In this document: piece by piece, positions 1 through 64,000 of the stretch | Layout: every line of letters begins with the position of its first letter | Position numbering within the stretch: position 1 is the first letter of the stretch | Assembly (NCBI GenBank): GCA_002708715.1 | Contig: PAPB01000028.1 | Location: 8,611 to 72,610, forward strand | DNA from: Fidelibacterota bacterium | GTDB taxonomy: Bacteria; Fidelibacterota; Marinisomatia; Marinisomatales; UBA1611 | Reading direction: 5' to 3' | DNA: 64,000 nucleotides | Program-made: the position numbers and the translations under genes | The notes under the pieces: generated by a model | What the model saw: the letters and a program-made list of their open reading frames with translations, nothing else | What the model was told of the DNA's origin: nothing | Database searches by the model: none

Positions 1-218
1 TGACCTAAAAACTCATTAAAATTTGTATGGAGTGTGATTTTTCTACCAAGATCATGAATATCTATAAACTTTTGTGCTTGAATATTTTCTGTATCTTCAA
101 TATTCACAACCGAAGGAAATCCATCTTGTTCCTTTGCTACTTGTGGCGGTGTGCAACCTATAAAATAAAAAATTATTATACAGGTTATAAAAACAAATTT
201 GCGTATAAAAAAGGTCAT
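1..218 (-). CDS. Lipoprotein, 5' part only (runs off window start); not in ORF track
   Basis: ATG at 218 overlaps the upstream TGA (ATGA); SD TAAGGAG just upstream; translates MTFFIRKFVFITCIIIFYFIGC-TPPQVAKEQDGFP.. with a lipobox and stays open to position 1. Confidence 0.75.
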   Translation of the reverse strand, partial: MTFFIRKFVFITCIIIFYFIGCTPPQVAKEQDGFPSVVNIEDTENIQAQKFIDIHDLGRKITLHTNFNEFLG

Positions 219-2824
219 AGAGACTCCTTAATATTAAAATCTATTATATTTTTATAAGGGATTGAATACTTTTCTTTCATCTTTGTTGTGTAATTTTCAC
301 TAAAATCATTGTAAATCTTAAAAGACATAGCCTCTTTCTTATTCATCTTATTGGCAAAGACTACATAACGCATACCAAAATCATCAAATTCATTCCAATA
401 AAGCATTTGGTTTCCAATCCATTCTAATTTGTCCCAATTTTTGTTCAGAATAAGTACTTCCCCATATTCTTTAGCATAACGATTAATCTTATTGTAAAGC
501 TCTAAACGAAAAGATTTAACCCAATTTAAATTCATATTCGGCAGTAAACCATCTTTTCCATATATCATTATAGGGTCATCTAATGATTTACTTTCTATTG
601 TAAATGGACGTTCTAATATTTTAATCATATTCCTAAAATCTATAAAAAGTTCTTTGTCATTGATAAATTTAATTTTTTCATTATCACTTATTAATAAATA
701 TTCATATGGTGCTATAATTTTACGAATACGACTTATTGCAACAGCCCTACTATTTCTAGCACTTTCTAAGTTTACATTTGGCCAAAATAAATCATGGATT
801 TTATTAATTGAGACTCCATTTATTCCATTTATTACAATATAAATAAATAATTCTCTGGCTTTAGCAGATTTCCATTCTTTAGAATCTAGTAGATTCCCAT
901 TTTTCCATATTTTAAAACCATTTAATAAAGATATTGTAATACCTTTATCTAGTATATATTGAGAAATATCTATATGTTGCGTTTTCTTATTATTTATCAA
1001 ATCAATAGGATGTGGAGATTCTTCCACATAATTTTGATTTTTATTAAAGAAAAATCCACAAACAGCTAACAATATTATTGCGATGATAATAAATCGAGCA
1101 TAATTCTTTTCGTAATTAGTTAATCTAATTATGGGGAGATGTATGGTGTAAAATTCTAAATAATCTTTATCTTCTTTTTTATTTAAAACGACTATTAATA
1201 ACTCATCTCTAAAGTCCAAACTTTCAAAGTGAACTATATTTACATTATTCATTTCATTTATATTTGAAGATAGCTGAACATCAAAATATTCAAAATTTCG
1301 CGATTCAAATGAAGAAACAGCCATTTTAGTGGTATTATTAACATAAAGATTTAGATTCTCATTATCCCTGTTATCACTTAAAATTTTAAAAATAGTTTTA
1401 TGTTTAGAAGACAGTGCAATTTTTTGAAAATTTGATTTATAATCTTCAACAATTTGAGTGCTATCTATCCATAGTTGATTAAACTCTAAATTATTAATAT
1501 CAATAAGCCATAAATCATTGAGTCTTCTAAATCCTTGCTGTTGCTTACCACTTTCATTGCCTTGACCACCATATAAGTAATAATTACCAGTTTCTTGATC
1601 AAATACTAAACTTGACTTACATCTAGGAAAAAAGTTTTCACCATTTTTAATTTTATATTTTGTTTTATCCCACTTAAAACTTTGATCATTATATTTTTGT
1701 AAAATGTTTTTTTGCTCATACCATCCATAGCCACCAAGTGAATATGTATCTCCATTTTGATAGTTGTGCAGAATATTACTTGTATAATACAGACCATCTG
1801 ATTCAAAATTATCCATAAAATTATCCCAAGAATTAGTTTTTTTATTGTAGGATGATATTCGGCTGCCTCCACCACCATGCATTGCAAACACTTTTTTTGT
1901 TATGGGATTATAATGATACAAATAATTATCATTGGGTAAATAGGAGAATGGAAATACTTCTGATATTTCTTTTTTATTTATATCATAATGATATAATGAA
2001 TCACCTAATAGGTAAATAACATAATTATTTTCAATATCATTACCTATAAATTTAAACTTATTTTTATAAATCCTTTGGGTGTGAATTTTATTCCAACGAG
2101 TGTGTAATTCCTTAATCCACGTCCCATTCGTAACACTTCCATCCCAAGAATTACCATTATCATAATTAGAATGTACAATTGCTCCGTTATTTTCATCTAA
2201 TGGCCATGAAATAGTTTCATTATTATCACGATTAAATATTATTTTTTTTATCGCCATTCGTGGAGGCTCAACAACAAACGAAGTTCCTCCAAAATGAAAT
2301 TGCATTTTATTAGGTATTGGTGTTTTTTCTTTATACCATATAATATTTTGATCATCAAATGAAAGACCAATTCTTTGATTTTCTATTTCAAAATATAAGA
2401 CTACTTTTTTCCATTTTCTCCAGCCTTGATCTTTATCCAATACTGGAATTGAAATAATTGAAGGCCGATCCTTATAAGTAAGTTCTATATAGCTTGTGTC
2501 TTTACTTTTATAATCTGAATATGATAAAACAAATACATGGGGGTCAGTATCATTACCAGCACTAACAATAAAGCCAAATGGATTTTTTTTCCATAAAAAT
2601 ATGTCAAATTCTAACCTAATATTATTTTTAAAAGAAATAACATTATCTGAAGGAATCTTTAATGACGTTACTTCCTTATATTCTTTTGAAACATCATATA
2701 TTGAATTAAATAATAATCCATCAATATGATCTGCATCAGCAAAGCAAATTATAAACAATAAAAAGTGTGAAATCTTAAAATAATAACTCAAAATATTAAA
2801 TACAATTAAAAAGTAAATTTGCAC
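215..2824 (-). CDS. Membrane-spanning one-component sensor/regulator: LamG-like and Kelch extracytoplasmic region, TM helix, SARP-like winged-helix C-terminus
   Basis: Hydrophobic N-terminus; WPLDENNG..VTNGTW; Kelch motifs YSLGGYGWY and YLYGGQGNESG..LNDLW; TM FIIIAIILLAVCGFFF; WKSAKARELFIYIV..LFWP..SARNSRAVAISRIRK; start codon uncertain. Confidence 0.7.
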   Translation of the reverse strand: MQIYFLIVFNILSYYFKISHFLLFIICFADADHIDGLLFNSIYDVSKEYKEVTSLKIPSDNVISFKNNIRLEFDIFLWKKNPFGFIVSAGNDTDPHVFVLSYSDYKSKDTSYIELTYKDRPSIISIPVLDKDQGWRKWKKVVLYFEIENQRIGLSFDDQNIIWYKEKTPIPNKMQFHFGGTSFVVEPPRMAIKKIIFNRDNNETISWPLDENNGAIVHSNYDNGNSWDGSVTNGTWIKELHTRWNKIHTQRIYKNKFKFIGNDIENNYVIYLLGDSLYHYDINKKEISEVFPFSYLPNDNYLYHYNPITKKVFAMHGGGGSRISSYNKKTNSWDNFMDNFESDGLYYTSNILHNYQNGDTYSLGGYGWYEQKNILQKYNDQSFKWDKTKYKIKNGENFFPRCKSSLVFDQETGNYYLYGGQGNESGKQQQGFRRLNDLWLIDINNLEFNQLWIDSTQIVEDYKSNFQKIALSSKHKTIFKILSDNRDNENLNLYVNNTTKMAVSSFESRNFEYFDVQLSSNINEMNNVNIVHFESLDFRDELLIVVLNKKEDKDYLEFYTIHLPIIRLTNYEKNYARFIIIAIILLAVCGFFFNKNQNYVEESPHPIDLINNKKTQHIDISQYILDKGITISLLNGFKIWKNGNLLDSKEWKSAKARELFIYIVINGINGVSINKIHDLFWPNVNLESARNSRAVAISRIRKIIAPYEYLLISDNEKIKFINDKELFIDFRNMIKILERPFTIESKSLDDPIMIYGKDGLLPNMNLNWVKSFRLELYNKINRYAKEYGEVLILNKNWDKLEWIGNQMLYWNEFDDFGMRYVVFANKMNKKEAMSFKIYNDFSENYTTKMKEKYSIPYKNIIDFNIKESL

Positions 2825-2854
2825 ATAATGAAAGAGAATGAAAAGAAATAGATA

Positions 2855-3286
2855 TTAATTATTAATTATCATTTGATATTCTAATCTTCCAGTAAATTTT
2901 TTTCCATCAAAAATTACCTTTTTGGGATTACCAATAACATTAAGTGAATCTAAACTAGTAAAGATAAAATCATTTAGAATAATAGCATTAAATACCGTAT
3001 CACCCAGATCATTAATCAAATATAAAAAATTTGAATCAGATGCTGCAATATTTACATCTTTAACAATAACCGTTGTAAGTAATAAATTCGCAGGATTCGT
3101 TGAAAATAACAAACCCCATTCTTTGTTATCTGTATAATTATCGCCTAGAATAGATAATGAGAAATAATCAGATTCATTAATAACTGCTGGAATGTTTTCA
3201 AGCAATCCATCGCTATACTCTGGCGGCTTTACGCAACCATGTATTAAAAACATCATTACAATACTTAATTGAACTAAATACTTCAT
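2855..3286 (-). CDS. Hypothetical lipoprotein
   Basis: Signal peptide with lipobox LIHGC; ATGA overlap with rmuC stop. Confidence 0.65.
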   Translation of the reverse strand: MKYLVQLSIVMMFLIHGCVKPPEYSDGLLENIPAVINESDYFSLSILGDNYTDNKEWGLLFSTNPANLLLTTVIVKDVNIAASDSNFLYLINDLGDTVFNAIILNDFIFTSLDSLNVIGNPKKVIFDGKKFTGRLEYQMIINN

Positions 3287-4377
3287 CTATCTATTTCCAT
3301 ATTCTCTTCTTTCTGACCTAATTGTAATTCTAAAATTTTTCCCATTGGCTTTTCTAATTGATTGCGTCTTGTAGAAATTAATTTATCGAAATGATTATTT
3401 AAAGTATCTAACGTACCTTGAAATTTTTTCATTTGTAATAAATATTCATTCCATTGCTGCTTAAATATCCCAACATGTTCTTGCATTTTCCCTGCTTTTT
3501 TCTCCATCGAAAAATTAGATATGGCCTGTCGTATCAATGATAACACAGCATACAATGTTATTGGCGAGCAAAGAATAATTTTTTGCTCAAGGGAAAAGTC
3601 AATTAAAGATACATCTTCTTGATTTAAAAATGAGTATATACTCTCATTTGGAATAAATAATAACACATAATCAACTGTTCCTCCACCTGGATCAATATAC
3701 GATCTTTTCGATACTTCTTTTATTCTATTTCTGACATCTTTTAAAAATGCTTTTTTCTCCGTTTCTTTTTCTTTATCAGTATCAGATGATAAATATTTTT
3801 CATAGTGATTTAATGGAAATTTAACATCCATGTTTAATGTTTTATCATCTGGCAAGAAAAATGTAAAATCAGGTCTATCTTTACCCGCCTGAGTTTGTTT
3901 GTCATAATTTATTCCTTCAGATAGTCCAATAAAATTTAGAATGTCCTCAACCATGCGCTCACCCCACTGTCCACGAGCCTGCGAACTAGATAAAATCTGA
4001 CGTAACTGACTCGTTGTATCTGATAGTTCTCCGACTCTCTTTCTAGATTCTTCCATCTGTGATTTTAGAGCTACAGTATTTTCAGACAAATTTTTCAAAT
4101 CACTGTTCATCTGTTTTAACGCTGAATCAATCAATTCTTTCTTTTTATCTAGGTTTTCATCATTTTTACCCAATACTGATGAAAATTTATCTTCCGCTAA
4201 TTCAATAAATTTTTTTTGATTTGTAAGAAGAGCTTCGTTAGATATATCATTAAAAGCTTGTTTTAAATATTGCTCTCCTTTTTTCATTGAGTCTAATTCG
4301 TTTTGACGTAGGATCCATATAATTGCACCACCAACAACAAAGCCTATAAAAAAAAAGATTATACCAGATATTTCCAA
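3283..4377 (-). CDS. rmuC: DNA recombination protein RmuC
   Basis: N-terminal TM, coiled coil, RGQWGE, RPDF..LPDDK..DVKFP, DYVLLFIPNES, SPITLYAVL. Confidence 0.92.
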   Translation of the reverse strand: MEISGIIFFFIGFVVGGAIIWILRQNELDSMKKGEQYLKQAFNDISNEALLTNQKKFIELAEDKFSSVLGKNDENLDKKKELIDSALKQMNSDLKNLSENTVALKSQMEESRKRVGELSDTTSQLRQILSSSQARGQWGERMVEDILNFIGLSEGINYDKQTQAGKDRPDFTFFLPDDKTLNMDVKFPLNHYEKYLSSDTDKEKETEKKAFLKDVRNRIKEVSKRSYIDPGGGTVDYVLLFIPNESIYSFLNQEDVSLIDFSLEQKIILCSPITLYAVLSLIRQAISNFSMEKKAGKMQEHVGIFKQQWNEYLLQMKKFQGTLDTLNNHFDKLISTRRNQLEKPMGKILELQLGQKEENMEIDR

Positions 4378-4384
4378 AAGCTTA

Positions 4385-5707
4385 TCACAAAGTTAATGCA
4401 AAAGAGTTAACAAGTATACCAGGACAAGTTGTTGCCCCCAAAGATCTCTTACCATAAGTACTGGTTTCAGGAATCACTGTTAATTTATCTTCAACTTCAA
4501 CCAATTGATCCCCAAAAAACCTATAAAAAGAATCATCAAACCTCATGGTCTCAATTGGTGCTACAATCTCACCTTGCTCTACCCAAAAACATGCGTAGCG
4601 TGTTAAACCAGTGATACGTCCACCTGGATTATCACTCCAATTTAAATAATGTATATTTGAAAGATACAGGCCCTTATCTAATTGTTTTAAAACATTATCA
4701 TGATTTAAACTTCCAGAAGCCATTTTAGGAGATCGCAGGTATTCACCAGATTCAGCGTAATTGGAATTCAAATTATATTCTTTAGCTGAACGAGAGCTAA
4801 CCAATGTATTTTCTAATTCACCCTTTTTAATCAATAATAGTGAATCTTGTGATACTTCTCCCTCAGAATTGAATTTAGGACAAAACCCTGGTGAAAAATC
4901 TTCTGCTATTGAAAATTTAGGAGACAAGCGAACATCTTCATGGCGCATACGTCCAAAACCACTACATCCCTGTCTAAGACTAGCCTCACTAATACCATTC
5001 CAAGAGAACATGCCCAAAAAATCAGCAACAGCTGCAGCTTCGAACCATGTTTTGTATTCACCTGTATCAATTTTAACAGGTTTACGCTCCATTATTGCTA
5101 ATTTATTTTTACTATTTTCTACATATTTTTCATATTCATTCTGATTCCAATTATTACCTGCATAGCAACCCTTAACCATCTGGTGTGATGGTGTAACGAG
5201 TGAATAATCTAGGCAATGTGATTCTGTTTCAAACCAATGTTTTTGTCCAAGACTATTGGCATTACCCCTAAACATTTTACCATTCACCCAAATACCTACA
5301 AAGTCCATTCCTTGCATAACAGGTATCAAAGCATCAACTGCATCTTTAAATGGCAATCCATTCACGGATTTAATTTCATGACTTGAACCAGAATTTTGCG
5401 GTAATACAAGAAACGGATCTTCTGGTATTTCTTTTGCTTCAAGCCTCATACGTGCTATTTCACTTTTTCCTCTTTCAAGATCGACTGACTGATTTCCAGA
5501 AACCGTAAATGCTCCATTGCAGGTTCTTCCATTAGCAATATATTTAAGTTCAATTGCTGCATCATCCACTAAACCTGTTTGACGAATAGATGCATTGTTA
5601 AATCGAATAAACTGACTATTTTCCCCATCAAAAGAGATGACAAGATGCTCATGGTCATCAATACAGGAGAAAAGAGCTTCACTTAAACTGTTAAATATCA
5701 TTTCCAT
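4385..5707 (-). CDS. TldE/PmbA-family subunit of the TldD/E metalloprotease
   Basis: SQFIRFNN, ITGLTRYACFWVEQGEIVAPIETMRFDDS; no HExxxH; start reassigned to ATG 5707 (TAATG overlap with tldD, SD GGAGG). Confidence 0.88.
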   Translation of the reverse strand: MEMIFNSLSEALFSCIDDHEHLVISFDGENSQFIRFNNASIRQTGLVDDAAIELKYIANGRTCNGAFTVSGNQSVDLERGKSEIARMRLEAKEIPEDPFLVLPQNSGSSHEIKSVNGLPFKDAVDALIPVMQGMDFVGIWVNGKMFRGNANSLGQKHWFETESHCLDYSLVTPSHQMVKGCYAGNNWNQNEYEKYVENSKNKLAIMERKPVKIDTGEYKTWFEAAAVADFLGMFSWNGISEASLRQGCSGFGRMRHEDVRLSPKFSIAEDFSPGFCPKFNSEGEVSQDSLLLIKKGELENTLVSSRSAKEYNLNSNYAESGEYLRSPKMASGSLNHDNVLKQLDKGLYLSNIHYLNWSDNPGGRITGLTRYACFWVEQGEIVAPIETMRFDDSFYRFFGDQLVEVEDKLTVIPETSTYGKRSLGATTCPGILVNSFALTL

Positions 5708-7149
5708 TATACACCTCCAAATACTTGGATATTTCCAAATAAGCATGCTGGAGAAGCATGCCCAACTCTAATAACCTGATTCGGCTCCCCTTTGCCACAA
5801 TTTGGCGTACCATATATACCAAATGTATCTGCATTACCAACGCCCTTTAAACTATTCCAAAATGGTATAGAGATTCCTCTATAATTAGGATTTTTAACTA
5901 CCTGAGTTAATCTACCATTCTCAATTAATCTTCCGTATTCACATCCAAACTGAAATTTATTTCTGTAGTCATCTATTGACCAGGATTTATTACTTTCCAT
6001 ATAGATACCATTTTCAACAGAACCTATTAAATCATCAAATGAAGACATACCTGGCTCCAAGTTAATATTTGCCATACGATCTATTGGAGCTCGGTTCCAT
6101 CCACTAGAGCGAAAATTAGCCACACCGTCTAATCCTGATCGGATCTGACTCTCTTGGCCTCCAAGGCCTCTTAAAAGCGTACCTTCTTTAATTAAATATT
6201 CTTTACTTGCTTTCAATCCTCCATCATCAAATGCATATGAAGCAAATTCTGACTCTAATGTGGGATCAAAGGTAATATTCATTAAATCAGATCCATATTT
6301 TAATTTTCCAAAATCATCTAATTTAACAAAACTCCATCCTGCATAATTTCTCTCATCTCCGAGAATTCGATCAACCTCCAACGCGTGCCCTATACTCTCA
6401 TGAATTTGTAACATCATTTGATCTGGTGCGATGACAACATCCATTTCACCAGAGGGACACTCAACTGCAGTAAGGAGCTCTAGTGCCTGTTCACCAATAC
6501 GATTAGCATTGGAAAGGATCTCATATTTATCAAAAAACTCAACGCCCATTTGGCGACACGTCCCTCTCATTCCACCAAACGTTCGTGTTTGCTGATTAGA
6601 GCCATCAGCAGCAGTAGCACTAAGGTCAAATTCTAGCATTAAAAACTCTTGATTGATATCACTCCCATTGGAACTAATAAACCGAGAACTAGTTTCTATA
6701 ATCTGACATAAAGAAGATGCACTGACAATTTTATCAGATACCTTAAGATTATTATAAGCACTCAGCAATAATTGATTCAAACTTCCAGCTGAAAGGGATT
6801 CTCTATCTTTAGAATATGGAGAATGGTATTCACCTTTAAAAGGTGGACGAGCTTTTAAATCAAAAGAAAAGACAGAATATTTTGAAGCCATTTTTGCTTG
6901 TCTATAGGCTCTTACGGCAGCATCTGCTATACCTTCATTAGTCATATTCGGTGTACCATAGTATCCAAACTGACCATCAACTAACACTTCGACCATCACA
7001 CCATGGGTGGCATATCTTCCATTAGCTACAGGAACACCATCTCTAATCATTCGAGGAGTGTGAGCTTCATATACCTCCCGCATCCCAACCCAATCTGCTG
7101 GAACATCTATTGCACCTAATAATTCTTGAAGATTAATATTTAATTTCAT
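5707..7149 (-). CDS. tldD: TldD-family metalloprotease
   Basis: QIHESIGHALEVDR Zn motif, PIDRMAN, CGKGEPNQ..VGHASP. Confidence 0.92.
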   Translation of the reverse strand: MKLNINLQELLGAIDVPADWVGMREVYEAHTPRMIRDGVPVANGRYATHGVMVEVLVDGQFGYYGTPNMTNEGIADAAVRAYRQAKMASKYSVFSFDLKARPPFKGEYHSPYSKDRESLSAGSLNQLLLSAYNNLKVSDKIVSASSLCQIIETSSRFISSNGSDINQEFLMLEFDLSATAADGSNQQTRTFGGMRGTCRQMGVEFFDKYEILSNANRIGEQALELLTAVECPSGEMDVVIAPDQMMLQIHESIGHALEVDRILGDERNYAGWSFVKLDDFGKLKYGSDLMNITFDPTLESEFASYAFDDGGLKASKEYLIKEGTLLRGLGGQESQIRSGLDGVANFRSSGWNRAPIDRMANINLEPGMSSFDDLIGSVENGIYMESNKSWSIDDYRNKFQFGCEYGRLIENGRLTQVVKNPNYRGISIPFWNSLKGVGNADTFGIYGTPNCGKGEPNQVIRVGHASPACLFGNIQVFGGV

Positions 7150-7335
7150 GATTTTTCTCTGTATTTAACCTAAAAATAAAACAATAAAACGATAACGGAA
7201 AATAAACCTAACCAATATGAAAAAAAATTATTTCTATTAATTCTCACATAATAAAAATCTTTACTAAAAAAGAATATAAAAATAAAATAATTATACCATA
7301 ATATGACTATTTGACGTATTAAAAATAAATATAAA

Positions 7336-7364
7336 ATTTTATATGCCAAATTTGCATATAAAAT
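7336..7364. promoter_or_regulatory. 11-bp inverted repeat (candidate operator) in the tldD/hsp20 divergent region
   Basis: ATTTTATATGC-caaattt-GCATATAAAAT, perfect arms. Confidence 0.45.
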
Positions 7365-7389
7365 AATCATAATTACATACAATTAAATA

Positions 7390-7404
7390 TGGCATTGATT
7401 TTGA
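7390..7404 (+). promoter_or_regulatory. Sigma54-like -24/-12 promoter of hsp20
   Basis: TGGCATTGATTTTGA = GG-N10-GA, near consensus TGGCAC-N5-TTGC; about 45 nt before the ATG; SD AAGGAG at 7436-7441. Confidence 0.5.
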
Positions 7405-7447
7405 GACATAAAATTGAAAATCAAATAAACAAATAAAGGAGTCAAAA

Positions 7448-7879
7448 ATGACGTTAGTAAAATGGAAACAAAACTCATACAATGAATTAGATTCAATGGT
7501 TAAAACAATATTTAACACCGATTGGAACTTCCCATCGCAAAACATACAAGAATGGGCACCACCAGTTGATATAAAAGAAACGGATAAGGTTTTTATAATA
7601 AAATCTGATATTACGGGACTTACAAAAAAAGATATAAAAATAAACATCAAAGATAGATTATTAACTATTTCAGGTGAACGGCAAGAAGATGTAAATAACA
7701 GTGATGATTATTACCACTATCGCGAAAGATCAACTGGGAAATTTCATAGATCTTTCAACCTTCCTGAATCAATAGATGAAGATAAAATTAAAGCAAACTT
7801 TAAAAATGGAGTATTGATAATTGAAATTGAAAAACATGAAGATATTCTTCCAAAAGAAAAAGAAATCAAAATAAACTAA
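7448..7879 (+). CDS. Hsp20/alpha-crystallin small heat-shock protein
   Basis: PPVDIKET, LTISGER, RERSTGKFHRSFNLP, ANFKNGVLII. Confidence 0.95.
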   Translation: MTLVKWKQNSYNELDSMVKTIFNTDWNFPSQNIQEWAPPVDIKETDKVFIIKSDITGLTKKDIKINIKDRLLTISGERQEDVNNSDDYYHYRERSTGKFHRSFNLPESIDEDKIKANFKNGVLIIEIEKHEDILPKEKEIKIN

Positions 7880-7886
7880 GAAAGTA

Positions 7887-7910
7887 AGGTGGGGGCTTAT
7901 GCCCCCACCT
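7887..7910. terminator. GC-rich hairpin between convergent genes, probable (bidirectional) terminator
   Basis: AGGTGGGGGC-ttat-GCCCCCACCT, perfect 10-bp stem just after the hsp20 stop; U-tract weak. Confidence 0.75.
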
Positions 7911-7948
7911 CTTAAACTACAAAGATTTGAAAATAAATCTATAAATAC

Positions 7949-9436
7949 TTAAAAGCTATTTTTCTTAATAGGTATTTTTAATTCTCTACAAGAATTTTTA
8001 AGCGCATTATAGTACTTACGAGGACCACTATAGAATACGCTGCAATTCAAATCAGAAAATTTTTTTCGAGACTCTGTAAGCTTATCACTCCAGTTGGGCA
8101 GACCAAAATTAGTAATATCCCAAAGATTATCAATTAGAGATACCTTTGTACTTTTATCAACCGCATTAGTTGCTATATACATAAGTTTCTCATTAAAAGA
8201 ATCTGGGGATTTATCCACAAAATATATATGATAATTAAACATATCAGAATCATCATTTATATCTTGTAGAAGTTTAGTAAACCATTCAAAATATACGTGA
8301 TCCTCAATAATCCAATGAAGGTCTATTCTTTTAAGTAAAATTTTATTGGAATCATTATTTAAACGTAAAGCAATATCCTGAAGTATTGGAGCTATGCGTG
8401 AGATTCCATGGCCAGCTCCTACTAAAACAGCATGCTCAGTATCTATTATTGATTCACTCGATTCGCCATAGGGTCCATCTAGCCTAATCATCCAATCAAG
8501 AGCGGCGTCTTTTTCGATAACTCTAAGAGTCTTATCATACAGTTCTTTGGACCACCTATCATTTGATTTTACATGCAAAACCAAATGTCCCTCACTATTC
8601 CTTTGAATAATATTAAAAGGATACCACTCAGTCGAAGAAATCTCTTTACAATTTATATATACATAATCACCAGGTTTATAATGAAAATTATCTGATACTG
8701 ATACTGATAATTCTAGAACTTTTGAAGGAAGCAAACTAACAGATTCTAGTTTAACGTTCTTCCGATTCTTTTTTCTATTCATTAAAACATTATAAAAAAA
8801 AATAAATCTTGGAATTAAAAGCCACTTAAATACACTTATATCTTGAACTTGTATACTTTTTTTTGGTTTATTTTTTTTCGAACTAGATGTATTAGCTTTT
8901 AAAAGTGCATCTTCGTATCTATCAGGAATAAGCCAATTCACAGGGTTAACCGCAAAACCTTCAATAAAATCTGGATAATCATGTGCAACATTTAAAAACT
9001 CATCAAAATCTATTGTGTCGCTATGATCCAGATCAGCCCTTTTAAAAAAATCCTCGACAAGTAAATCTAGTTGAAACTCATCAAAGTCTAAGCTATTCTC
9101 AATAAAGCTTTGCTTAATCAATATTTTTAGCTCTTCCCTATCTATATAGCCACTATTATCAAGATCATGAAGTTCAAAAGCAAAACGAATTTTTTCTTTT
9201 TCATCTCCATAGATTACAGATTCAATAGTGCCCATAAACTCATTATAATCAATAGATCCACTGCCATCTTTATCAAAAATATCAAACAATCTATCAGAGA
9301 TATCCTTGTTGGACAATTCAAGACCATTTTGAAACTCTTCTCGATCTATTAACTGATCATCCCCAGCTATTTCACGAAACTTATTTTTCAAGTCAATTAA
9401 AAATGGTCCTGCAAGTTTTTTTGATTTATTTATCAC
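7949..9436 (-). CDS. NOX5-like protein: four EF-hands plus FAD/NAD(P)H dehydrogenase domain, without the heme transmembrane domain
   Basis: EF loops AGDDQLIDREEF, DKDGSGSIDYNEF, DLDNSGYIDREEL, DLDHSDTIDFDEF; LLPSKV..FHYKPGDYVYIN..EWYPF; LDGPYG; VLVGAGHGI; VFYSGP; ends KNSF. Confidence 0.85.
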   Translation of the reverse strand: MINKSKKLAGPFLIDLKNKFREIAGDDQLIDREEFQNGLELSNKDISDRLFDIFDKDGSGSIDYNEFMGTIESVIYGDEKEKIRFAFELHDLDNSGYIDREELKILIKQSFIENSLDFDEFQLDLLVEDFFKRADLDHSDTIDFDEFLNVAHDYPDFIEGFAVNPVNWLIPDRYEDALLKANTSSSKKNKPKKSIQVQDISVFKWLLIPRFIFFYNVLMNRKKNRKNVKLESVSLLPSKVLELSVSVSDNFHYKPGDYVYINCKEISSTEWYPFNIIQRNSEGHLVLHVKSNDRWSKELYDKTLRVIEKDAALDWMIRLDGPYGESSESIIDTEHAVLVGAGHGISRIAPILQDIALRLNNDSNKILLKRIDLHWIIEDHVYFEWFTKLLQDINDDSDMFNYHIYFVDKSPDSFNEKLMYIATNAVDKSTKVSLIDNLWDITNFGLPNWSDKLTESRKKFSDLNCSVFYSGPRKYYNALKNSCRELKIPIKKNSF

Positions 9437-9523
9437 AGATGTTTTCCATGTTAAGATTGATATACATCCCCTAATTTATCGAAAGCATTTTAATCTAAAA
9501 GAGAACTTTTTAAGGCTATTTAA

Positions 9524-10480
9524 ATGATTCATAATAATATTTTATCAACCATAGGCAATACACCTGTAGTAAAATTAAATAAAATTGGCTCAAAACTACC
9601 ATGTGAGTTATATGCAAAATGCGAATTTTTTAATCCAGGTGGATCCATAAAAGATCGTATTGGCTGGAAAATGGTAGAAGATGCAGAAACAGAAGGAAGA
9701 ATTAAACCTGGTGACACACTCATTGAGCCAACCTCTGGAAATACTGGACAAGGTATCGCACTGGCTGCTGCAGTAAAAGGCTATCGCTGTATTATTACTA
9801 TGCCTGAAAAAATGAGTCAAGAAAAACAAATTGCTCTTGAGGCTCTTGGAGCTAAAATAGTAAGGACACCTACTGAGGCAGCATTTGATGACCCTGAAAG
9901 TCACATTGGAGTTGCAAAAAAACTACAGAGTGAAATTAAAGATTCTCATATACTCGATCAATATGGAAACCAATCCAATCCTGATGCACATTACCATGGA
10001 ACAGCACAAGAGATCCTTGATGAATTTGGCTCAGATTTGCACATGGTCGTAATGGGTGTTGGAACAGGAGGCACAATAACAGGTGTCGCAAAACGCCTAA
10101 AAGAAGCGATACCAAATATCATCATTGTAGGAGCAGACCCTGTTGGGTCCATTCTTGGCGGAGGTAATAAAGTTAAACCTTATCTTGTAGAGGGCATTGG
10201 ATATGATTTTTTTCCAGATGTCTTAGACAATAACCTAGTTGATAAATACGTAAAAACTGAAGATGAAGAATCATTTCTCCTAGCCAGACGCCTTATCAAA
10301 GAAGAAGGACTATTATGCGGTGGATCATGCGGAAGCGCAATGGCAGCCGCTCTACAATCAGCAGAAAAACTTGATCGTAATCAAAAATGTCTTGTTATTC
10401 TTCCAGATGGGATAAGAAACTATATGACCAAATTTCCGAATGATGAATGGATGAGATCAAAAGGGTTTAAAACTGATTAA
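9524..10480 (+). CDS. Cystathionine beta-synthase-type PLP enzyme (catalytic core only)
   Basis: [15 protein letters not shown] (PLP Lys), [49 protein letters not shown]. Confidence 0.88.
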
Positions 10481-10517
10481 AATTCGGTTATTTTTAATAA
10501 TTCTGTCTGCATTTTTT

Positions 10518-12338
10518 GTGCTATGGGTAGCCCCTGTCATCTATTTTAACTTTTCATATCCAGAGACTGAATGGGACTGGGATAGAATTGACACACAAGA
10601 CATCCACTTTCCTAAATCATTTGCATGGGGAACCGCGACTGCGGCCCATCAGGTTGAGGGAAACAATACAAACAACAATTGGTATCAATGGGAGAATGAA
10701 GTAGATGAAGACAACCTTCCACGGATTCATAATGGAGACAAATCATCCATAGCCGCTGATCATTGGAAAAGGTACCCTGATGATATCAAACTAATGAATG
10801 AATTAGGTGTTAACCACTATCGATTTTCTATTGAATGGTCGAGGATTGAGCCTGAAAGAGGAGTCTTTAACCTAGATGCCATTAACCACTATCGAGACCT
10901 ATGTGACTCTCTTCTGAAAAATAACATTACCCCAGTAGTTACCCTCCACCACTTTACTCATCCTATATGGTTTGAAGAACTTGGCGCATTTGAAAAACAA
11001 GAAAATATAAAATATTTTATAAAATACTCTGAATATGCATTTAATAATCTCCAAGACCTAGTTCCTATCTGGTGTACCATCAATGAGCCATCCGTATTTG
11101 TCTCTCAGGGGTATTTTAACGGGATATTTCCTCCAGGAAAAAAAGATCCAGTATTGGCTGCTACAGTTCTGGAGAATCTTCTCAATGCGCATACAAAAGT
11201 CTATAAACATCTAAAAGAATTGAAAGGAGGAAGCAAAGCCCAGATTGGTCTTGTGAAAAATATATTTCAATTTGATCCACTCAGAAGGTGGCACATTCTT
11301 GACTGGATATTTAGCAATGTTTTAAATAATGTTTTTACTAATTCATCTATAGACTTTCTCAAGACAGGTCATTCTACTTTTTCCCTGCCAGGGATGGTAC
11401 ATAAAGAAATGATAAATCCTGATGCGGTAGGAGCACTTGATTTTATTGGACTCAACTATTACTCAAGGATGCATGTGATAGGCCAAGCCAGTCTTGCAGA
11501 ACCTTTTTTATTTGAAAAACGTGAAAAAGATATCCAAACGGATATGGACTACGCTTTATACCCTGAAGGATTTTATAAAGCGCTCCACACAATAAGTACC
11601 CTTGAAAAGCCTATATATGTTACTGAAAATGGTGTTGCAGATCATGGAGATAGTATTCGGACACTATTTATCAAACGCTACCTCTATGCACTAAATATGG
11701 CACTCAAAGATAGGCTCGATATCAGAGGATATTTCTACTGGACCCTGATGGATAATTTTGAATGGGCAGAAGGCTATAAAATGAAATTTGGCCTCTACGA
11801 AGTAGACTTCAATACCCAAAAACGTACTCTCAGAAAGAGCAGTAAACCATTTATTGATATGGTTAAAAAAAGAGGCGCTGATGAGCGTGGATATATAGTA
11901 GGCATAGGTGACGATGCTCCAGATTTCACCATGGAATATACAACAGGTGAAAGAGTCACTCTATCACAGTTAAAAGGCCAGGTAGTGGTTCTACAATTCA
12001 CCGCTAGCTGGTGTTCGGTGTGTAGAAAAGAGATGCCACACCTTGAGAAAGATGTCTGGCAAGCATTCAAAGATAAAGGAGTCAAACTAATTGGGATAGA
12101 TAGGGATGAACCTCTGGAGACAGTAATTAAGTTTCAAAAAGATATGGGTACTACATACCCTCTTGCTCTTGATCCTGGAGCTAATATTTTTGGATTATTT
12201 GCTGATAAAAACTCTGGAGTTACCAGGAATATTGTTATTGATCAACAAGGGAAAATTGTTTTTCTAACCAGATTATTTGATCATAATGAATTTAATAAAA
12301 TGATAGAGGTAATTGATAATTTGGTTAACTCAATTTGA
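10518..12338 (+). CDS. GH1 beta-glycosidase fused to a C-terminal TlpA/AhpC-TSA thioredoxin-like domain
   Basis: FAWGTATAAHQVEG, TINEP (acid/base), YVTENG (nucleophile), DNFEWAEG; then APDFT..FTASWCSVCRKEMP; true start is probably further upstream (about 10473). Confidence 0.9.
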   Translation: MLWVAPVIYFNFSYPETEWDWDRIDTQDIHFPKSFAWGTATAAHQVEGNNTNNNWYQWENEVDEDNLPRIHNGDKSSIAADHWKRYPDDIKLMNELGVNHYRFSIEWSRIEPERGVFNLDAINHYRDLCDSLLKNNITPVVTLHHFTHPIWFEELGAFEKQENIKYFIKYSEYAFNNLQDLVPIWCTINEPSVFVSQGYFNGIFPPGKKDPVLAATVLENLLNAHTKVYKHLKELKGGSKAQIGLVKNIFQFDPLRRWHILDWIFSNVLNNVFTNSSIDFLKTGHSTFSLPGMVHKEMINPDAVGALDFIGLNYYSRMHVIGQASLAEPFLFEKREKDIQTDMDYALYPEGFYKALHTISTLEKPIYVTENGVADHGDSIRTLFIKRYLYALNMALKDRLDIRGYFYWTLMDNFEWAEGYKMKFGLYEVDFNTQKRTLRKSSKPFIDMVKKRGADERGYIVGIGDDAPDFTMEYTTGERVTLSQLKGQVVVLQFTASWCSVCRKEMPHLEKDVWQAFKDKGVKLIGIDRDEPLETVIKFQKDMGTTYPLALDPGANIFGLFADKNSGVTRNIVIDQQGKIVFLTRLFDHNEFNKMIEVIDNLVNSI

Positions 12339-12881
12339 TGATGAGGTATCCATATTCTCAAATTCACGATCCATCGCATCAAATGCATTTCTTGCCTTAA
12401 ATTCATTGTAAAGAGCCGTTTCTCTTTTAGCTGCGTCTCTAGTTGCTTTCTTTGCTTCTTGCGCTGCAGCACTCGCATCGTAGGTTACCATCACATAAGT
12501 AGTACCATTCATTACATCAGTTCTATCAACAACAATTCCTTTCAACACATTCTGAGAGGTTGTTTTTGTAACTGTCTCTGTATATTCAAGAGCCTCTGCA
12601 TCTTCTCCTATACCAGACTCTGACATAAAGTCTTTTACTGTCTGTGTAACTTTAGACTCTACTTGTGAAGAAATCTCTGCCATCGCTCTATTGGTAGCTA
12701 CTTTTTTTGCAAGACTGAGACTTTGCTTTTTAGCTTCTCCCACGCCTACAAAACGATCTTCAAATTTTGGTGGATTAAGGTACCAGTCAGGCATATCTTT
12801 TTTTGAAACAGGTTTTGTACCTGAACAACCTGCCATAAAGATGAGTATAACAGGAAATAAAATATTTTGATATTTAAACAT
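12330..12881 (-). CDS. LPP20-family lipoprotein
   Basis: Lipobox FMAGC; PDWYLNPP..VGVG..AKKVA..RAMAEIS. Confidence 0.8.
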   Translation of the reverse strand: MFKYQNILFPVILIFMAGCSGTKPVSKKDMPDWYLNPPKFEDRFVGVGEAKKQSLSLAKKVATNRAMAEISSQVESKVTQTVKDFMSESGIGEDAEALEYTETVTKTTSQNVLKGIVVDRTDVMNGTTYVMVTYDASAAAQEAKKATRDAAKRETALYNEFKARNAFDAMDREFENMDTSSSN

Positions 12882-13014
12882 GAGTCATCCTTTTAGTCTA
12901 TTTTATTTTTTAAAAATTGAAAAAATTTTAATACTTCTAATAACTATATTACAATTTAGGATTGGAATAAACAATTATTCGAAGAATTAATTTTCAAATT
13001 ACTATATTTATAAA

Positions 13015-14028
13015 TTACTTTGATATATGGTACATGTTCAGTGATTCAATCCGCTCATCCATGGGTATACTATTTAACCATCTCTGTAAGGACAAAAAAT
13101 TATTATCATCCTTAGAAAATGGTATTATTTCTTCACCAATACGTGGAATCTGTTCAGGAAGCGGAATATCTTTTTTAGTACAAATGACATATACGCTCTC
13201 TGAAGTTATTGGACGTCCTGGGAGTGATCCCACAATAAATGATATATATTGTTTTATAGATGGATCAGGTATTATCAGTGTCTCCCTAGCTTGAATTTTA
13301 TTATCAGTCATATAATCATTAGGAAACATTAATATTGAATTATTGTCAGCCATTAGATTAAATATATATACATAAGAATCTTTTGTTGGAGTAACAAATA
13401 TTTCAAGTTCATCACCCTCATTGAGCATATTTTTTTTTAATTTTGCATCAACTAAATATTCCACATCACGCTTTCCCGTTACTGGCTCTACATAAAAATC
13501 ATAATGCAAAAAGTATTGATAGACTTCATCGTTTTTAGTGTCAATTTTTGAATCAATTTCCTTTTCATTGGTTATTATTCCCGATACAGTACTTTTAAAA
13601 AATCCAGACCATGCAGTTTTCGAAAATTCCTCATTTCCCACTTCACTTATTACATCGCTCATTAGTTGAGTTATTTCTACTGTTGTACCAACTTTTTTAC
13701 TGATTGCATCATTCCTCATTTCTGTAATTAGATCCATCTTAGCATCTTTAAAAGAAGTATTTGAATTAAAATATTTATCTTTTTTTATAGAGATCCACCC
13801 TAGCGTACCAGTATTATATCTTTCCTTTGATTGTTTATCAATATCCTCTATTAAATACTTCGAAGTACCCAAATTATTTTCAATACCGAAACTACTTTCC
13901 GAATTCTCGAATTCTTTAAATGCTTTTTCAGCCTTGATTTTGTTTTTATCTGGTTTTGGTGCGACCATTTTATTGGTACAACCAAAGTAGAACAAAACAC
14001 AAAAAAATAAAATGTTCTTATTCAACAT
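13015..14028 (-). CDS. Lipoprotein with C-terminal DUF4384-like domain
   Basis: Lipobox YFGC; GDELEIFV..DSYVYIFN..LMFPN..DNKI..IPD..ESVYVICTK. Confidence 0.75.
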   Translation of the reverse strand: MLNKNILFFCVLFYFGCTNKMVAPKPDKNKIKAEKAFKEFENSESSFGIENNLGTSKYLIEDIDKQSKERYNTGTLGWISIKKDKYFNSNTSFKDAKMDLITEMRNDAISKKVGTTVEITQLMSDVISEVGNEEFSKTAWSGFFKSTVSGIITNEKEIDSKIDTKNDEVYQYFLHYDFYVEPVTGKRDVEYLVDAKLKKNMLNEGDELEIFVTPTKDSYVYIFNLMADNNSILMFPNDYMTDNKIQARETLIIPDPSIKQYISFIVGSLPGRPITSESVYVICTKKDIPLPEQIPRIGEEIIPFSKDDNNFLSLQRWLNSIPMDERIESLNMYHISK

Positions 14029-14073
14029 GGAAAAACATCCAACCTAATATGATAAATTCATAAAAAGAAACTA

Positions 14074-15378
14074 TTAGTATATTGTAAAAGGTTCAGACAC
14101 ATACTCATCCTGCAGGTTATATCCAATAATTACCATTGTATAACAGTTCGATGGTACGATCTCACTTGATTGGGCAGGAAGCGTAAAATCATAAGAACCG
14201 TCAGAATTAAATACAAGCCAAGACCCAAAATCATATACCGTATTCCCATTTAATCGTAAAACAGCTCCCCCTTGCTGACCAACTGAATATAAACTAGAGT
14301 ATAAACCCGCTGTATATGTATCACCGAAATTATAAATGTTTTGTTCTGGGTTTACGTAAGTGAATGTTGTCCCCGTAGTACTATGCGGTATATTACAATT
14401 ATCATTTGGAGGATCACCACCCTGACTAGAAGTTATTGAGAAATAGCTATTGCTGTAGTCTTGAATATCTGAGTCAGATGTAGAATATATGCGAACTCTG
14501 TAATCATCTCCTAGTGTTAGGGTTGATGGAATATTCCAAGAAAAAACACCATCATTGGCACTGGAACTAGAAATGGAATTCACGTAACTATCCCCTGAGT
14601 ATAATTGAATACCAATATAGCCAGATACATTAGTGCTGCTCCAGGTAATATCCTGTGTAGAACCAAGAACCCAAGACTCACCACCATCAGGAGAACTAAC
14701 TGTGATAGAATTTACACTACTAGAACTTATTGAAAAATACTCACTAAAATCCCCAAGGCTTAAGTCATTTAGAGAATACACAGCAACTTGATAATTATCT
14801 CCAGACGGAATATCAATTGGGATATTCCAAGAATAAGAGCCATCATTTGCACTAGAATTGGAAATCCTGTTATAATAAATGTCATCTTTATACAACTCAA
14901 TTCCGATATTGCCAGATACATTAGTACTACCCCATGAAATATTATGCGTAGAGCCAGCTACCCAAGAATCACCAAATGTCGGAGAATTAACATTTATCTC
15001 ACCATCACCACCAAAATATTGCTTTATATATATATCTAATTCAATTTTTTTAAAATTTCCTACCAAATCAGTAACAATCACCTCAATTCTGTGTTCACCA
15101 ATAGTCTGCATGGAAAAATTGGCCGACCATGGTTCTTCTGTCATTTTTAATGAAACTAGTGAGGAATCACTTTGATATACAATAACATCAATATCTTTAA
15201 TTTGATCATTATCACTGGCACTAAGAATCAACGTAAATACTTGACCAATTTCTTCATTATTAGTGGGTGAAAGTATCTCAACCTCTGGAGGAAATATATC
15301 TAGAATCTCAGGGCACCCTGAAAAAAATAGAGTAGATGTAAATAATACATAGAATGGATATTTTTTAAAAATTTGCAT
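14074..15378 (-). CDS. Lipoprotein with a Big-like domain and two Kre9/KNH-like (SPxGGE) Ig repeats
   Basis: Lipobox FSGC; DIFPPEVEILSP; two ~97-aa repeats V.SP..G.SW..GST..I.W.STNVSG.IGI.LY..NDG..SWNIP. Confidence 0.75.
   Translation of the reverse strand: MQIFKKYPFYVLFTSTLFFSGCPEILDIFPPEVEILSPTNNEEIGQVFTLILSASDNDQIKDIDVIVYQSDSSLVSLKMTEEPWSANFSMQTIGEHRIEVIVTDLVGNFKKIELDIYIKQYFGGDGEINVNSPTFGDSWVAGSTHNISWGSTNVSGNIGIELYKDDIYYNRISNSSANDGSYSWNIPIDIPSGDNYQVAVYSLNDLSLGDFSEYFSISSSSVNSITVSSPDGGESWVLGSTQDITWSSTNVSGYIGIQLYSGDSYVNSISSSSANDGVFSWNIPSTLTLGDDYRVRIYSTSDSDIQDYSNSYFSITSSQGGDPPNDNCNIPHSTTGTTFTYVNPEQNIYNFGDTYTAGLYSSLYSVGQQGGAVLRLNGNTVYDFGSWLVFNSDGSYDFTLPAQSSEIVPSNCYTMVIIGYNLQDEYVSEPFTIY
14430..15000 (-). 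repeat. Intragenic tandem domain duplication, 291-bp period
   Basis: CCAGATACATTAGT at 14621 and 14912 (291 bp = 97 codons apart); boundaries approximate. Confidence 0.75.
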
Positions 15379-15418
15379 TAGATAAAGCTAAACTTATTAT
15401 AGTCTTATTACTGACTCC

Positions 15419-17164
15419 CTATGGAAATGAAATATTATCAACCCGTAGATACCGTGACGACCCGGAATACCACCAATACCATTGAAAACTGTAGGTACCT
15501 GCGTCAACGGGCACTTCAACCAATTGCCATTCTTCACTATAAGGATTCATATGTTCAGCCATATCTTGATCATCAATGAGAAATCTAAAGTAATAATCAC
15601 TATCTGTTTTAGCAAAAAATCTTAGCACACCAGAGTTGACTGTAACAGTTTTTGAAAGGGACCCTTCACCATCCCACACAGCAGATTTAGCACCACCATA
15701 TGCATCCAAACTATCAACAGTGCAATTAACACCAAAATTCCAATCTACTAAACTTTCTCCTGTTTCAAATCCCATATCATAATCAAATATTACTGTGTCT
15801 GCAATTGTAAAAGTAGCGTCAGACTCATCGAACCAGTCATCCCTAGTCACACTTTGAATTCTAATTTTACAAACATCATTTGTACCTTGGACAGACGGAA
15901 CGTCCCATTGAAAGTAACCATCATTATCTATATCACCCCATGTTGGATTTTCTATTTCATACCAACTATCACCACCAAAAAGAGAGTAAAGGATCTTAAC
16001 ATCATTTGCATCCCCTCCTGATTCCCATAAAATCATGCGTTTGGTTCCTTTTTGAAAAGTCTCACCTCCATTTGGTTGTATAATCCGATAAAAATTTGAA
16101 TCTGTTTCCATAGTGAAATAAGCATCACTAATTTTGTAAACATCTGTATTTGCTACACTCCATATGCCAATTACCCCTACAAACGAAGTATCAATATAGT
16201 TTGGAACAGTCCAACTATAAATACCATCGTTATCTGTCTGGTCCCAATTATAATAAGGTGGATTAGTAGTGTTGTTTGAAGTTCCAACAACATCGGTCCA
16301 ATTAGCTCCTCCATCATGCGAGTAACCAATATAGACTTCATTACCCCCAATGTCACCCTCGGTATTCCATAATATATCAAATTCCGTCAGCTCATGCCAC
16401 TCTTCACCTCCGTTTGGCTCAAGTATGTTAATTATATTACTTTGGCTATTACCTGCACTAATTGTAAAAGGTTGATCAGATTCATCAATATAATCGTAAA
16501 AACCTACTGATTGCCAGATTCTTATTTTTACAAAAGGGTTATCCACATAGACCTCTGGAATTTCCCATGAATAGATGGAATCACTATATACATATGAATA
16601 TATTGTCGTATAAGAATTTCCATTATCTAGGCTGTATTGTACTGCTAGATTATCATATTCATCTGCAGGATGCCCGCTTTTCTTAAATCTTATATTTTGG
16701 GTAGATAATTCATCCCATATTTCCCCCCCATTTGGACTAATAATCTGGAGATAGGAACTATCTGCTATAATAGAAAAAAAACCAGAGGAGTCTTCTTGCT
16801 CTACATCATAACTATCACTATTATATGTTCTTAAATATATTTTACAGGAATCTAAATCTCCTCGTCTACCCCGAATACTTGGGAGATTCCAAGAATAATT
16901 AGACTCATCTGTCCCATAACTACTATTTAATTGGTATGGTGTATTATTTTCCGCATCAAAATCACTGCAAAAATAAAAAATATGCACATCCTCATTAATG
17001 TTTTCCCATCTAATTTGAATACTTTCTCTTTCGTTAAAAGCCTCACCTCCCACTGGAAATAATAATTCAAGTTCTGTATTAAATAATACATCACACGAAT
17101 TTACATGTAGCGTAATTACAAGCAGCATGAAAAGATATAATGAATTGTTGCGTTTAAATTTCAT
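15419..17164 (-). CDS. Lipoprotein with four PxGGE Ig-like repeats
   Basis: Lipobox-like VNSC; FPVGGEAF, SPNGGEIW, EPNGGEEW, QPNGGETF, each followed by W..P and D.SD..F.I; C-terminal beta-sandwich starting MGFETG. Confidence 0.75.
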   Translation of the reverse strand: MKFKRNNSLYLFMLLVITLHVNSCDVLFNTELELLFPVGGEAFNERESIQIRWENINEDVHIFYFCSDFDAENNTPYQLNSSYGTDESNYSWNLPSIRGRRGDLDSCKIYLRTYNSDSYDVEQEDSSGFFSIIADSSYLQIISPNGGEIWDELSTQNIRFKKSGHPADEYDNLAVQYSLDNGNSYTTIYSYVYSDSIYSWEIPEVYVDNPFVKIRIWQSVGFYDYIDESDQPFTISAGNSQSNIINILEPNGGEEWHELTEFDILWNTEGDIGGNEVYIGYSHDGGANWTDVVGTSNNTTNPPYYNWDQTDNDGIYSWTVPNYIDTSFVGVIGIWSVANTDVYKISDAYFTMETDSNFYRIIQPNGGETFQKGTKRMILWESGGDANDVKILYSLFGGDSWYEIENPTWGDIDNDGYFQWDVPSVQGTNDVCKIRIQSVTRDDWFDESDATFTIADTVIFDYDMGFETGESLVDWNFGVNCTVDSLDAYGGAKSAVWDGEGSLSKTVTVNSGVLRFFAKTDSDYYFRFLIDDQDMAEHMNPYSEEWQLVEVPVDAGTYSFQWYWWYSGSSRYLRVDNISFP

Positions 17165-17175
17165 ATAACCCCTAT

Positions 17176-19872
17176 TTAATATTTTAAAATGACTCCAGCT
17201 TTATCCCCAGAGAACGTAGGATTTTGCTCCCTGGTAAAATTACTTAGTTCATTTACCTTAGACGATACTTTATCAGAAAGATACACCTCCATCTCACCAT
17301 TGGTAATCTTTTTATCTTGATTTTGATCGGCCTGTCCTTGAAGACCTGCAAGTACATAATAGGTAAAGACCCCATGTCTTGCCTTTGGATACCAGGAGCT
17401 TACCTGGTCATTTCTTGATGAAGAGAAAACATTCAATCCTGACATGGATGGGGCCTTAACCTTGAGCAGTGCAGGGCTAATTTTTTTGTACAGCATTCCA
17501 CTCTCTGATTTACCGCTAAAACATGCATCCATAACCAGCGTAACCTGATTTGATTTTACAGGTAGACTACCAAGATTTTCGATAAGTACTTCCAAGGGGT
17601 ATCCCTCAAACTCTATATTACCCATACTCGCTCCTGCTGGTACAATGTATGCCTCATTTGTATTGAGATCTGGCGCACCATGACCTGAATAGAAAACATA
17701 TACTTTTGCATTGTCACCGATTCGTTTTACCTGTTTAAATAACTGACCTTCTTTATTTTCTCGGGTTCCAAATATGCGATTAAAGTCTGATAGTTTCGCA
17801 TCGGTAAGTTCAATAATATTACTAGTTGGGATTCCAATAGTTTTGGTAAGATAAGATTTAAAAACTCTACTGTCTCTGTCAGCGTAGTCTACTTGGGGAA
17901 TATCTCGATTTTCATAATTTCTGTTTCCAATAACAACCGCAAAACCATTTTTTAATTTATTATTAGTATTAGGAGCGATATCTACATTTATCCACTCGTC
18001 ATCAGAAGTAACATTTGTGCCAAAGCCCGAAGAAGAGGAAACACCCATGGCAACTTGGGTTGCTGCGGCTTTATATATCTCTAATGGTATTGTCTGTCTT
18101 ATACCAGAAAAATTTGCCATACCCAACAAAACTTTTAGATCAAAAGGACCAACATCAGCGTTCCACCTTACATCAATGGGTATCATCTGTTTGCGAGCAA
18201 TCTGTCGTGCTGGTATTTTCCCTATAGTTAATTCCTGCATACCACTGTATCTTGATAAAGATTTAATTTCAATTCCATTATGTTTAGCATCAAGATTAAG
18301 AGTAACATCTTCCGCATCAAGATCACCATCATTCCTTGCTAAAATTTCTAGTTCTATTTTTTCTCCTTGTTCTATTAAACCATTTTGATTGCCACGAGAC
18401 CCTGCTGTTGTCCCATCATGAATAACATAATCAAATGAGAGCTTAGGAGTCCTGTATGCACAATCAACTGTAATTGGTTTTACAAAGTTTATTATTTTTC
18501 TCTCATCTGTTATAGTTACAGAAAATTTAAATGATTCTTTTTTGTAGGTAACTGGTACCCTAAACCCAATTGGAATAGATTTCATAGCCGATGGGCCAAT
18601 TGCACCTATAAATTCACTACCATTAATAGGTAGTACTCCTAATCCTGCAACTGTCACATCTGTACTAACTCCATATGCTGGACCTTCACCAATATTTTTC
18701 AATTCAAATAAGATTTCAACAGATTCTCCGTTCTCGATTAGGTTATTACCATTACCATCTGCCAAACCAATATTCCCATCATTAATTGACCAATTTGTTA
18801 TTTCCAATTTAGGCGGAAGAAATTTTTTGGTTGGAATAAGAGAAGAAATAGGTCTGGCGTCATTCCCTTTGATATCAGAAACATAAAAAACTAATTCCTC
18901 ATTTTGATTTATAGTGTTCTTTTTACCTTTCAGTAAAAATGTAAAATTTTCTCTTCTACCTGGTAAAATATCACCTAACGATGTAATATTATCTAAAATT
19001 GCAATAGTTTTTGGTGTTTTAGTAAGTTCAACCTTTACACCTCTACCAACTCCATCTCCTTGATTTTCAACATCCCCTGTAATACGAGCCGATTCATAAG
19101 CATCAAGGCTTCCATTTCCATCATCATCAATAAAGTCATTTATTACTAAATTTAAGCTTGGAGGATCAAGACTTTCTTGAAGTCTGTAATTAAAACTTTC
19201 AGTATTTGAATTAATGCCTCCATTAAACGATAGATTTTTTGCGTCATAGATTCCAGGAATAGTTAGATAGAAAACTAATTCCATGCTCTCTTTTGGTCCT
19301 AAACTATATGAACCTTTGAGGGACCTTTTCCCTCCCTTAGTTTTTTTATTATCTATTTTTAATTCAGGCTCCACTCCTCTTGATGCAATACTCTTAAGCT
19401 CTAGTATAGGTTTGATATTTTTTATCTTTTTATTTGATATATTTTCTATAGACATCACCATCTTACCCATTTCACCAGCAAAAATCTTAGAGCTTAATTG
19501 ATCGGATCCCATTGGATAATACATAATATACACATCTATTTTATCTAGATTATTATCGAATAATTTTACGATTCTATGTTTTACAAAATTTTTATATACA
19601 AATCTACTAAGACCCAATAATGCCACGTCTCTGCCTAAAACAACATAGCCGGTTTCCATAATCTTATATGAAACGTATCCTGTTAGGCCTAGATAAGGTA
19701 TCTCTAGAAGACTTATCCCCTTTTTATTCTCATTTTGGTAATCTCTATTTGCCCTAATTATTTTCTTTACTGGACTATTATTTTTAAAATTAGAATCGCC
19801 AAGCAAAATTAATGGGCATAGAAGATTCAAACATAAAATGATAATGGTATAATTTTTAATAGCGCGCATCAC
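17176..19872 (-). CDS. Secreted caspase-family (peptidase C14) protein with three CARDB/Ig-like repeats
   Basis: Signal peptide; repeats DGNGSLDAYES, DGNGNNLIENGES, GNQNGLIEQGEK with N.G.G.A..V; C14 motifs AVVIGNRNY, FYSGHG, MDACFSG, HGVFTYYVLAGLQG.AD. Confidence 0.88.
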   Translation of the reverse strand: MMRAIKNYTIIILCLNLLCPLILLGDSNFKNNSPVKKIIRANRDYQNENKKGISLLEIPYLGLTGYVSYKIMETGYVVLGRDVALLGLSRFVYKNFVKHRIVKLFDNNLDKIDVYIMYYPMGSDQLSSKIFAGEMGKMVMSIENISNKKIKNIKPILELKSIASRGVEPELKIDNKKTKGGKRSLKGSYSLGPKESMELVFYLTIPGIYDAKNLSFNGGINSNTESFNYRLQESLDPPSLNLVINDFIDDDGNGSLDAYESARITGDVENQGDGVGRGVKVELTKTPKTIAILDNITSLGDILPGRRENFTFLLKGKKNTINQNEELVFYVSDIKGNDARPISSLIPTKKFLPPKLEITNWSINDGNIGLADGNGNNLIENGESVEILFELKNIGEGPAYGVSTDVTVAGLGVLPINGSEFIGAIGPSAMKSIPIGFRVPVTYKKESFKFSVTITDERKIINFVKPITVDCAYRTPKLSFDYVIHDGTTAGSRGNQNGLIEQGEKIELEILARNDGDLDAEDVTLNLDAKHNGIEIKSLSRYSGMQELTIGKIPARQIARKQMIPIDVRWNADVGPFDLKVLLGMANFSGIRQTIPLEIYKAAATQVAMGVSSSSGFGTNVTSDDEWINVDIAPNTNNKLKNGFAVVIGNRNYENRDIPQVDYADRDSRVFKSYLTKTIGIPTSNIIELTDAKLSDFNRIFGTRENKEGQLFKQVKRIGDNAKVYVFYSGHGAPDLNTNEAYIVPAGASMGNIEFEGYPLEVLIENLGSLPVKSNQVTLVMDACFSGKSESGMLYKKISPALLKVKAPSMSGLNVFSSSRNDQVSSWYPKARHGVFTYYVLAGLQGQADQNQDKKITNGEMEVYLSDKVSSKVNELSNFTREQNPTFSGDKAGVILKY

Positions 19873-19916
19873 AAATATTAAAAAATATTCATCATAATAA
19901 AAAAAAATAAAATTAA

Positions 19917-21164
19917 TTACGGTAACAGTGAATCATAGTAGTCATCAACACTGTCGTAATCCATTTTCCCAACAAAATTAGAAAATACAAAATAGCTAAC
20001 TAAATAATTCATATCAGTCACCCAATTAGGTAAAAACTTTGGTTTCTGTAAAAATCCATCTTCTCTCATCCGAAGAAGTATAGGTATATCATCAAGATCA
20101 ACCTTGCCAGAAAATAACACCTCAATCGCATCTTTATTTCCTCTTAAAATAGCTGATCTAAAAAAATTATGAACCCTTACCAAACCATCCAAATACACAA
20201 TATCCTTTGTAAAAGGAGCTCCTCCGCTTAATACCCCTCCTCTAAACACCCTTCTCGCATCCTCAAAGGCCTGAGTCTTCTTACCAGCCCTTTTTAAGAA
20301 AAAACGATATACCTCAATAAAATCTGCACCATCTATAGCCATTTGGATTGCTATAACTCTATCTGAGATTCTATACATTCGATTTACATCAATACAGCCC
20401 GTTATAAATTCAGAAAATACTGCAAGACCCTCTTGAGTTTTAGTGATTGAACCATATTTAGCACCAAGAATTTTTAAATCTTTTTGAAGGCGTCCATTTA
20501 AAGTGGTTGCAACATGAGTAAATGCCTCATGATTTACCAATTGCTCCACATCCTTACTTGTAAAGGTTGCACCTTTCCTTAATCGGATTCTTTTTGAACT
20601 GGCAGTGGCCTTAGCTGATAAATTGTCTTTGATCAGCACCTCTGGACTTTGGGATCCAAACACAGGAGTTATTCTTGATTCAATTTCTTTTTTAACATCA
20701 GCAATAGTAATAGTCTTACTACGTAATGACTTAGAGAAACGTTCAAAATACGAATCAATTAATGATTCAAATTGTCTTGCAAGATCAATCGTGGATGTTT
20801 TACCATCTCTTAAAAAACCGCTTGGAGAACCATATATTTTTTCAGAATTTTGAAAGAACTCTTTTGTTCCACAGGAATTTAATAGGTCAACGCTTGACCT
20901 AATATCATTTGCTTTGGATCGTAACCAGTGATCATATGGAGTATCACCAAATACACTTTCAATACTTGTTAATTTATTTAGTATATCTCCTGAGTCAAAT
21001 TTTAAATATTCTACTTTAGGAAGCTTTTCAGACTTGGTTCTAAAAAATTTAAAACGAACATTGTCTGGCCATACTAAATGACGAAGAATTTTGACTCGCC
21101 TACTTATTTCATAAAGACTAGAGGATATCTGCTTTATTCTTATTGAATCTTTTTTACTGATCAT
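19917..21164 (-). CDS. QEGLA-motif (DUF1704/MATCAP-like) zinc metallopeptidase
   Basis: HEAFTH..T.NG, TQEGLA.FSE, RVFRGG..FTKD.VYL.G. Confidence 0.88.
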   Translation of the reverse strand: MISKKDSIRIKQISSSLYEISRRVKILRHLVWPDNVRFKFFRTKSEKLPKVEYLKFDSGDILNKLTSIESVFGDTPYDHWLRSKANDIRSSVDLLNSCGTKEFFQNSEKIYGSPSGFLRDGKTSTIDLARQFESLIDSYFERFSKSLRSKTITIADVKKEIESRITPVFGSQSPEVLIKDNLSAKATASSKRIRLRKGATFTSKDVEQLVNHEAFTHVATTLNGRLQKDLKILGAKYGSITKTQEGLAVFSEFITGCIDVNRMYRISDRVIAIQMAIDGADFIEVYRFFLKRAGKKTQAFEDARRVFRGGVLSGGAPFTKDIVYLDGLVRVHNFFRSAILRGNKDAIEVLFSGKVDLDDIPILLRMREDGFLQKPKFLPNWVTDMNYLVSYFVFSNFVGKMDYDSVDDYYDSLLP

Positions 21165-21174
21165 GCAATTAAGA

Positions 21175-22476
21175 TTATACTATTTTACCAATCAATTCAT
21201 ATTCATTTGCGTCCTGTATTTTCACATTAGCAAAGGTTCCAACATCAGCCTTACCCTTGACATGGACAATATTATCAATCTCTGGCGAATCAAATTCAGT
21301 CCTTCCTACGCTTATATTTTCGCTGCCTTTATCAATAATAACCTTTAAAACTTTACCAATAAAAGACTCATTCTTTTCCAGACTAATATCTTGCTGAATA
21401 TCCTGGAGTAGATTCTTTCTTTGATCTTTTGTTTTACGATCTACATCATCCTTTAGATTTGCAGCTTCTGTTCCTTCCTCTTCGGAATATGTAAAGATAC
21501 CTAAACGATCAAACCTTACTTCTTCAATAAAGTTTCGAACAGATTCGAAGTGATCGTCTGTCTCACCTGGATAACCAACAATGAGAGTGGTTCTCAGTGC
21601 TATATCTGGAACTGCCTCTCTCAACCTTGAAATACGATTACGAATACCATCTCGTCCGAGTCCTCTTTTCATAGACTTAAGTATATCATCCGCTGCGTGC
21701 TGGATAGGCATATCAATGTAATGACAAACTTTATCACACTCAGCTATTGAATCAATTATTCTCTGAGAGAGATGAGCGGGATGTGCATAGTGGATTCTTA
21801 TCCATTCAATATCCTTTATCGTATTTAATTCTTTTATTAAATCACTGAGATATACCTTCGTATCTAGATCCCACCCATATGAGGTGCTATCCTGAGCAAT
21901 GACGAGTAGTTCTTTTGTTCCATTTTTTGCTAGTTGCTCTGCCTCTTGCATAATTGCTGGGATAGTACGACTTTTTTGAAGACCTCTCATTAGTGGGATA
22001 CTACAAAAAGTACAACCATTATCACATCCTTCTGCAATTTTTAAGTAAGCGTAATGCTTAGGAGTCATTAACGATCGAAAAAATAACGGATCATCTCTTG
22101 AAAATTCTTTTCCTGTTAAGAATGAGACGATCTGCTGGTGATCATTGCTACCAAAAATTTGATCTATTTCAGGAATTTCTTCTTTTATTTGGTTTGGATA
22201 CCTCTCTGATAAACATCCCATAACAACCAATTCTTTTAGATTCCCAGTTTTTTTTAATTCAGCTGCCTCTAAAATAGTATTTACAGATTCCTCCCGAGCA
22301 ATATCAAGAAATCCACAAGTATTAACAATGATAGTCTCTGCATCCTCTGGGTATTTTGCAATATCGATATTAGTTTGTTTGAGACCACCTAATAAGATCT
22401 CCGAGTCTACAAGGTTTTTTGCACAGCCCAGACTAATAATATTTACTTGCTTTTTATTTATTATTCTATTTTTCAC
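21175..22476 (-). CDS. rimO: Ribosomal protein S12 methylthiotransferase RimO
   Basis: SLGCAKNLVDSE, VNTCGF, AYLKIAEGCDNGCTFCSIP, C-terminal TRAM with SPEID. Confidence 0.95.
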   Translation of the reverse strand: MKNRIINKKQVNIISLGCAKNLVDSEILLGGLKQTNIDIAKYPEDAETIIVNTCGFLDIAREESVNTILEAAELKKTGNLKELVVMGCLSERYPNQIKEEIPEIDQIFGSNDHQQIVSFLTGKEFSRDDPLFFRSLMTPKHYAYLKIAEGCDNGCTFCSIPLMRGLQKSRTIPAIMQEAEQLAKNGTKELLVIAQDSTSYGWDLDTKVYLSDLIKELNTIKDIEWIRIHYAHPAHLSQRIIDSIAECDKVCHYIDMPIQHAADDILKSMKRGLGRDGIRNRISRLREAVPDIALRTTLIVGYPGETDDHFESVRNFIEEVRFDRLGIFTYSEEEGTEAANLKDDVDRKTKDQRKNLLQDIQQDISLEKNESFIGKVLKVIIDKGSENISVGRTEFDSPEIDNIVHVKGKADVGTFANVKIQDANEYELIGKIV

Positions 22477-22478
22477 AG

Positions 22479-23366
22479 TTAATTATTTGTTAACAAATTA
22501 TCAATATATTGAATTGAATTAAAAACAGCTAAGTCTTCAATAGTTTCTCCAGTTCCAATAAAATTAACTGGAATACGTAAATCATCATATAGAGGGAAAA
22601 CAATCCCTCCCTTAGCAGTTCCATCTAATTTTGTAATAATAGCTCCATTAATATCTATATATTCATTGAATTCTTTTGCCTGCACAAGAGAATTTTGTCC
22701 AAGACTCGCATCTATAGTAATAAGTGAAATTTTTGAAAAAACGGAAAACCTATTAGTAATCACTCTATTAATTTTATCTAATTCTCTCATCAAATTAGAA
22801 CTAGTATGTAATCTTCCAGCTGTATCAATAATAACTAAATCACTTTCATGCGCGATAGCAGACTCCAAACCATTAAATACAACAGATGCTGGTTCAGATG
22901 TCTCTTCATTACAAACAAGCTTACATCCAACTCGTTCACTCCATATTTTGATCTGATCCACAGCAGCTGCGCGATAGGTATCTGCAGCAACCAATGTAAT
23001 TTTATAGCCTAATTTTTTATAATAATAAGCAAGCTTCGCCGAAGTTGTAGTTTTCCCACTACCATTAACTCCAACAACTAATAATACAGTTTTTTCATTA
23101 TTTAAATCTAATTCAGAATTCTCGGGTAACATTTTTAATAAAGAAGATCGGATAGCTTCACCCATATCTGTTTTATCATAAATTTTGGATTGAATTATAT
23201 CTATAATATTTTCAGCTATATCATAACCAATATCAGTTTCTATCAAAAGTTCTTCAATAGTGTCCAATTCATCTTGAGAAATATTATCTTTTTTAGATAA
23301 AAAATTAAAAATTTGTAAAAAATTCGTTCTTGATCTGTTAAGTGCGCTAAAAATACTTTTAATCAT
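22479..23366 (-). CDS. ftsY: Signal recognition particle receptor FtsY
   Basis: GVNGSGKTTT, DTYRAAA, DTAGR, TKLDGTAKGG; start probably MIKSIF at 23366. Confidence 0.95.
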   Translation of the reverse strand: MIKSIFSALNRSRTNFLQIFNFLSKKDNISQDELDTIEELLIETDIGYDIAENIIDIIQSKIYDKTDMGEAIRSSLLKMLPENSELDLNNEKTVLLVVGVNGSGKTTTSAKLAYYYKKLGYKITLVAADTYRAAAVDQIKIWSERVGCKLVCNEETSEPASVVFNGLESAIAHESDLVIIDTAGRLHTSSNLMRELDKINRVITNRFSVFSKISLITIDASLGQNSLVQAKEFNEYIDINGAIITKLDGTAKGGIVFPLYDDLRIPVNFIGTGETIEDLAVFNSIQYIDNLLTNN

Positions 23367-23946
23367 GATGAGAACGAATTGCAATAATAAATTGTTTTAG
23401 ATATTGAGCCATACTAATTATAAGCAATAATGTAGCAACATATATCGAGGTCATTTTTAACCATGGGAGAGCACTAAAATCAAATATATGAAGGAATATT
23501 CCTAATGTACTAATTCCTGTCGCCCACTTACCCCACCAATTAGCATGCAAAATCATATATCCATAATTAATGCAATAGATAGCAAACCCAGCTATGATTA
23601 CATGCCTTAACAAATAAAAGGAGAAAAACCATATAGGGAACTGATTTGTACCTACCAGATAGACAAGTATCGAAATAATAACAATAAAATCAGCAGCAGG
23701 ATCAAGCCACTTTCCAAAATGTGTTACAGCCTTAGCTCGCCTAGCAAAATAGCCATCTAAAGCATCTGAAAGAATAGCAATTAATATGAAAATACCTGTA
23801 GTCCAATTCCATAATGGATAAGCCATCGAATAAATAATTGGGATTGTTAAGAATGCTCTAAATAAACTTATAAAATTTGCCAAAGTTAAAACTCGGGTCG
23901 GATCATTTATTATTCTATCTTTTAATTTGATTTTTTGCTTTGCCAT
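23359..23946 (-). CDS. CDP-alcohol phosphatidyltransferase (PgsA-like phospholipid synthase)
   Basis: DALDGYFARR..FGKWLDPAAD signature; multiple TM helices. Confidence 0.9.
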   Translation of the reverse strand: MAKQKIKLKDRIINDPTRVLTLANFISLFRAFLTIPIIYSMAYPLWNWTTGIFILIAILSDALDGYFARRAKAVTHFGKWLDPAADFIVIISILVYLVGTNQFPIWFFSFYLLRHVIIAGFAIYCINYGYMILHANWWGKWATGISTLGIFLHIFDFSALPWLKMTSIYVATLLLIISMAQYLKQFIIAIRSHHD

Positions 23947-23947
23947 A

Positions 23948-25231
23948 TTAATCAGCTATTAATGCATCAATAATTTTTTCAGTTGAACCTATATTTTTTA
24001 AAATAACTTCACTTGAAGCAGAACTTGAATTCTCAAATAAAACTTTATTATTAAATAATTCCATGAGTGTAGTTTCAAATTTTATACTATTGTATACGCA
24101 GAATCCGCCTCCTAATTCAAGCATTTGTTTTGCCTCATCAAAATCTTCATACCTTGGACCAAATATTACTGGTAATCCAGCAATAGCAGGCTCCATAATA
24201 TTATGTATACCTGTTGAAAATCCACCTCCAATATAGGCAACCTGACCGTACCAATACAGACTTGACAATAATCCTATTTTACTAACAATAATAATATTTT
24301 TATTTGAGGAAGTGATATCAATCAAATCTGCAAATACAGTTGATTCATATCCTAAACTCAAATACTTAGATTGAATTCTTGCAATATTTTTTTGGTTAGG
24401 CTCATGAGGAGCATGCAAAATTTTAAGGTCTGGTACTTTTTTGAGTAGATTAACTAAACCTGGTATTATTTGTTGATCATCTTCAAAATGAGAGCTTCCA
24501 ATAATAATATATTTATCTCTATCTGATAATATCTTACGATCTTCAGGAATAAAATTTTTAGATGTTTTATATACCGTATCATATCTTGGGTTACCTAAGG
24601 CTAAAACATTAGGGATGACCACATCACCAAGAATATCTGTATATAATACCTTATCTTTTTCAGTAATCGTATATATACTATTAAATGATCTATACAGTGA
24701 TCGAAAAAAATTTTTAACTATTGGAATATTTTTTATAGAATTTTCTTTAGCCTTTGCGGCAACAATACTTAAATCAATATTTTTAGATTTAGACATCCAT
24801 AAAAGATTGGGCCATAAATCATATGAAGCAAAAATTATTTTTTTAGGTTGCACATATTTTAATGCTCTTCGAATAATCCAAGGAAAATCAAAAGGTAAAT
24901 AAAATTTTAAATTAATAGCATCACTAGCTGCATTATCCATACCTGAGGGTGAAGAGAAACTTAGTATATTAATATATTGCTTCTTCCTTTCTTTACACCC
25001 TTCAATAATAGGTTTTATTTGATAAAATTCACCTAAACTTGCAGCATGGTACCAGTAAACCTTTCTATCTGTATTATGAACTTTAAAATATTCTTTTAAA
25101 ATATTAATGGAATTAAACCTCCCAATCATTCCTTGTCTTAACTTATTTTGAAATATTGCAAGAAAAGAGCATATAAGAAAAAGTGATGGGTAAAAAAGGC
25201 CGTTATATAATAAATACCAAAATATTCTCAT
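23948..25231 (-). CDS. waaA: Kdo transferase (GT30)
   Basis: WYHAASLGE, YLPFD, GNPRYD, AYIGGGF..HNIMEPA.G.PVIFGP. Confidence 0.9.
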   Translation of the reverse strand: MRIFWYLLYNGLFYPSLFLICSFLAIFQNKLRQGMIGRFNSINILKEYFKVHNTDRKVYWYHAASLGEFYQIKPIIEGCKERKKQYINILSFSSPSGMDNAASDAINLKFYLPFDFPWIIRRALKYVQPKKIIFASYDLWPNLLWMSKSKNIDLSIVAAKAKENSIKNIPIVKNFFRSLYRSFNSIYTITEKDKVLYTDILGDVVIPNVLALGNPRYDTVYKTSKNFIPEDRKILSDRDKYIIIGSSHFEDDQQIIPGLVNLLKKVPDLKILHAPHEPNQKNIARIQSKYLSLGYESTVFADLIDITSSNKNIIIVSKIGLLSSLYWYGQVAYIGGGFSTGIHNIMEPAIAGLPVIFGPRYEDFDEAKQMLELGGGFCVYNSIKFETTLMELFNNKVLFENSSSASSEVILKNIGSTEKIIDALIAD

Positions 25232-26235
25232 TATAATTCTGCTTTCAATATACTTTCTATTACATCTGATGGTTTAATTAAATCCATACATAGTTGCGTT
25301 TTCCTATAGCAAGGAAATTTCCCATTTTGAGAACACGGCCTACACCAAATATCTTTTTCAATTTCAATTGAATTATCTAAATGAACTCCAGCACCAGTTT
25401 GCCTTGATGTTGGGCCTAAGATCATTGACACGCTTTTACCCAATGCTTCGGCTGCATGTAAAAGTCCAGTATCACTTCCAATAATATATTCAGCATTAGA
25501 AAGAATAGCTAACGCAAGCCTTAAATCTGTTTTGCCAATAAGATTTATTGATTTGTCTACTTCTAATGAAATATCTTCACAAATTTTATCTGTTTTTGAA
25601 CCAATAAGTACACATGGTAAATCTATTTGATTTAATGTCTCAATATAATTACTAACAGACCATTGCTTCTGCTTCCAGGCAGCACCAGGCACTACCGCAA
25701 TGAATTGGTCAAAAACACCTTTTGATATAAGCATACTTTTTGCCATAGCTTTTTCATGTTGACTTACAAAAAGAGAAGTTGGTGGTATCTTATCTCCAAC
25801 TTTCCAAATTGCACCGATATGTTCATGAAACATTTTTAATGAAGAGAAAGAAGAATTAAATCTATTAAAATGAAAAAAAAATAATAAAAATCTATTTATG
25901 CGGGGTTTTTTTATTTTATAATTAGTCCCTTTACTTCTTAATAATAAAATATTAGATCGAATAGAATTATGTAAATCAAAAATAAAACTATATTCTTTTT
26001 TCTCTATATATTCACATAAATCCCATATCTCTTTTAGAGTTTTTTTTCTTTTAATTGATAATAAAAAGTCAATATCAGGATGTAATTCTAAAATAGGAGC
26101 ATAATCATCGAGGGTTAAAAATGTAATTTGGGCATCTGGATATGCATTACGTATTGTTTTAAGAGGAGAGGTTGATTGTACAATATCACCAATTGAACTA
26201 AATCTGACAACTAAGACTTTTTGATCAAATTTCAT
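25231..26235 (-). CDS. GT9 LPS heptosyltransferase
   Basis: RFSSIGDIV, DLH, PGAAWKQKQW, DTGLLHAAEALG..GPT, CRPC. Confidence 0.9.
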   Translation of the reverse strand: MKFDQKVLVVRFSSIGDIVQSTSPLKTIRNAYPDAQITFLTLDDYAPILELHPDIDFLLSIKRKKTLKEIWDLCEYIEKKEYSFIFDLHNSIRSNILLLRSKGTNYKIKKPRINRFLLFFFHFNRFNSSFSSLKMFHEHIGAIWKVGDKIPPTSLFVSQHEKAMAKSMLISKGVFDQFIAVVPGAAWKQKQWSVSNYIETLNQIDLPCVLIGSKTDKICEDISLEVDKSINLIGKTDLRLALAILSNAEYIIGSDTGLLHAAEALGKSVSMILGPTSRQTGAGVHLDNSIEIEKDIWCRPCSQNGKFPCYRKTQLCMDLIKPSDVIESILKAEL

Positions 26236-26240
26236 TAGAA

Positions 26241-27233
26241 CTATTTAACTCGTGAAACATTAAAAGTGATAATTTTTATTAATGAATCTTTTATTATTGA
26301 ATCTGGATAATGTGATATTGCATCTTTAGCTAGTTCAGAATATTCATTCATTTTTTTTATAGAATATTCTATACCTCCAGCATCCGTTACCAGACCAAGA
26401 ATGTCTGATAAATTTTTCTTATTCTTTCTTTTTATACTTAATAGTTTATTTAATTGACGTTTCTCACTTCTAGACATGTTTGCTTCGGCATATATTATAG
26501 GTAACGTAATCATATTACTTTTTACATCATTATTACCATTTTTACCTGTATCGTTTTCACTTCCAACTATATCAAATAAATCATCTTTAATTTGAAATGC
26601 AATGCCCAGATTATATCCAAAATTATAAGTTGATTTTATATCAATATTATTTTTTGTTGTGGTAATTGCACCTAATTCACAACTTGTAGCAATAAGAGAA
26701 GCAGTCTTTTGACTAATCATATCAAAATAAGTATCCTCATCCATCGATCTTGTAATACTTTTTTCAATTTGTAGAATTTCACCAGCGCTCAATTTTTCAG
26801 CAGTTATTGAGATCCTCTCTAAGGCTTCAAAATCTTTCAATCGTATCATATTAATTAAAGCTTTACTCAATAAAAAATCTCCCATTAAAACAGATAATTT
26901 GTTTTTCCACACAAAATTTAATGAAGGCATTCCTCTTCTCAAGGTTGCTTCATCAACAACGTCATCATGAATTAAAGTAGCTACATGTAATAATTCCATC
27001 ATAGCTGCCGCTCTATATGTATTAATTGTAGGTTCACCACATAGCCTTGCAGAAAGAATTGTAAGAGATGGTCTAATATTTTTACCTCTATTTCGAATCA
27101 TATATTTTGCAATAGAGTTTATCAAACGAACGTCTGACTTGATTGCTCTGTCATACTCTATTTCAAAAGTACTTAGATCATCCATTATTGGAGACATTAT
27201 CTCTTGTAGATAATCTTTTCGTTTATTTATCAT
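26241..27233 (-). CDS. Polyprenyl diphosphate synthase (IspB-like)
   Basis: GKNIRP, LIHDDVVD..RRG, KTASL, FQIKDDLFD. Confidence 0.93.
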   Translation of the reverse strand: MINKRKDYLQEIMSPIMDDLSTFEIEYDRAIKSDVRLINSIAKYMIRNRGKNIRPSLTILSARLCGEPTINTYRAAAMMELLHVATLIHDDVVDEATLRRGMPSLNFVWKNKLSVLMGDFLLSKALINMIRLKDFEALERISITAEKLSAGEILQIEKSITRSMDEDTYFDMISQKTASLIATSCELGAITTTKNNIDIKSTYNFGYNLGIAFQIKDDLFDIVGSENDTGKNGNNDVKSNMITLPIIYAEANMSRSEKRQLNKLLSIKRKNKKNLSDILGLVTDAGGIEYSIKKMNEYSELAKDAISHYPDSIIKDSLIKIITFNVSRVK

Positions 27234-27268
27234 TTTTAAAACTACTTTTTAATAGTTATTCAATTCAA

Positions 27269-27997
27269 TTACGTTCTTTTTCTATTTACAATCCATGAAA
27301 CACCAATACTTGCTTCATAAAGTAAAGCTAATGGAAAAGACATAATCAACATAGATACTGGATCAGGAGGAGTTATAAATGAAGAGACTACTAATATTGC
27401 TATAATTGAATGTCGTCTATAATGTCTCATGAAAGCTGGTGTTAGAATACCAATAGAAGATAAAATAAGTGATATCACAGGAAGCTGAAAAATGATACCA
27501 GCTCCTAATAACAACCAAGTTAAAAAACTAAAATAATATTGTATTGAAAAATTATTTTGAACATCGGGATTGCCAATGCCACTAAAAAATTCCAAAGAAT
27601 AGGGGACAATAACAAAATATCCAAAAAGTACTCCCCCAACAAAAGATGTAAATCCAAAGAATACTACTGGAAAAACAAATCTTTTTTCATTAGCTAAAAG
27701 CCCAGGAGCAATAAACTTCCATGTTTGATAGATTAGATAAGGTAATGAAATAATAAATCCTGAAATAAAAGAAATAAACCATTTAATTAAAAACATACCT
27801 TGAACTGTTAACACCTGAAGTTTAATAGGATGGGTGGTTATTTTTGTTGGGTTCAATAAAATATTTAAGATTATATCAATATTACTAAATGAAATAATCG
27901 ATCCTATTGCAATCGCTATGAGAGACCTTACCAGCCTCCATCTGAGTTCCTCTAGATGGTCTAAAAAACCCATATCTTGATTATTTTTTTTTAACAA
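27269..27997 (-). CDS. tatC: Twin-arginine translocase subunit TatC
   Basis: HLEELRWRL, FIAPGL..E, FQLP, ITPPD. Confidence 0.95.
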   Translation of the reverse strand: MLKKNNQDMGFLDHLEELRWRLVRSLIAIAIGSIISFSNIDIILNILLNPTKITTHPIKLQVLTVQGMFLIKWFISFISGFIISLPYLIYQTWKFIAPGLLANEKRFVFPVVFFGFTSFVGGVLFGYFVIVPYSLEFFSGIGNPDVQNNFSIQYYFSFLTWLLLGAGIIFQLPVISLILSSIGILTPAFMRHYRRHSIIAILVVSSFITPPDPVSMLIMSFPLALLYEASIGVSWIVNRKRT

Positions 27998-27999
27998 TC

Positions 28000-28935
28000 T
28001 TATTGCTTTTCCAGAAGTTGTTTTGCCATTAGATGGGGTGGCAATACAATCTTATCTAATGATTTTGTAGCTTGATTAAGTTGATTAATTTTATCAGTGT
28101 TCCAAAAAGAATTTTCTAAGTTAAGCCTTATAAGGCTTAGTACCCTTTCTTTGTATCTGTGAAGACGACGATATTCTAAACTACCATTAATGCTCATGGA
28201 TTTTAATAAGTTTTGAATCCCTACAAAAAGTTCTATCACACCATCCTTTTTTGTTGCAATAGTGTTAAAAACTGGCGGCTCAACATTATCTGCTTTTTTT
28301 ACAGTATGTAAAATATTTTTTAGAATCGTAGCAATTCGATTTGCGCCATTTCTATCTGATTTATTAATTACAAATAAATCTGCAATTTCCAATAGGCCTG
28401 CTTTCATAAGTTGTATTTCGTCTCCTGACTCTGGTACGAGAATAACAATACAAATATCAGCTACATTCATAATATCATGCTCGCCTTGTCCTACACCAAC
28501 AGTCTCATAAAAAATAATATCCTTACCACTCGCGGCTAACACATCTCCAATTTCTTGAGCCTTATTGGAAAGCCCACCCAAATTACAATGATTACCCACA
28601 CTACGGAGGAACACACGATCATCCCAAGAATATTGATTCATCCTTACTCTATCGCCAAGTAATGCACCACCAGTAAATGGACTTGTAGGATCTACAGCCA
28701 CGACTCCTACAGTTTTATTATTTGCTAAATAAGTCTCAATTAAAGCATTTGTTAAAGTACTTTTTCCTGCACCTGGTGGTCCGGTAATACCAATACGTAT
28801 AGCATTGGAAGCATTTGCATGTACCTCACTTAAAAATGGTTCAGGAGGAGTTTGGTGATTTTCAATAAGCGTTATAGCTCTTGAAATCGATCCATGGTTA
28901 TTATCTAAAATACCATGGATAAGACTCTGAGGCAT
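28000..28935 (-). CDS. meaB: Methylmalonyl-CoA mutase-associated GTPase MeaB
   Basis: GITGPPGAGKST, AVDPTSPFTGGALLGDRVRM, ETVGVGQ, NKSD. Confidence 0.92.
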   Translation of the reverse strand: MPQSLIHGILDNNHGSISRAITLIENHQTPPEPFLSEVHANASNAIRIGITGPPGAGKSTLTNALIETYLANNKTVGVVAVDPTSPFTGGALLGDRVRMNQYSWDDRVFLRSVGNHCNLGGLSNKAQEIGDVLAASGKDIIFYETVGVGQGEHDIMNVADICIVILVPESGDEIQLMKAGLLEIADLFVINKSDRNGANRIATILKNILHTVKKADNVEPPVFNTIATKKDGVIELFVGIQNLLKSMSINGSLEYRRLHRYKERVLSLIRLNLENSFWNTDKINQLNQATKSLDKIVLPPHLMAKQLLEKQ

Positions 28936-29619
28936 CTATGAATCAAACTCCTTAATAAAATTTTTATAATCTAAGATTATTAGTTCTCTACCATGACGTT
29001 CAATATATTTTTCTTCTGCTAGTAGCCCCATAGCTCTAGATACTGTTTCTCGTGATGTGCCTGCCATATTTGCAATATCTTGTTGTATTGGTACTTTAGG
29101 TACAGTTACCTTGCCATTCCTAATCATTCCCTGTTCATCTGCAAAACGTATAATGCATAGGGCGATCCTTTTTTCTGCATCACTAAGTGAAAGACTTACT
29201 ATTTGTCTATCACTTTTTCTCAATCTGGATGTCATTTCTTTCAATAGCTGAATAGCAATCTGAGGATAATTATGCAATACTTCTAAAAAGTCATGACGAT
29301 TAAGTATAAGAACCTCAGTTTTTTCTAAAGCAATTACATTTGCAGATCTAGCCTCACCATCAAGCAAGGACATTTCTCCAAAAAAATCTCCAGCATTTAA
29401 CATTGCGAGGATAACTTCTCTTCCATCCTTACTTAATCTTGTAATTTTAACACTTCCTTCAACTACAAAAAATAAATTTTCGCCTTCAGATTCTTCTAAA
29501 AATATTAAATTACCATTCTCAAACTTTTTAGAGATCATTTTATCGGCAATATACCCTAACTCTTCATCCTTTAAATCCCAAAAAAGTGATACAGCTTTTA
29601 ATAGTTCTGTCTTGTTCAT
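28936..29619 (-). CDS. Crp/Fnr-family transcriptional regulator
   Basis: cNMP-binding FFGEMSLLD..RSA; HTH QQDIANMAGTSRETVSR. Confidence 0.95.
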   Translation of the reverse strand: MNKTELLKAVSLFWDLKDEELGYIADKMISKKFENGNLIFLEESEGENLFFVVEGSVKITRLSKDGREVILAMLNAGDFFGEMSLLDGEARSANVIALEKTEVLILNRHDFLEVLHNYPQIAIQLLKEMTSRLRKSDRQIVSLSLSDAEKRIALCIIRFADEQGMIRNGKVTVPKVPIQQDIANMAGTSRETVSRAMGLLAEEKYIERHGRELIILDYKNFIKEFDS

Positions 29620-29742
29620 GTTCTAAAGATACCAATCATATATATATAATCAAATTTTTTAACGAATTATTAAACTAATTATATATTACACTGAATCATA
29701 TATAAATTCATAGTAATTTGATTATAAAAGTAAAAAGGATCA

Positions 29743-29772
29743 TTGACAGGGGAATTATTACAAGTGTAATAT
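29743..29772 (+). promoter_or_regulatory. Sigma70-type promoter of rpsT
   Basis: TTGACA at 29743-29748, TAATAT at 29767-29772 (18-nt spacer); SD AAAGGA before ATG 29803. Confidence 0.65.
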
Positions 29773-29802
29773 TGCCAGCTTTAATACAAAGGAAAACTTT
29801 TA

Positions 29803-30057
29803 ATGGATAGACATCCTCAACAACTAAAAAGAGAAAGACAAGATAAAAAGAGACGTGCTAGAAACGTAGATAGTCTTTCTAGATTGCGCACACATATTAA
29901 AAAAGTCTTAGAATCTAGCTCAAAATCTGATGCTGAAAAAATCTACAGAACTACAGTTAGTATAATTGATAAAGCTGTAAGTAAAAATTTAATTCATAGC
30001 AAAACGGGTGCTCGAAGAAAAGCTCAGATTACCCGTCATATGAATTCTTTAGATTAG
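29803..30057 (+). CDS. rpsT: 30S ribosomal protein S20
   Basis: Basic 84 aa; KRERQ..RN..SRLRT.IKK..IDKAVSKNLIH.K.GARRK. Confidence 0.92.
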   Translation: MDRHPQQLKRERQDKKRRARNVDSLSRLRTHIKKVLESSSKSDAEKIYRTTVSIIDKAVSKNLIHSKTGARRKAQITRHMNSLD

Positions 30058-30065
30058 AATAATAT

Positions 30066-31535
30066 TTAACTATCAGATACCTGATAGTTAGGTGCTTCTT
30101 TTACAATCCTAACCTCATGGGGATGGTTCTCTTTTATCCCCGCTGTAGTAATTTGAGTAAATACAGACTTATTTCCAAATTCAATAATATTTTCACAACC
30201 ACAATAGCCCATAGAAGATCTTATTCCTCCAATCAACTGATGAATGGTATTACGAACGGGCCCTCTATATGGTACCATTCCTTCGATACCTTCTGGTACT
30301 AATTTATTGGCATCCGCCCCTTCTTGAAAATATCGATCACCACTGCCCTTTTTCATTGCACCCATTGAACCCATACCTCTATATGATTTATACTGACGCC
30401 CTTCATAGAGTATTGTCTCTCCTGGACTCTCATCCATGCCAGCTAAAAGGCTACCAAGCATAACTGAATTTGCACCAGCGGCTAAAGCCTTAGCCAAATC
30501 ACCACTATAACGTAATCCACCATCAGCAATAACTGGTATATCTTCATTCCTAGCTACGTCAACAGAATCAATAATAGCAGTTAATTGAGGAACACCTACA
30601 CCTGCTATTACTCGTGTCGTACAACTAGCGCCTGCGCCAATTCCTATTTTAACGCAGTCTACTCCTGCATCAATTAAGGCCTTAGTACCTTCACCAGTTG
30701 CTACATTTCCAGCAATTATCGATAACTGAGGAAAATCTGATTTTAATAATTCAATTGATTTTAATACCCCTTTTGAATGCCCATGCGCTGTATCTATCAC
30801 AACAACATCTACATCTACCCTTAATAATTCAGCAGCACGCTCATAAGAGTCTTCAGATACACCAATCGCAGCACCAACCCTAAGCCTACCATTATTATCC
30901 TTGCAAGCATTAGGATAATCTTCATTTTTTTGAATATCTTTTACTGTTATAAGTCCTGTAAGATTATGATTATCATCAACAACCAATAATTTTTCAATTC
31001 TATGCTTTTGTAATATTTCTTTTGCTTTATTTAATGATGTTCCTACTGGGACTGTCACAAGATTATCACAAGTCATACGCTCTGACACATTTAACATTTC
31101 ATTTGTCTCAAACCTAATATCTCTATTAGTAATAATGCCTTTTAGCATTTCATTCTCAACAACTGGTAGACCACTTATTCTATACTCAGACATAATCTTT
31201 TTTGCTTCAGCTATCGTAGCATTTTGATTTACAGTAATAGGATTTTGAATCATACCACTCTCTGATCTTTTAACCTTATCAACCATATTAACTTGGTCTT
31301 CAATATCTAAATTTTTATGGATAACACCTAAACCTCCTGTCCTTGCAAGAGCTATTGCCATATCACTCTCGGTGACTGTATCCATAGCAGCACTTAATAT
31401 GGGTATATTTAAATCAATATTTTTTGTTAGTTTTGTTTTCAAACTAACATCACGAGGGAGCACATTTGATTTTTGAGGCACTAATAAAACATCATCAAAT
31501 GTAAAAGACTGCTTAAATGGTGGTCTATTTTTCAC
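30066..31535 (-). CDS. guaB: IMP dehydrogenase
   Basis: [21 protein letters not shown] pair, [23 protein letters not shown]. Confidence 0.97.
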
Positions 31536-31537
31536 TT

Positions 31538-33067
31538 TTACTCCAACGTTAAAACTTCAGAGATAATATCTAATATTGTTCCAGATCGAACAAATTTAGT
31601 GACGCTATTAATTTCATTATACAACGATCGATCTCCACTTTGAAAAGAACAATATTTATTTAATGCTTTCAATATAGGTTTAGTCCCATGACCTGCATCT
31701 AAATCTGAAGAACAAATATAATAAGCTGCACCTGCTACAATCAATTCTATTGATAATATTTTATCAATATTTTTTTGTATACCCATCAGCTTATATCCTG
31801 CCCAAGGCGCCATACTTACTATATCTTCTTGTCCACCAGACGTTGGCATTGAATCTATACTCGCAGGATGAGATAAAGTTTTATTTTCAGATGCAAGAGC
31901 AGAAGCGGTAACATGCGCAATCATATACCCAGATTCTATGCCTGGAGTTTTTGTTACAAAGGGAGGTATTTTATCTTTAATACCCTTCATGAAATAATGA
32001 ATTCTTCTTTCTGATATTGCACCAAGTTCTGAAAAAGAGATTGCAAGTGAGTCTAAAGCCAATGCTACATGTTCAGCATGAAAATGTCCAGAACTGACAA
32101 TGTTATTATTATCAAAAATTAAAGGATTATCGCTAATACTATTTATCTCATTGTTAATTATTTTTGCAGAATTTGCAAATATATCTCTACAAGCTCCATG
32201 AATATGAGGTATACAACGAAAGCTATAAGGATCTTGTACTTTCCCACAATTGTTATGCGATTTTACTACTCCACTGTTATTTAATAATCTATATACATTA
32301 TTCGCACTAGATCTTTGTCCTAAATGCAGTTTAAGAGTATGAATTTTTTTTTGAAAAACTTTTCTACTTGAAAAACTATTTTCTACAGAGATTGCGCCAG
32401 CAATATCTGCAACTTTTAATAACCGCTCACCATTAATTAAATTATTAATTGCAATCGCGGTAGATACTTGAGTACCATTAATTAGACTGATACCTTCCTT
32501 TGGCTTCAGTGACAAGGGTCTAATTCTTACTTTACTTAATGCTGCCGTTGTTTTAATTCTTTCACCTTTACAAAAAACTTCACCTTCGCCTATTAGTGCT
32601 AGAGCCAAATGTCCTAATGGTGCTAAATCACCACTTGCACCAACTGACCCTTTTTCAGGAATAACAGGTAAAATATCTTTATTTAAAAATTGTATAATTT
32701 TTTTAGCTAATTCTATACTGACACCACTATATCCTTTAGAAAAAGTAAGTAATTTCAAAAAAAGTATTGTACGAACAAGACCTAAACTCATTGGCGCACC
32801 AGTGCCAGATGCGTGACTCCTGACTAAATTCATTTGAAGTTTTGCTATATGAGGAGAATCAATTGTGATATGGCTAAGATTACCAAATCCAGTATTAACT
32901 CCGTAAATGGATTTACCTTTTTTGAGGGCATTTATTAAATGATTATGAGATTTTATAATTCTCTTTTCTGATTTACTAGAAAGTAAAACTTTTACAGGAC
33001 CTTTGTAAAAAGGATAAAAATCTTTGTAGGTACGATTTTTATTTGAAACAAGTAGGGTTTCCATCAA
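31538..33067 (-). CDS. hutH: Histidine ammonia-lyase
   Basis: [13 protein letters not shown] (His-specific SH), [12 protein letters not shown] (MIO), QDPYSFRC. Confidence 0.9.
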
Positions 33068-33112
33068 CTAATTTATAGAGTCTTATCTATTGATTCCAAT
33101 GATAGAAAATTG

Positions 33113-35923
33113 TTATTTAATTGAATAAAATTCTGAAAAAGTATGCATTTCTACTGGCAATGATTGACTGAAAATTTCACCATATCTTTTTACAACTATA
33201 CGATTATCTAAACATAAAAATTTTCCTGCATCATAGCTCGTTCTTATAAGCCTTCCAAAACCTTGTCTAAACCGAATTGCAGCTTCAGGAAGACTGTACT
33301 CCATAAAGCTATTTCCACCCATTTTATTAACATATTCCGAGTATGATTTGATTAAAGGTTCACTTGGGACATCAAAAGGCAACTTAACCAAAACTAAAAT
33401 TTCTAATAAGTCCCCAGGCAAATCCACTCCCTCCCAAAAACTATTTGTACCAAATAATATTCCGTTTGGATTTTGATGCATACCTTTTATAATTGCTGGT
33501 TTTGAAGCTCCTCTTGTTTGAGCAAAAAGAGGCAAATCCCTTCCATCTTTTTTCGCTCTTAATTCTTTAGCTGTATCACTTAAAGCTTTAATTGATGTAA
33601 ATAGGACCATTATCCTTTTATTAAATGTCTTATGTAAATAATATACTAATTCGGAAATCGCTTTTGAATCGTTTGATATTTCACGAGCTCCTCCATATTG
33701 ATAATAGCTTACTTGTTCATTATAGAAGAAAGGACTTAAAAAATCTTTTGTCAAGACATTGCCATAATCTCCAAGCCCAATTCTTCCAAGAAAATAACTA
33801 AATGAGTTTTGTACCTTTAATGTTGCAGAAGTTAGAATGCAATTTTCTAATTGATTAAAAAAAGAAGTATGTAAAGTATCTGAGACATCTACCAAAGAAG
33901 CATGCAATGATATTTGTAGTATTTGATTCTCACTACCTCGGCTTCTATATTCTCCTTCCATCCAATAAACCCACTCAGAATTTTGGTTTTCAGTTAAATG
34001 AACTATTGTATTCAATAAAACAGTGGACGTCTCTAAACCTTGTTCTATAATATTATGCAATACTGTATAGTCAGATCTTTTTGGATCCATTTCAAGTATC
34101 ATCTTTTTCATTTTATCCAAAATAGAAAAAATTATTTCAAAACTTTTTTTCAATGAATCTAAGCTTAGTTTAGTAGAAGCATATATTTTATCAATATTCC
34201 CAAGTATTGGCTTGTCTTGATATGCTTTGGTAGGAGAATATCTATGCTGGTTATCATCAACAAGATCCGTCATAAAACTTTTTAAATATTGCGATGCATT
34301 TTGAACAGCAGCCTTTAATTCTTCTCTACTGTTTTTAACATCGCTATTTATTTCAGATATATTATTTAATATATTGTTCCAACGATTAGATCTAGGATGA
34401 GATGGATCCAAAGTTTGTAATTGATAGGTGACTTGCTGCTCATTCCATTCAACTTTAAACTGATCATACGCCGCTTTAACTAAATTATGGGCCTCATCAA
34501 CAATCACCGAAGAATAGGAAGGTAAAAGACCTTCCTGAGATACATTTGTCATTAGCAGCGAGTGATTTGCAACAATAATGTGTGCCTGAAAAATATTTTT
34601 TTTAAGATTTCCATAATAGCATCCTCTATGCCGATTGCAAATTTCACTAGTACAAAACCCAGTATCACTAGATATTGCAGATTTAAGCCAATTTCTCCTT
34701 GTGTTTAAAAAACCCGAGCACTCCGCAATATCTCCAGTTTTAGTCCAAAATAACCAAAATACGATTGGAATTAAAGCCTCAAGGTCAATATGATCTAGAG
34801 TTTTTGCATCAGATATAAGCCAATTGAACCGAGTCTTACAGATATAATTTTTTCTACCTTTTAGCATCACTGCTTTTATAGGGACATCTAAAGCAGTAGA
34901 GAGCAAAGGTAAATCTTTATGAAATAATTGATCTTGCAAATGTTTTGTATTGCACGCGATAATAACAGGGCCATTTTCTTCTACATTTCCACTCTCTTTA
35001 ATTGCACCAAAAAGATATGCCATTGTTTTACCTAGACCAGTACCAGCCTCCAATACACCAATTTTACCATTTTCTGATAATATATCGTTAACTAGTTGAG
35101 CATACTCTTTTTGATTTGGCCTACTTTCAAAATTTGGATGTACATTGGATAGAGTTCCACTTTCACCAAAAACATCATCTGCAGAAAGTGATTGGATATC
35201 CCTTTTACCATTGTGGCTGTATATATTAGTCTGGCATTGTGGAATGTTTTTTTGTTCAATCATTCCTTTTTTTAAATCGCCTTGTTTTATTAATGTATTT
35301 GCTAAATTAACATAAAGCTGAATGTTTGGTATGTCTGTGCCTTGAATAAGGGAATTTACTTTTGATATCAATTCTAATGGATATCCAGCAATTTCATTTA
35401 TTAATTCTAAAAAAATTTGGCCTGTATTTTCCGTATCATTCTCAGCTCTATGCGCACCCTCAGAAGATAAACCATAATAGTCTGATAAAGCACTTAAATT
35501 AAAAACTGGCTGATCAAACAAGAGACTCCTCGCAAGTTGAAGGGTATCATACTTAATAAAATTCTTTTCTTTTTTTCCATGACGTAAACAAAGTTGAGAA
35601 AGAAATTTTTCATCAAAATGAATATTATGAGCAACAAGAGGTATATCATCTAAAAAATTTAAAAACTCATCAATTATTTTTTCTTCATTAGGAGCCTTAC
35701 TTACCATTATGTTAGATATACCTGTAATATCTGATATAATAGCTGGAATATTGCGTCCAGGATTTACTAAGCTTACAAAACGATCTACTATTTCACCATT
35801 TTCAAACCGAATAGCAGCGATCTCTATAATTCTATCATTTATAGGGTCTAATCCTGTTGTTTCAAAATCAAATGCAGTAAAAGATGACAGGTCTAAAGAT
35901 TGAAGTAATTTTTGAGTATTCAA
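33113..35923 (-). CDS. dinG: DnaQ-like 3'-5' exonuclease fused to DinG-family helicase
   Basis: FDFETTG..HRAEND (DEDDh); EAGTGLGKT, KGRKNYIC, DEAH, SATL, SFWEGVD, QGFGRLIR. Confidence 0.92.
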   Translation of the reverse strand: MNTQKLLQSLDLSSFTAFDFETTGLDPINDRIIEIAAIRFENGEIVDRFVSLVNPGRNIPAIISDITGISNIMVSKAPNEEKIIDEFLNFLDDIPLVAHNIHFDEKFLSQLCLRHGKKEKNFIKYDTLQLARSLLFDQPVFNLSALSDYYGLSSEGAHRAENDTENTGQIFLELINEIAGYPLELISKVNSLIQGTDIPNIQLYVNLANTLIKQGDLKKGMIEQKNIPQCQTNIYSHNGKRDIQSLSADDVFGESGTLSNVHPNFESRPNQKEYAQLVNDILSENGKIGVLEAGTGLGKTMAYLFGAIKESGNVEENGPVIIACNTKHLQDQLFHKDLPLLSTALDVPIKAVMLKGRKNYICKTRFNWLISDAKTLDHIDLEALIPIVFWLFWTKTGDIAECSGFLNTRRNWLKSAISSDTGFCTSEICNRHRGCYYGNLKKNIFQAHIIVANHSLLMTNVSQEGLLPSYSSVIVDEAHNLVKAAYDQFKVEWNEQQVTYQLQTLDPSHPRSNRWNNILNNISEINSDVKNSREELKAAVQNASQYLKSFMTDLVDDNQHRYSPTKAYQDKPILGNIDKIYASTKLSLDSLKKSFEIIFSILDKMKKMILEMDPKRSDYTVLHNIIEQGLETSTVLLNTIVHLTENQNSEWVYWMEGEYRSRGSENQILQISLHASLVDVSDTLHTSFFNQLENCILTSATLKVQNSFSYFLGRIGLGDYGNVLTKDFLSPFFYNEQVSYYQYGGAREISNDSKAISELVYYLHKTFNKRIMVLFTSIKALSDTAKELRAKKDGRDLPLFAQTRGASKPAIIKGMHQNPNGILFGTNSFWEGVDLPGDLLEILVLVKLPFDVPSEPLIKSYSEYVNKMGGNSFMEYSLPEAAIRFRQGFGRLIRTSYDAGKFLCLDNRIVVKRYGEIFSQSLPVEMHTFSEFYSIK

Positions 35924-35934
35924 TTAGTCGACTG

Positions 35935-37149
35935 CTATGAAAAAAGGATTTTAAAATAAAAAAGAGGGCTAGAGAGTTCATCTTTTGGAATTTCATTAGA
36001 TAGCATACCTGATATTATTTCCTGAACCTCTTTATTTCTAGATGCTCTATTAATAACAAAGTTCAATAAAAAACTAGATCTAGATAAAGATTGTAATTTT
36101 GTACTGGTTCGCAACTCTTTTCCTATCTCATCCCATAGTAGCAGGTCATACATTTTCAGCATATTCTCAGAATAGTCTCCTGATTGCTTTGCTTTTCGTA
36201 CAACAGATATAGCATATTTTGCGGAGACCATAGCATTACCAATACCTTCCCCTGTAAAGGGATCAATTAATCCAGCAGAATCTCCAAGCAACATATAACC
36301 ATCTCCATGATTTTTTCTATGAACACTTCCCATTGGCAGGTTCCATCCTTTTGGATTTTCTAATGGTTTTGCATTTGAGAATCTCTCTTTGAAATATTTT
36401 GATAGAGTTACTTCATTTAAAATATTTCTTAAAGTTCTGTCTTCTTTTTTTGCATCATTCTTGCTTAAACCGATACCAATATTTGCTTTGTTATTTCCAG
36501 CAGGGAATAACCAAAAGTATCCAGGTTTAACTTCGCTTATATAGTGAAGTTCAATCTGATTTGAAAGTCCAGTTATACCTTCATAATAACACCTTATCGC
36601 AACTGCCGTATTATCCATGTCCCTCTTATAAGTTTTTGACTTTCTTGCGATAACAGAATTTGCACCATCACATCCTAAGATAATTGGAGCCTCAATTATC
36701 TTTTCAATTCCTTCATTATCGACTCCACAAATACCGATAAGTTTGTTTTTTTCATAGATTAAATCTTTAACCTTAAAGCCCTCAAGTGTATCCGTAACGC
36801 TTTTGGCTTTATTAAATAAATAATTATCAAAAATTTCTCTAGGGATCACAAAACCTTTAGTAATATGATTGTTATTTTTATTACCCTTAAGATGAACATC
36901 AAATTGACTATGGTTGGGTCCACCAAATGTAATTCTATTTATCTCAGAACCGTTTAACTTTTCGACTTCACTAATTAAATTTAGCTCTTCCATAATACGA
37001 ACACTTTTACCAGATAATGCATCCCCACAAATTTTATCTCTAGGGAATATAGCTTTATCAAGAAGAATACAATTTAAATTATATTTGTCTGCATAAAGAG
37101 CAGCTGTAGAGCCAGCAGGACCAGCCCCGACAATTATCGCATCATACAT
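35935..37149 (-). CDS. Geranylgeranyl reductase-family FAD oxidoreductase
   Basis: GAGPAGS, FPRDKICGD, GYFWLFP, GDSAGLIDPFTGEGI. Confidence 0.88.
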   Translation of the reverse strand: MYDAIIVGAGPAGSTAALYADKYNLNCILLDKAIFPRDKICGDALSGKSVRIMEELNLISEVEKLNGSEINRITFGGPNHSQFDVHLKGNKNNNHITKGFVIPREIFDNYLFNKAKSVTDTLEGFKVKDLIYEKNKLIGICGVDNEGIEKIIEAPIILGCDGANSVIARKSKTYKRDMDNTAVAIRCYYEGITGLSNQIELHYISEVKPGYFWLFPAGNNKANIGIGLSKNDAKKEDRTLRNILNEVTLSKYFKERFSNAKPLENPKGWNLPMGSVHRKNHGDGYMLLGDSAGLIDPFTGEGIGNAMVSAKYAISVVRKAKQSGDYSENMLKMYDLLLWDEIGKELRTSTKLQSLSRSSFLLNFVINRASRNKEVQEIISGMLSNEIPKDELSSPLFYFKILFS

Positions 37150-37151
37150 AT

Positions 37152-37961
37152 TTATTCTTCTAAAAAGTCTACACCAAAAGATGGAAATACAATGCCATAT
37201 CGAAAATAATTTATTGTCCTAATAATAAAAAATAAACTGCATAGTGGGATTAAAAACCAAGGCACACGAACACATAAAAACATTGCAAAAGAAAATAAAG
37301 GAAAAAATCTGGCTCTTTGTAAATGTCGAACGTGATTAGGCCAAACTAATGTAATTAATGGAAATGGTACTGAAACTGAACCGGCTGTACTTATAATAGG
37401 ATCATCCAAATAGATACCTAACACCACAGAAAAAAGCATCAATAATAAAGAAAAGGAAAAATATTCGATTTTATTATTCCAATCAAAATGATTCCACTCA
37501 CCTTTGTTTTCATCTAAAATTAATGGAAATTGAAAAACTAAAAGTCCAGATAAAAATGCTAATGAATAAGGAATCAAACCAATAAAATTTGGTAATAACC
37601 CACTTACCCCAATGTTTCCAAAAATAAGTAGTAGGTATGATACAATTGTATGAATTAAAATTTCTCTATTACTAAGAATTTTTGATCCAACTTCCCATAA
37701 ATTATTTGGTTTTAATATAAATAAATATAATATTGAAATAATTATAATTTTCATTAAGCCAATAGCCCAACCTTGCCATGACCAGTAAACAAATCGTTCG
37801 TTTATATCTATCCCAACAACAGTACCCGCGACGACTAGAGTCCATAAAGAAAATAATCTAAGCAATCCCATAGAGTCCATTTTCTTACCTAGATCAACAA
37901 ACAAAGAATTTAATCGATTAAAATAGTTTGATTTTTTAGGAAATAAACGAGCGATAATCAT
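37152..37961 (-). CDS. Hypothetical polytopic membrane protein
   Basis: About 7-8 hydrophobic segments; tightly spaced between the NSS transporter and the GGR gene. Confidence 0.65.
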   Translation of the reverse strand: MIIARLFPKKSNYFNRLNSLFVDLGKKMDSMGLLRLFSLWTLVVAGTVVGIDINERFVYWSWQGWAIGLMKIIIISILYLFILKPNNLWEVGSKILSNREILIHTIVSYLLLIFGNIGVSGLLPNFIGLIPYSLAFLSGLLVFQFPLILDENKGEWNHFDWNNKIEYFSFSLLLMLFSVVLGIYLDDPIISTAGSVSVPFPLITLVWPNHVRHLQRARFFPLFSFAMFLCVRVPWFLIPLCSLFFIIRTINYFRYGIVFPSFGVDFLEE

Positions 37962-37964
37962 AAA

Positions 37965-39338
37965 CTATCCAATGATTGGATTTCCTGTTAAAATTGCAAT
38001 CACTTCATTTGTTATAATAAAACCAACAACTAATGCTGAAATGATAAAAAGAGCCTTCACAAGATTTGGTTCAAGATTTTTATTTTTCATACCAGTAATC
38101 AATTCTTTTATAAAATCATTAACTCCCCATTTTAATAATATAAATAAAGCTGTGAGCATACCACCAATTGGCAACATATACTTAGATGATAGATAATCTA
38201 AAAAGTCAAAAAAGGAAATATTGAAAATTGTATTAAAATCATTAAAACCACCCATTGACATTGAACAAAAAATTCCCACCAAAGTCACAATTGATCCAAA
38301 AATAACAGTCGCTTTTTCTCGACTCCATTCTTTCTCATCTATAAAATATGCAGTAATAACTTCTAATATTGATATAGCCGATGTAAGTGCTGCCATAAAC
38401 AACAAGAAAAAAAATAAAGATCCCCATAATATTCCACCCGCTATTTGAGGGAACATTGTTGGTAGTGCGACAAAAATTAACCCTGGACCTGAATCTGGAT
38501 TAGCACCCAATGCAAATACCGTGGCAAAGATTGCCACTCCTGCCATTATTGCAATAAGAGTATCTAAAAGAATAACCCATAAAGCAGAAGATAAAAGATT
38601 TTGATCTCTTTTTAGGTAGCTACCATAGGTAATCATTGTCCCCATTCCTAGACTTAATGTAAAAAATGCGTGTCCTAATGCTAAAACAACACTTGATGCA
38701 TTTAAATCTCCAAATTTTGGTTTAAATAAAAACTCTAACGCCATAGACCCATTGGGAAGTGTTAAACCTCTAACCATTAATAATACCAGAATAAATAAAA
38801 TAGCTGGCATCATAATTTTAGCCCATTTTTCAATACCACCTTTAACACCTTTAATAATCACCATAATTGTTAGGGCCATAAAAGCGATTTGCCAAAATAC
38901 AGGATTGATGGGATTTGAAATAAAAGATTTAAATTGCTGACCAGCCAATTCTGGATTTCCTGAAAAATCCATAAAACCGCCTGATAAAGAAAGCATTGCA
39001 TATCTAAGTGTCCAACCACCAACAACACCATAGAAAGAGAGGATAACAAATGCAGCGCATACACCTAAAACACCCACAAATTTCCAATTTGTATTTGGAG
39101 CTAAAGTTTTAAATGCACCGACAGGACTTAATTGAGTTTTACGTCCTATTACAAATTCAGCTATTACAATTGGTAAACCGACTAATAAAATACATAAAAG
39201 GTAAACCACTGTAAAAGCAGCCCCTCCATTTTCACCAGCCATATGCGGATATTTCCAAATATTCCCTAAACCAACTGCCGATCCCGATGCGGCTAGAATA
39301 AATCCAATTTTAGAGCCCCATTGCTCTCTATTTTTCAT
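37965..39338 (-). CDS. Sodium-dependent transporter, NSS/SNF family
   Basis: REQWGSKIGFILAASGSAVGLGNIWKYP..NGGAAF, AFFTLSLG, GPGLIF; start probably MKNREQW at 39338. Confidence 0.95.
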   Translation of the reverse strand: MKNREQWGSKIGFILAASGSAVGLGNIWKYPHMAGENGGAAFTVVYLLCILLVGLPIVIAEFVIGRKTQLSPVGAFKTLAPNTNWKFVGVLGVCAAFVILSFYGVVGGWTLRYAMLSLSGGFMDFSGNPELAGQQFKSFISNPINPVFWQIAFMALTIMVIIKGVKGGIEKWAKIMMPAILFILVLLMVRGLTLPNGSMALEFLFKPKFGDLNASSVVLALGHAFFTLSLGMGTMITYGSYLKRDQNLLSSALWVILLDTLIAIMAGVAIFATVFALGANPDSGPGLIFVALPTMFPQIAGGILWGSLFFFLLFMAALTSAISILEVITAYFIDEKEWSREKATVIFGSIVTLVGIFCSMSMGGFNDFNTIFNISFFDFLDYLSSKYMLPIGGMLTALFILLKWGVNDFIKELITGMKNKNLEPNLVKALFIISALVVGFIITNEVIAILTGNPIIG

Positions 39339-39777
39339 ATACTCCTCCCTCATTATTTTCCTTATCTAAAGAACTATTCATCAGCGTGTCAAAGGAATTC
39401 AAATGTGCATCCACCACAGCATCAATCATAGAATAAACATATATGATGCCTATCCACCAAGCATATTTATTCCTTTTTTCTAGATATCTGTTTCGATTAA
39501 GTGGCAAGCTACTATCATAATTATTATAACTTTCTAAATTATTAGACCATGCAGATATAGCAGAAGCTTCTATTGCGATTATCATTGCTGATTTCAACCA
39601 TTTACCATTATAAGCCTGCCCCATACCTGGAATTAAAGAAAAGTAAAATGCTTTTTTAGGATCTTTTTGTTGATTCGTTTTATCATCATTTGCAACTGCA
39701 ATATTCAACAATAAAATATATACTCCTATTTTAAGAAATATTATATACTTATCTGGACGCAATACACTCAATTTCAA
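39328..39777 (-). CDS. DUF5683-like membrane protein
   Basis: PKKAFYFSLIPGMGQAYNGKWLK..IDAVVDAHL; start uncertain. Confidence 0.75.
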   Translation of the reverse strand: MKLSVLRPDKYIIFLKIGVYILLLNIAVANDDKTNQQKDPKKAFYFSLIPGMGQAYNGKWLKSAMIIAIEASAISAWSNNLESYNNYDSSLPLNRNRYLEKRNKYAWWIGIIYVYSMIDAVVDAHLNSFDTLMNSSLDKENNEGGVYEK

Positions 39778-40129
39778 CCAATGCTCCGAGAGGCAACTTG
39801 GATACTTCTACAGTTGATCGTGCAGGAAATGTCACACTGCCAAAAAATTCTTTAAAAACATCATTCACAATTGAAAATTGATCCAGGTTAATTAAAAATA
39901 CTGTTAATTTTATTATATTACTCTTACTTAATCCTGCATCGCATAAAATTAAATCAATATTTTTCAAGACCTGTTTAATTTCAGATTCCATGCCTCCTTC
40001 TACTAAAGTACCATTCACTGGATCAAGTCCTACTTGGCCACTAGTGAAAATAAAATTATTAATTTCAATTGCCTGGTTATATGTTCCAACGGCTTTTGGT
40101 GCGTTAGGAGTATGAACTACTTTTTTCAT
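39749..40129 (-). CDS. ridA: RidA-family enamine/imine deaminase
   Basis: APKAVGTYNQA, SGQ, FPARSTVEVSKLP..VEIECIA. Confidence 0.92.
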   Translation of the reverse strand: MKKVVHTPNAPKAVGTYNQAIEINNFIFTSGQVGLDPVNGTLVEGGMESEIKQVLKNIDLILCDAGLSKSNIIKLTVFLINLDQFSIVNDVFKEFFGSVTFPARSTVEVSKLPLGALVEIECIASR

Positions 40130-40134
40130 TATTT

Positions 40135-40566
40135 TCAGAATCTATTATCGAGACAGATACAAGGTAATCCAACTTCCTCATTTAATTCACGGTAACCATC
40201 TCCATCAAATTTTCTTAAAAAAAATTCACCTACAGCTGCTACCGTAGTCTCAAACAAATGTCCACCTAAGGTTTTCATTTCATGATTAGATAAAACCACA
40301 TGAGCATGCACAAAAGATTTGTCATCTTTTAATGTGACATTACCTTCAAAACTTACCAACTCAAGTACTCCTAAAAACTCTTTTTTTATATAGGTCTTTG
40401 CAACAATATCATATGCACCTATTTCAGTCTGTTTTACAGCTCCTATGCCAGAGATCTTTCCATTCTTAATACCTTGAGAATTACAAAATTTTGTAATTGT
40501 ATCCATCACTTTCTCATTTTTTTCAACATAAATAAAATAATCTTCACCTATTTGTTTATATTGCAT
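40135..40566 (-). CDS. PPC-domain (DUF296) protein
   Basis: SGIGA, ELVSFEGN, HAHVVL..GGHL. Confidence 0.88.
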   Translation of the reverse strand: MQYKQIGEDYFIYVEKNEKVMDTITKFCNSQGIKNGKISGIGAVKQTEIGAYDIVAKTYIKKEFLGVLELVSFEGNVTLKDDKSFVHAHVVLSNHEMKTLGGHLFETTVAAVGEFFLRKFDGDGYRELNEEVGLPCICLDNRF

Positions 40567-43149
40567 CTATATTTCCTTTAAAATATTCATAATCATATTC
40601 TTTGTCTTTCCCATCGCTTTGACTAGTAAATCATTGTTTTTTCCCCCAGCTGTTGCCATATGGGGTTTTCCTCCTCCTCCACCTTCCATAAATACACCAA
40701 TTTTCTTTGCTAACTCACCCGCAAGTATACCACTTTTATTAAGTTGTTTAGTTACTATAACCAATGCCATGGGTTTCTCTTTTCCTTTTGAAAAAAGAGC
40801 GACAATACCACTTGCAATTCTATTAAAAACCTGATCTCCAATTGATTTAAGTTCATCCATACTGTCAACAGCTACTTCCTTTACAACGTATATATTGTCT
40901 TCAATACGTTCTAAATTACTTAGAATTTCAGAGTCTAAATTAGGACGTGATCTATTTTTTAGTTTTTTTTCTAATTCTTTCTTTTCATTAATTAAATTAT
41001 TTACTCTATCAATAATCTCTAAAGTGGAAACATTAAATTGCCTTTGAAGACCATTTAAAATCAGAGCATTATCTTGAACTTCCCTTAAAGCTGAATCACC
41101 AGTTAAAGCAACAATCCTTCTTACCCCTGATGACAATGATGACTCCTCTATAATTTTAAAAAGTCCTATATCACCAGTTCGTACCACATGAGTTCCCCCA
41201 CATAGTTCCATTGAATAATCACTTACTTTTACAACACGTACCGTGTCCCCATATTTTTCACCAAACAGCGCTTCAGCACCTTGGCCTTTTGCCTCATCAA
41301 ATTTTTGAATGGATACATCTAATTCAACATTAGAAATAATCTGATTATTAACTAATCTTTCAATTTCCTTTATTTGATCCTCTGTAATTTTTTCAAAGTG
41401 AGTTAAATCAAACCTAAGATAATCAGGATGCACTAGGGATCCAGCCTGATTAACATGTTCCCCTAGAATAATTTTTAGAGCCTTATGCATCAGATGTGTA
41501 GCTGTATGGTTCCTCTTAATAGAGTCTCTTCGGGCTACATCAACCTTACAATGAACTGCAGCATTGCCTACATTTATTTTACCAGTACAAATATGAATTA
41601 TGGATTCATTTTCTTTTTTTACATCTAGTACTTCAAGAGTTACATCATTCCCAATAATAGAGCCTGTATCACCTATCTGGCCACCTGATTCAGCATAAAA
41701 CGGAGTCTGATCCAAAATCACATAAACTTTTTTTTCAGATCCTACAGCATATCTTATAATTTTCGATTCGCTATTTACACTATCATAACCAATAAACTGT
41801 GAATCATATCCATCGGAGACATCTAGCCAATTCAATTCATCTGTGGATACTTTAAACTTACCTGACGCCTTTGCTTTTTCCTTTTGCCTTCGCATAGATT
41901 CATTAAAAATTTTTTCATTAACGACAAGATTATTTTCTTTTGCCATAAGTTGAGTCAAATCAAGAGGAAACCCATACGTATCATATAATTTAAAGGCATC
42001 TTCACCACTGATTTCTGATCCTTTTATTCCAGAAATAATTTTCTTAAAATGATTTAAACCTCGATCCAATGTATGGTTAAAAGATTCTTCTTCTGACCTA
42101 ATGACATTTTCAATATGAGTTTGCTTATCGATAACCTCGGGAAAGATCTCTCCCATTATTTCACCGACTACTGGAACCAACTTAAACATAAATGGCTCTT
42201 CAAAGCCTAGGCTTTTCCCAAATCTTGCGGCTCTTCGTAAAATTCTTCTCAGAACATATCCTCTGCCATCATTAGATGGTAGTGCTCCATCTGCTATAGA
42301 AAAACATAACATTCTAATATGATCGGCAATAACACGATGAGGAATAGGGTCGCGATCGTATGATGAATTTGCCCATTCTTGAATTGCATAAATAATTGGT
42401 TGGAAGAGATCCGTATCATAGTTACTCGTTTTATCTTGCAACACAGCAGCAATCCTTTCTAAACCCGCTCCTGTATCCACATGCTTTGAGGGTAATTCTA
42501 CAAGTGATCCATCTTCAAGTCGATTATTCTGTATAAAAACTAAGTTCCAAAGTTCCCAGTATTCATCAGAAGAATTCACACCAGAGGCATTTTGCGACTC
42601 TGGACTATTGCCTATATAATAGTGGATTTCTGAACAAGGTCCACATGGTCCAGTCTCACCCATTTCCCAAAAATTATCTTTTTTTCCACAACGGATTACA
42701 CGCTCAGGTTTAATATCTGTAACCTCTGTCCATAACTGAAAAGCTTCATCATCATCTTTATAAACTGTGGCCCAAAGACGGTCTCTATCTAATCCCCAAT
42801 TATTAGTAAAAAGTTCCCATGCCCATTCAATCGCTTCTTTTTTATAATAATCACCAAAAGACCAATTACCAAGCATTTCAAAAAATGTATGATGAAAAGT
42901 ATCAACACCCACCTCCTCTAGATCATTATGTTTACCAGATACGCGAATACATTTTTGACTATTTACTGATCGTAAATGCTCGGGCTGTATTTGATCTAAA
43001 AAGATTGGCTTAAACTGATTCATACCCGCATTTGTAAAGAGGAGAGTCGGGTCATCAATTGGGACGACTGGCGAACTGCGTATAAAACTGTGATCTTTTT
43101 CTTTAAAAAATTCTAAAAAAGAATTACGAATTTCTTTTGAAGTTTTCAT
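40567..43149 (-). CDS. alaS: Alanine--tRNA ligase
   Basis: DPTLLFTNAGMNQFK, HHTFFEMLGNWSFGDY, editing HTATH..ELCGGTH, GGGGGKP. Confidence 0.98.
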   Translation of the reverse strand: MKTSKEIRNSFLEFFKEKDHSFIRSSPVVPIDDPTLLFTNAGMNQFKPIFLDQIQPEHLRSVNSQKCIRVSGKHNDLEEVGVDTFHHTFFEMLGNWSFGDYYKKEAIEWAWELFTNNWGLDRDRLWATVYKDDDEAFQLWTEVTDIKPERVIRCGKKDNFWEMGETGPCGPCSEIHYYIGNSPESQNASGVNSSDEYWELWNLVFIQNNRLEDGSLVELPSKHVDTGAGLERIAAVLQDKTSNYDTDLFQPIIYAIQEWANSSYDRDPIPHRVIADHIRMLCFSIADGALPSNDGRGYVLRRILRRAARFGKSLGFEEPFMFKLVPVVGEIMGEIFPEVIDKQTHIENVIRSEEESFNHTLDRGLNHFKKIISGIKGSEISGEDAFKLYDTYGFPLDLTQLMAKENNLVVNEKIFNESMRRQKEKAKASGKFKVSTDELNWLDVSDGYDSQFIGYDSVNSESKIIRYAVGSEKKVYVILDQTPFYAESGGQIGDTGSIIGNDVTLEVLDVKKENESIIHICTGKINVGNAAVHCKVDVARRDSIKRNHTATHLMHKALKIILGEHVNQAGSLVHPDYLRFDLTHFEKITEDQIKEIERLVNNQIISNVELDVSIQKFDEAKGQGAEALFGEKYGDTVRVVKVSDYSMELCGGTHVVRTGDIGLFKIIEESSLSSGVRRIVALTGDSALREVQDNALILNGLQRQFNVSTLEIIDRVNNLINEKKELEKKLKNRSRPNLDSEILSNLERIEDNIYVVKEVAVDSMDELKSIGDQVFNRIASGIVALFSKGKEKPMALVIVTKQLNKSGILAGELAKKIGVFMEGGGGGKPHMATAGGKNNDLLVKAMGKTKNMIMNILKEI

Positions 43150-44729
43150 TAGAACGAGAAACTGGTTTCAATACTAGTCATATTAATCATTTCACCTTCA
43201 CCATCCACTTTACCGTCACCGTTGAGATCTTTGAATGTCCTTCTAAATACATAGTTCAATACCATTCCATTCCCCAAATTAAGGCCAATATTATAGCCAG
43301 TGATAGTAGACTCGGAATATTCAAAATCAAAAGGATTTGGGACATTTCTTTGTTGATAAAACCATGTCGCTTTTTCAATTTTGCTTATTGATTTTTTTAA
43401 TTTTAAAACTGAAGTAAAACTTTGATTAGAAGATTTTTGAAAACCATTCTGTTTATCATACATCTCACCATTTAAACTCTGGAAAGTCATTCCAGCATCA
43501 AACAGCTTACCTAAATCTAGGCTAAGTGAAGAGAAAAATCCATTCTGCTTACCATAGACACCTAACTTTTTAGATTTTGTGATTATTATTCCTTGGTTTC
43601 CTGATATACTCTGAAAAGTTGCTCTCTCTATTTCATAGGATCGATCAAAATAACCAAATTCAAATTTACCTTTTGGAACCATTCGAAATTCAAAATTAAA
43701 CTTTGCTGGACCAAACCCAGCACCCAATCCAAGGGGGATTAAACCATACCCTGCATCTTCGATTTGCCCATCAGGATTTTTAGTTTTACCCAGTAGCGCT
43801 GCATATTGAGCATAAAAATGTATTGTTACAGGGCCCTCTTTTAGTATCGGAATCCCAGCATCGAGTGCAAATGCATGAAAAGACTCAGTTGTCTTATTTA
43901 TATTAATTGGATCAACTTTGGTCACAATAGAATCATCTAAGACTATTATAGTATCCATATCCCATCCTGGGATATTACCATCAAGTGTATCCGTGATCCC
44001 ATCACCATCAACATCCCACTCATTATCCATATTATCAGCTAAACCATCACCATCGGTATCTAACCAATACAATTTATCTTCAGGGAAATCATCAACAAGA
44101 TCAGGAATGCCATCTCCATCCTTATCACGAAGACCTAAGTATTGATTCCTATCACCTACCCAAGATATACCTAGATTAAAACCATAGGGAACAGGTGCCG
44201 AAACTCTCAAACCAGTAAGACCAAAGTTTTCTTTAAAATCATTTGTAAAAGCATGAATATTAGTTCCAAATGCATTAGTCTTGAACTCCATACCTACTTT
44301 TCTAACCTGAGGGTATAGAAGAGTATTGCTATAGTTATTTAATAGAATACCATAGCCCATAGATACATTATCTAATGCGCCAATCCTAAAATAGTTGTTA
44401 TCCCAACGATTTCCATATCTTATATAGTATATTTTATCAATAAGTGTATTTTTTACTTTTTCACCTGACGAAAAATCCCATCCATCATCATATATATTAC
44501 CATCCTGGTCAATATAGAGCACCATGTCAAATGCAACTGCTAACTTGCCAAAAGGTAGAACGGGCCTAAGTGCAATTTGATTCCAAATTTTCCCATCAAT
44601 CGTAACAGCACCAAATGCACCTTGTAGTGATTTATTCTGGGAATCTATATCTATATCTATATCGTCTGATTGGGGTAGTAAAATGTTTACAGCAAAAAAG
44701 ATACTGATTATTATGGATTTAAATATCAT
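43149..44729 (-). CDS. Probable outer-membrane beta-barrel protein with inserted DxDGDG (TSP3-like) Ca-binding repeats
   Basis: Signal peptide; amphipathic strands; DKDGDG, DTDGDG, DVDGDG, DLNGDG; C-terminal Phe (IETSFSF). Confidence 0.65.
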   Translation of the reverse strand: MIFKSIIISIFFAVNILLPQSDDIDIDIDSQNKSLQGAFGAVTIDGKIWNQIALRPVLPFGKLAVAFDMVLYIDQDGNIYDDGWDFSSGEKVKNTLIDKIYYIRYGNRWDNNYFRIGALDNVSMGYGILLNNYSNTLLYPQVRKVGMEFKTNAFGTNIHAFTNDFKENFGLTGLRVSAPVPYGFNLGISWVGDRNQYLGLRDKDGDGIPDLVDDFPEDKLYWLDTDGDGLADNMDNEWDVDGDGITDTLDGNIPGWDMDTIIVLDDSIVTKVDPININKTTESFHAFALDAGIPILKEGPVTIHFYAQYAALLGKTKNPDGQIEDAGYGLIPLGLGAGFGPAKFNFEFRMVPKGKFEFGYFDRSYEIERATFQSISGNQGIIITKSKKLGVYGKQNGFFSSLSLDLGKLFDAGMTFQSLNGEMYDKQNGFQKSSNQSFTSVLKLKKSISKIEKATWFYQQRNVPNPFDFEYSESTITGYNIGLNLGNGMVLNYVFRRTFKDLNGDGKVDGEGEMINMTSIETSFSF

Positions 44730-44888
44730 TTATTTACATATTAGGTTTCATAAAATTAGGGTTCGTCTTTAAACTGGACAAAGGGTAATTAAGCATATCA
44801 TAATTTTCTTATATTCAATAAAATTAGGTATTCAATTTTTAAACTATCTAATAGTAGTAAGTGTTTGTGACAAAAAAATAATTAATAG

Positions 44889-45494
44889 ATGCTATATAAG
44901 TTAATCTTTAACCTTTTGCTTATCTGCTGTACCGCAGGATACTCTAAAGGATACCATTTAAATTCTATTCAAATTGTTTCTAAATCCAATGGAATTATTG
45001 TTTCGCTTAAAACCGATTCACTTCCAAACGAAAACAATATATCCGCATGGCAAGCAAATTCAGGTTGGTTCTACATTACTCTTTATGAAGGCAAATTACA
45101 TCAGACAAAAAAACTAGAAAAAGAGATTGATAATGATATCATTGATTTCCAAATAATCGAAACAAAAGAATCTCTTCAAATTGGTTTAAAAGTTAAAGAA
45201 CCAATTGAAAATTTTGATTTTAGCTTCTCTGATAAAAAAAGCACTATTGTTGCCTCACTACATTACTCAACCACATATTTTGCACAAATGAAGTCTGAGA
45301 ATATGAACAATAAAATAAGGAGAAATAAAGGTATACCTTATGGGATTCGAACATGGCTAAATATAACTGGAACTGGCCTAATCATTTCTGGAATAGTAGA
45401 AAATGAAAGTAATTCTACTAATCAAAAAACAATTTCAGGACTTACTATTCTTGTCACAACATTTTTATTGGATAAAATTTTAAAGGATTTTTAA
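44889..45494 (+). CDS. Hypothetical exported protein (AMIN-like beta domain, C-terminal hydrophobic segments)
   Basis: Signal peptide; GWFYITLY..SLQIGL; two C-terminal hydrophobic stretches. Confidence 0.55.
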   Translation: MLYKLIFNLLLICCTAGYSKGYHLNSIQIVSKSNGIIVSLKTDSLPNENNISAWQANSGWFYITLYEGKLHQTKKLEKEIDNDIIDFQIIETKESLQIGLKVKEPIENFDFSFSDKKSTIVASLHYSTTYFAQMKSENMNNKIRRNKGIPYGIRTWLNITGTGLIISGIVENESNSTNQKTISGLTILVTTFLLDKILKDF

Positions 45495-45601
45495 TGAGTT
45501 ACATGCTATTTTTTTCAATATTTTGGGCCATAGCGTTTATATGTATGGGACTATATTTGCGTTTAAAATATAAAAAGAAATTTGATGAACTTGATAATTA
45601 G
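45494..45601 (+). CDS. 35-aa single-TM membrane protein (CcmD-like pattern); not in ORF track
   Basis: TAATG overlap with the upstream stop, SD AAAGGA; MSYMLFFSIFWAIAFICMGLYLRLKYKKKFDELDN*. Confidence 0.6.
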   Translation: MSYMLFFSIFWAIAFICMGLYLRLKYKKKFDELDN

Positions 45602-47234
45602 CTTTCTTCTTTTTGGGCTCTTAGAGGCATCTAGCTATGAAAAATATATCTCTACTAAGCAATCATATAGTTTATTATTAAATGCTACCGAACGTATACA
45701 TGCTACTCCACACATCACTAACCTGGTAAGAAATGGTTCAGATAATATAGATATATATAATCCAAGCAAATTAAAACAATTGGGATTAAAAATTGAAGAT
45801 TTGCATATCGTTTCCGCAGAACCAAATAATCTAGATGAATTTTATGATACTGAACATTTTAGAATTTATTTTACTACACAAGGAGATAGTGCTGTAGAGG
45901 ATATGAATTATGTATATAATATGGCTCAAGTTTATGAGACTGTATACTCCTTCTTTATTGATTCATTAGGGTATAACCCTCCAGTAGTAGATCCTAATGT
46001 AAATCATAATCTTTATGAGATCTATATTGAGAGACTTCCTTCTTACTATTTTGGGATCACATACACAAAGAATACTAACGTTGCAAACTCTGCATGTGCA
46101 AGCTTTATAAAAATGCGTAATAACTATACTGGCTCACAATTCAGTGATCATACCGAACTTGAGAATATACAAGTCACGGCAGTCCATGAATTTTTTCATG
46201 CGATACAATTTAGCTATAATTGTTATGAAAGAATATGGTTCATGGAAGCAACTGCAGTATGGAGCGAGGATGAGCTTTATAATGATATTAATGATCTATA
46301 TCGTTATATACCATCGTGGTTTTCTAATACTAATAAAGCAATTGATGATGAAAGTAGTCACATGTACGGATCATTTATTTATTTCCAATATATTGATGAA
46401 CACTTAGGGGGACCTGGAACAATAAAATCATGTTGGGAGCAATCACAAGAAATGGCAAGCCCGATTCATGATAAAAGCATCGATGCTATTAATGCTGCAT
46501 TGGTTAATCATGGATCATCTTTTGAAGACGCATATCTAAGAATGAGAATAGCAAATAGAATAATGAATTCTAATGCAGGCATTTATTCCTATGATGAAGC
46601 AGATGGATATTTATCTGTAGGGAGTTATCCTTTAAGTGAAGATATTTTCTTTCAGGAAGGCATTAGTAAAACAGAGGGATACCAAGGCCTTGATCTTTAT
46701 GAAAGCAAATACTATAGCATCTATTCTTCTAGTCCCATCAATATAGAGATGTCTCCCTATGATGAAAAGTTATCCATGATATCGATTGTTAAATATATTA
46801 ATCAAGAAGTATGGTCTGTAAGATCCGGTAATACAATCAATATTGATACAGATATAGATATTGATTGGATCTCAATTATTATTTCAGCATTAGATTATAA
46901 TGGAAATAACTGGGATTACATATTAAACCTAAATGATGGCTACTCTGAGGATTTTACTTTATATCATCCATATCCTAATCCATCTTTTGGCAAACCAATT
47001 ACAATTGATATGCAAATAATTAATTCACAGACTATATCTACTACTATTTATAATATTTTAGGAAAAACGGTTTGGAATACAACAAAACAATATACAGAAC
47101 CAGGATTTACTAGATTAATATGGGATGGCCAAAATAATAATGGCGCAAGAGTTGCAAACGGGTTATATATTGTAAAAGCTGAAGGATTGAAAAAAAATAT
47201 GATCTATAAGATAATTTACCTAAAAGAAGAATAA
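45582..47234 (+). CDS. Secreted zinc metalloprotease (MXAN_6640/DUF6055-like) with C-terminal sorting-like domain
   Basis: TEHFRIYF, TAVHEFFHAIQF.Y..WFMEATAVW.E; PYPNPSF..IYNILG..WDG.NN.G.RVANGLY..KIIYLK. Confidence 0.82.
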   Translation: MMNLIISFLLFGLLEASSYEKYISTKQSYSLLLNATERIHATPHITNLVRNGSDNIDIYNPSKLKQLGLKIEDLHIVSAEPNNLDEFYDTEHFRIYFTTQGDSAVEDMNYVYNMAQVYETVYSFFIDSLGYNPPVVDPNVNHNLYEIYIERLPSYYFGITYTKNTNVANSACASFIKMRNNYTGSQFSDHTELENIQVTAVHEFFHAIQFSYNCYERIWFMEATAVWSEDELYNDINDLYRYIPSWFSNTNKAIDDESSHMYGSFIYFQYIDEHLGGPGTIKSCWEQSQEMASPIHDKSIDAINAALVNHGSSFEDAYLRMRIANRIMNSNAGIYSYDEADGYLSVGSYPLSEDIFFQEGISKTEGYQGLDLYESKYYSIYSSSPINIEMSPYDEKLSMISIVKYINQEVWSVRSGNTINIDTDIDIDWISIIISALDYNGNNWDYILNLNDGYSEDFTLYHPYPNPSFGKPITIDMQIINSQTISTTIYNILGKTVWNTTKQYTEPGFTRLIWDGQNNNGARVANGLYIVKAEGLKKNMIYKIIYLKEE

Positions 47235-47241
47235 TAGGTGA

Positions 47242-48111
47242 TTATATTGATTCAGACACTTTTCTAATTTCTTTAAGGATCTCCATATATTCTTTCTTAC
47301 CATTTTTATAACGCTTGACAAATTGGGGAGGCATTTGCTTTTTAGGGATTAACACTACAGTTCCTCCCAACTCCTTACTTGCGATACTCTCTATATTTAA
47401 TAAAAATTTCTCAAAGGATTCTAACTTTACTCTGTAGGACTCGAAAGTTTTCGAAACTTCTATTATCCTATTTGAATATAATGATCCAGGTTCAATAAAT
47501 AGAGCGTGATTTAGTTTTTCATTAAAACGATCTATGTTTTCTTTTTCAAGTTTTCTTCTATATTGTAATTCATAGATTGATTGTTTGAGTGGTTTACACT
47601 CATCCTCAATATACATCAAGATTTGTTTAGTAGACTTAAATGCTTTTTTAAGTTTCTTAATATTTTTATAATAGTCACCTTGTTGATCTTTAATGCTTTC
47701 CCTTTTAGACTGAATTAAAAATCTATAACTGACAGTAGTATCCTTCGGCACATCATCTAGACTATCAGACCCTGTTTTTTTCATTCTTCTTACCAATGAA
47801 TATATATCTTTATAAAGACTATCAATATTACTCACACTTAATTTTATTGACTCATAAGGAGAATCAAGTTTCTCATAAATACGAAAATCTTTTTTTAAAT
47901 AATATTTTAATTGAGGCCGCATGATTTTGTTTAAATCTTTCATTTCTTTTTTTACTTTAAGACGCCACTCTTTGGTATCTAATATTCGGACATCTAGAGA
48001 TTGGATATCATTAAACTTAAATGGTTTTGTTTTCCCCAAACAGTTCATAAAAAAAAATAGGATTCCTACTAACGTAAAAATCCTAAAATTAATTAAAAAT
48101 TGTTTTATCAA
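47242..48111 (-). CDS. Hypothetical Lys-rich helical lipoprotein
   Basis: Hydrophobic N-terminus ending FMNC; coiled-coil-like and K-rich; last gene of the pgs operon. Confidence 0.6.
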   Translation of the reverse strand: MIKQFLINFRIFTLVGILFFFMNCLGKTKPFKFNDIQSLDVRILDTKEWRLKVKKEMKDLNKIMRPQLKYYLKKDFRIYEKLDSPYESIKLSVSNIDSLYKDIYSLVRRMKKTGSDSLDDVPKDTTVSYRFLIQSKRESIKDQQGDYYKNIKKLKKAFKSTKQILMYIEDECKPLKQSIYELQYRRKLEKENIDRFNEKLNHALFIEPGSLYSNRIIEVSKTFESYRVKLESFEKFLLNIESIASKELGGTVVLIPKKQMPPQFVKRYKNGKKEYMEILKEIRKVSESI

Positions 48112-48113
48112 TC

Positions 48114-48353
48114 CTATAATTTTCCTTCTCGTTCCATTTTTAAGAGATCATCAAAACCACCAATTGTTTTTCCTTCTATTACAATTTGAGGTACTGTTCT
48201 GCCGCCTGTTTTTTGAAAAAGATCATCTCTAGACCAATCTATTTTTTCTATATCAATTTCCTCAAATTTTAAGCCTTTATCATCTAATAGCCTTTTAGCC
48301 ATTTTACAAGGGCCACACCATGATGTTGTATATATTTTTATATTAGTCATCAC
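48114..48353 (-). CDS. Glutaredoxin
   Basis: YTTSWCGPC, TVPQI, IGGFDDL. Confidence 0.92.
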   Translation of the reverse strand: MMTNIKIYTTSWCGPCKMAKRLLDDKGLKFEEIDIEKIDWSRDDLFQKTGGRTVPQIVIEGKTIGGFDDLLKMEREGKL

Positions 48354-51300
48354 TTAAGCATTAATATTTTTTGGATTCCTATTTTTTTATCAACTTTGAC
48401 TACCGTAAAATATGTACCTGACCCTAAAGTCATTCCTAAGTTATTCTTTCCATTCCATGAAAAATTATAATGACCATTAACAAGTACTCCTTGATAAATA
48501 TTTGCAACCTGTCTTCCTAAAATATCTATAATGGTAATAGTTACATCTGCAGTATTTTCAACCATTAAATCAAAACTCGTCGTAGGGTTGAATGGATTAG
48601 GATAAGGAAGACCTAACCTAAATTGCTCTGAAGTAATTCTTTCATCGATACCCAATGGTCCAACATAATTATCTGGCGATTGAGTTGTAAATCGAATTAC
48701 TCGGCCATCTTCTAAAGGTGCTGCTCCAGGTGAATAAACATTATTGAAAACATATTGTAGACCATAATCCTTATCAGGCGCTTCTATTCCAACTGTAGAG
48801 TAATTTTTAGTCACATCTACATCATCAATATGTAGATATTGAAAATCAATCACCCCGTCACCAGTTTCAGTAGGAATAGAACTCTGATCATGGAAAATAA
48901 TTTCAAAAGTTTCTTCCGTCATTTCATCATAACCATTAAGAGCTCTTGACCATTCTATAACAAATCTTCCATTCGATTGATCATACCATGAATAAACGTT
49001 TATCCACTTATCAATGTTGCCATCACCATCAGTGTCAATAGTTTCAAGATCATCTGAAAATGGAGCTAATAAAGCTTTTGGTCCCATATACATCGGGATA
49101 GACATATTCCAAAAATAATCAATGTCACATGGAACAAATGAGGCCCAACCATTTGAATTAATTGTTATGTTCTCATATGTAATCCCATGGTATTGAAATG
49201 GGAAAGGCATTTCAAGATCAACATGATCATCATCGTCTAATTGATAATGTACCCCATTACTTCCACCATAATTTGGATCTAACTCAACCCAATCAAACAC
49301 TGGTGTAGCATCAAAACCAATATCTGTATTATCGTATGCCCAATAACCATAATCATCAGGAGCCAAAGGATAATTTGCAGTTGGTGGTTCAATATGAAGA
49401 GGCACATTTTGAATAAAAAACGAATTTTCATTTTTTATAAACTCTACACGAAAAGTCACATCGCTTCCATAGGCTATATTATCTAAAAATACATTATAAT
49501 TGGTTTCATGATTTGTTGAAATAAAAGGTGGAAAGTTTGACAGTAAATCTGATGCCCCATTTAAATTTACAGTAGCGCCTTCAGATAAAGCTGATAGCTG
49601 AACCCCCACACCTTCATAAGCTCCATCAGTATAATTGGTCACTACAAGGTTTGGACTTAATTCTGATCCTGGTAGACCAGAATTTACAAAGTCTATTCCA
49701 AATACTGGTTTTTCAACTTCTATTGCAAAATTGAACAAAATACTGCCATCAGGATTTTGAAGTCTGGCAACGACACTTCCTCCGACATCAGTACTAAAAC
49801 AAATAAAGTTCACGGTTGGTAATAAAACAGATGAGTTTCCAGAGATTGATGGAATATCTAGAGAAAATAAATTAGGCTCTACACTACCAATAAATGATAG
49901 CTCACTTTGTATCGGTTCCGTTGGAGTATCAGTAGTGTTTTTAAGACTTATGGTCATGCTAATCACCTCAGAGAGTACTGGCTTCACATTTCCATTTTCA
50001 GTGGAATAATTAATATCATCTATAATAATAGTACTATTATTATTTTCAATTGCGACTACGGAGTGCCCTTGTATAAATCCACCTTTATTTGCATAAATGT
50101 CAAGGCTTGCCAAACCATCAACGTTTAATGTAGTAAGAAACCGTCCGTTATGATCTGTAATACCTTTAGCAAGTAAATCACCATCACTCATCACACTAAT
50201 TACAGTCCTATCAACTGATTGATTATCTGATGAAGATACCATTATCTCAAGAAATCCCTCTGAATTATAGAGTGGCTGGATATTAAAAATAAATTCGCGA
50301 GGAGTGTCTAAATACACTTGCAATGATGGATCACCTAAAATATTATATACATTAGCATAAAATTCTTGTGCTTCACCTGGACCATTTTGGGCAGGAAATT
50401 CCTTTACTAAGCCAGACTGACCAGCCTGCATGGCAGGACCAAGTTCAACAACACCATGATTAAGCATTGCATCATACATATAAGCATTAATTACATTATT
50501 ATATTTAGTACTGGTATGTAAATCAGATGGACCTATAAAAGCGACACCTCCTTTAGGAACTGTAGGTGTACCACCTCTTATTACAGCTTCGGCAAGACAA
50601 GGATCAACATTATTTGCAAAATCATTCGAATTACAAACATAACTGAAAAACACAGGGGTCAACCAACCATTATTTAAATTATTTACATCATCTACATGAA
50701 ATTCAGGATAGTGCCAACCATTTGCATCACCCCAACCTCGATAATTAACGATACCAACTCCCTCATCTATGATTGACTTAATGTAAGGTGCTCCCTGTTG
50801 TATTGGAGGATAGAAAACAGTGTCTATTTCATTAAAACCATATTCTAATAATTCATCCCTCAGCCAATAAGATGTCCACTTAGGAGTAATGGGTATAGGG
50901 TAGGTATTAGCATAATTTCCCGCTACAATGAGACCTCTATCTAACCAATTTTGATTAAAAGCAAGAGGATCTCTTACATATTGTATTGTTTTTGACATTA
51001 TTACAGCCAAATCTGAAAGTGAATCAATAGATAATCTTCCTATAAATACATCAGGAATAACATCCTCGCCTAAAATATGAGTGTATTGTTGATCTGTAAC
51101 ATCATTCTCTGGTCCATAATAGAAAGAAGGGAACTCAGCAAAACCATCTACATCTCCAATAAGTAATACATATTCAAGCATAGCATCCATAGATAAAATA
51201 TCTTCTATAGTATTTTTTATTTCAGCAGCAGACCCTCCTGCTTCTGAAATTGACCTAACATATGTATCAAAACCTTGAGATTTTTTGAAGGAAATAAACT

Positions 51301-51529
51301 CATCTAAATATGGAGTAACTCCATCTGGAGCTATAATCAAATAGCTTCCTCTTTGAGGATTGATTTGTGAAGCTAAAATGTCATATTCACTCATAACCAT
51401 ATTAACAAAAGATAGAGGTATCTTTTGCGCTACTATTTGTTCTTTTGAATTCCCTCGAAATGATAATTCTCCTCCGAGCAAAATAGTTACGCCTATGACA
51501 ATTATAACTAGTTTTTTAAAATAATACAT
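48350..51529 (-). CDS. Peptidase C25 (gingipain-like) protein with NIDO-like and C-terminal sorting-like domains; catalytic His replaced
   Basis: YLIIAP..KKSQG, YVLLIGD, TDQQY..PDVFIGRL, VNYRGWG, YVCNS, YNILGDP; PYPNPFNP..GSGTYF..KILMLK. Confidence 0.85.
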   Translation of the reverse strand: MYYFKKLVIIVIGVTILLGGELSFRGNSKEQIVAQKIPLSFVNMVMSEYDILASQINPQRGSYLIIAPDGVTPYLDEFISFKKSQGFDTYVRSISEAGGSAAEIKNTIEDILSMDAMLEYVLLIGDVDGFAEFPSFYYGPENDVTDQQYTHILGEDVIPDVFIGRLSIDSLSDLAVIMSKTIQYVRDPLAFNQNWLDRGLIVAGNYANTYPIPITPKWTSYWLRDELLEYGFNEIDTVFYPPIQQGAPYIKSIIDEGVGIVNYRGWGDANGWHYPEFHVDDVNNLNNGWLTPVFFSYVCNSNDFANNVDPCLAEAVIRGGTPTVPKGGVAFIGPSDLHTSTKYNNVINAYMYDAMLNHGVVELGPAMQAGQSGLVKEFPAQNGPGEAQEFYANVYNILGDPSLQVYLDTPREFIFNIQPLYNSEGFLEIMVSSSDNQSVDRTVISVMSDGDLLAKGITDHNGRFLTTLNVDGLASLDIYANKGGFIQGHSVVAIENNNSTIIIDDINYSTENGNVKPVLSEVISMTISLKNTTDTPTEPIQSELSFIGSVEPNLFSLDIPSISGNSSVLLPTVNFICFSTDVGGSVVARLQNPDGSILFNFAIEVEKPVFGIDFVNSGLPGSELSPNLVVTNYTDGAYEGVGVQLSALSEGATVNLNGASDLLSNFPPFISTNHETNYNVFLDNIAYGSDVTFRVEFIKNENSFFIQNVPLHIEPPTANYPLAPDDYGYWAYDNTDIGFDATPVFDWVELDPNYGGSNGVHYQLDDDDHVDLEMPFPFQYHGITYENITINSNGWASFVPCDIDYFWNMSIPMYMGPKALLAPFSDDLETIDTDGDGNIDKWINVYSWYDQSNGRFVIEWSRALNGYDEMTEETFEIIFHDQSSIPTETGDGVIDFQYLHIDDVDVTKNYSTVGIEAPDKDYGLQYVFNNVYSPGAAPLEDGRVIRFTTQSPDNYVGPLGIDERITSEQFRLGLPYPNPFNPTTSFDLMVENTADVTITIIDILGRQVANIYQGVLVNGHYNFSWNGKNNLGMTLGSGTYFTVVKVDKKIGIQKILMLK

Positions 51530-53817
51530 TTTTTAATAGCCTGTTCTTTTAATGTTTCCACTTGAATAAAATAAACACCTGAGCTTAGTAGTAATCCATT
51601 TACCTTATTCAGATCTAAATGGATATTATGCTTACCTGATTTGAGGTTAAAATAATCTCTTGAAAGGACACTTTGACCTAGTAAATTATAAACTTTTATA
51701 TAAACGTTCCCACCAGAAAAATTTGTAAGACCAAACTCAAATTTCCCGTAAGATGGATTGGGAAATAAGGAATTAATTTTTAAAGGTATCTTAGGAAAAT
51801 TCATACTCTGAACTTTTTGGACACCTAAATAATTATCAAAAACAGAATAAAGTTTTAATGATTCTATTTCCCAACCTCTATAGTTTACTGTCTCATCTTT
51901 TAAAAATTCTAAGCGTATTTTCACATTTGAAAATAAACTATCATTCTCAGCACTTAAAAAATCATCTTCAAAAATGCTCCAATTATGTCCAGTCCAAAGT
52001 TTAGAGACTAGAATGTTATCATCGACATCTGTAATAGCAATTTTTATCGAGTCATAGTCCCACTCCGTCTCATATCTATGAGATACAGATAAAACCAAAC
52101 GATTACTCCCACTTACATCTATAATATCAGACTCAATCCATTGTAACCCATTGGAAGAATCACTATTGGAATAGTAAATATTGTCTTGGGATTTTAAAAT
52201 ATTATTATTTTCTACACACCAGGGACCAATACTGTTTTCAATTATCAATTCATTATTTAATAAAATAGGTATATTAGATCCATAATAAACATTCATCTCT
52301 TTATTTGCATTAATAAAGATTGTTTTCTCCCAAGGGATATAATCACCGCTCATTGCAAATTCAAAATGGTATTCACCCTCTGCTAAATCAAAATAATTAT
52401 CTCCAGAGGAAATTTCAATCTGCTCTTCTCTAAATTCATTTGATAAAACTCCACTTACTGTATGGCTTGATAAATCTTCATGAACCAATCTGATATTAAC
52501 CTGATAATTTTGCACAGGATTCAAATAAATATTATGCTCTGTGATACCACTGTTATTTGCTACAAGCGAAATACTCTGTTCGTAATAACCGTCTGCTCTA
52601 AATGAAAAGTTATAAGTACCTACTTCTAAAATACGCCTAAAGCGCCCAAATTCATTGGTTACCCTAGGTTTTAGAATAGAACCAGTATTTTCTAAAACCT
52701 CAACAATAACACCTTCTATTGGTTGATTAGTATTTGCATCAAAAACTCTACCTGTGACCTGAGCAGCATCTGCGTAATAACCAATAGCCCTATCCATCAG
52801 GTAAATCATAGCAGGTTTATTTCTATCTATAGTATCTTCGATAAGTGCACTATCTGGCTGAAGATTTGAGGTGCCACATTCCACAAGGTATTGCATACAT
52901 CCAGTTTCTCTATAAAACCAATCATGTAATTTCCCGTTTCGAGAACCACTAAAAACCGATAAATAAGTGCTAGTACCATCTTCTGTACTAATATTGCCTG
53001 CAAAATGATCTGCAATAGATTTCATAACTCCTAAATCTGGAGATTCTTTGACCTCCTCCCACTTCCATGAGGTAAATACTTTTTCTGATAGGTTACCTGA
53101 TCGTGAGCTATGCCATACAATAGAAAATACAAAATCGTTCTCTAAAGCAAGATCCCTAATTGCCTGTGCTTCACCCTCAGAGAAAGGTTCTTCACCTTTA
53201 TAATAGTCATAATGAGAGGCGTAGTCTGAATTATCTGGCTCAAGAAAAGTATCTCCGAATGCCCAATTAAAACTAAAATTTCTATTTAAATCAACTCCAT
53301 CTATATCATTACCAATAGAAGGATCATAATCGAATTCATTATTTGGGAAAGGACCGCTGGGAGATAAGTCTCTTTTATTTTTTCTGTAACTTAAATCTAA
53401 TCCATCATGGACAACATTGAGTCCTTCAGGATTAGCAGTAGGTATTAACCAAATATCTAGATATTGTTTTAAAATATTCATGTGAGATAGAATACTAGGA
53501 TCTGGAAATAGTAAATCATTTATTAAATCAATAATAATCTCAACACCCAGTATCTCCTCGGCGTGTACTTGGCCTATAAAAAGCACCCTAGGCTCATCCT
53601 CTTTAATATCTGCATTGTCTGAAATTCTCACAGCAAGAATTGGTATATTTTCTTGAGTGGATACACCAATGGTATCTAAGTGAAACCAGTCGTCAATCTC
53701 TTCAATTTGATTTAAAGAATCTAAAAGACTATATATTTCATCTACAGAATGGTAACGCTCATCCAGAGACTGCCCAACAAGAAATGAAAGAAATAATATA
53801 CTGAAAATAAACTTCAT
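51508..53817 (-). CDS. Secreted M14 zinc carboxypeptidase with CarboxypepD_reg-like and C-terminal sorting-like domains
   Basis: HAEE, PTANPEG, RKN, GVDLNRNF, WHS, VECG; VTGRVFDANT..TNEFG.F; FPNPS..SSGVYFI..KCIILK. Confidence 0.88.
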   Translation of the reverse strand: MKFIFSILFLSFLVGQSLDERYHSVDEIYSLLDSLNQIEEIDDWFHLDTIGVSTQENIPILAVRISDNADIKEDEPRVLFIGQVHAEEILGVEIIIDLINDLLFPDPSILSHMNILKQYLDIWLIPTANPEGLNVVHDGLDLSYRKNKRDLSPSGPFPNNEFDYDPSIGNDIDGVDLNRNFSFNWAFGDTFLEPDNSDYASHYDYYKGEEPFSEGEAQAIRDLALENDFVFSIVWHSSRSGNLSEKVFTSWKWEEVKESPDLGVMKSIADHFAGNISTEDGTSTYLSVFSGSRNGKLHDWFYRETGCMQYLVECGTSNLQPDSALIEDTIDRNKPAMIYLMDRAIGYYADAAQVTGRVFDANTNQPIEGVIVEVLENTGSILKPRVTNEFGRFRRILEVGTYNFSFRADGYYEQSISLVANNSGITEHNIYLNPVQNYQVNIRLVHEDLSSHTVSGVLSNEFREEQIEISSGDNYFDLAEGEYHFEFAMSGDYIPWEKTIFINANKEMNVYYGSNIPILLNNELIIENSIGPWCVENNNILKSQDNIYYSNSDSSNGLQWIESDIIDVSGSNRLVLSVSHRYETEWDYDSIKIAITDVDDNILVSKLWTGHNWSIFEDDFLSAENDSLFSNVKIRLEFLKDETVNYRGWEIESLKLYSVFDNYLGVQKVQSMNFPKIPLKINSLFPNPSYGKFEFGLTNFSGGNVYIKVYNLLGQSVLSRDYFNLKSGKHNIHLDLNKVNGLLLSSGVYFIQVETLKEQAIKKCIILKN

Positions 53818-53820
53818 TCT

Positions 53821-56800
53821 CTACTTTAAGTAAGTAATCTTACCTTGTGCAATATTATGCTTTGTGTAAAATTTATAAAGATAAATTCCGCTTGATATTG
53901 GTTCCCCTTTTTGATTAGTCCCGTTCCAAAAGATTCTCTGTTTTCCGCCGAAGCTAGGTAAAATCAATCTATCATATATTTTCCTTCCTGATAAATCATA
54001 TATGCTAAATGTAATGGATTGTTTTACAGGTGCATCAAAATCAAAATATATCTGACCATTAAATGGATTAGGATAGGCAGCGTTTAAATTAAATTGATTA
54101 GGTACTTCACAGTTGGTGCAAGATGGCCTAGATGATAAAAGAGTGGCTTTCATTAATGTTTTACCATAATAGTTTGCCAAATCTTCTTTACCTGAGCTTC
54201 TATAATCGATCCAATCAAGAAAATATTCTTCTCCAGAATGCTTAGTAATATTCACACTTTGCTGCTTATGATAAGCAATACAAATAGATATCCCATTAAC
54301 GTCAGTTGTCATTCCTTGTCCAATAATATAACCACTACCATACAAATCAACACCGTTAATTAAAAGTGGGTCAGAATTATAATACCCTCTCTCATCCTCC
54401 CAGACTATCAAAAACTCACTATCCTGCACTAGGGCAAGTTTAGGGTTGTATTGGTTAGTAGTATCACTTGAGAATTGAATACTTTGATCGCTCAAAGAAC
54501 CTGACCCTAGATCTAAAACATCACCAAATATTTCAAAATCTACCCCATTACGATAATCCTCCCAGGCAATAAATGCATGTGTTTTATTTCCATTTAATTC
54601 AAAAGAAAAATTAACCTGATCATTATCGGCTTCAGAAATAGGTACACCCCCATCTGTCCATAGATTTTCACCATCCCAATTCAACATTTGGGCATAGATA
54701 TCTGAAAAATTACCATCTTGTGACCATACTGCTAAAATACCACTATCATCAGTAACAGGCTTTACTTTTAAATTTCTAGAATCAAAAGAGCTATTACTAA
54801 GACTGTTTCCATTTGGATTCCAACCAATTTCGATATTTCCTTCAGCATCAATTTTTGTAAATTTTAAAGAAGATGCTGGCCATGCATCTTCCATCCAGAA
54901 TATCATAAAATTGCCATCAGGAGTTGGAACCACAGCCATTATATAATCATCGGCGTTTGATCCAACTAATTCAATACCATCATTGTCTAATGTAAAATTT
55001 CCATTTAGATCTAGCTTTTGATAATAAATATCATAATTAAATCCTCTACTCTCCGACCAAAAACAACCAATACCATCTGGAGTCTCAAATAGCATCGCAC
55101 TACGCATATCAAAAACTGCAGAAAGAGCGATACCTGATGGATCCCAGGCATTAGTTAGATCATCAAGCACTCTATTAATCCGAATAAATTTTGGAGAAGA
55201 TGATCCATCAAATGTTGCAGTATATAGACCACTTGAAGCATCCAAAATAACTGGAGTAGAAAAATCAGTTTCCGAAGAAGAATTATCACCAAATGTAATT
55301 TGTGCACCATTAGGATATAATGCCGATAGATCAGTGAGCCTATTGCTATATATTGTTTTTGATGCACGATTATCTTCCCAAACATGTAGAAGTTCTTGAT
55401 CATCTATGCGATATGTATGGGAGTAATTCACATCACCATCTAAACCATCCATAGTTACTAACCCAGTCTCGCTCCAAACTGTACTAAAATCTGCACTTAA
55501 TTTCTGAACCATAAGGTCTATGCTTCCTGATCCTTGGTCCGCATATATTGCATAGAGCCCACTTTGGTTATTACCACTTAATATTGGCGAAAATTGATAA
55601 CCAGTATTATCTGAAATGTGTATTGGTTCAGTTAAACTATAACTACCATCAGAATTAATATTTTGAAAGAGGATATCCACATCAGGAAAAGTACCTCTTT
55701 CCCAGATTACACTTACACCTCCTTGACTGCTAGCAGAAAACCTTGCACTGAAATCAACATCTTCAACAGGATCTAGGCGGATTCCATCACCCCACTGCTG
55801 ATCTCCATCTGTATTAATTTTTTGAAAATATTGATCTCCATCAATTGGATCATCTCTGAGATCTTTCCAATTAACAAATACCTCTCCCATGCTATTTCTC
55901 TTTACCCGTGGTGCAGTCTGCAAAGCATTATTAGTGGAAATAGGTTTAGGATCGGGGAAGACTAAACCATCCTGATTAATTAGTTGATATAAAACCTTAG
56001 AATTTTCATCACCTCTTTTCCAAGCAATAAATGAAACATTATTATTTACAAAAGTGGCTCTTGGTTTTAACTCCTGTTCATCGCTAGCTGCAATAGGTAG
56101 CCCATTTTCTTCAAACAATCCTAACATATTGACGTCTAAGCGTTGACCATATATATCTGCATTGGCACCCTGACGAAAATCAGCCCAGGCAATAAAGGCT
56201 TCATTATTTCCAGCATATTCTATAGTCTTTGCATTTTGGTTGCCTCCCTCAACAACAATGGGGACACCTACTCCTTGAGCTAAAACTTCATGATTTGCAG
56301 ATACATGGGTGCCATAAATATCATCATCAACCCCGCCTCGTTTATCCTGCCAAGTGATAAACACACCCCCTAGACTATCAGTACACATATTAATAGTTAT
56401 CTGCTTTCCTACAACCTCAGCTAAAGCGACTCCATTCGAATCAAGTAATATTTCACCATTAGTATTTACATGCTGTAGAAAGATATCACCCTGAGCATCA
56501 AATCTGTAATCAACCCAAGCAATAAAGGCACCACCAACTCCATCTGTTATCGCAACTGGGTCCTCTTGCCTTCCTGGTAGATTAGTAATAATCGCTCCTG
56601 AATCGCCCCATAACAAGTCACCGTCTTGATTGATTTTATGAGCAAATATATTTCTCATTCCATAGCGAGTATCTGACCAGACAAATATCGCTTCACCTTC
56701 GTTTCCTGGGGCAGTAGTCCTGTACCATTCAATATGAACACCTTGTCTTATAGGTGCTCCATCCTGATCATTAAAACCAGAAGCATAAATTTGTACTAAA

Positions 56801-56832
56801 AAGCACAAAGTAATAAACAATTTCTTATTCAT
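53821..56832 (-). CDS. Secreted WxDxR-repeat (beta-propeller-like) protein with C-terminal sorting-like domain
   Basis: Repeated WSDTR/WVDYR/WQDKR/WADFR/WKDLR/WEDNR/WEDYR/WEDER/WIDYR with DIY.Q..N..G...W; AYPNPFN..SSGIYLY..KITYLK. Confidence 0.75.
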   Translation of the reverse strand: MNKKLFITLCFLVQIYASGFNDQDGAPIRQGVHIEWYRTTAPGNEGEAIFVWSDTRYGMRNIFAHKINQDGDLLWGDSGAIITNLPGRQEDPVAITDGVGGAFIAWVDYRFDAQGDIFLQHVNTNGEILLDSNGVALAEVVGKQITINMCTDSLGGVFITWQDKRGGVDDDIYGTHVSANHEVLAQGVGVPIVVEGGNQNAKTIEYAGNNEAFIAWADFRQGANADIYGQRLDVNMLGLFEENGLPIAASDEQELKPRATFVNNNVSFIAWKRGDENSKVLYQLINQDGLVFPDPKPISTNNALQTAPRVKRNSMGEVFVNWKDLRDDPIDGDQYFQKINTDGDQQWGDGIRLDPVEDVDFSARFSASSQGGVSVIWERGTFPDVDILFQNINSDGSYSLTEPIHISDNTGYQFSPILSGNNQSGLYAIYADQGSGSIDLMVQKLSADFSTVWSETGLVTMDGLDGDVNYSHTYRIDDQELLHVWEDNRASKTIYSNRLTDLSALYPNGAQITFGDNSSSETDFSTPVILDASSGLYTATFDGSSSPKFIRINRVLDDLTNAWDPSGIALSAVFDMRSAMLFETPDGIGCFWSESRGFNYDIYYQKLDLNGNFTLDNDGIELVGSNADDYIMAVVPTPDGNFMIFWMEDAWPASSLKFTKIDAEGNIEIGWNPNGNSLSNSSFDSRNLKVKPVTDDSGILAVWSQDGNFSDIYAQMLNWDGENLWTDGGVPISEADNDQVNFSFELNGNKTHAFIAWEDYRNGVDFEIFGDVLDLGSGSLSDQSIQFSSDTTNQYNPKLALVQDSEFLIVWEDERGYYNSDPLLINGVDLYGSGYIIGQGMTTDVNGISICIAYHKQQSVNITKHSGEEYFLDWIDYRSSGKEDLANYYGKTLMKATLLSSRPSCTNCEVPNQFNLNAAYPNPFNGQIYFDFDAPVKQSITFSIYDLSGRKIYDRLILPSFGGKQRIFWNGTNQKGEPISSGIYLYKFYTKHNIAQGKITYLK

Positions 56833-56864
56833 TGTTATCCTTTATAAAATTTTATAATTATCTT

Positions 56865-57893
56865 TTATTGTGTTATAGTTATTAGTTGCAAACCTTCTCT
56901 TGAACATACCAATAATTTGCCTTCCCAAAAAGCAGACATATAAGAATAACCAATAGGAAACACACCTCTTTCAATGGGACTTTCGGGGTTAGAGATATCA
57001 TATAATGCGATACCTTTTGACCCCAATGACAGGACCGCAATATTACTATTAGTGGCTATGTGATCTACAGTGAAATCCTGAGCAAAAGAGAAGGATATTT
57101 TGGATGTTGAAAAGCTTTCAAACGGAATATAAGTAGCACCAGCATTATCACAAGCAACAAAAACTCCAGATGTAGATAAAGTTACTTTTTCCGCATTACC
57201 TTCAGTGTCTACACGACCTACAAATTCTGGATTAGCACCAAGTGAATCAATTGTATAGAGCTCCACACCTAATTGATCTACAGCCATTACAATTTTAGAT
57301 TGGCCATCTGAATCTATACCTAGTGGTTTTCCAGGTGTATATAACTCAGCATCTTCAATAGGAGGATATACAGGATTCCAATTTATTTGGTCAAATACAT
57401 CAACGGGCTCATATATACTCCATTTTAGGCCATCATCATTATCCGCAGAGTACATTACAAATTGACCTGAGCCAGATGGATATGATATAAAATCTTTTGT
57501 GCGAGCACTCATTATTGTATTGCGATATATAAGACTATCACCACCATCAAAGTGAAATATTTTGACATCCTGATTCGATTCTGATACAAATAATAGATCA
57601 TTAATAGCATCGCGACCTACCAACGCAAGATCTTCAAATTCTAAAAACGTCCCAAGTTCCTCATATCCTTTGTAATCATAGAGTAAAGAATGACCAGGAA
57701 GATCCCATACCTGAACGCCAGATTGACCAGCAGCAACAAAAGCACTACTTCCCTCAACTGTTATGGATCTCGCAAATCCTTCAGTCTGCATTATAGTTTC
57801 AATTGAAACAGACCAAAGGTCTTCAGTATTTGGCTCCATACAACTTTGCAATATTAAAATTAATATTAAAACTGATTTCTTAATATTTGTCAT
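56865..57893 (-). CDS. LVIVD-repeat lipoprotein
   Basis: Lipobox LQSC; AFVAAGQSGVQVWDL, DTEGNAEKV, GIALYDISNPESP. Confidence 0.75.
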   Translation of the reverse strand: MTNIKKSVLILILILQSCMEPNTEDLWSVSIETIMQTEGFARSITVEGSSAFVAAGQSGVQVWDLPGHSLLYDYKGYEELGTFLEFEDLALVGRDAINDLLFVSESNQDVKIFHFDGGDSLIYRNTIMSARTKDFISYPSGSGQFVMYSADNDDGLKWSIYEPVDVFDQINWNPVYPPIEDAELYTPGKPLGIDSDGQSKIVMAVDQLGVELYTIDSLGANPEFVGRVDTEGNAEKVTLSTSGVFVACDNAGATYIPFESFSTSKISFSFAQDFTVDHIATNSNIAVLSLGSKGIALYDISNPESPIERGVFPIGYSYMSAFWEGKLLVCSREGLQLITITQ

Positions 57894-58911
57894 ACATCAA
57901 ATCCCATTCTATATTAACCCAGTACTGAATCTGGTTAAAACTTTTTAAATTACTTACCCACTGAAAAGCAGAGTCTGTAACCCTAGATCTGTAGCGACTT
58001 GAAATTTTAATTGAAATATCTTCACCTATGCTTTTTCTAATCCACAAATCATATTTTCTATCAATATGGCTACGACCAGCATGTAAAACATCATTAGGGT
58101 CCTCTGCATCATAGGTTCTTTTTTCAGCTCTATATGAGAAGCCAAATGAACTAAGAAAAGGTCCATTATATTTAAACTTAAATGGTAAAAAGACTTCTCT
58201 GGTGTTATATGACCTATCAAAACTACTTGGTCGTATAGGTCCAATATGTGATTCGCTCAACGCTCTTCCTTGGTTAACCTGTAATGCTAGTGTTCCTATT
58301 CTCTTTAGCTTATAGTTCAATTTGGCCCTTAAATTTATAATATCTAGATCAAATTCGGTAAATGGTTTTTCGTAATATCTTTGCAAATATCCAGCTCCAA
58401 TATTTATCCAAGAATATTTTGTTATACGCTGAGTTACAGTGATAATTTGATCCCTATCTGAAAAATAACATGCCTCTAATCTGTTAGTACTAATATCCTT
58501 ATTCACATAATGTCTCAAATAAAATTTATCTAAATGACGCAATGAGAATTTTATATTTTTATAGGAACCCCATTTATAAATCAGATCAAGTCCTGAGGAC
58601 CAATATCTCTTGTCTTGTGCATTAACATAACTTGATAGTGAAAATTTTGTATTCATTGAAAGATTTCTATTTTTAGAGATCCACAGATCTTTTTTTGATG
58701 AAAAACCAAATTTTGATATAAAACTATCAAAATGGGTTGACCTACCTAAAATATCTGGTGTTTGAGAAGCATTATCAATTTCTTCTACTGAAAAACGCAT
58801 AACATTGCTATCATACCCACTTGCTAAACTTATAGTATAGTCCCAAGGTGTTCTTGCAATTAGCAATGAAAAACTTGCAATAAAATAAAGTGTAGATTGT
58901 ATTGATTTCAT
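57880..58911 (-). CDS. Probable outer-membrane beta-barrel protein, Arg/Lys-rich
   Basis: Signal peptide; N-terminal GYDSNV motif; alternating aromatic strands; C-terminal YWVNIEW. Confidence 0.65.
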   Translation of the reverse strand: MKSIQSTLYFIASFSLLIARTPWDYTISLASGYDSNVMRFSVEEIDNASQTPDILGRSTHFDSFISKFGFSSKKDLWISKNRNLSMNTKFSLSSYVNAQDKRYWSSGLDLIYKWGSYKNIKFSLRHLDKFYLRHYVNKDISTNRLEACYFSDRDQIITVTQRITKYSWINIGAGYLQRYYEKPFTEFDLDIINLRAKLNYKLKRIGTLALQVNQGRALSESHIGPIRPSSFDRSYNTREVFLPFKFKYNGPFLSSFGFSYRAEKRTYDAEDPNDVLHAGRSHIDRKYDLWIRKSIGEDISIKISSRYRSRVTDSAFQWVSNLKSFNQIQYWVNIEWDLMYDKY

Positions 58912-59786
58912 TAGTAAAGTATAAAACGTGTAAGTATCGCTTTATCCTTATCAGGAATTTCAATAGAATAATGATGCTTACCCTTTGGCACCTTTATTTC
59001 ACAGGTTCGCCATTTTCCAGGCACCATATCCATCCTTTTTAAAATTTGCGCGTCAGATGATCTTTCTGTACTAAAATAGTAAGTTCCAATAATTTTATTT
59101 TTTTCCTTTACTTTTATTCGATATGATTCTTCTTGACCCATCATATCCGAAAATTGAAGTCTACTCATAATCCGAAGAGTCTTTTTCCCTTTAGCTTCAA
59201 TTTTTAAGGGATATTGAGATGTGCATTCAAAATAGGATACTTTCTCATCTTCAATCTTTAATTCAATAGCGTTCTGGTGAACCATGGGCTGTAGGATTTT
59301 CTTTTTCTTATTCACAACACCAAATTCTTTAGCCAAAACTCTAAGTAAAACAGGGTATTTTGATTTATTCTCTTTAATAAGTTCTATTTTATGAGTACCC
59401 TGGCTAAGATTAATAAAATAGTTACCTGAGTAAGTATACTTATGTTTTGGATGTTGGACTGATTTTATTGACTTCTGTATTTTATATCGATGATTAACAG
59501 TTATTGTATCTTTATCATCAATAATAATTCGATATCTAAAAGAGTGGCTTTTGCCTTTTTTCTTTAATACTGGATACCTTGAAATAAATTCTAATCGCGT
59601 AGGCCCTTCTACGGAATAATGGATACCACTTTTTTCAAGAGGATAGTATAGCCTCCTTTTCCCATTAATAATTAATATTTCTTTTTTTTCACCATTTTGC
59701 GATGGTTTTAATAGTTTTGCCTCAATAGGAAAAACTAAAAAAAATAAAAATAATATAAAAAATTTAGAGTAGACTGTCTGGTTCAT
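58911..59786 (-). CDS. Hypothetical secreted, highly basic two-domain protein
   Basis: Signal peptide ending IEA; internal duplication VEGPTRLEFISR / AKGKKTLRIMSR and GTHKIEL / GKHHYSI; very K-rich. Confidence 0.65.
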   Translation of the reverse strand: MNQTVYSKFFILFLFFLVFPIEAKLLKPSQNGEKKEILIINGKRRLYYPLEKSGIHYSVEGPTRLEFISRYPVLKKKGKSHSFRYRIIIDDKDTITVNHRYKIQKSIKSVQHPKHKYTYSGNYFINLSQGTHKIELIKENKSKYPVLLRVLAKEFGVVNKKKKILQPMVHQNAIELKIEDEKVSYFECTSQYPLKIEAKGKKTLRIMSRLQFSDMMGQEESYRIKVKEKNKIIGTYYFSTERSSDAQILKRMDMVPGKWRTCEIKVPKGKHHYSIEIPDKDKAILTRFILY

Positions 59787-60915
59787 GTTGAATTAAATGT
59801 TGTTTAATATTTTTTTTACTTTTAACACCCACAATCAATACACTTCCCGATACAATCAACATACAAATGGAAGCCACTAATAGACTGTAATGTTCTTTTT
59901 TATATAAACTCCCATCACCTATCTCTGGAATAGGGATTGGAGCAAATGGTATTTTAAACTGTTCCGTAAGCGGTTTAATATTTAAAATATGTAAACCATG
60001 CACACCTGAATTTATGAATTTAGAGAACACTCCTTCAATACCTCCTGGCCTACTAATATTCATTAGGTCGGACCTATTCACAATACCTGGAGGTAATAAT
60101 TTTGAATTAAAACTCGTTCCTAAACTTGCAACTCCACCACCCACATTTATAACCGCTTTATAATTTTCAATTGGCAAATAGGATGAAAATATATTCAGCC
60201 TTGTACTTATATTTTCAGCTAATTTTTTATTTTTAATAAGAGGAATACCATAAGAAGATATATTATCAGTGATAATTTTCCTACCAGCAGGAGAAAGTAA
60301 CCTTCCCATATCATTTCGACCACCAATAGAAGCAGCTATACTTTTTGAAATATAAAGTCCATTATCTACTAATGTATATTCCATATCTAACCAAGTAAAG
60401 TCAGTATGGTTTGCCCCCCACTGTGAAGCGCCCAGGCTCGAAATGATAACTGGTGTAATACCCATTGCTTGGCATGCAGACAAAACGGCAAGATTAGCTC
60501 CAGGCATTGAACCCGTCATTAATACCGCAACAGTATCATTGGACTTAAGGTTGATTTGGACCATAAGGTCAACAATGACTGCAGAAAAGTTTGGATCTAA
60601 AGTTGTTAATTTTGAGTCTAAATCTCCTTCATCAGTTGTTATCAAACTAAAAGGACTACCCACTAAACCAGTTTCATTAGGATCATTTTCAATGTCAACG
60701 AAAACACCTTTTTCCATTCTTTGATTTTTAAGTATTTGCATAGCATCATTCATCAAATTTGCAGCAATGATTTTTTGGTCATAAGAGTTAGATTTTTCTA
60801 TAACTTTATAATTAATTGTAATTATAAAGCATAAAAGCGCTAAAATTGATAACCAAACAAGAGTTGATGTTTTTTGAATCGCTGGAATAAATGGCTGTTT
60901 TTTATAATTGTTCAA
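59764..60915 (-). CDS. pgsW: Poly-gamma-glutamate system protein PgsW
   Basis: N- and C-terminal TM; DPNETGLVG..ITT..G.L..K.TT..PNF, TGSMPGANLA, GASQWGAN, INVGGG; follows pgsC; start reassigned to TTG 60915. Confidence 0.85.
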   Translation of the reverse strand: MNNYKKQPFIPAIQKTSTLVWLSILALLCFIITINYKVIEKSNSYDQKIIAANLMNDAMQILKNQRMEKGVFVDIENDPNETGLVGSPFSLITTDEGDLDSKLTTLDPNFSAVIVDLMVQINLKSNDTVAVLMTGSMPGANLAVLSACQAMGITPVIISSLGASQWGANHTDFTWLDMEYTLVDNGLYISKSIAASIGGRNDMGRLLSPAGRKIITDNISSYGIPLIKNKKLAENISTRLNIFSSYLPIENYKAVINVGGGVASLGTSFNSKLLPPGIVNRSDLMNISRPGGIEGVFSKFINSGVHGLHILNIKPLTEQFKIPFAPIPIPEIGDGSLYKKEHYSLLVASICMLIVSGSVLIVGVKSKKNIKQHLIQHEPDSLL

Positions 60916-61351
60916 ATAAAACCCCACCAAAAAGTAAAATAATTGCAAGTTTTACTATCACAGCCGTAAGGATTACCACTGAAAGAGTTCTTATAACACC
61001 CTGTCTATCCATCCAATTTGCTATTAACCCTGGTATAATATTACCAATAACAGCTACAGAACCTATTTCTGATGGTATAAAAATAAAATTTCTAGATAAA
61101 AAACCGAAAAAGAAACCTAAGATCAAAGCTAAAACAATTCGTCTTTTCCCATATAAAAATACTTTTTTCCCTAATATTTGTATTATTGCCCACACTATTA
61201 TTGCAACAACAAATGTTATAATAATTTGAAGTGGTTGATGCAAATATAATGATATATAGCCTGGAACAATAATTCCTCCTGCTGTAACACCCAGTGTCTC
61301 AGATAACAAAAGACTTAAAATAATACCGAGACCTATAGTGACTTCATCCAT
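60902..61351 (-). CDS. pgsC: Poly-gamma-glutamate biosynthesis protein PgsC/CapC
   Basis: LSE..G..AGGIIVPGY, LYGKRR, IG.IIPGLIANWMDRQG. Confidence 0.95.
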   Translation of the reverse strand: MDEVTIGLGIILSLLLSETLGVTAGGIIVPGYISLYLHQPLQIIITFVVAIIVWAIIQILGKKVFLYGKRRIVLALILGFFFGFLSRNFIFIPSEIGSVAVIGNIIPGLIANWMDRQGVIRTLSVVILTAVIVKLAIILLFGGVLFEQL

Positions 61352-62525
61352 TATACTTATACTCTGAAACTTTTTTTAAAATTTCTTGGCCCGCGCCTAC
61401 TTGATTTCCGATAGCATAAATCAACGTATTATGCGGTAGATTTCTAAATTTTGATATTACCTCTTCAATTGGATTTTCTAATCCAATAATTTCAATATTA
61501 GTTTTTGGAGAATGGTTTATAAAACTATCAACAGTTTTTTTGACTTTATCACCTCTTATAAAAAAATAATCTGGTTTAATTTCCTGCAAAGTTAATTCAA
61601 TCATCTGCATAGTCCTTGAAGGCCTATCATCTCTAGAGTTAAAAAAAATACAGGTGCCGTCACTATTAACATATCGATCCATAATAAATTTCCATATTTG
61701 TAAAGTTGAGACAGGATCATTTGCAGCCATACCATTTATAAATTGAAGTTTCTTATTATTTAGATTAAGTGTCCACGCAATTAATGCACCCACATCTGGT
61801 TGGACTTTATACATTCCTTTAAGAGCAGTGACGCGGTTTACCCCTGCCTGATGGCAAACATCAAGTGCAACAGCAATATTTGATGGATGCTCCATGTAAT
61901 GGAATCGATCTAACTCTACTTGTTTAATAGTAGATTCATCTGATTTAATAAATAAAGAACCATTATCATCTGCAATTTCTTTTAAAATTTCAGGTTTTTG
62001 ATCTTCCCCCGTTATCAGAACACTATCAATAGGTACTGTATTACAAAGAGAACGAGCTACATCGTCCTCTGTTGGCCCCATCTCATCTAAGTGATCAGGC
62101 CTAACATTTGTGATCACACCTATATGAGACTTTACCATTTGATGTTCTGCAATCCACTGATACTGAGGCTGAACAGCCATACATTCTATAACGACAGCAT
62201 CAGGTTTTTGTGATGCAAAATAACTCAATAAACGAACCTGCTCTCCTATGGATGGCAAACGCAAACGATGAATAATACGATCTTTACCTTCTGAATCAAT
62301 AACCCTTGGGGCAGTACCAGTTGTCTTAGCAAAAGTTCGTAAACCACCTTCTCTCAAACCTGCAGCAACTAGGCGGGTAACACTAGACTTACCTCTTGTA
62401 CCATTAACATGAATACGTAGAGGAATCGAAGATAATGATTTTAAATGGAATTGATATTCGAGGATACCTGCTATACATAATGCAAAGACTAAGGAACCCA
62501 AAACAATAAGGGGCATAATTGTCAT
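61344..62525 (-). CDS. pgsB: Poly-gamma-glutamate synthase PgsB/CapB
   Basis: RIHVNGTRGKSSVTRL, AKTTGT, IGEQ, ECMAVQP, TNVRPDHLDEMGPT, AANDP.ST, R.DR..R. Confidence 0.96.
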   Translation of the reverse strand: MTIMPLIVLGSLVFALCIAGILEYQFHLKSLSSIPLRIHVNGTRGKSSVTRLVAAGLREGGLRTFAKTTGTAPRVIDSEGKDRIIHRLRLPSIGEQVRLLSYFASQKPDAVVIECMAVQPQYQWIAEHQMVKSHIGVITNVRPDHLDEMGPTEDDVARSLCNTVPIDSVLITGEDQKPEILKEIADDNGSLFIKSDESTIKQVELDRFHYMEHPSNIAVALDVCHQAGVNRVTALKGMYKVQPDVGALIAWTLNLNNKKLQFINGMAANDPVSTLQIWKFIMDRYVNSDGTCIFFNSRDDRPSRTMQMIELTLQEIKPDYFFIRGDKVKKTVDSFINHSPKTNIEIIGLENPIEEVISKFRNLPHNTLIYAIGNQVGAGQEILKKVSEYKYNG

Positions 62526-62547
62526 TACACTTGATAGACTTTTCTAG

Positions 62548-64000
62548 TTATTGCACATATCCCATGATCATCTGAATCAAGGATATAAGGTCCATAACAT
62601 TTACCATGCCGTCACCATTAATATCCCCAAAAAAAGGATTGACCTGGCCATCATAGCCCAAATTATAATCTACTAACAACATAAGATCGTAAATATCAAC
62701 AACCTCATCATGATTAAGATCACCTTCAAGACGAATATCGCTACCACGAGTAGTAATTAAAATAGCTCTTTCATCACCCAATTCCATAGCTGCAGGGTGA
62801 TATTCATTATCAAAGGTATATTGAAGACCTCTGGTCATTGTATGATCTTCTATACCAACACTACAATAGTTTCCATGTATCTGATCCCAGCTGTATGATC
62901 CATATGAAGTATTATTAAAATCTTTATATTGTAATAAAATTTCACCATCCCCAGTTGGAGTAATGTAATAGCTAGGATCATAAAGAACCGCTTGAAATGT
63001 TTCCAATGAATTATTTTGATATGTTCTAACACCAGACCATTCAACATAAAACTTTTTCTCTATTTGATCAAACCAAGTATACACTCTACCACCATTGGAG
63101 GTCTTTAGGTCATCCCAAAAAACTGCAATCATCGGTGAAGGTCCTCCAACACCAGGTATTTGATAATTACGGAATGATTCCATACTAGTTTGACCCATTG
63201 CTATCCAACCATTTGAACAAATACTTATTTGGTCATAGTCTTGGCCATAAAATCTAAATGTGAAAGGTAAATTTATCGTTTCTACATCATCCTGATTATT
63301 ACCACTGTCCGTTAGAGAATTTAAATACGTTCCAGGTCCTCCTTCTCTATCATCAATTTCTATCCAATTATATGTTGGCGCTAGCACATAATTGATATCC
63401 TCATTATCATAAATATAATAACCATAATCATCTGGACCAACTGGATCAAATACAGTTGGAGTTCCTATCTGTATAGGTACTATAGAATTTGATGAGTATC
63501 CATCCGCTGTTTCAATATTTACTATGAGATGTGCCACAGTTCCAGGTAAAGTTTCCTCAAGTGTGCTCACCTCAAAATAATCATTCCCATTAAAAGATGT
63601 TCCTCCAGAAGTAACAGAAGACCATGTACCAGTGTTATCTATTATTTCAACAAATGGAGATGCACATGTTATTGTTGCAGAAACAGATAGGGCATTTGTT
63701 TCACCATCATTTTTCAACCCTATTTTTACATAAGATGACTCTCCTGGTGTTAGGACATCACTAGCAGAACCAATAACATCTACATCATAAGCACTTAAAT
63801 TATTACCTGAAACTTTAATATCAAGGTAACCACTAAATGTGTTACCTACATCATCAGTGAAATCTACCTGCAACCCAAGATCAGACTCATCTGGGATACC
63901 ATCCATTAGATATACAACAAATGGTGTACTTCCTCCAAGTGTTTGTCCTGCAGTGATATTTCCAAATTCTATCGTTGAACTTTCGGCATCTATATTAACA
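62548..64000 (-). CDS. C-terminal part of a large secreted protein with Ig-like, NIDO-like and dockerin-like domains (paralog of the 48350-51529 protein); runs off window end
   Basis: Frame open from 63999 (VNIDAESSTIEFGNI..); GPDDYGY..LPFTFRFYG..SNGW..IAVFWDDL; dockerin GDLNHDEVVDIYD..GDINGDGMVNVMD. Confidence 0.8.
   Translation of the reverse strand, partial: VNIDAESSTIEFGNITAGQTLGGSTPFVVYLMDGIPDESDLGLQVDFTDDVGNTFSGYLDIKVSGNNLSAYDVDVIGSASDVLTPGESSYVKIGLKNDGETNALSVSATITCASPFVEIIDNTGTWSSVTSGGTSFNGNDYFEVSTLEETLPGTVAHLIVNIETADGYSSNSIVPIQIGTPTVFDPVGPDDYGYYIYDNEDINYVLAPTYNWIEIDDREGGPGTYLNSLTDSGNNQDDVETINLPFTFRFYGQDYDQISICSNGWIAMGQTSMESFRNYQIPGVGGPSPMIAVFWDDLKTSNGGRVYTWFDQIEKKFYVEWSGVRTYQNNSLETFQAVLYDPSYYITPTGDGEILLQYKDFNNTSYGSYSWDQIHGNYCSVGIEDHTMTRGLQYTFDNEYHPAAMELGDERAILITTRGSDIRLEGDLNHDEVVDIYDLMLLVDYNLGYDGQVNPFFGDINGDGMVNVMDLISLIQMIMGYVQ

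What the first reader, a model, noticed from the sequence alone, without database searches (positions are those of the whole stretch)
7949..9436. NOX5-derived EF-hand protein with the heme transmembrane domain deleted and altered cofactor motifs
Seen: four EF-hands, then YPDFIEGFAVNPVNWLIP, a ~30-aa K-rich linker, FKWLLIPRFIFFY, and directly the dehydrogenase domain, in one intact 495-aa frame. Established (from recall): NOX5 has four EF-hands, six TM helices with heme His residues, and a last helix FWKWLLVP..LFF followed by LLPSKV..FHYRPGDY..EWHPFTIS; full-length bacterial NOX5 is known in cyanobacteria. Here TM1-5 are missing, only a TM6-like remnant stays, and key motifs have drifted (HPFT to YPFN, GIGITPF to GHGISRI, CG to SG, ENF to NSF). 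Inference: it cannot make superoxide alone and may be a Ca2+-gated flavin reductase, a Ca2+/nucleotide-sensing pseudoenzyme, or a partner of a separately encoded ferric-reductase membrane domain.
Basis: partly seen in the sequence, partly recalled or inferred. Interest (0 to 1): 0.8.

Follow-up and report, generated by a model that had tools for sequence, protein, structure and literature searches.

The report
Haem-less, membrane-domain-less NOX5 relative
This gene encodes a conserved marine-bacterial relative of the calcium-activated NADPH oxidase NOX5 that kept the calcium sensor and the NADPH/flavin module but lost the haem-bearing membrane domain, so it is probably a calcium-controlled reductase rather than a superoxide generator.

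Summary
Window 7949-9436 (-) is an intact 495-aa ORF with EF-hands, FAD_binding_8 and NAD_binding_6 and no Ferric_reduct domain. Its best solved relative is human NOX5. The match is colinear except that NOX5 residues about 168-372 (TM1-5 and half of TM6) have no counterpart.

It is neither a mis-assembly nor a decaying copy.
- All 120 listed homologues share the architecture, at 43-79% identity.
- It is found in 29 of 36 related genomes of one Marinimicrobia/Fidelibacterota family, always in the same syntenic slot.
- dN/dS is about 0.04-0.13.

The truncated proteins form one clade on a long stem. Full-length NOX5 also exists in the same bacterial family.

A separately encoded ferric-reductase membrane partner is not supported. 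The own genome has none, and the only three hits above the cut-off in 54 family genomes are full-length NOX5.

The calcium loops, the glycine nucleotide motif and DGPYG are invariant. HPFT, TPF and CG are replaced by family-specific residues.

Best reading: a Ca2+-gated NAD(P)H flavoprotein reductase, possibly held at the membrane by the TM6 stub, with an unknown acceptor. In three genera it heads a tight operon with SDR and FMN-reductase genes.

The parts
7949..9436 (-). Whole CDS: 495 aa plus stop, GTG start. Haem-less, TM-domain-less NOX5 paralogue.
8978..9436 (-). Residues 1-153: conserved N-terminus plus the EF-hand domain. It is colinear with the NOX5 EF domain.
   Evidence: query 17-170 to NOX5 14-167.. 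(column identity 0.68-0.79).
9332..9370 (-). EF1 region (residues 23-35), non-canonical as in NOX5. G25, D27, I30 and E34 are invariant in 40 of 40 sequences.
   Evidence: PMC7317449 Discussion (NOX5 EF1 is non-canonical but binds calcium).
9239..9274 (-). EF2 loop (residues 55-66), canonical. D55, D63 and E66 are in 40 of 40 sequences; D57 in 39 of 40.
9131..9166 (-). EF3 loop (residues 91-102), canonical. D91, G96 and E102 are in 40 of 40 sequences.
8999..9034 (-). EF4 loop (residues 135-146). D135 and E146 are in 40 of 40 sequences. Loop position 6 is D here and G in 29 of 40.
8909..8977 (-). Residues 154-176: post-EF segment YPDF..AVNP..W..PDRY. It aligns with the end of the NOX5 EF domain and the approach to TM1. 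P155, V163, P165 and W168 are invariant.
   Evidence: PMC11088703 passages on the preTM1 helix that caps the NADPH pocket.
8852..8908 (-). Residues 177-195: variable, mostly basic linker that stands where TM1-TM5 lie in NOX5. This is the deletion junction.
   Evidence: column identity 0.24. (pLDDT below 50 at residues 182-193).. (X6 contigs tile it).
8759..8851 (-). Residues 196-226: invariant QV, then a hydrophobic helix (remnant of the C-terminal half of TM6, with invariant P209 followed by R/K210), then the basic stretch NRKKNRK.
8456..8761 (-). Residues 226-327: FAD_binding_8 sub-domain. It holds WYPFN (271-275) in place of WHPFT, and DGPYG (320-324).
7952..8434 (-). Residues 335-495: NAD_binding_6 sub-domain. 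It holds GAGHGISR (340-347) in place of GxGIGVTP, FEWF, G-L-P-N-W, FYSGP (468-472) in place of FFCGP, and a C-terminal Phe.
7886..7911 (-). GC-rich hairpin (11 pairs) between the convergent stops of this gene and the Hsp20 gene. It resembles a terminator, which fits a monocistronic gene in this genome.
   Evidence: 1 site found; 0.8 expected from shuffles.
9437..9523 (.). 87-bp divergent intergenic region shared with the cystathionine-beta-synthase-like gene.
   Evidence: No promoter evidence: one search found 12 promoter-like sites against 17.2 expected.
7448..7879 (+). Conserved neighbour: Hsp20 small heat-shock protein, convergent with the gene.
   Evidence: (12 of 12 loci).
9524..10480 (+). 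Conserved neighbour: PALP enzyme, cystathionine beta-synthase-like core, divergent from the gene.
   Evidence: (TIGR01137, 514.6 bits against a cut-off of 510.25). (12 of 12 loci).
10518..12338 (+). Conserved neighbour: a fusion of a GH1 glycosidase with an AhpC/TSA redoxin domain.
   Evidence: (11 of 12 loci).

Best explanation
The gene encodes a functional, neofunctionalised paralogue of bacterial NOX5. An internal deletion removed TM1 to mid-TM6, and with them both haems.

What remains is the part of NOX5 that, in the human enzyme, gates hydride transfer from NADPH to FAD in response to Ca2+: the four-EF-hand domain, the segment that follows it, and the FAD/NAD(P)H dehydrogenase domain.

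The protein most likely binds Ca2+ through EF2-4 (and the non-canonical EF1). It then docks on or releases the dehydrogenase domain as NOX5 does, switching on an NAD(P)H-dependent flavoprotein reductase activity.

With no haem to receive electrons, the flavin must reduce something else at its exposed edge: a free flavin, a quinone, a metal chelate or a partner protein.

The uniformly hydrophobic, Pro-kinked TM6 stub has basic stretches on both sides. It probably holds the enzyme at the cytoplasmic face of the membrane and does not span it.

Shown: architecture, descent from NOX5, conservation, fold, and absence of a ferric-reductase partner.
Inferred: Ca2+ gating, retained catalysis, membrane-peripheral location, and the acceptor.
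For: 1. Descent and architecture.
- Pfam finds EF-hands, FAD_binding_8 and NAD_binding_6 and no Ferric_reduct.
- Human NOX5 is the best PDB sequence hit (E 1.2e-54), colinear on both sides of the gap.
- The AF2 model (pLDDT 77.8, pTM 0.67) superposes on the csNOX5 DH domain at Z 25.9, rmsd 2.0 over 237 residues.
- The model also superposes on whole human NOX5 8u85_A over 409 residues (model 7-495, rmsd 5.1, Z 25.8). The EF and DH domains are therefore placed much as in NOX5.

2. The gene is functional.
- All 120 listed homologues lack PF01794, and 116 of 120 are 478-507 aa, at 43-79% identity.
- The truncated form is in 29 of 36 related genomes of the family. It was found in 0 of 24 genomes of other families of the order, and in none of the 275 genomes of other families in the phylum sample.
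- The syntenic slot is the same in 12 of 12 loci.
- NG86 dN/dS is 0.042-0.126 in the 10 of the 15 closest pairs with finite dS.
- The truncated proteins form one clade with SH-aLRT 100 on a stem of about 1 substitution per site.

3. Calcium site.
- Loop positions 1 and 12 of EF2, EF3 and EF4 (D55/E66, D91/E102, D135/E146) and D63 are invariant in 40 of 40.
- Loop position 3 of all three loops (D57, D93, D137) and position 9 of EF3 and EF4 (D99, D143) are Asp in 39 of 40.
- The EF domain is more conserved (0.68-0.79) than the DH domain (0.56-0.61).
- csNOX5 is Ca2+-activated and needs its EF domain (PMC7317449, section 10, Table 2).
- In human NOX5 the EF domain, preTM1 and REFBD act on the NADPH pocket, that is, upstream of the haems (PMC11088703, passages).

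4. Nucleotide and flavin site.
- W271, P273, F274, D320-G-P-x-G324, G344, W375, W385, P447, W449, F468 and G471 are invariant, and G342 is nearly so.
- 44 of the positions that are at least 80% conserved in 38 full-length sequences keep the same residue. 10 are switched to a different conserved residue.

5. TM6 stub.
- Column identity is 0.71. Q196, V197, P209 and N216 are invariant, and position 210 is R or K in 40 of 40 where full-length proteins mostly have G.
- Kyte-Doolittle mean is 1.47 (1.1-1.71 in four other family members) with a very low helical moment. Median net charge is +2.5 before the stub and +4 after it.

6. No haem partner. PF01794 is absent from the own genome. The only hits above the cut-off in 54 family genomes are the three full-length NOX5 genes.

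7. Redox context. In genera g13 and g7 the gene overlaps or abuts an SDR gene followed by an NADPH-dependent FMN reductase gene (gaps of -1 to 27 nt). coordinates and the blast show the FMN reductase downstream on the same strand in 6 of 20 genomes that hold both genes.
Against: No activity, cofactor or Ca2+ binding has been measured.

Several signature residues that touch FAD or NADPH in NOX and FNR enzymes are replaced:
- HPFT becomes YPFN (Y in 34 of 40, N in 32 of 40).
- HIR becomes H-x-K.
- GIGVTPF becomes G-x-G-I/V-S-K/R.
- CG becomes SG (S in 31 of 40).
- The Arg of GRPxW is lost.
- The C-terminal aromatic residue is missing in 7 of 40.

From recall, not from a call: the equivalent His-to-Tyr change in human NOX2 (H338Y) depletes FAD, and Cys-to-Ser changes in FNR-type enzymes slow hydride transfer.

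The EF domain is more conserved than the catalytic domain. That would also fit a sensor role.

In the window's own genome the gene is monocistronic, and the FMN reductase lies on another contig. The operon clue does not apply here directly.

The two REFBD aspartates of csNOX5 do not map onto strictly conserved acidic residues (my reading of the alignments).

The helix 202-218 has only about pLDDT 58. No transmembrane predictor was available, so the membrane-peripheral placement is inference.
Confidence: 0.5

Rival explanations
1. Calcium-sensing pseudoenzyme. The dehydrogenase domain no longer turns over. It serves as a nucleotide-binding or purely structural scaffold, so the protein reports Ca2+ (and perhaps the NAD(P)H/NAD(P)+ ratio) to another component or to the membrane.
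For: The EF domain, the N-terminus and the stub are more conserved (0.68-0.79) than the FAD and NAD sub-domains (0.61, 0.56). Hallmark catalytic residues are replaced: H to Y, T to N, C to S, loss of the TPF proline and of the GRP arginine. The C-terminal aromatic residue is absent in 7 of 40. The stem branch of about 1 substitution per site shows a burst of change after the deletion.
Against: The glycine nucleotide motif, DGPYG, W-x-P-F, FEWF, P-x-W and F-x-x-G remain invariant or nearly so across proteins as little as 36-43% identical to the window protein. The replacements are conservative and fixed, with no sign of random decay (Y, N, S, K). 8 of 40 members keep Cys, 6 keep Thr and 2 keep the full HPFT. 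In three genera the gene sits in an operon with two other NAD(P)H oxidoreductases.
Confidence: 0.22
2. Cytoplasmic subunit of a split electron-transfer system. The protein docks through its TM6 stub and flavin face onto a separately encoded membrane or soluble redox partner. The partner need not be of the ferric-reductase family; it could be another cytochrome, the FMN reductase (flavodoxin fold) or a quinone site. The protein would pass electrons to it under Ca2+ control.
For: The conserved hydrophobic stub with invariant Q196, V197, P209 and N216 could be a docking element. The gene forms a tight operon with SDR and FMN_red genes in g13 and g7, and has FMN_red downstream in g8. An FNR-type domain paired with a flavodoxin-fold protein is the logic of diflavin reductases (established knowledge, recalled). 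Full-length NOX5 genes of the same bacterial family lie in operons with multihaem cytochromes c.
Against: A ferric-reductase-domain partner is not supported. The own genome (88.9% complete) has no PF01794 hit. The only hits above the cut-off in 54 family genomes are the three full-length NOX5 genes. Several carriers of the truncated form that are 92-99% complete have no hit at all. In 12 of 12 loci no membrane cytochrome gene is adjacent. The FMN_red gene is linked in only 6 of 20 genomes that hold both, and was not found in 24 of 54 family genomes.
Confidence: 0.2
3. Assembly artefact, or a recently broken NOX5 pseudogene.
For: None beyond the prior chance that a metagenome bin carries a chimeric join.
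Against: The same 490-507 aa architecture occurs in all 120 listed homologues from many sources and in 29 of 36 related genomes. Contigs of an independent run (X6, records 9 and 10) tile the junction with no indels and no joints. dN/dS is far below 1. No stops lie inside the matches, apart from one split copy in G004.
Confidence: 0.01

Closest known systems
NOX5: human NOX5 (PDB 8U7Y/8U85-87) and Cylindrospermum stagnale csNOX5 (DH domain, 5O0X)
   Same: The four-EF-hand N-terminal domain is colinear residue for residue, followed by the post-EF segment, the C-terminal half of TM6, and the FAD_binding_8 plus NAD_binding_6 dehydrogenase domain. NOX5 is the best hit by sequence (E 1.2e-54) and by fold (Z 25-26). 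The modelled EF/DH arrangement resembles 8u85 (409 residues aligned).
   Different: There is no ferric-reductase transmembrane domain and there are no haem-ligand histidines, so electrons cannot cross the membrane to O2. HPFT, TPF, CG and the GRP arginine are replaced by family-specific residues. A charged R/K follows the conserved Pro of the TM6 remnant.
EF-less NOX5 variants (NOX5-epsilon/NOX5-S) and engineered delta-EF or isolated DH-domain constructs
   Same: They are also partial NOX5 molecules. The isolated csNOX5 DH domain is a stable soluble flavoprotein fragment that has been used for crystallography (entries listed).
   Different: Those lose the EF domain, or are laboratory fragments. 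This is the opposite natural truncation: EF and DH are kept and the TM domain is lost. It is fixed in a bacterial lineage under purifying selection. Delta-EF NOX5 is Ca2+-insensitive (PMC7317449, Table 2; PMC11088703, passage).
Full-length NOX5 of the same bacterial family (G031, G028, G005; 662-663 aa)
   Same: It has the same domain order and 32-44% identity to the query in both the EF and DH parts. It groups with the truncated clade in the tree, with weak support (SH-aLRT 63 and 75.7).
   Different: It keeps Ferric_reduct (E 9.2e-11), HPFT, GIGVTPY, FFCG and the ENF end. It sits in an operon with multihaem cytochromes c, not in the Hsp20/CBS slot.
Soluble FNR-superfamily reductases: flavin reductase Fre/LuxG, cytochrome b5 reductase, ferredoxin/flavodoxin-NADP+ reductase
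   Same: They share the two-domain FAD/NAD(P)H fold (VIA Z about 15-16 to b5R, FNR and flavodoxin reductase; E. coli Fre 1qfj in the Foldseek list). The proposed job is the same: NAD(P)H to flavin to an external acceptor.
   Different: NCBIfam scores are far below the cut-offs (Fre 25.4 against 230; LuxG 23.6 against 340). None of these has an EF-hand regulatory domain or a TM6 stub.
Calmodulin-gated diflavin reductases (the NOS reductase domain), by analogy only, from recall
   Same: Both couple a Ca2+-sensor protein to control of electron flow out of an FNR-type flavin domain. In three genera a flavodoxin-fold FMN reductase gene is co-operonic with this gene.
   Different: Here the sensor is fused and derives from NOX5. 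There is no fused FMN domain. No interaction with the FMN reductase was tested.

Membership tests
NOX5 (EF-hand NADPH oxidase) | N-terminal four-EF-hand regulatory domain | tested here: met
   (EF-hand models, E down to 2e-17). (query 17-170 colinear with NOX5 14-167). (Ca-ligand positions 39-40 of 40).
NOX5 (EF-hand NADPH oxidase) | Six-helix ferric-reductase transmembrane domain with two bis-His haem sites | tested here: not met
   no PF01794 at E <= 1. TM1 to mid-TM6 absent. The control full-length homologue scores PF01794 at E 9.2e-11.
NOX5 (EF-hand NADPH oxidase) | FAD_binding_8 sub-domain with the HPFT flavin motif | tested here: inconclusive
   The domain and fold are present. The motif is YPFN here. 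Across 40 members position 272 is Y in 34, H in 5 and F in 1; position 275 is N in 32 and T in 6.
NOX5 (EF-hand NADPH oxidase) | NAD_binding_6 sub-domain with G-x-G-x-x-P, CG and a C-terminal Phe | tested here: inconclusive
   The domain and fold are present. G342 and G344 are kept. The Pro is replaced by K/R in 40 of 40. The Cys is replaced by Ser in 31 of 40. A terminal F or Y is present in 32 of 40.
NOX5 (EF-hand NADPH oxidase) | Ca2+-activated transmembrane superoxide production | not testable with these tools
   This needs enzymology. The haem route is structurally impossible without the TM domain.
FNR-like flavoprotein reductase superfamily | Two-domain beta-barrel FAD module plus Rossmann-like NAD(P)H module | tested here: met
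   Z 14.8-16.0 over 208-230 aligned residues to b5 reductase, FNR, flavodoxin reductase, NqrF and BenC. secondary structure.
Fre/LuxG NAD(P)H-flavin reductase (NCBIfam equivalogs) | Score above the curated cut-off | tested here: not met
   25.4 bits against 230 (PRK08051); 23.6 against 340 (LuxG).
Calcineurin-B/CBL/NCS-type EF-hand sensors | Stand-alone four-EF-hand protein of about 170-220 aa | tested here: not met
   Similarity exists (E 1.6e-22 and weaker). The EF domain is nevertheless fused to a dehydrogenase domain, and its best match is the NOX5 EF domain.

The most novel reading that the evidence does not exclude
The protein is a Ca2+-switched, membrane-peripheral NAD(P)H oxidoreductase. 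The old TM6 stub places its flavin at the lipid surface. Electrons leave to a quinone, a free flavin or the co-operonic flavodoxin-fold FMN reductase. Functionally this is a bacterial, NOX5-derived counterpart of calmodulin-gated diflavin reductases. It would be a rare case of cytoplasmic Ca2+ signalling directly controlling redox metabolism in an abundant, largely uncultured marine heterotroph lineage.
Probability: 0.13. Interest if true: 0.8.

Novelty: new variant of a known kind. Interest (0 to 1): 0.62.

Why it matters
1. A natural soluble NOX5 regulatory core. The protein is the natural form of the 'EF domain plus dehydrogenase domain' core of NOX5, free of the membrane domain. [quoted passage not shown] A stable protein that keeps just these parts would make the question directly testable by crystallography, NMR and stopped-flow, without detergents.

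2. NOX evolution. A NOX enzyme can shed its defining haem domain and still be kept under strong selection for a different job. This bears on how NOX, FRE and FNR modules are recombined in evolution.

3. NOX5 in bacteria. Bacterial NOX5 has been described as 'very few' cyanobacterial sequences (PMC9421330, passage). Here both full-length and truncated forms occur in Marinimicrobia/Fidelibacterota. Close full-length relatives carry names from Kapabacteria and Myxococcales.

4. Bacterial calcium signalling. This would be one of few candidate Ca2+-regulated enzymes in bacteria.

No paper in the searchable library combines Marinimicrobia with NADPH oxidase (0 papers). None of the listings I read describes this architecture.

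Tried and rejected
- Complex prediction of the EF domain (residues 1-176) against the stub segment (190-235): no verdict, score 0.01 against a mark of 0.32. The idea that the stub is an intramolecular calmodulin-type target of the EF domain therefore remains untested. Its near-zero helical hydrophobic moment does not fit a classic amphipathic target helix.

- 'Non-orthologous displacement'. Genus g2 lacks the truncated gene and holds FMN_red plus SDR in the same slot, so I first read this as displacement. I rejected that when a blast showed the same two genes directly downstream of the truncated gene in other genera. Loss of the truncated gene in g2, and relocation of the pair elsewhere, is simpler.

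- Kyte-Doolittle threshold of 1.6 as a TM test: unreliable here. The control six-TM full-length protein of G031 barely reaches 1.62.

- Promoter scan: 12 sites against 17.2 expected, so no evidence.

- Sister relation of the truncated clade to the Marinimicrobia full-length NOX5: favoured but not shown (SH-aLRT 63, 75.7). No AU test was needed or informative. Both trees are 'quick' searches, and many rows have deviant composition.

- Mapping of the two csNOX5 REFBD aspartates: ambiguous to within 1-3 residues, and not strictly conserved.

- RNA evidence: two RNA-library contigs lie on the EF-coding part, X18 at 9190-9346 and X19 at 9024-9174. They hold small word shares (0.08, 0.07), and DNA carry-over cannot be excluded.

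- X4 contigs do not bridge the junction by the 31-nt rule.

- Other short NOX-like representatives (P0175, P0218, P0245, P0260, P0261, P0259) all retain Ferric_reduct. P0239 is a 379-aa DH-only protein or fragment without EF-hands. No second, independent EF+DH lineage was seen among the top 150 representatives.

- Supplementary figures of PMC11088703 and PMC7317449 (interface details) were not available.
Full report
**Observation.** Window 7949-9436 on the minus strand is one open frame of 495 codons starting at GTG.
- Pfam finds several EF-hand models (E down to 2e-17), FAD_binding_8 at residues 226-327 (E 2.3e-20) and NAD_binding_6 at 335-483 (E 2.5e-15). There is no Ferric_reduct hit even at E <= 1.
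- Against all PDB sequences the best hit is human NOX5 (E 1.2e-54), in three colinear stretches: 17-170 to 14-167, 202-302 to 373-475, and 307-486 to 509-710. NOX5 residues about 168-372 have no counterpart.
- An alignment with eight full-length bacterial NOX5 homologues places the gap from just before TM1 to the middle of TM6. It removes the helices that carry the haem histidines.

**Not an artefact, not a decaying copy.**
- A search of 5.8 billion proteins returned 267 hits. None of the best 120 lists PF01794. 116 of 120 are 478-507 aa, at 43-79% identity to the query.
- Three of these carry source names, all Candidatus Marinimicrobia/Neomarinimicrobiota. The language-model atlas places the same architecture in Fidelibacterota.
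- Among 36 related genomes of the same family, 31 match. 29 of these have the truncated form, and G005 and G031 have only a full-length form. None of 24 genomes from other families of the order matches.
- In a sample of 301 genomes of the phylum, matches at E <= 1e-20 are confined to this family (21 of 25). The one exception is a full-length gene in another family (G284).
- In 12 of 12 loci the gene sits in the same slot: PmbA-TldD, Hsp20, the gene, a cystathionine-beta-synthase-like PALP gene, then a GH1-AhpC fusion gene.
- Among 19 coding sequences, the closest pairs give NG86 dN/dS of 0.042-0.126 (10 of 15 pairs with finite dS). Synonymous sites are near saturation (median pS 0.76), so the ratios are rough but far below 1.
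- Two contigs of an independent metagenome run tile the junction with no indels and no joints: X6 record 9 at 8477-8894 and record 10 at 8865-9315.

**Origin.**
- The same bacterial family also holds canonical NOX5 genes of 662-663 aa (G031, G028; a copy cut by a contig end in G005). These have Ferric_reduct, HPFT, GIGVTPY, FFCG and an ENF end. G028 has both forms.
- In a tree of 61 proteins the 23 truncated sequences form one clade (SH-aLRT 100) on a stem of 0.98 substitutions per site.
- With only the 482 shared columns and 46 rows, the clade is again 100 on a stem of 1.06. It groups with the Marinimicrobia full-length pair at 75.7, which is favoured but not shown.
- The nearest named full-length relatives are cyanobacterial (Planktothrix, Tychonema, Cylindrospermum, Acaryochloris), Kapabacteria and Myxococcales.
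- The simplest history is one internal deletion in a NOX5 paralogue at the base of this family, a burst of change, and then stasis.

**What is conserved.** Results come from a 40-member alignment with counts.
- Ca2+ ligands: positions 1 and 12 of EF2, EF3 and EF4, and D63, are invariant (40 of 40). Position 3 of all three loops (D57, D93, D137) and position 9 of EF3 and EF4 (D99, D143) are Asp in 39 of 40. EF1 is non-canonical, as in NOX5 (PMC7317449, Discussion).
- Column identity by region: N-terminus 0.79, EF1-2 0.68, EF3-4 0.74, post-EF segment 0.72, linker 177-195 0.24, QVQ plus hydrophobic stub 0.71, basic patch 0.78, FAD module 0.61, NAD module 0.56.
- In the dehydrogenase domain these are invariant: W271, P273, F274, DGP-G (320-324), G344, W375, Y382, W385, P447, W449, F468 and G471.
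- Among positions at least 80% conserved in 38 full-length sequences, 44 keep the same residue and 10 are switched to another conserved residue. The switches include H272Y, T275N, R290K, P326S, T346S, S354D and C470S. The rest are relaxed, including the SSAPE stretch after HPFT, I343, P347 (K/R in 40 of 40) and the TGL stretch.
- A minority keep ancestral states: H at 272 in 5 of 40, T at 275 in 6, C at 470 in 8. P0099 and P0100 keep the full HPFT.
- The C-terminal aromatic residue is present in 32 of 40.

**Structure.**
- AlphaFold2 with the family alignment gives pLDDT 77.8 and pTM 0.67. The linker (182-193) is disordered, and the stub helix 202-218 scores about 58.
- Foldseek ranks human NOX5 first, and the csNOX5 DH domain at TM 0.88-0.90.
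- VIA-align gives Z 25.9 (rmsd 2.0, 237 residues) to the csNOX5 DH domain.
- It gives Z 25.8 to human NOX5 8u85_A over 409 residues spanning model 7-495 (rmsd 5.1). The EF domain is therefore modelled against the DH domain roughly as in NOX5.
- Generic FNR-type reductases follow at Z about 15-16.

**Mechanism.** In csNOX5, activity requires Ca2+ and the EF domain (PMC7317449, section 10). In human NOX5, Ca2+ moves the EF domain, displaces REFBD and loosens the preTM1 helix that caps the NADPH pocket, which triggers NADPH-to-FAD transfer (PMC11088703, passages read). These steps lie upstream of the haems, and their parts are all retained here. I therefore read the protein as a Ca2+-gated NAD(P)H flavoprotein reductase whose electrons leave from the flavin.

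The stub (residues 200-218) is uniformly hydrophobic.
- Kyte-Doolittle mean is 1.47, and 1.1-1.71 in four other members.
- Helical moment is near zero.
- It has an invariant Pro followed by R/K in 40 of 40, and basic flanks on both sides (median net charge +2.5 and +4).

With positive charge on both sides and no signal peptide, a membrane-spanning topology is unlikely (positive-inside rule, recalled). A monotopic or re-entrant anchor, or a docking element, fits better. This step is inference.

**Partner question.**
- PF01794 is absent from the own genome, which is 88.9% complete.
- In 54 family genomes only three hits exceed the cut-off, and all three are the full-length NOX5 genes. Three weaker hits lie in genomes without the truncated form.
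- Carriers of the truncated form that are 92-99% complete have none.
- A separate ferric-reductase membrane subunit is therefore not supported. A partner of another kind is not excluded.

**Operon clue.** In G028 the gene's stop overlaps the start of an SDR gene by 1 nt, and an NADPH-dependent FMN reductase gene follows 27 nt later. In G024 the gaps are 4 nt and -1 nt. G025 has the FMN reductase downstream. By coordinates the FMN reductase is also downstream on the same strand in G035, G016 and G010. In all, it is linked in 6 of 20 genomes that hold both genes. In the window's genome it lies on another contig, without an SDR neighbour. This places the protein among NAD(P)H oxidoreductases but does not name its acceptor.

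**Against the enzyme reading.**
- The substitutions fall on exactly the residues that contact FAD and NADPH in NOX and FNR enzymes.
- From recall, H338Y in NOX2 depletes FAD, and Cys-to-Ser slows FNR-type enzymes.
- The EF domain is better conserved than the catalytic module.

A Ca2+-sensing pseudoenzyme therefore remains a serious rival.

**Novelty.**
- No paper in the searchable library holds both 'Marinimicrobia' and 'NADPH oxidase' (0 papers).
- Listings for NOX5/bacterial/EF-hand/ferric reductase domain, for Marinimicrobia/SAR406 with NADPH oxidase/EF-hand and for the Pfam domain names with EF-hand and bacteria show no description of this architecture.
- The FRD-superfamily study (PMC3591440, passages) and the NOX evolution study (PMC9421330, passages) mention only cyanobacterial NOX5 among bacteria. 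Their supplements could not be seen.
- Public annotations call the protein 'EF-hand domain-containing protein', 'hypothetical protein' or a generic reductase.

I rate it a new variant of a known kind.

Noticed in passing
L013 4507-10584 (G031) and L014 4229-10171 (G028): The full-length NOX5 genes of this bacterial family lie directly downstream (0 nt apart in G031, a 4-nt overlap in G028) of three genes on the same strand. These are a 486/503-aa protein with 10 CxxCH motifs, a 320-aa protein with 4 CxxCH motifs (Cytochrome_C554 hit), and a 453-499-aa porin-like ORF. This suggests a NOX5-type transmembrane conduit that feeds periplasmic multihaem cytochromes, with O2 not necessarily the acceptor.
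   Followed up: partly
L018 8033-10761 (G028); L019 6846-9551 (G024); L024 (G025): In genera g13, g7 and g8 the truncated NOX5 gene is followed on the same strand by an SDR gene (242 aa) and/or an NADPH-dependent FMN reductase gene (161 aa). Gaps are -1 to 27 nt in G028 and G024. In genus g2 the SDR and FMN reductase occupy the slot without the truncated gene, and in G068 the SDR is itself reduced to a 92-aa remnant.
   Followed up: partly
window 10518-12338 (+): A 606-aa fusion of a GH1 glycosidase (residues 30-453) with an AhpC/TSA-type redoxin domain carrying a CxxC (residues 463-581). It is conserved next to the locus in 11 of 12 related loci. This is an unusual domain pairing.
   Followed up: no
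window 9434-9436 and the homologous starts in L002-L027: The first in-frame start of the gene is TTG or GTG in 15 of 19 coding sequences examined. Some database entries add a 12-residue upstream extension from an ATG (P0031, P0040).
   Followed up: no
window 4385-7149 (-): The TldD-like (480 aa) and PmbA-like (453 aa) metallopeptidase genes overlap by 40 nt. They are conserved beside the locus across the family.
   Followed up: no
G004:C43:15700-17182: In one genome of the same genus the truncated NOX5 gene appears split. Matches to residues 1-332 and 314-494 lie in different frames, with a TAA inside the second match. This could be a frameshift, an assembly error or a broken copy.
   Followed up: no
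proteins P0124, P0137, P0139; atlas rows 7 and 9: Full-length EF-hand NOX5-like proteins carry source names from Kapabacteria and Myxococcales/Myxococcota as well as several cyanobacteria. This is wider than the 'very few cyanobacterial sequences' stated in PMC9421330.
   Followed up: no

Follow-up and report, generated by a model that had tools for sequence, protein, structure and literature searches.

The closest described systems for the synthesis of poly-gamma-glutamate are PgsBCA(E) of Bacillus and CapBCADE of Bacillus anthracis. In addition, a TIGR04332-type cassette, pgsB-pgsC-"poly-gamma-glutamate system protein", is known from automatic annotation, and its definition ends at the third gene. 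For the Gram-negative Fusobacterium nucleatum, a passage in PMC3815933 cites Candela et al. 2009 for polyglutamate production. The locus described here matches the TIGR04332-type cassette in its three genes and in their order, but it also encodes families that fall outside that definition, namely an outer-membrane barrel and the protein designated g05. It shares with the Bacillus systems PgsB and PgsC at the equivalog level, followed by a third membrane protein, of which a large domain is predicted to be extracytoplasmic. It differs from them in that neither PgsA/CapA nor CapD is present, in that the host has two membranes, and in its extra components: a putative periplasmic protein, the barrel, a lipoprotein and four large proteins presumably located at the surface.

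A second group of systems for comparison are the synthase-dependent exopolysaccharide systems, like those for alginate (AlgE/AlgK/AlgX), PNAG (PgaA/PgaB) and cellulose (BcsB/BcsC). With these, the locus shares a layout of inner-membrane synthase, periplasmic jelly-roll domains that would bind the polymer, outer-membrane barrel and lipoprotein. The best reading of the locus is that of a CapA-independent polyglutamate synthase combined with a trans-envelope export module and with proteins for processing at the surface, which would reach it through type IX secretion.

Gene organization and the polyglutamate synthase

The window analysed is a stretch of 64,000 nucleotides from a Fidelibacterota bacterium. 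From position 47242 to its end, twelve open reading frames were identified, all on the minus strand (as are all coordinates below), with neighbouring genes overlapping by up to 47 nt or lying up to 32 nt apart. This is the arrangement of at least twelve co-oriented, tightly packed genes given in the original prediction, the coordinates of which were correct. Upstream, at least 14 further co-oriented and tightly packed genes follow, a type IV pilus/T2SS-like set which includes secretin genes. Because the tight packing runs on upstream, the limits of the operon are not definable by spacing, and conservation was used to set them; the contigs of the metatranscriptome are all short and do not show a single transcript. 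On this basis, the conserved system on balance consists of ten genes, g01 to g10; within the window's order, a glutaredoxin and a basic protein are found in addition. The glutaredoxin g11 (48114..48353; PF00462, 68 bits) is an accessory gene that was seen next to the cluster in this order alone. The other accessory gene, g12 (47242..48111), codes for a basic, Lys-rich protein (pI 9.70) with an N-terminal hydrophobic segment and without known protein family, and occurs mostly in the family to which the window belongs.

The three synthase genes were assigned as predicted, all three products scoring far above the curated cut-offs. PgsB (61344..62525) reaches 407.9 bits on TIGR04012 (cut-off 222.7), matches Mur_ligase_M, and contains an N-terminal membrane helix and, near the N-terminus, the P-loop GTRGKSS, a Mur-ligase ATP-binding loop. 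PgsC (60902..61351) is a four-helix membrane subunit with four hydrophobic segments, a match to PF14102 and 115.1 bits on TIGR04011 (cut-off 96.45). Directly after pgsB-pgsC, PgsW (59764..60948, start codon uncertain) reaches 292.2 bits on TIGR04332 (cut-off 100). Family membership shows PgsB as the predicted ATP-dependent ligase subunit of the synthase and PgsC as its predicted membrane partner, and it places PgsW in the position of the Bacillus PgsA/CapA. By hydropathy, two membrane helices of PgsW (residues 27-45 and 357-375) flank a domain of about 310 amino acids of unknown fold, and this large loop would face the periplasm. A search for sequence relatives of PgsW in the PDB gave none (best E 0.11), while its Atlas neighbours are every one named "poly-gamma-glutamate system protein".

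The absence of capA/pgsA and capD from the window, which had also been predicted, extends to the whole contig, on which searches for PGA_cap and GGT gave no match. The concern that these genes might lie just beyond the window did not hold, as the pilus and secretin genes are found there instead. The only PGA_cap match of the genome is located on another contig (C38) in a frame of 1588 amino acids, which also contains a dockerin match; a domain scan of 1202 of its residues gave PKD and PGA_cap. The single GGT match of the genome is likewise on C38. Among the genomes of family f5, PGA_cap was identified in 0 of 66, though 22 carry pgsW, and in family f26 it was identified in 27 of 33, of which 1 carries pgsW. 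Since the distribution of PGA_cap does not track that of pgsW, the polyglutamate synthase is regarded as CapA-independent. An assignment as a Bacillus-type PgsBCA/CapBCADE operon was rejected, as the operon encodes neither PgsA/CapA (PF09587) nor a CapD-type gamma-glutamyltranspeptidase.

Conservation of the genes flanking pgsBCW

Synteny was analysed by profile searches in 40 pgsW neighbourhoods across the phylum (labelled Marinimicrobia), which represent at least 17 family-level groups. Genes for g05, the barrel g06 and the lipoprotein g07 were each identified in 39 of these, g08 in 37, and the M14 protein g09 and the g10-type C25 protein in 33 each; for g07, the profile search matched in 14 loci where tblastn had given no match. 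Among the 7 neighbourhoods whose retrieved sequence gave no match to M14 and g10, some are truncated. A g01-type C25 gene was present in 30/40, where coverage on the upstream side was limited to 3.5 kb. As a flank control, 80 loci overlapping the first sample were used. Here, the upstream pilus genes are kept only to about 53% PgsW identity (u1 in 26/51, u2 in 33/51), in comparison to 46/51 for g01, 66/67 for g05, 63/67 for the barrel and 51/56 for g08. The arrangement C25-pgsB-pgsC-pgsW-g05-barrel-lipoprotein was also identified in metagenome-assembled genomes (MAGs) titled KSB1, Bacteroidales (two) and Sphingobacteriia.

The same association was found at the level of genomes. Among 401 genomes, pgsW and the barrel occur together in 161, pgsW alone in 17, the barrel alone in 4 and neither in 219; the 17 of 178 pgsW genomes without a barrel match are to be read in view of the fact that the genomes are incomplete MAGs. 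For pgsW and a strong C25 match, the corresponding numbers are 166, 12, 13 (C25 alone) and 210. These counts are not independent, because the genomes of one phylum are related. The co-occurrence of the barrel, lipoprotein, repeat-protein, M14 and C25 genes beside pgsBCW, proposed as a check in the original prediction, was thus borne out throughout the phylum and in further lineages of the FCB group; the M14, C25 and glutaredoxin domains themselves were also all detected. The conserved synteny and the co-occurrence give good support to the inference that polyglutamate is made and exported through a different gene set.

The C25 proteins and the other large surface proteins

The first gene of the cluster, g01 (62548..64000), had been described as coding for a NIDO/dockerin protein. 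Both domains are present, but the identity was incomplete: the window holds only the C-terminal 483 amino acids of a gingipain-like C25 protein of 1195 amino acids, the whole gene of which (G000:C28:71158-74745) extends past the window end and encodes Propeptide_C25, Peptidase_C25, C25 Ig-like, NIDO and dockerin domains. It matches PF01364 with 150.8 bits and aligns with RgpB (1cvr) at E 4.8e-21. The second C25-family protein, g10 (48350..51529; 1059 amino acids), matches with 183.1 bits and E 1.7e-23. The likeness to RgpB and PorU comprises a catalytic domain that is homologous in sequence (E about 1e-21 to 1e-23), the Cys at the position of RgpB Cys244, which was found in 141/141 cluster-linked C25 proteins, and, for g01, the propeptide and Ig-like domain. 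In contrast, the catalytic His of RgpB (His211, "GHG") is present in 0/141, being replaced by Trp (76), Tyr (49), Phe (11), Leu (3) or Glu (2), while an Arg two residues ahead of the lost His has been gained and is invariant (141/141). Accordingly, g01 retains Cys with Tyr in place of His and g10 retains Cys with Trp in place of His; the motifs are "NYRG[YFWL]" and "TCGTG" in 25/25 orthologues of g01, and "NYRGWG" in g10.

The analogy to the PorU sortase which had been drawn for the C25 gene is weakened by these results. Neither of the two C25 proteins is PorU. The genome's PorU (NF033707, 599.8 bits) is encoded on a different contig (C37), and g10 was rejected as PorU with 54.5 bits, mostly from its sorting domain, against a cut-off of 420. 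The catalytic His is retained both in PorU and in a further C25 protein which this genome encodes; the cluster proteins without the canonical His may consequently be inactive. In the preferred reading, the two gingipain-like proteins would act on the polymer in a non-canonical way, by holding, cutting or tethering it.

A more specific alternative is that the C25 pair are CapD equivalents, Cys-dependent transpeptidases which covalently tether polyglutamate to a surface molecule, with a protein C-terminus or a lipopolysaccharide amine as the acceptor, so that the product would be an anchored capsule and not a released polymer. This fits with a family that includes a sortase-type transpeptidase, PorU, with the invariance of both Cys and Arg, with the propeptide retained in g01, which hints at a regulated enzyme, and with a C25-like gene in the core even of the KSB1 and Bacteroidales MAGs. 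Against it stand the complete loss of a His that PorU and a further C25 protein of the genome have kept and an acceptor that is only hypothetical, so that this alternative is considered rather unlikely. It is a sharper form of the anchoring idea of the original prediction.

Three products encoded downstream carry the type IX sorting domain TIGR04183 above its cut-off of 23 bits, namely g08 (28.6), g09 (40.6) and g10 (26.5), and the type IX machinery is present in the same genome (PorU, SprA), together with at least 50 sorting-domain matches. The 1003-amino-acid repeat protein g08 (53821..56832) contains about ten W-x-[DEQS]-x-R units spaced by multiples of roughly 55 residues, as a WxDxR-repeat protein had been predicted; its Atlas neighbours are propeller-type type IX cargo, which is a lead only. 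In g09 (51508..53817), an M14 zinc carboxypeptidase domain (PF00246, 112.5 bits; E 1.9e-11 with carboxypeptidase T) is fused to a transthyretin-like domain and the sorting domain. Its catalytic set is complete, the motifs HxxE, RKN, NRN, His, Tyr and Glu being kept in 34/34 sequences; of these, HxxE and His presumably act as zinc ligands and Glu in catalysis, with Arg, Asn-Arg and Tyr binding the C-terminal carboxylate. Where carboxypeptidase T has its specificity Asp, the alignment places a His in g09. A passage in PMC4497714 describes the phage enzyme PghP as a Zn enzyme related to carboxypeptidase A, with a zinc carboxypeptidase fold able to hydrolyse polyglutamate. The fold and full catalytic set are the likeness of g09 to PghP and carboxypeptidase T, but g09 belongs to Pfam M14 and not to the PghP family, and it differs in its fused domains. 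As a candidate activity, g09 would trim gamma-linked glutamate from chain ends. The surface would be the place where all four large acidic proteins act on the polymer; three of them would be exported by type IX secretion, and one bears a dockerin. Their strong acidity makes them an awkward fit for binding of a polyanion, unless cations bridge.

It could also be that only pgsB-pgsC-pgsW are related to polyglutamate, and that the M14, C25 and repeat proteins serve in nutrition as a protein-degrading set, similar to gingipains and CPG70, which happens to share the operon. Both C25 proteins do align with the gingipain RgpB, the domain layout of g09 resembles that of Porphyromonas CPG70, in which a transthyretin-like domain and then a sorting domain come after M14, and cargo genes are common in this genome in view of its number of sorting-domain matches. 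However, the association with pgsW, which holds in gene order and genome by genome both within the phylum and outside it, the limitation of the His loss to the cluster's C25 proteins, the replacement of the Arg-binding Asp163 of RgpB by Pro/Lys in g10 and Val in g01 (in a loop of uncertain alignment), and the M14 pocket His where basic-specific enzymes have Asp make this explanation improbable.

The candidate route across the outer membrane

The export module of the preferred reading is formed by g05, g06 and g07, an arrangement which mirrors the layout of synthase-dependent exopolysaccharide systems. As predicted for a basic secreted protein, g05 (58911..59786) is an exported protein with a pI of 9.87. 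Its AF2 model (pLDDT 91.9) shows a pair of CBM-like jelly rolls (residues 22-156 and 157-291) with fold matches to CBM35/36 (Z about 9) and BcsB (Z 8.8), values that are middling and give no indication of function; in Pfam and NCBIfam, a matching family was absent. Conserved residues are Arg70, Arg149, Arg209, Arg260 and His112. From the model, g05 is a candidate periplasmic polymer guide, which would receive the polyanion in the periplasm.

For g06 (57880..58911), the predicted basic outer-membrane barrel was confirmed by a confident AF2 model of 14 strands (pLDDT 90.8) and a pI of 9.56, while searches of Pfam and NCBIfam gave no model matching this family. The closest structures are CymA (Z 23.8) and OmpG (Z 21), followed by FadL (about 16.5), PorV (13.9-14.2) and BcsC (13.4). 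At lumen-facing positions, estimated from strand alternation and not from coordinates, 23 Lys/Arg were counted versus 13 Asp/Glu, and the conserved Arg133, Arg265, Arg308 and Arg310 are all at such positions. AlgE likewise has a positively lined pore for a polyanion. The pI values of g05 and g06 (9.6-9.9) contrast with those of the secreted proteins (4.1-4.5). On the basis of the model, g06 is a candidate polyglutamate channel. In comparison to the exopolysaccharide systems, the polymer of the cluster would be a polyamide, the barrel is a 14-strand CymA/OmpG-like one versus 16-18 strands, and a TPR domain is absent from the cluster. That g06 is instead a PorV-kind type IX accessory barrel holding the sorting domains of g08, g09 and g10, with polyglutamate leaving otherwise or staying periplasmic, is doubtful: PorV is likewise 14-stranded and aligned by the g06 model, the genome contains many PorV-like paralogues (10 matches) and three cargo genes lie just downstream of g06, but g06 is not among these ten matches to the PorV model (NF033710, at E 1e-5), is far nearer to the open channels CymA and OmpG than to FadL/PorV, and, being basic itself, is in every case accompanied by the basic g05 directly after pgsW.

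The third component, g07 (56865..57893), had been predicted as an LVIVD lipoprotein. The lipoprotein assignment stands with an invariant Cys18; the LVIVD beta-propeller repeat (PF08309) was matched in 13/20 orthologues (best E 2.6e-12), while the window copy itself stays below the cut-off (15.3 versus 20.2 bits). Together with this putative propeller lipoprotein, the basic barrel g06 would pass the polymer across the outer membrane.

Taken as a whole, it is rather likely that the ten-gene system serves to synthesise poly-gamma-glutamate and to bring it, without CapA or CapD, to the surface of a cell with two membranes; a description of this cluster was not found in literature searches. A further and speculative step is that the His-less, Arg-bearing C25 proteins are a new class of enzyme acting on gamma-glutamyl bonds, with the conserved Cys assisted by a carboxylate of the substrate, for cutting polyglutamate or for tethering it covalently to the outer surface. 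If this is true, the capsule would be one whose assembly depends on type IX secretion, and the cluster would provide the first complete two-membrane route for a polyamide polymer, with a synthase, a guide in the periplasm, a 14-strand channel with a positive lining, and anchoring at the surface. The cluster of this uncultured ocean bacterium probably shows how cells with two membranes display poly-gamma-glutamate on their surface.

Composition and limits of the gene cluster

All twelve genes of the cluster are located on the minus strand, in agreement with the original prediction of at least 12 co-oriented genes, and its estimate of overlaps or gaps of at most about 32 bp was confirmed by the ORF table, in which the 11 junctions range from a 47-nt overlap to a 32-nt gap. 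In transcription order, a 22-nt gap separates g01 from pgsB, followed by overlaps of 8 nt for pgsB/pgsC, 47 nt for pgsC/pgsW (the start of pgsW being uncertain), 23 nt for pgsW/g05, 1 nt for g05/g06 and 14 nt for g06/g07. Gaps of 32 nt and 3 nt lie at g07/g08 and g08/g09, overlaps of 22 nt and 4 nt at g09/g10 and g10/grx, and a 2-nt gap at grx/g12.

PgsB, PgsC and the TIGR04332 protein PgsW were identified with scores far over the curated cut-offs. The first gene product, g01, had been described as a NIDO/dockerin protein. Both domains are present, but the gene overruns the window and encodes 1195 residues, in the order C25 propeptide, C25 catalytic domain, C25 Ig-like domain, NIDO and dockerin. 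Gingipain RgpB aligns with the propeptide and catalytic domain of g01, so that a gingipain-like protein stands at both ends of the cluster, the second being g10 with its C25 domain. In the whole genome 19 dockerin matches were identified, and a genome-wide search for cohesin partners of the g01 dockerin gave no more than two matches, both weak (E about 8e-5). In g09 an M14 carboxypeptidase domain precedes a transthyretin-like domain, and g11 is a glutaredoxin. A type IX sorting domain was found at the C-terminal end of each of g08, g09 and g10. The g08 protein consists of about 16 repeat units, which are probably beta-propellers; cargo of the propeller type came up in an atlas look-up, which serves as a lead only. 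The proteins g05, g06, g07 and g12 were matched by no Pfam or NCBIfam model, and a comparison of 33 barrel (g06) and 34 g05 orthologues to Pfam gave scattered noise only.

The run of minus-strand genes is closed at 47234 by a convergent plus-strand gene (45582-47234), whose DUF6055 product carries a type IX sorting domain. Within the taxonomic order of the window, this gene and its small neighbor (44889-45494, plus strand) keep their place next to the cluster. At the other end, the tight packing extends upstream of g01 through at least 14 further minus-strand genes, just beyond the window end (L001:2759-17283, corresponding to G000:C28:74758-89282, where the window itself is G000:C28:8611-72610). 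Five of these were scanned and code for a prepilin peptidase, a PilC-like T2SSF protein, a PilB-like ATPase, a Big_1 protein and a secretin. Since the 64-kb window consists almost entirely of minus-strand genes and the upstream packing is unbroken, spacing and orientation cannot define the limits of an operon. Nor are such limits set by a sequence scan, in which neither promoter-like sites (65 seen, 87.5 expected) nor terminator-like sites (7 seen, 7.1 expected) exceeded the shuffles. A 12-pair hairpin with a T-run is present on the minus strand at 48058-48085, 29 nt past the glutaredoxin stop and within the 5' end of the g12 reading frame; it could be a terminator, or simply reflect codons for a signal peptide rich in Phe.

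In one marine metatranscriptome run, g01, g06, g07, g08 and g10 are matched at 99% or more by contigs 150-350 nt long, and one contig spans the g09/g10 overlap. These short contigs, which touch six genes in all, document presence in an RNA library and not cotranscription; DNA carry-over is possible, and the uncovered parts are uninformative. The contig spanning g09/g10 has one base fewer than the window at 51518 (depth 2), perhaps through faulty assembly or because the strain differs.

Conservation of the cluster

The pgsW gene is present in 178 of the 401 genomes sampled from the phylum, and 40 pgsW neighborhoods of about 20 kb each, from at least 17 family-level groups, were compared. By tblastn, the whole gene order g01-pgsB-pgsC-pgsW-g05-g06-g07-g08-g09-g10-grx is kept in the order to which the window belongs, and the same cluster genes occur in a rearranged order in distant families. 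With profiles built from orthologues, g05, the barrel g06 and the lipoprotein g07 were each identified in 39 of the 40 neighborhoods, g08 in 37, the M14 protein g09 and the g10-type C25 protein in 33 each, and the g01-type C25 protein in 30, with only 3.5 kb of upstream sequence fetched. The proposed synteny of barrel, lipoprotein, repeat protein, M14 and C25 genes with pgsBCW was thus borne out in 33-39 of the 40 neighborhoods. The single locus without any partner gene has a very divergent pgsW (28% identity), and several of the remaining misses fall in stretches ended early by contig ends. An impression from tblastn that the lipoprotein is absent from many families was overturned, since the g07 profile matches the lipoprotein at this position in 14 of 14 such loci. 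In-frame TAA flags in the barrel genes of some relatives turned out to be the true stops of those genes. The glutaredoxin gene lies beside the cluster only in the window's own order, and g12 is found mostly in its own family, plus three further loci of the order.

As a control for the flanks, 80 pgsW loci were used, which partly overlap the 40 neighborhoods. The upstream pilus genes lose their adjacency once PgsW identity falls below about 53% (u1 is present in 26 and u2 in 33 of 51 loci), and this run adjoins the cluster only within the window's own order. The cluster genes persist in the same set (g01 in 46/51, g05 in 66/67, the barrel in 63/67 and g08 in 51/56), showing that the cluster outlasts its flanks. 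Outside the phylum, the gene order C25-like, pgsB, pgsC, pgsW, g05, barrel and lipoprotein recurs on contigs whose titles name KSB1, Bacteroidales (two) and Sphingobacteriia.

Across the 401 genomes, pgsW and the barrel occur together in 161, pgsW alone in 17, the barrel alone in 4 and neither in 219. For pgsW and a strong g01-profile match (E <=1e-150), the corresponding numbers are 166, 12, 13 and 210. These counts come from related genomes, many of them incomplete MAGs, and describe a pattern rather than a statistical test. The original observation is real, and conservation of the cluster as a unit goes well past chance, the counts from related genomes being descriptive.

Candidates for export across the envelope

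PgsW contains a domain of about 310 residues between two membrane helices. Its profile found no significant relative among the PDB sequences (best E 0.11), and an atlas look-up returned its own family alone. For g05, a signal peptide without a lipobox and a pI of 9.87 were identified. The predicted fold consists of two jelly-roll domains (pLDDT 91.9), which resemble carbohydrate-binding modules (Z about 9) and the polymer-guiding domains of the cellulose synthase subunit BcsB (Z 8.8), values that are middling and give no indication of function.

The g06 protein was predicted to form a 14-stranded barrel (pLDDT 90.8). In structure it comes closest to two open channels, CymA (Z 23.8, rmsd 3.4 over 284 residues) and OmpG (Z 21), followed by FadL (about 16.5), PorV (13.9-14.2) and BcsC (13.4); the PorV sequence model did not match g06. 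The protein is basic (pI 9.56), and strand alternation, a sequence pattern and not coordinates, places 23 Lys/Arg versus 13 Asp/Glu, including the conserved Arg133, Arg265, Arg308 and Arg310, at lumen-facing positions. No barrel of this type fused within proteins of 680-2000 aa was found at E 1e-5, a search that is weak as evidence. A complex prediction for g05 and g06 scored 0.16 against a mark of 0.32, which says nothing for or against their pairing. The lipoprotein g07 has an invariant Cys18 and putative LVIVD-type repeats; a comparison of its profile to the PDB sequences gave nothing significant (best E 0.017, WD40-type).

Synthase-dependent exopolysaccharide secretion combines a synthase, a periplasmic binder, a barrel and a lipoprotein. 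By analogy, the synthase, putative periplasmic binder, barrel and lipoprotein of the cluster would follow the same layout.

Candidate surface enzymes, genomic context and implications

For capA, whose presence elsewhere in the genome had been left as a possibility by the original prediction, a single PGA_cap (CapA-like domain) match was identified, on contig C38, and it is not a Bacillus-type PgsA. It lies in a frame of 1588 aa at about 8.9-13.6 kb (L002, L003), of which 1202 residues were scanned and contain PKD and PGA_cap; a dockerin match was found in the same frame, whose product would be an extracellular CapA-like protein. Many genomes of the phylum have a frame of nearly this length (about 1585-1635 aa). 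The distribution of PGA_cap across the phylum does not follow pgsW: in family f5, pgsW is present in 22 of 66 genomes and PGA_cap in none of the 66, in families f7, f8, f14 and f20 every sampled genome has pgsW and none has PGA_cap, and in family f26 pgsW occurs in 1 and PGA_cap in 27 of 33 genomes. For capD, a search for gamma-glutamyltranspeptidases (GGT) gave one match in the genome, on C38.

Core genes of the type IX secretion system, likewise considered in the original prediction, are present in the genome with PorU (599.8 bits) and the SprA translocon. The PorV model gave ten matches in about nine frames, all under the cut-off. At least 50 sorting-domain matches in the 2.47 Mb genome show that cargo genes are common, and the type IX system is unusually cargo-rich.

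In the M14 protein all catalytic motifs are kept in 34 of 34 sequences. The position aligned with the specificity-pocket Asp of carboxypeptidase T is occupied by His in 34/34, and four or five positions ahead of it lies a basic residue. Glutamate at a C-terminus would fit well into a pocket of such positive charge. A known PGA hydrolase, phage PghP, is a zinc enzyme related to carboxypeptidase A (PMC4497714).

The loss of the histidine corresponding to His211 of RgpB ('GHG') in the C25 proteins is the most distinctive result. The position is occupied by Trp in g10 and Tyr in g01, and across the pgsBCW neighborhoods fetched, with 141 distinct C25 proteins, by Trp in 76, Tyr in 49, Phe in 11, Leu in 3, Glu in 2 and His in none. 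The Cys244 column is Cys in 141/141, and an Arg two residues ahead of the lost His is likewise found in 141/141. In contrast, the His is kept in PorU and in one further C25 protein of this genome, with Ile and Thr at the column of the Arg. In the g01 family two other His residues are nearly invariant, so that C25 activity is still possible. The C25 proteins of the cluster would be pseudo-enzymes with a binding role, or else enzymes whose mechanism has changed.

PGA is a capsule, biofilm and industrial polymer, and to our knowledge its synthesis has been studied almost exclusively in Bacillus, which has one membrane. No account of PGA passage across the outer membrane was found in the literature on Gram-negative PGA, and none of the cluster in that on PGA with type IX secretion, gingipain, Marinimicrobia/SAR406, TIGR04332 or pgsW. 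For Fusobacterium nucleatum, polyglutamate production is reported (Candela et al. 2009, as cited in PMC3815933).

The most likely function of the cluster is CapA-independent polyglutamate synthesis, combined with an export module of its own that spans the envelope and with proteins for processing at the surface. It includes two protein families without a name and an enzyme family that has been altered. For each step the cluster supplies a candidate: a binder in the periplasm, a channel, a lipoprotein and enzymes at the surface. The candidates are found in ocean bacteria of a very abundant group and in related phyla, and standard methods suffice for testing each of them. A gingipain-related family without the catalytic His but with the Cys poses a clear question of enzymology, and the two unnamed families and the altered C25 family merit bench work.
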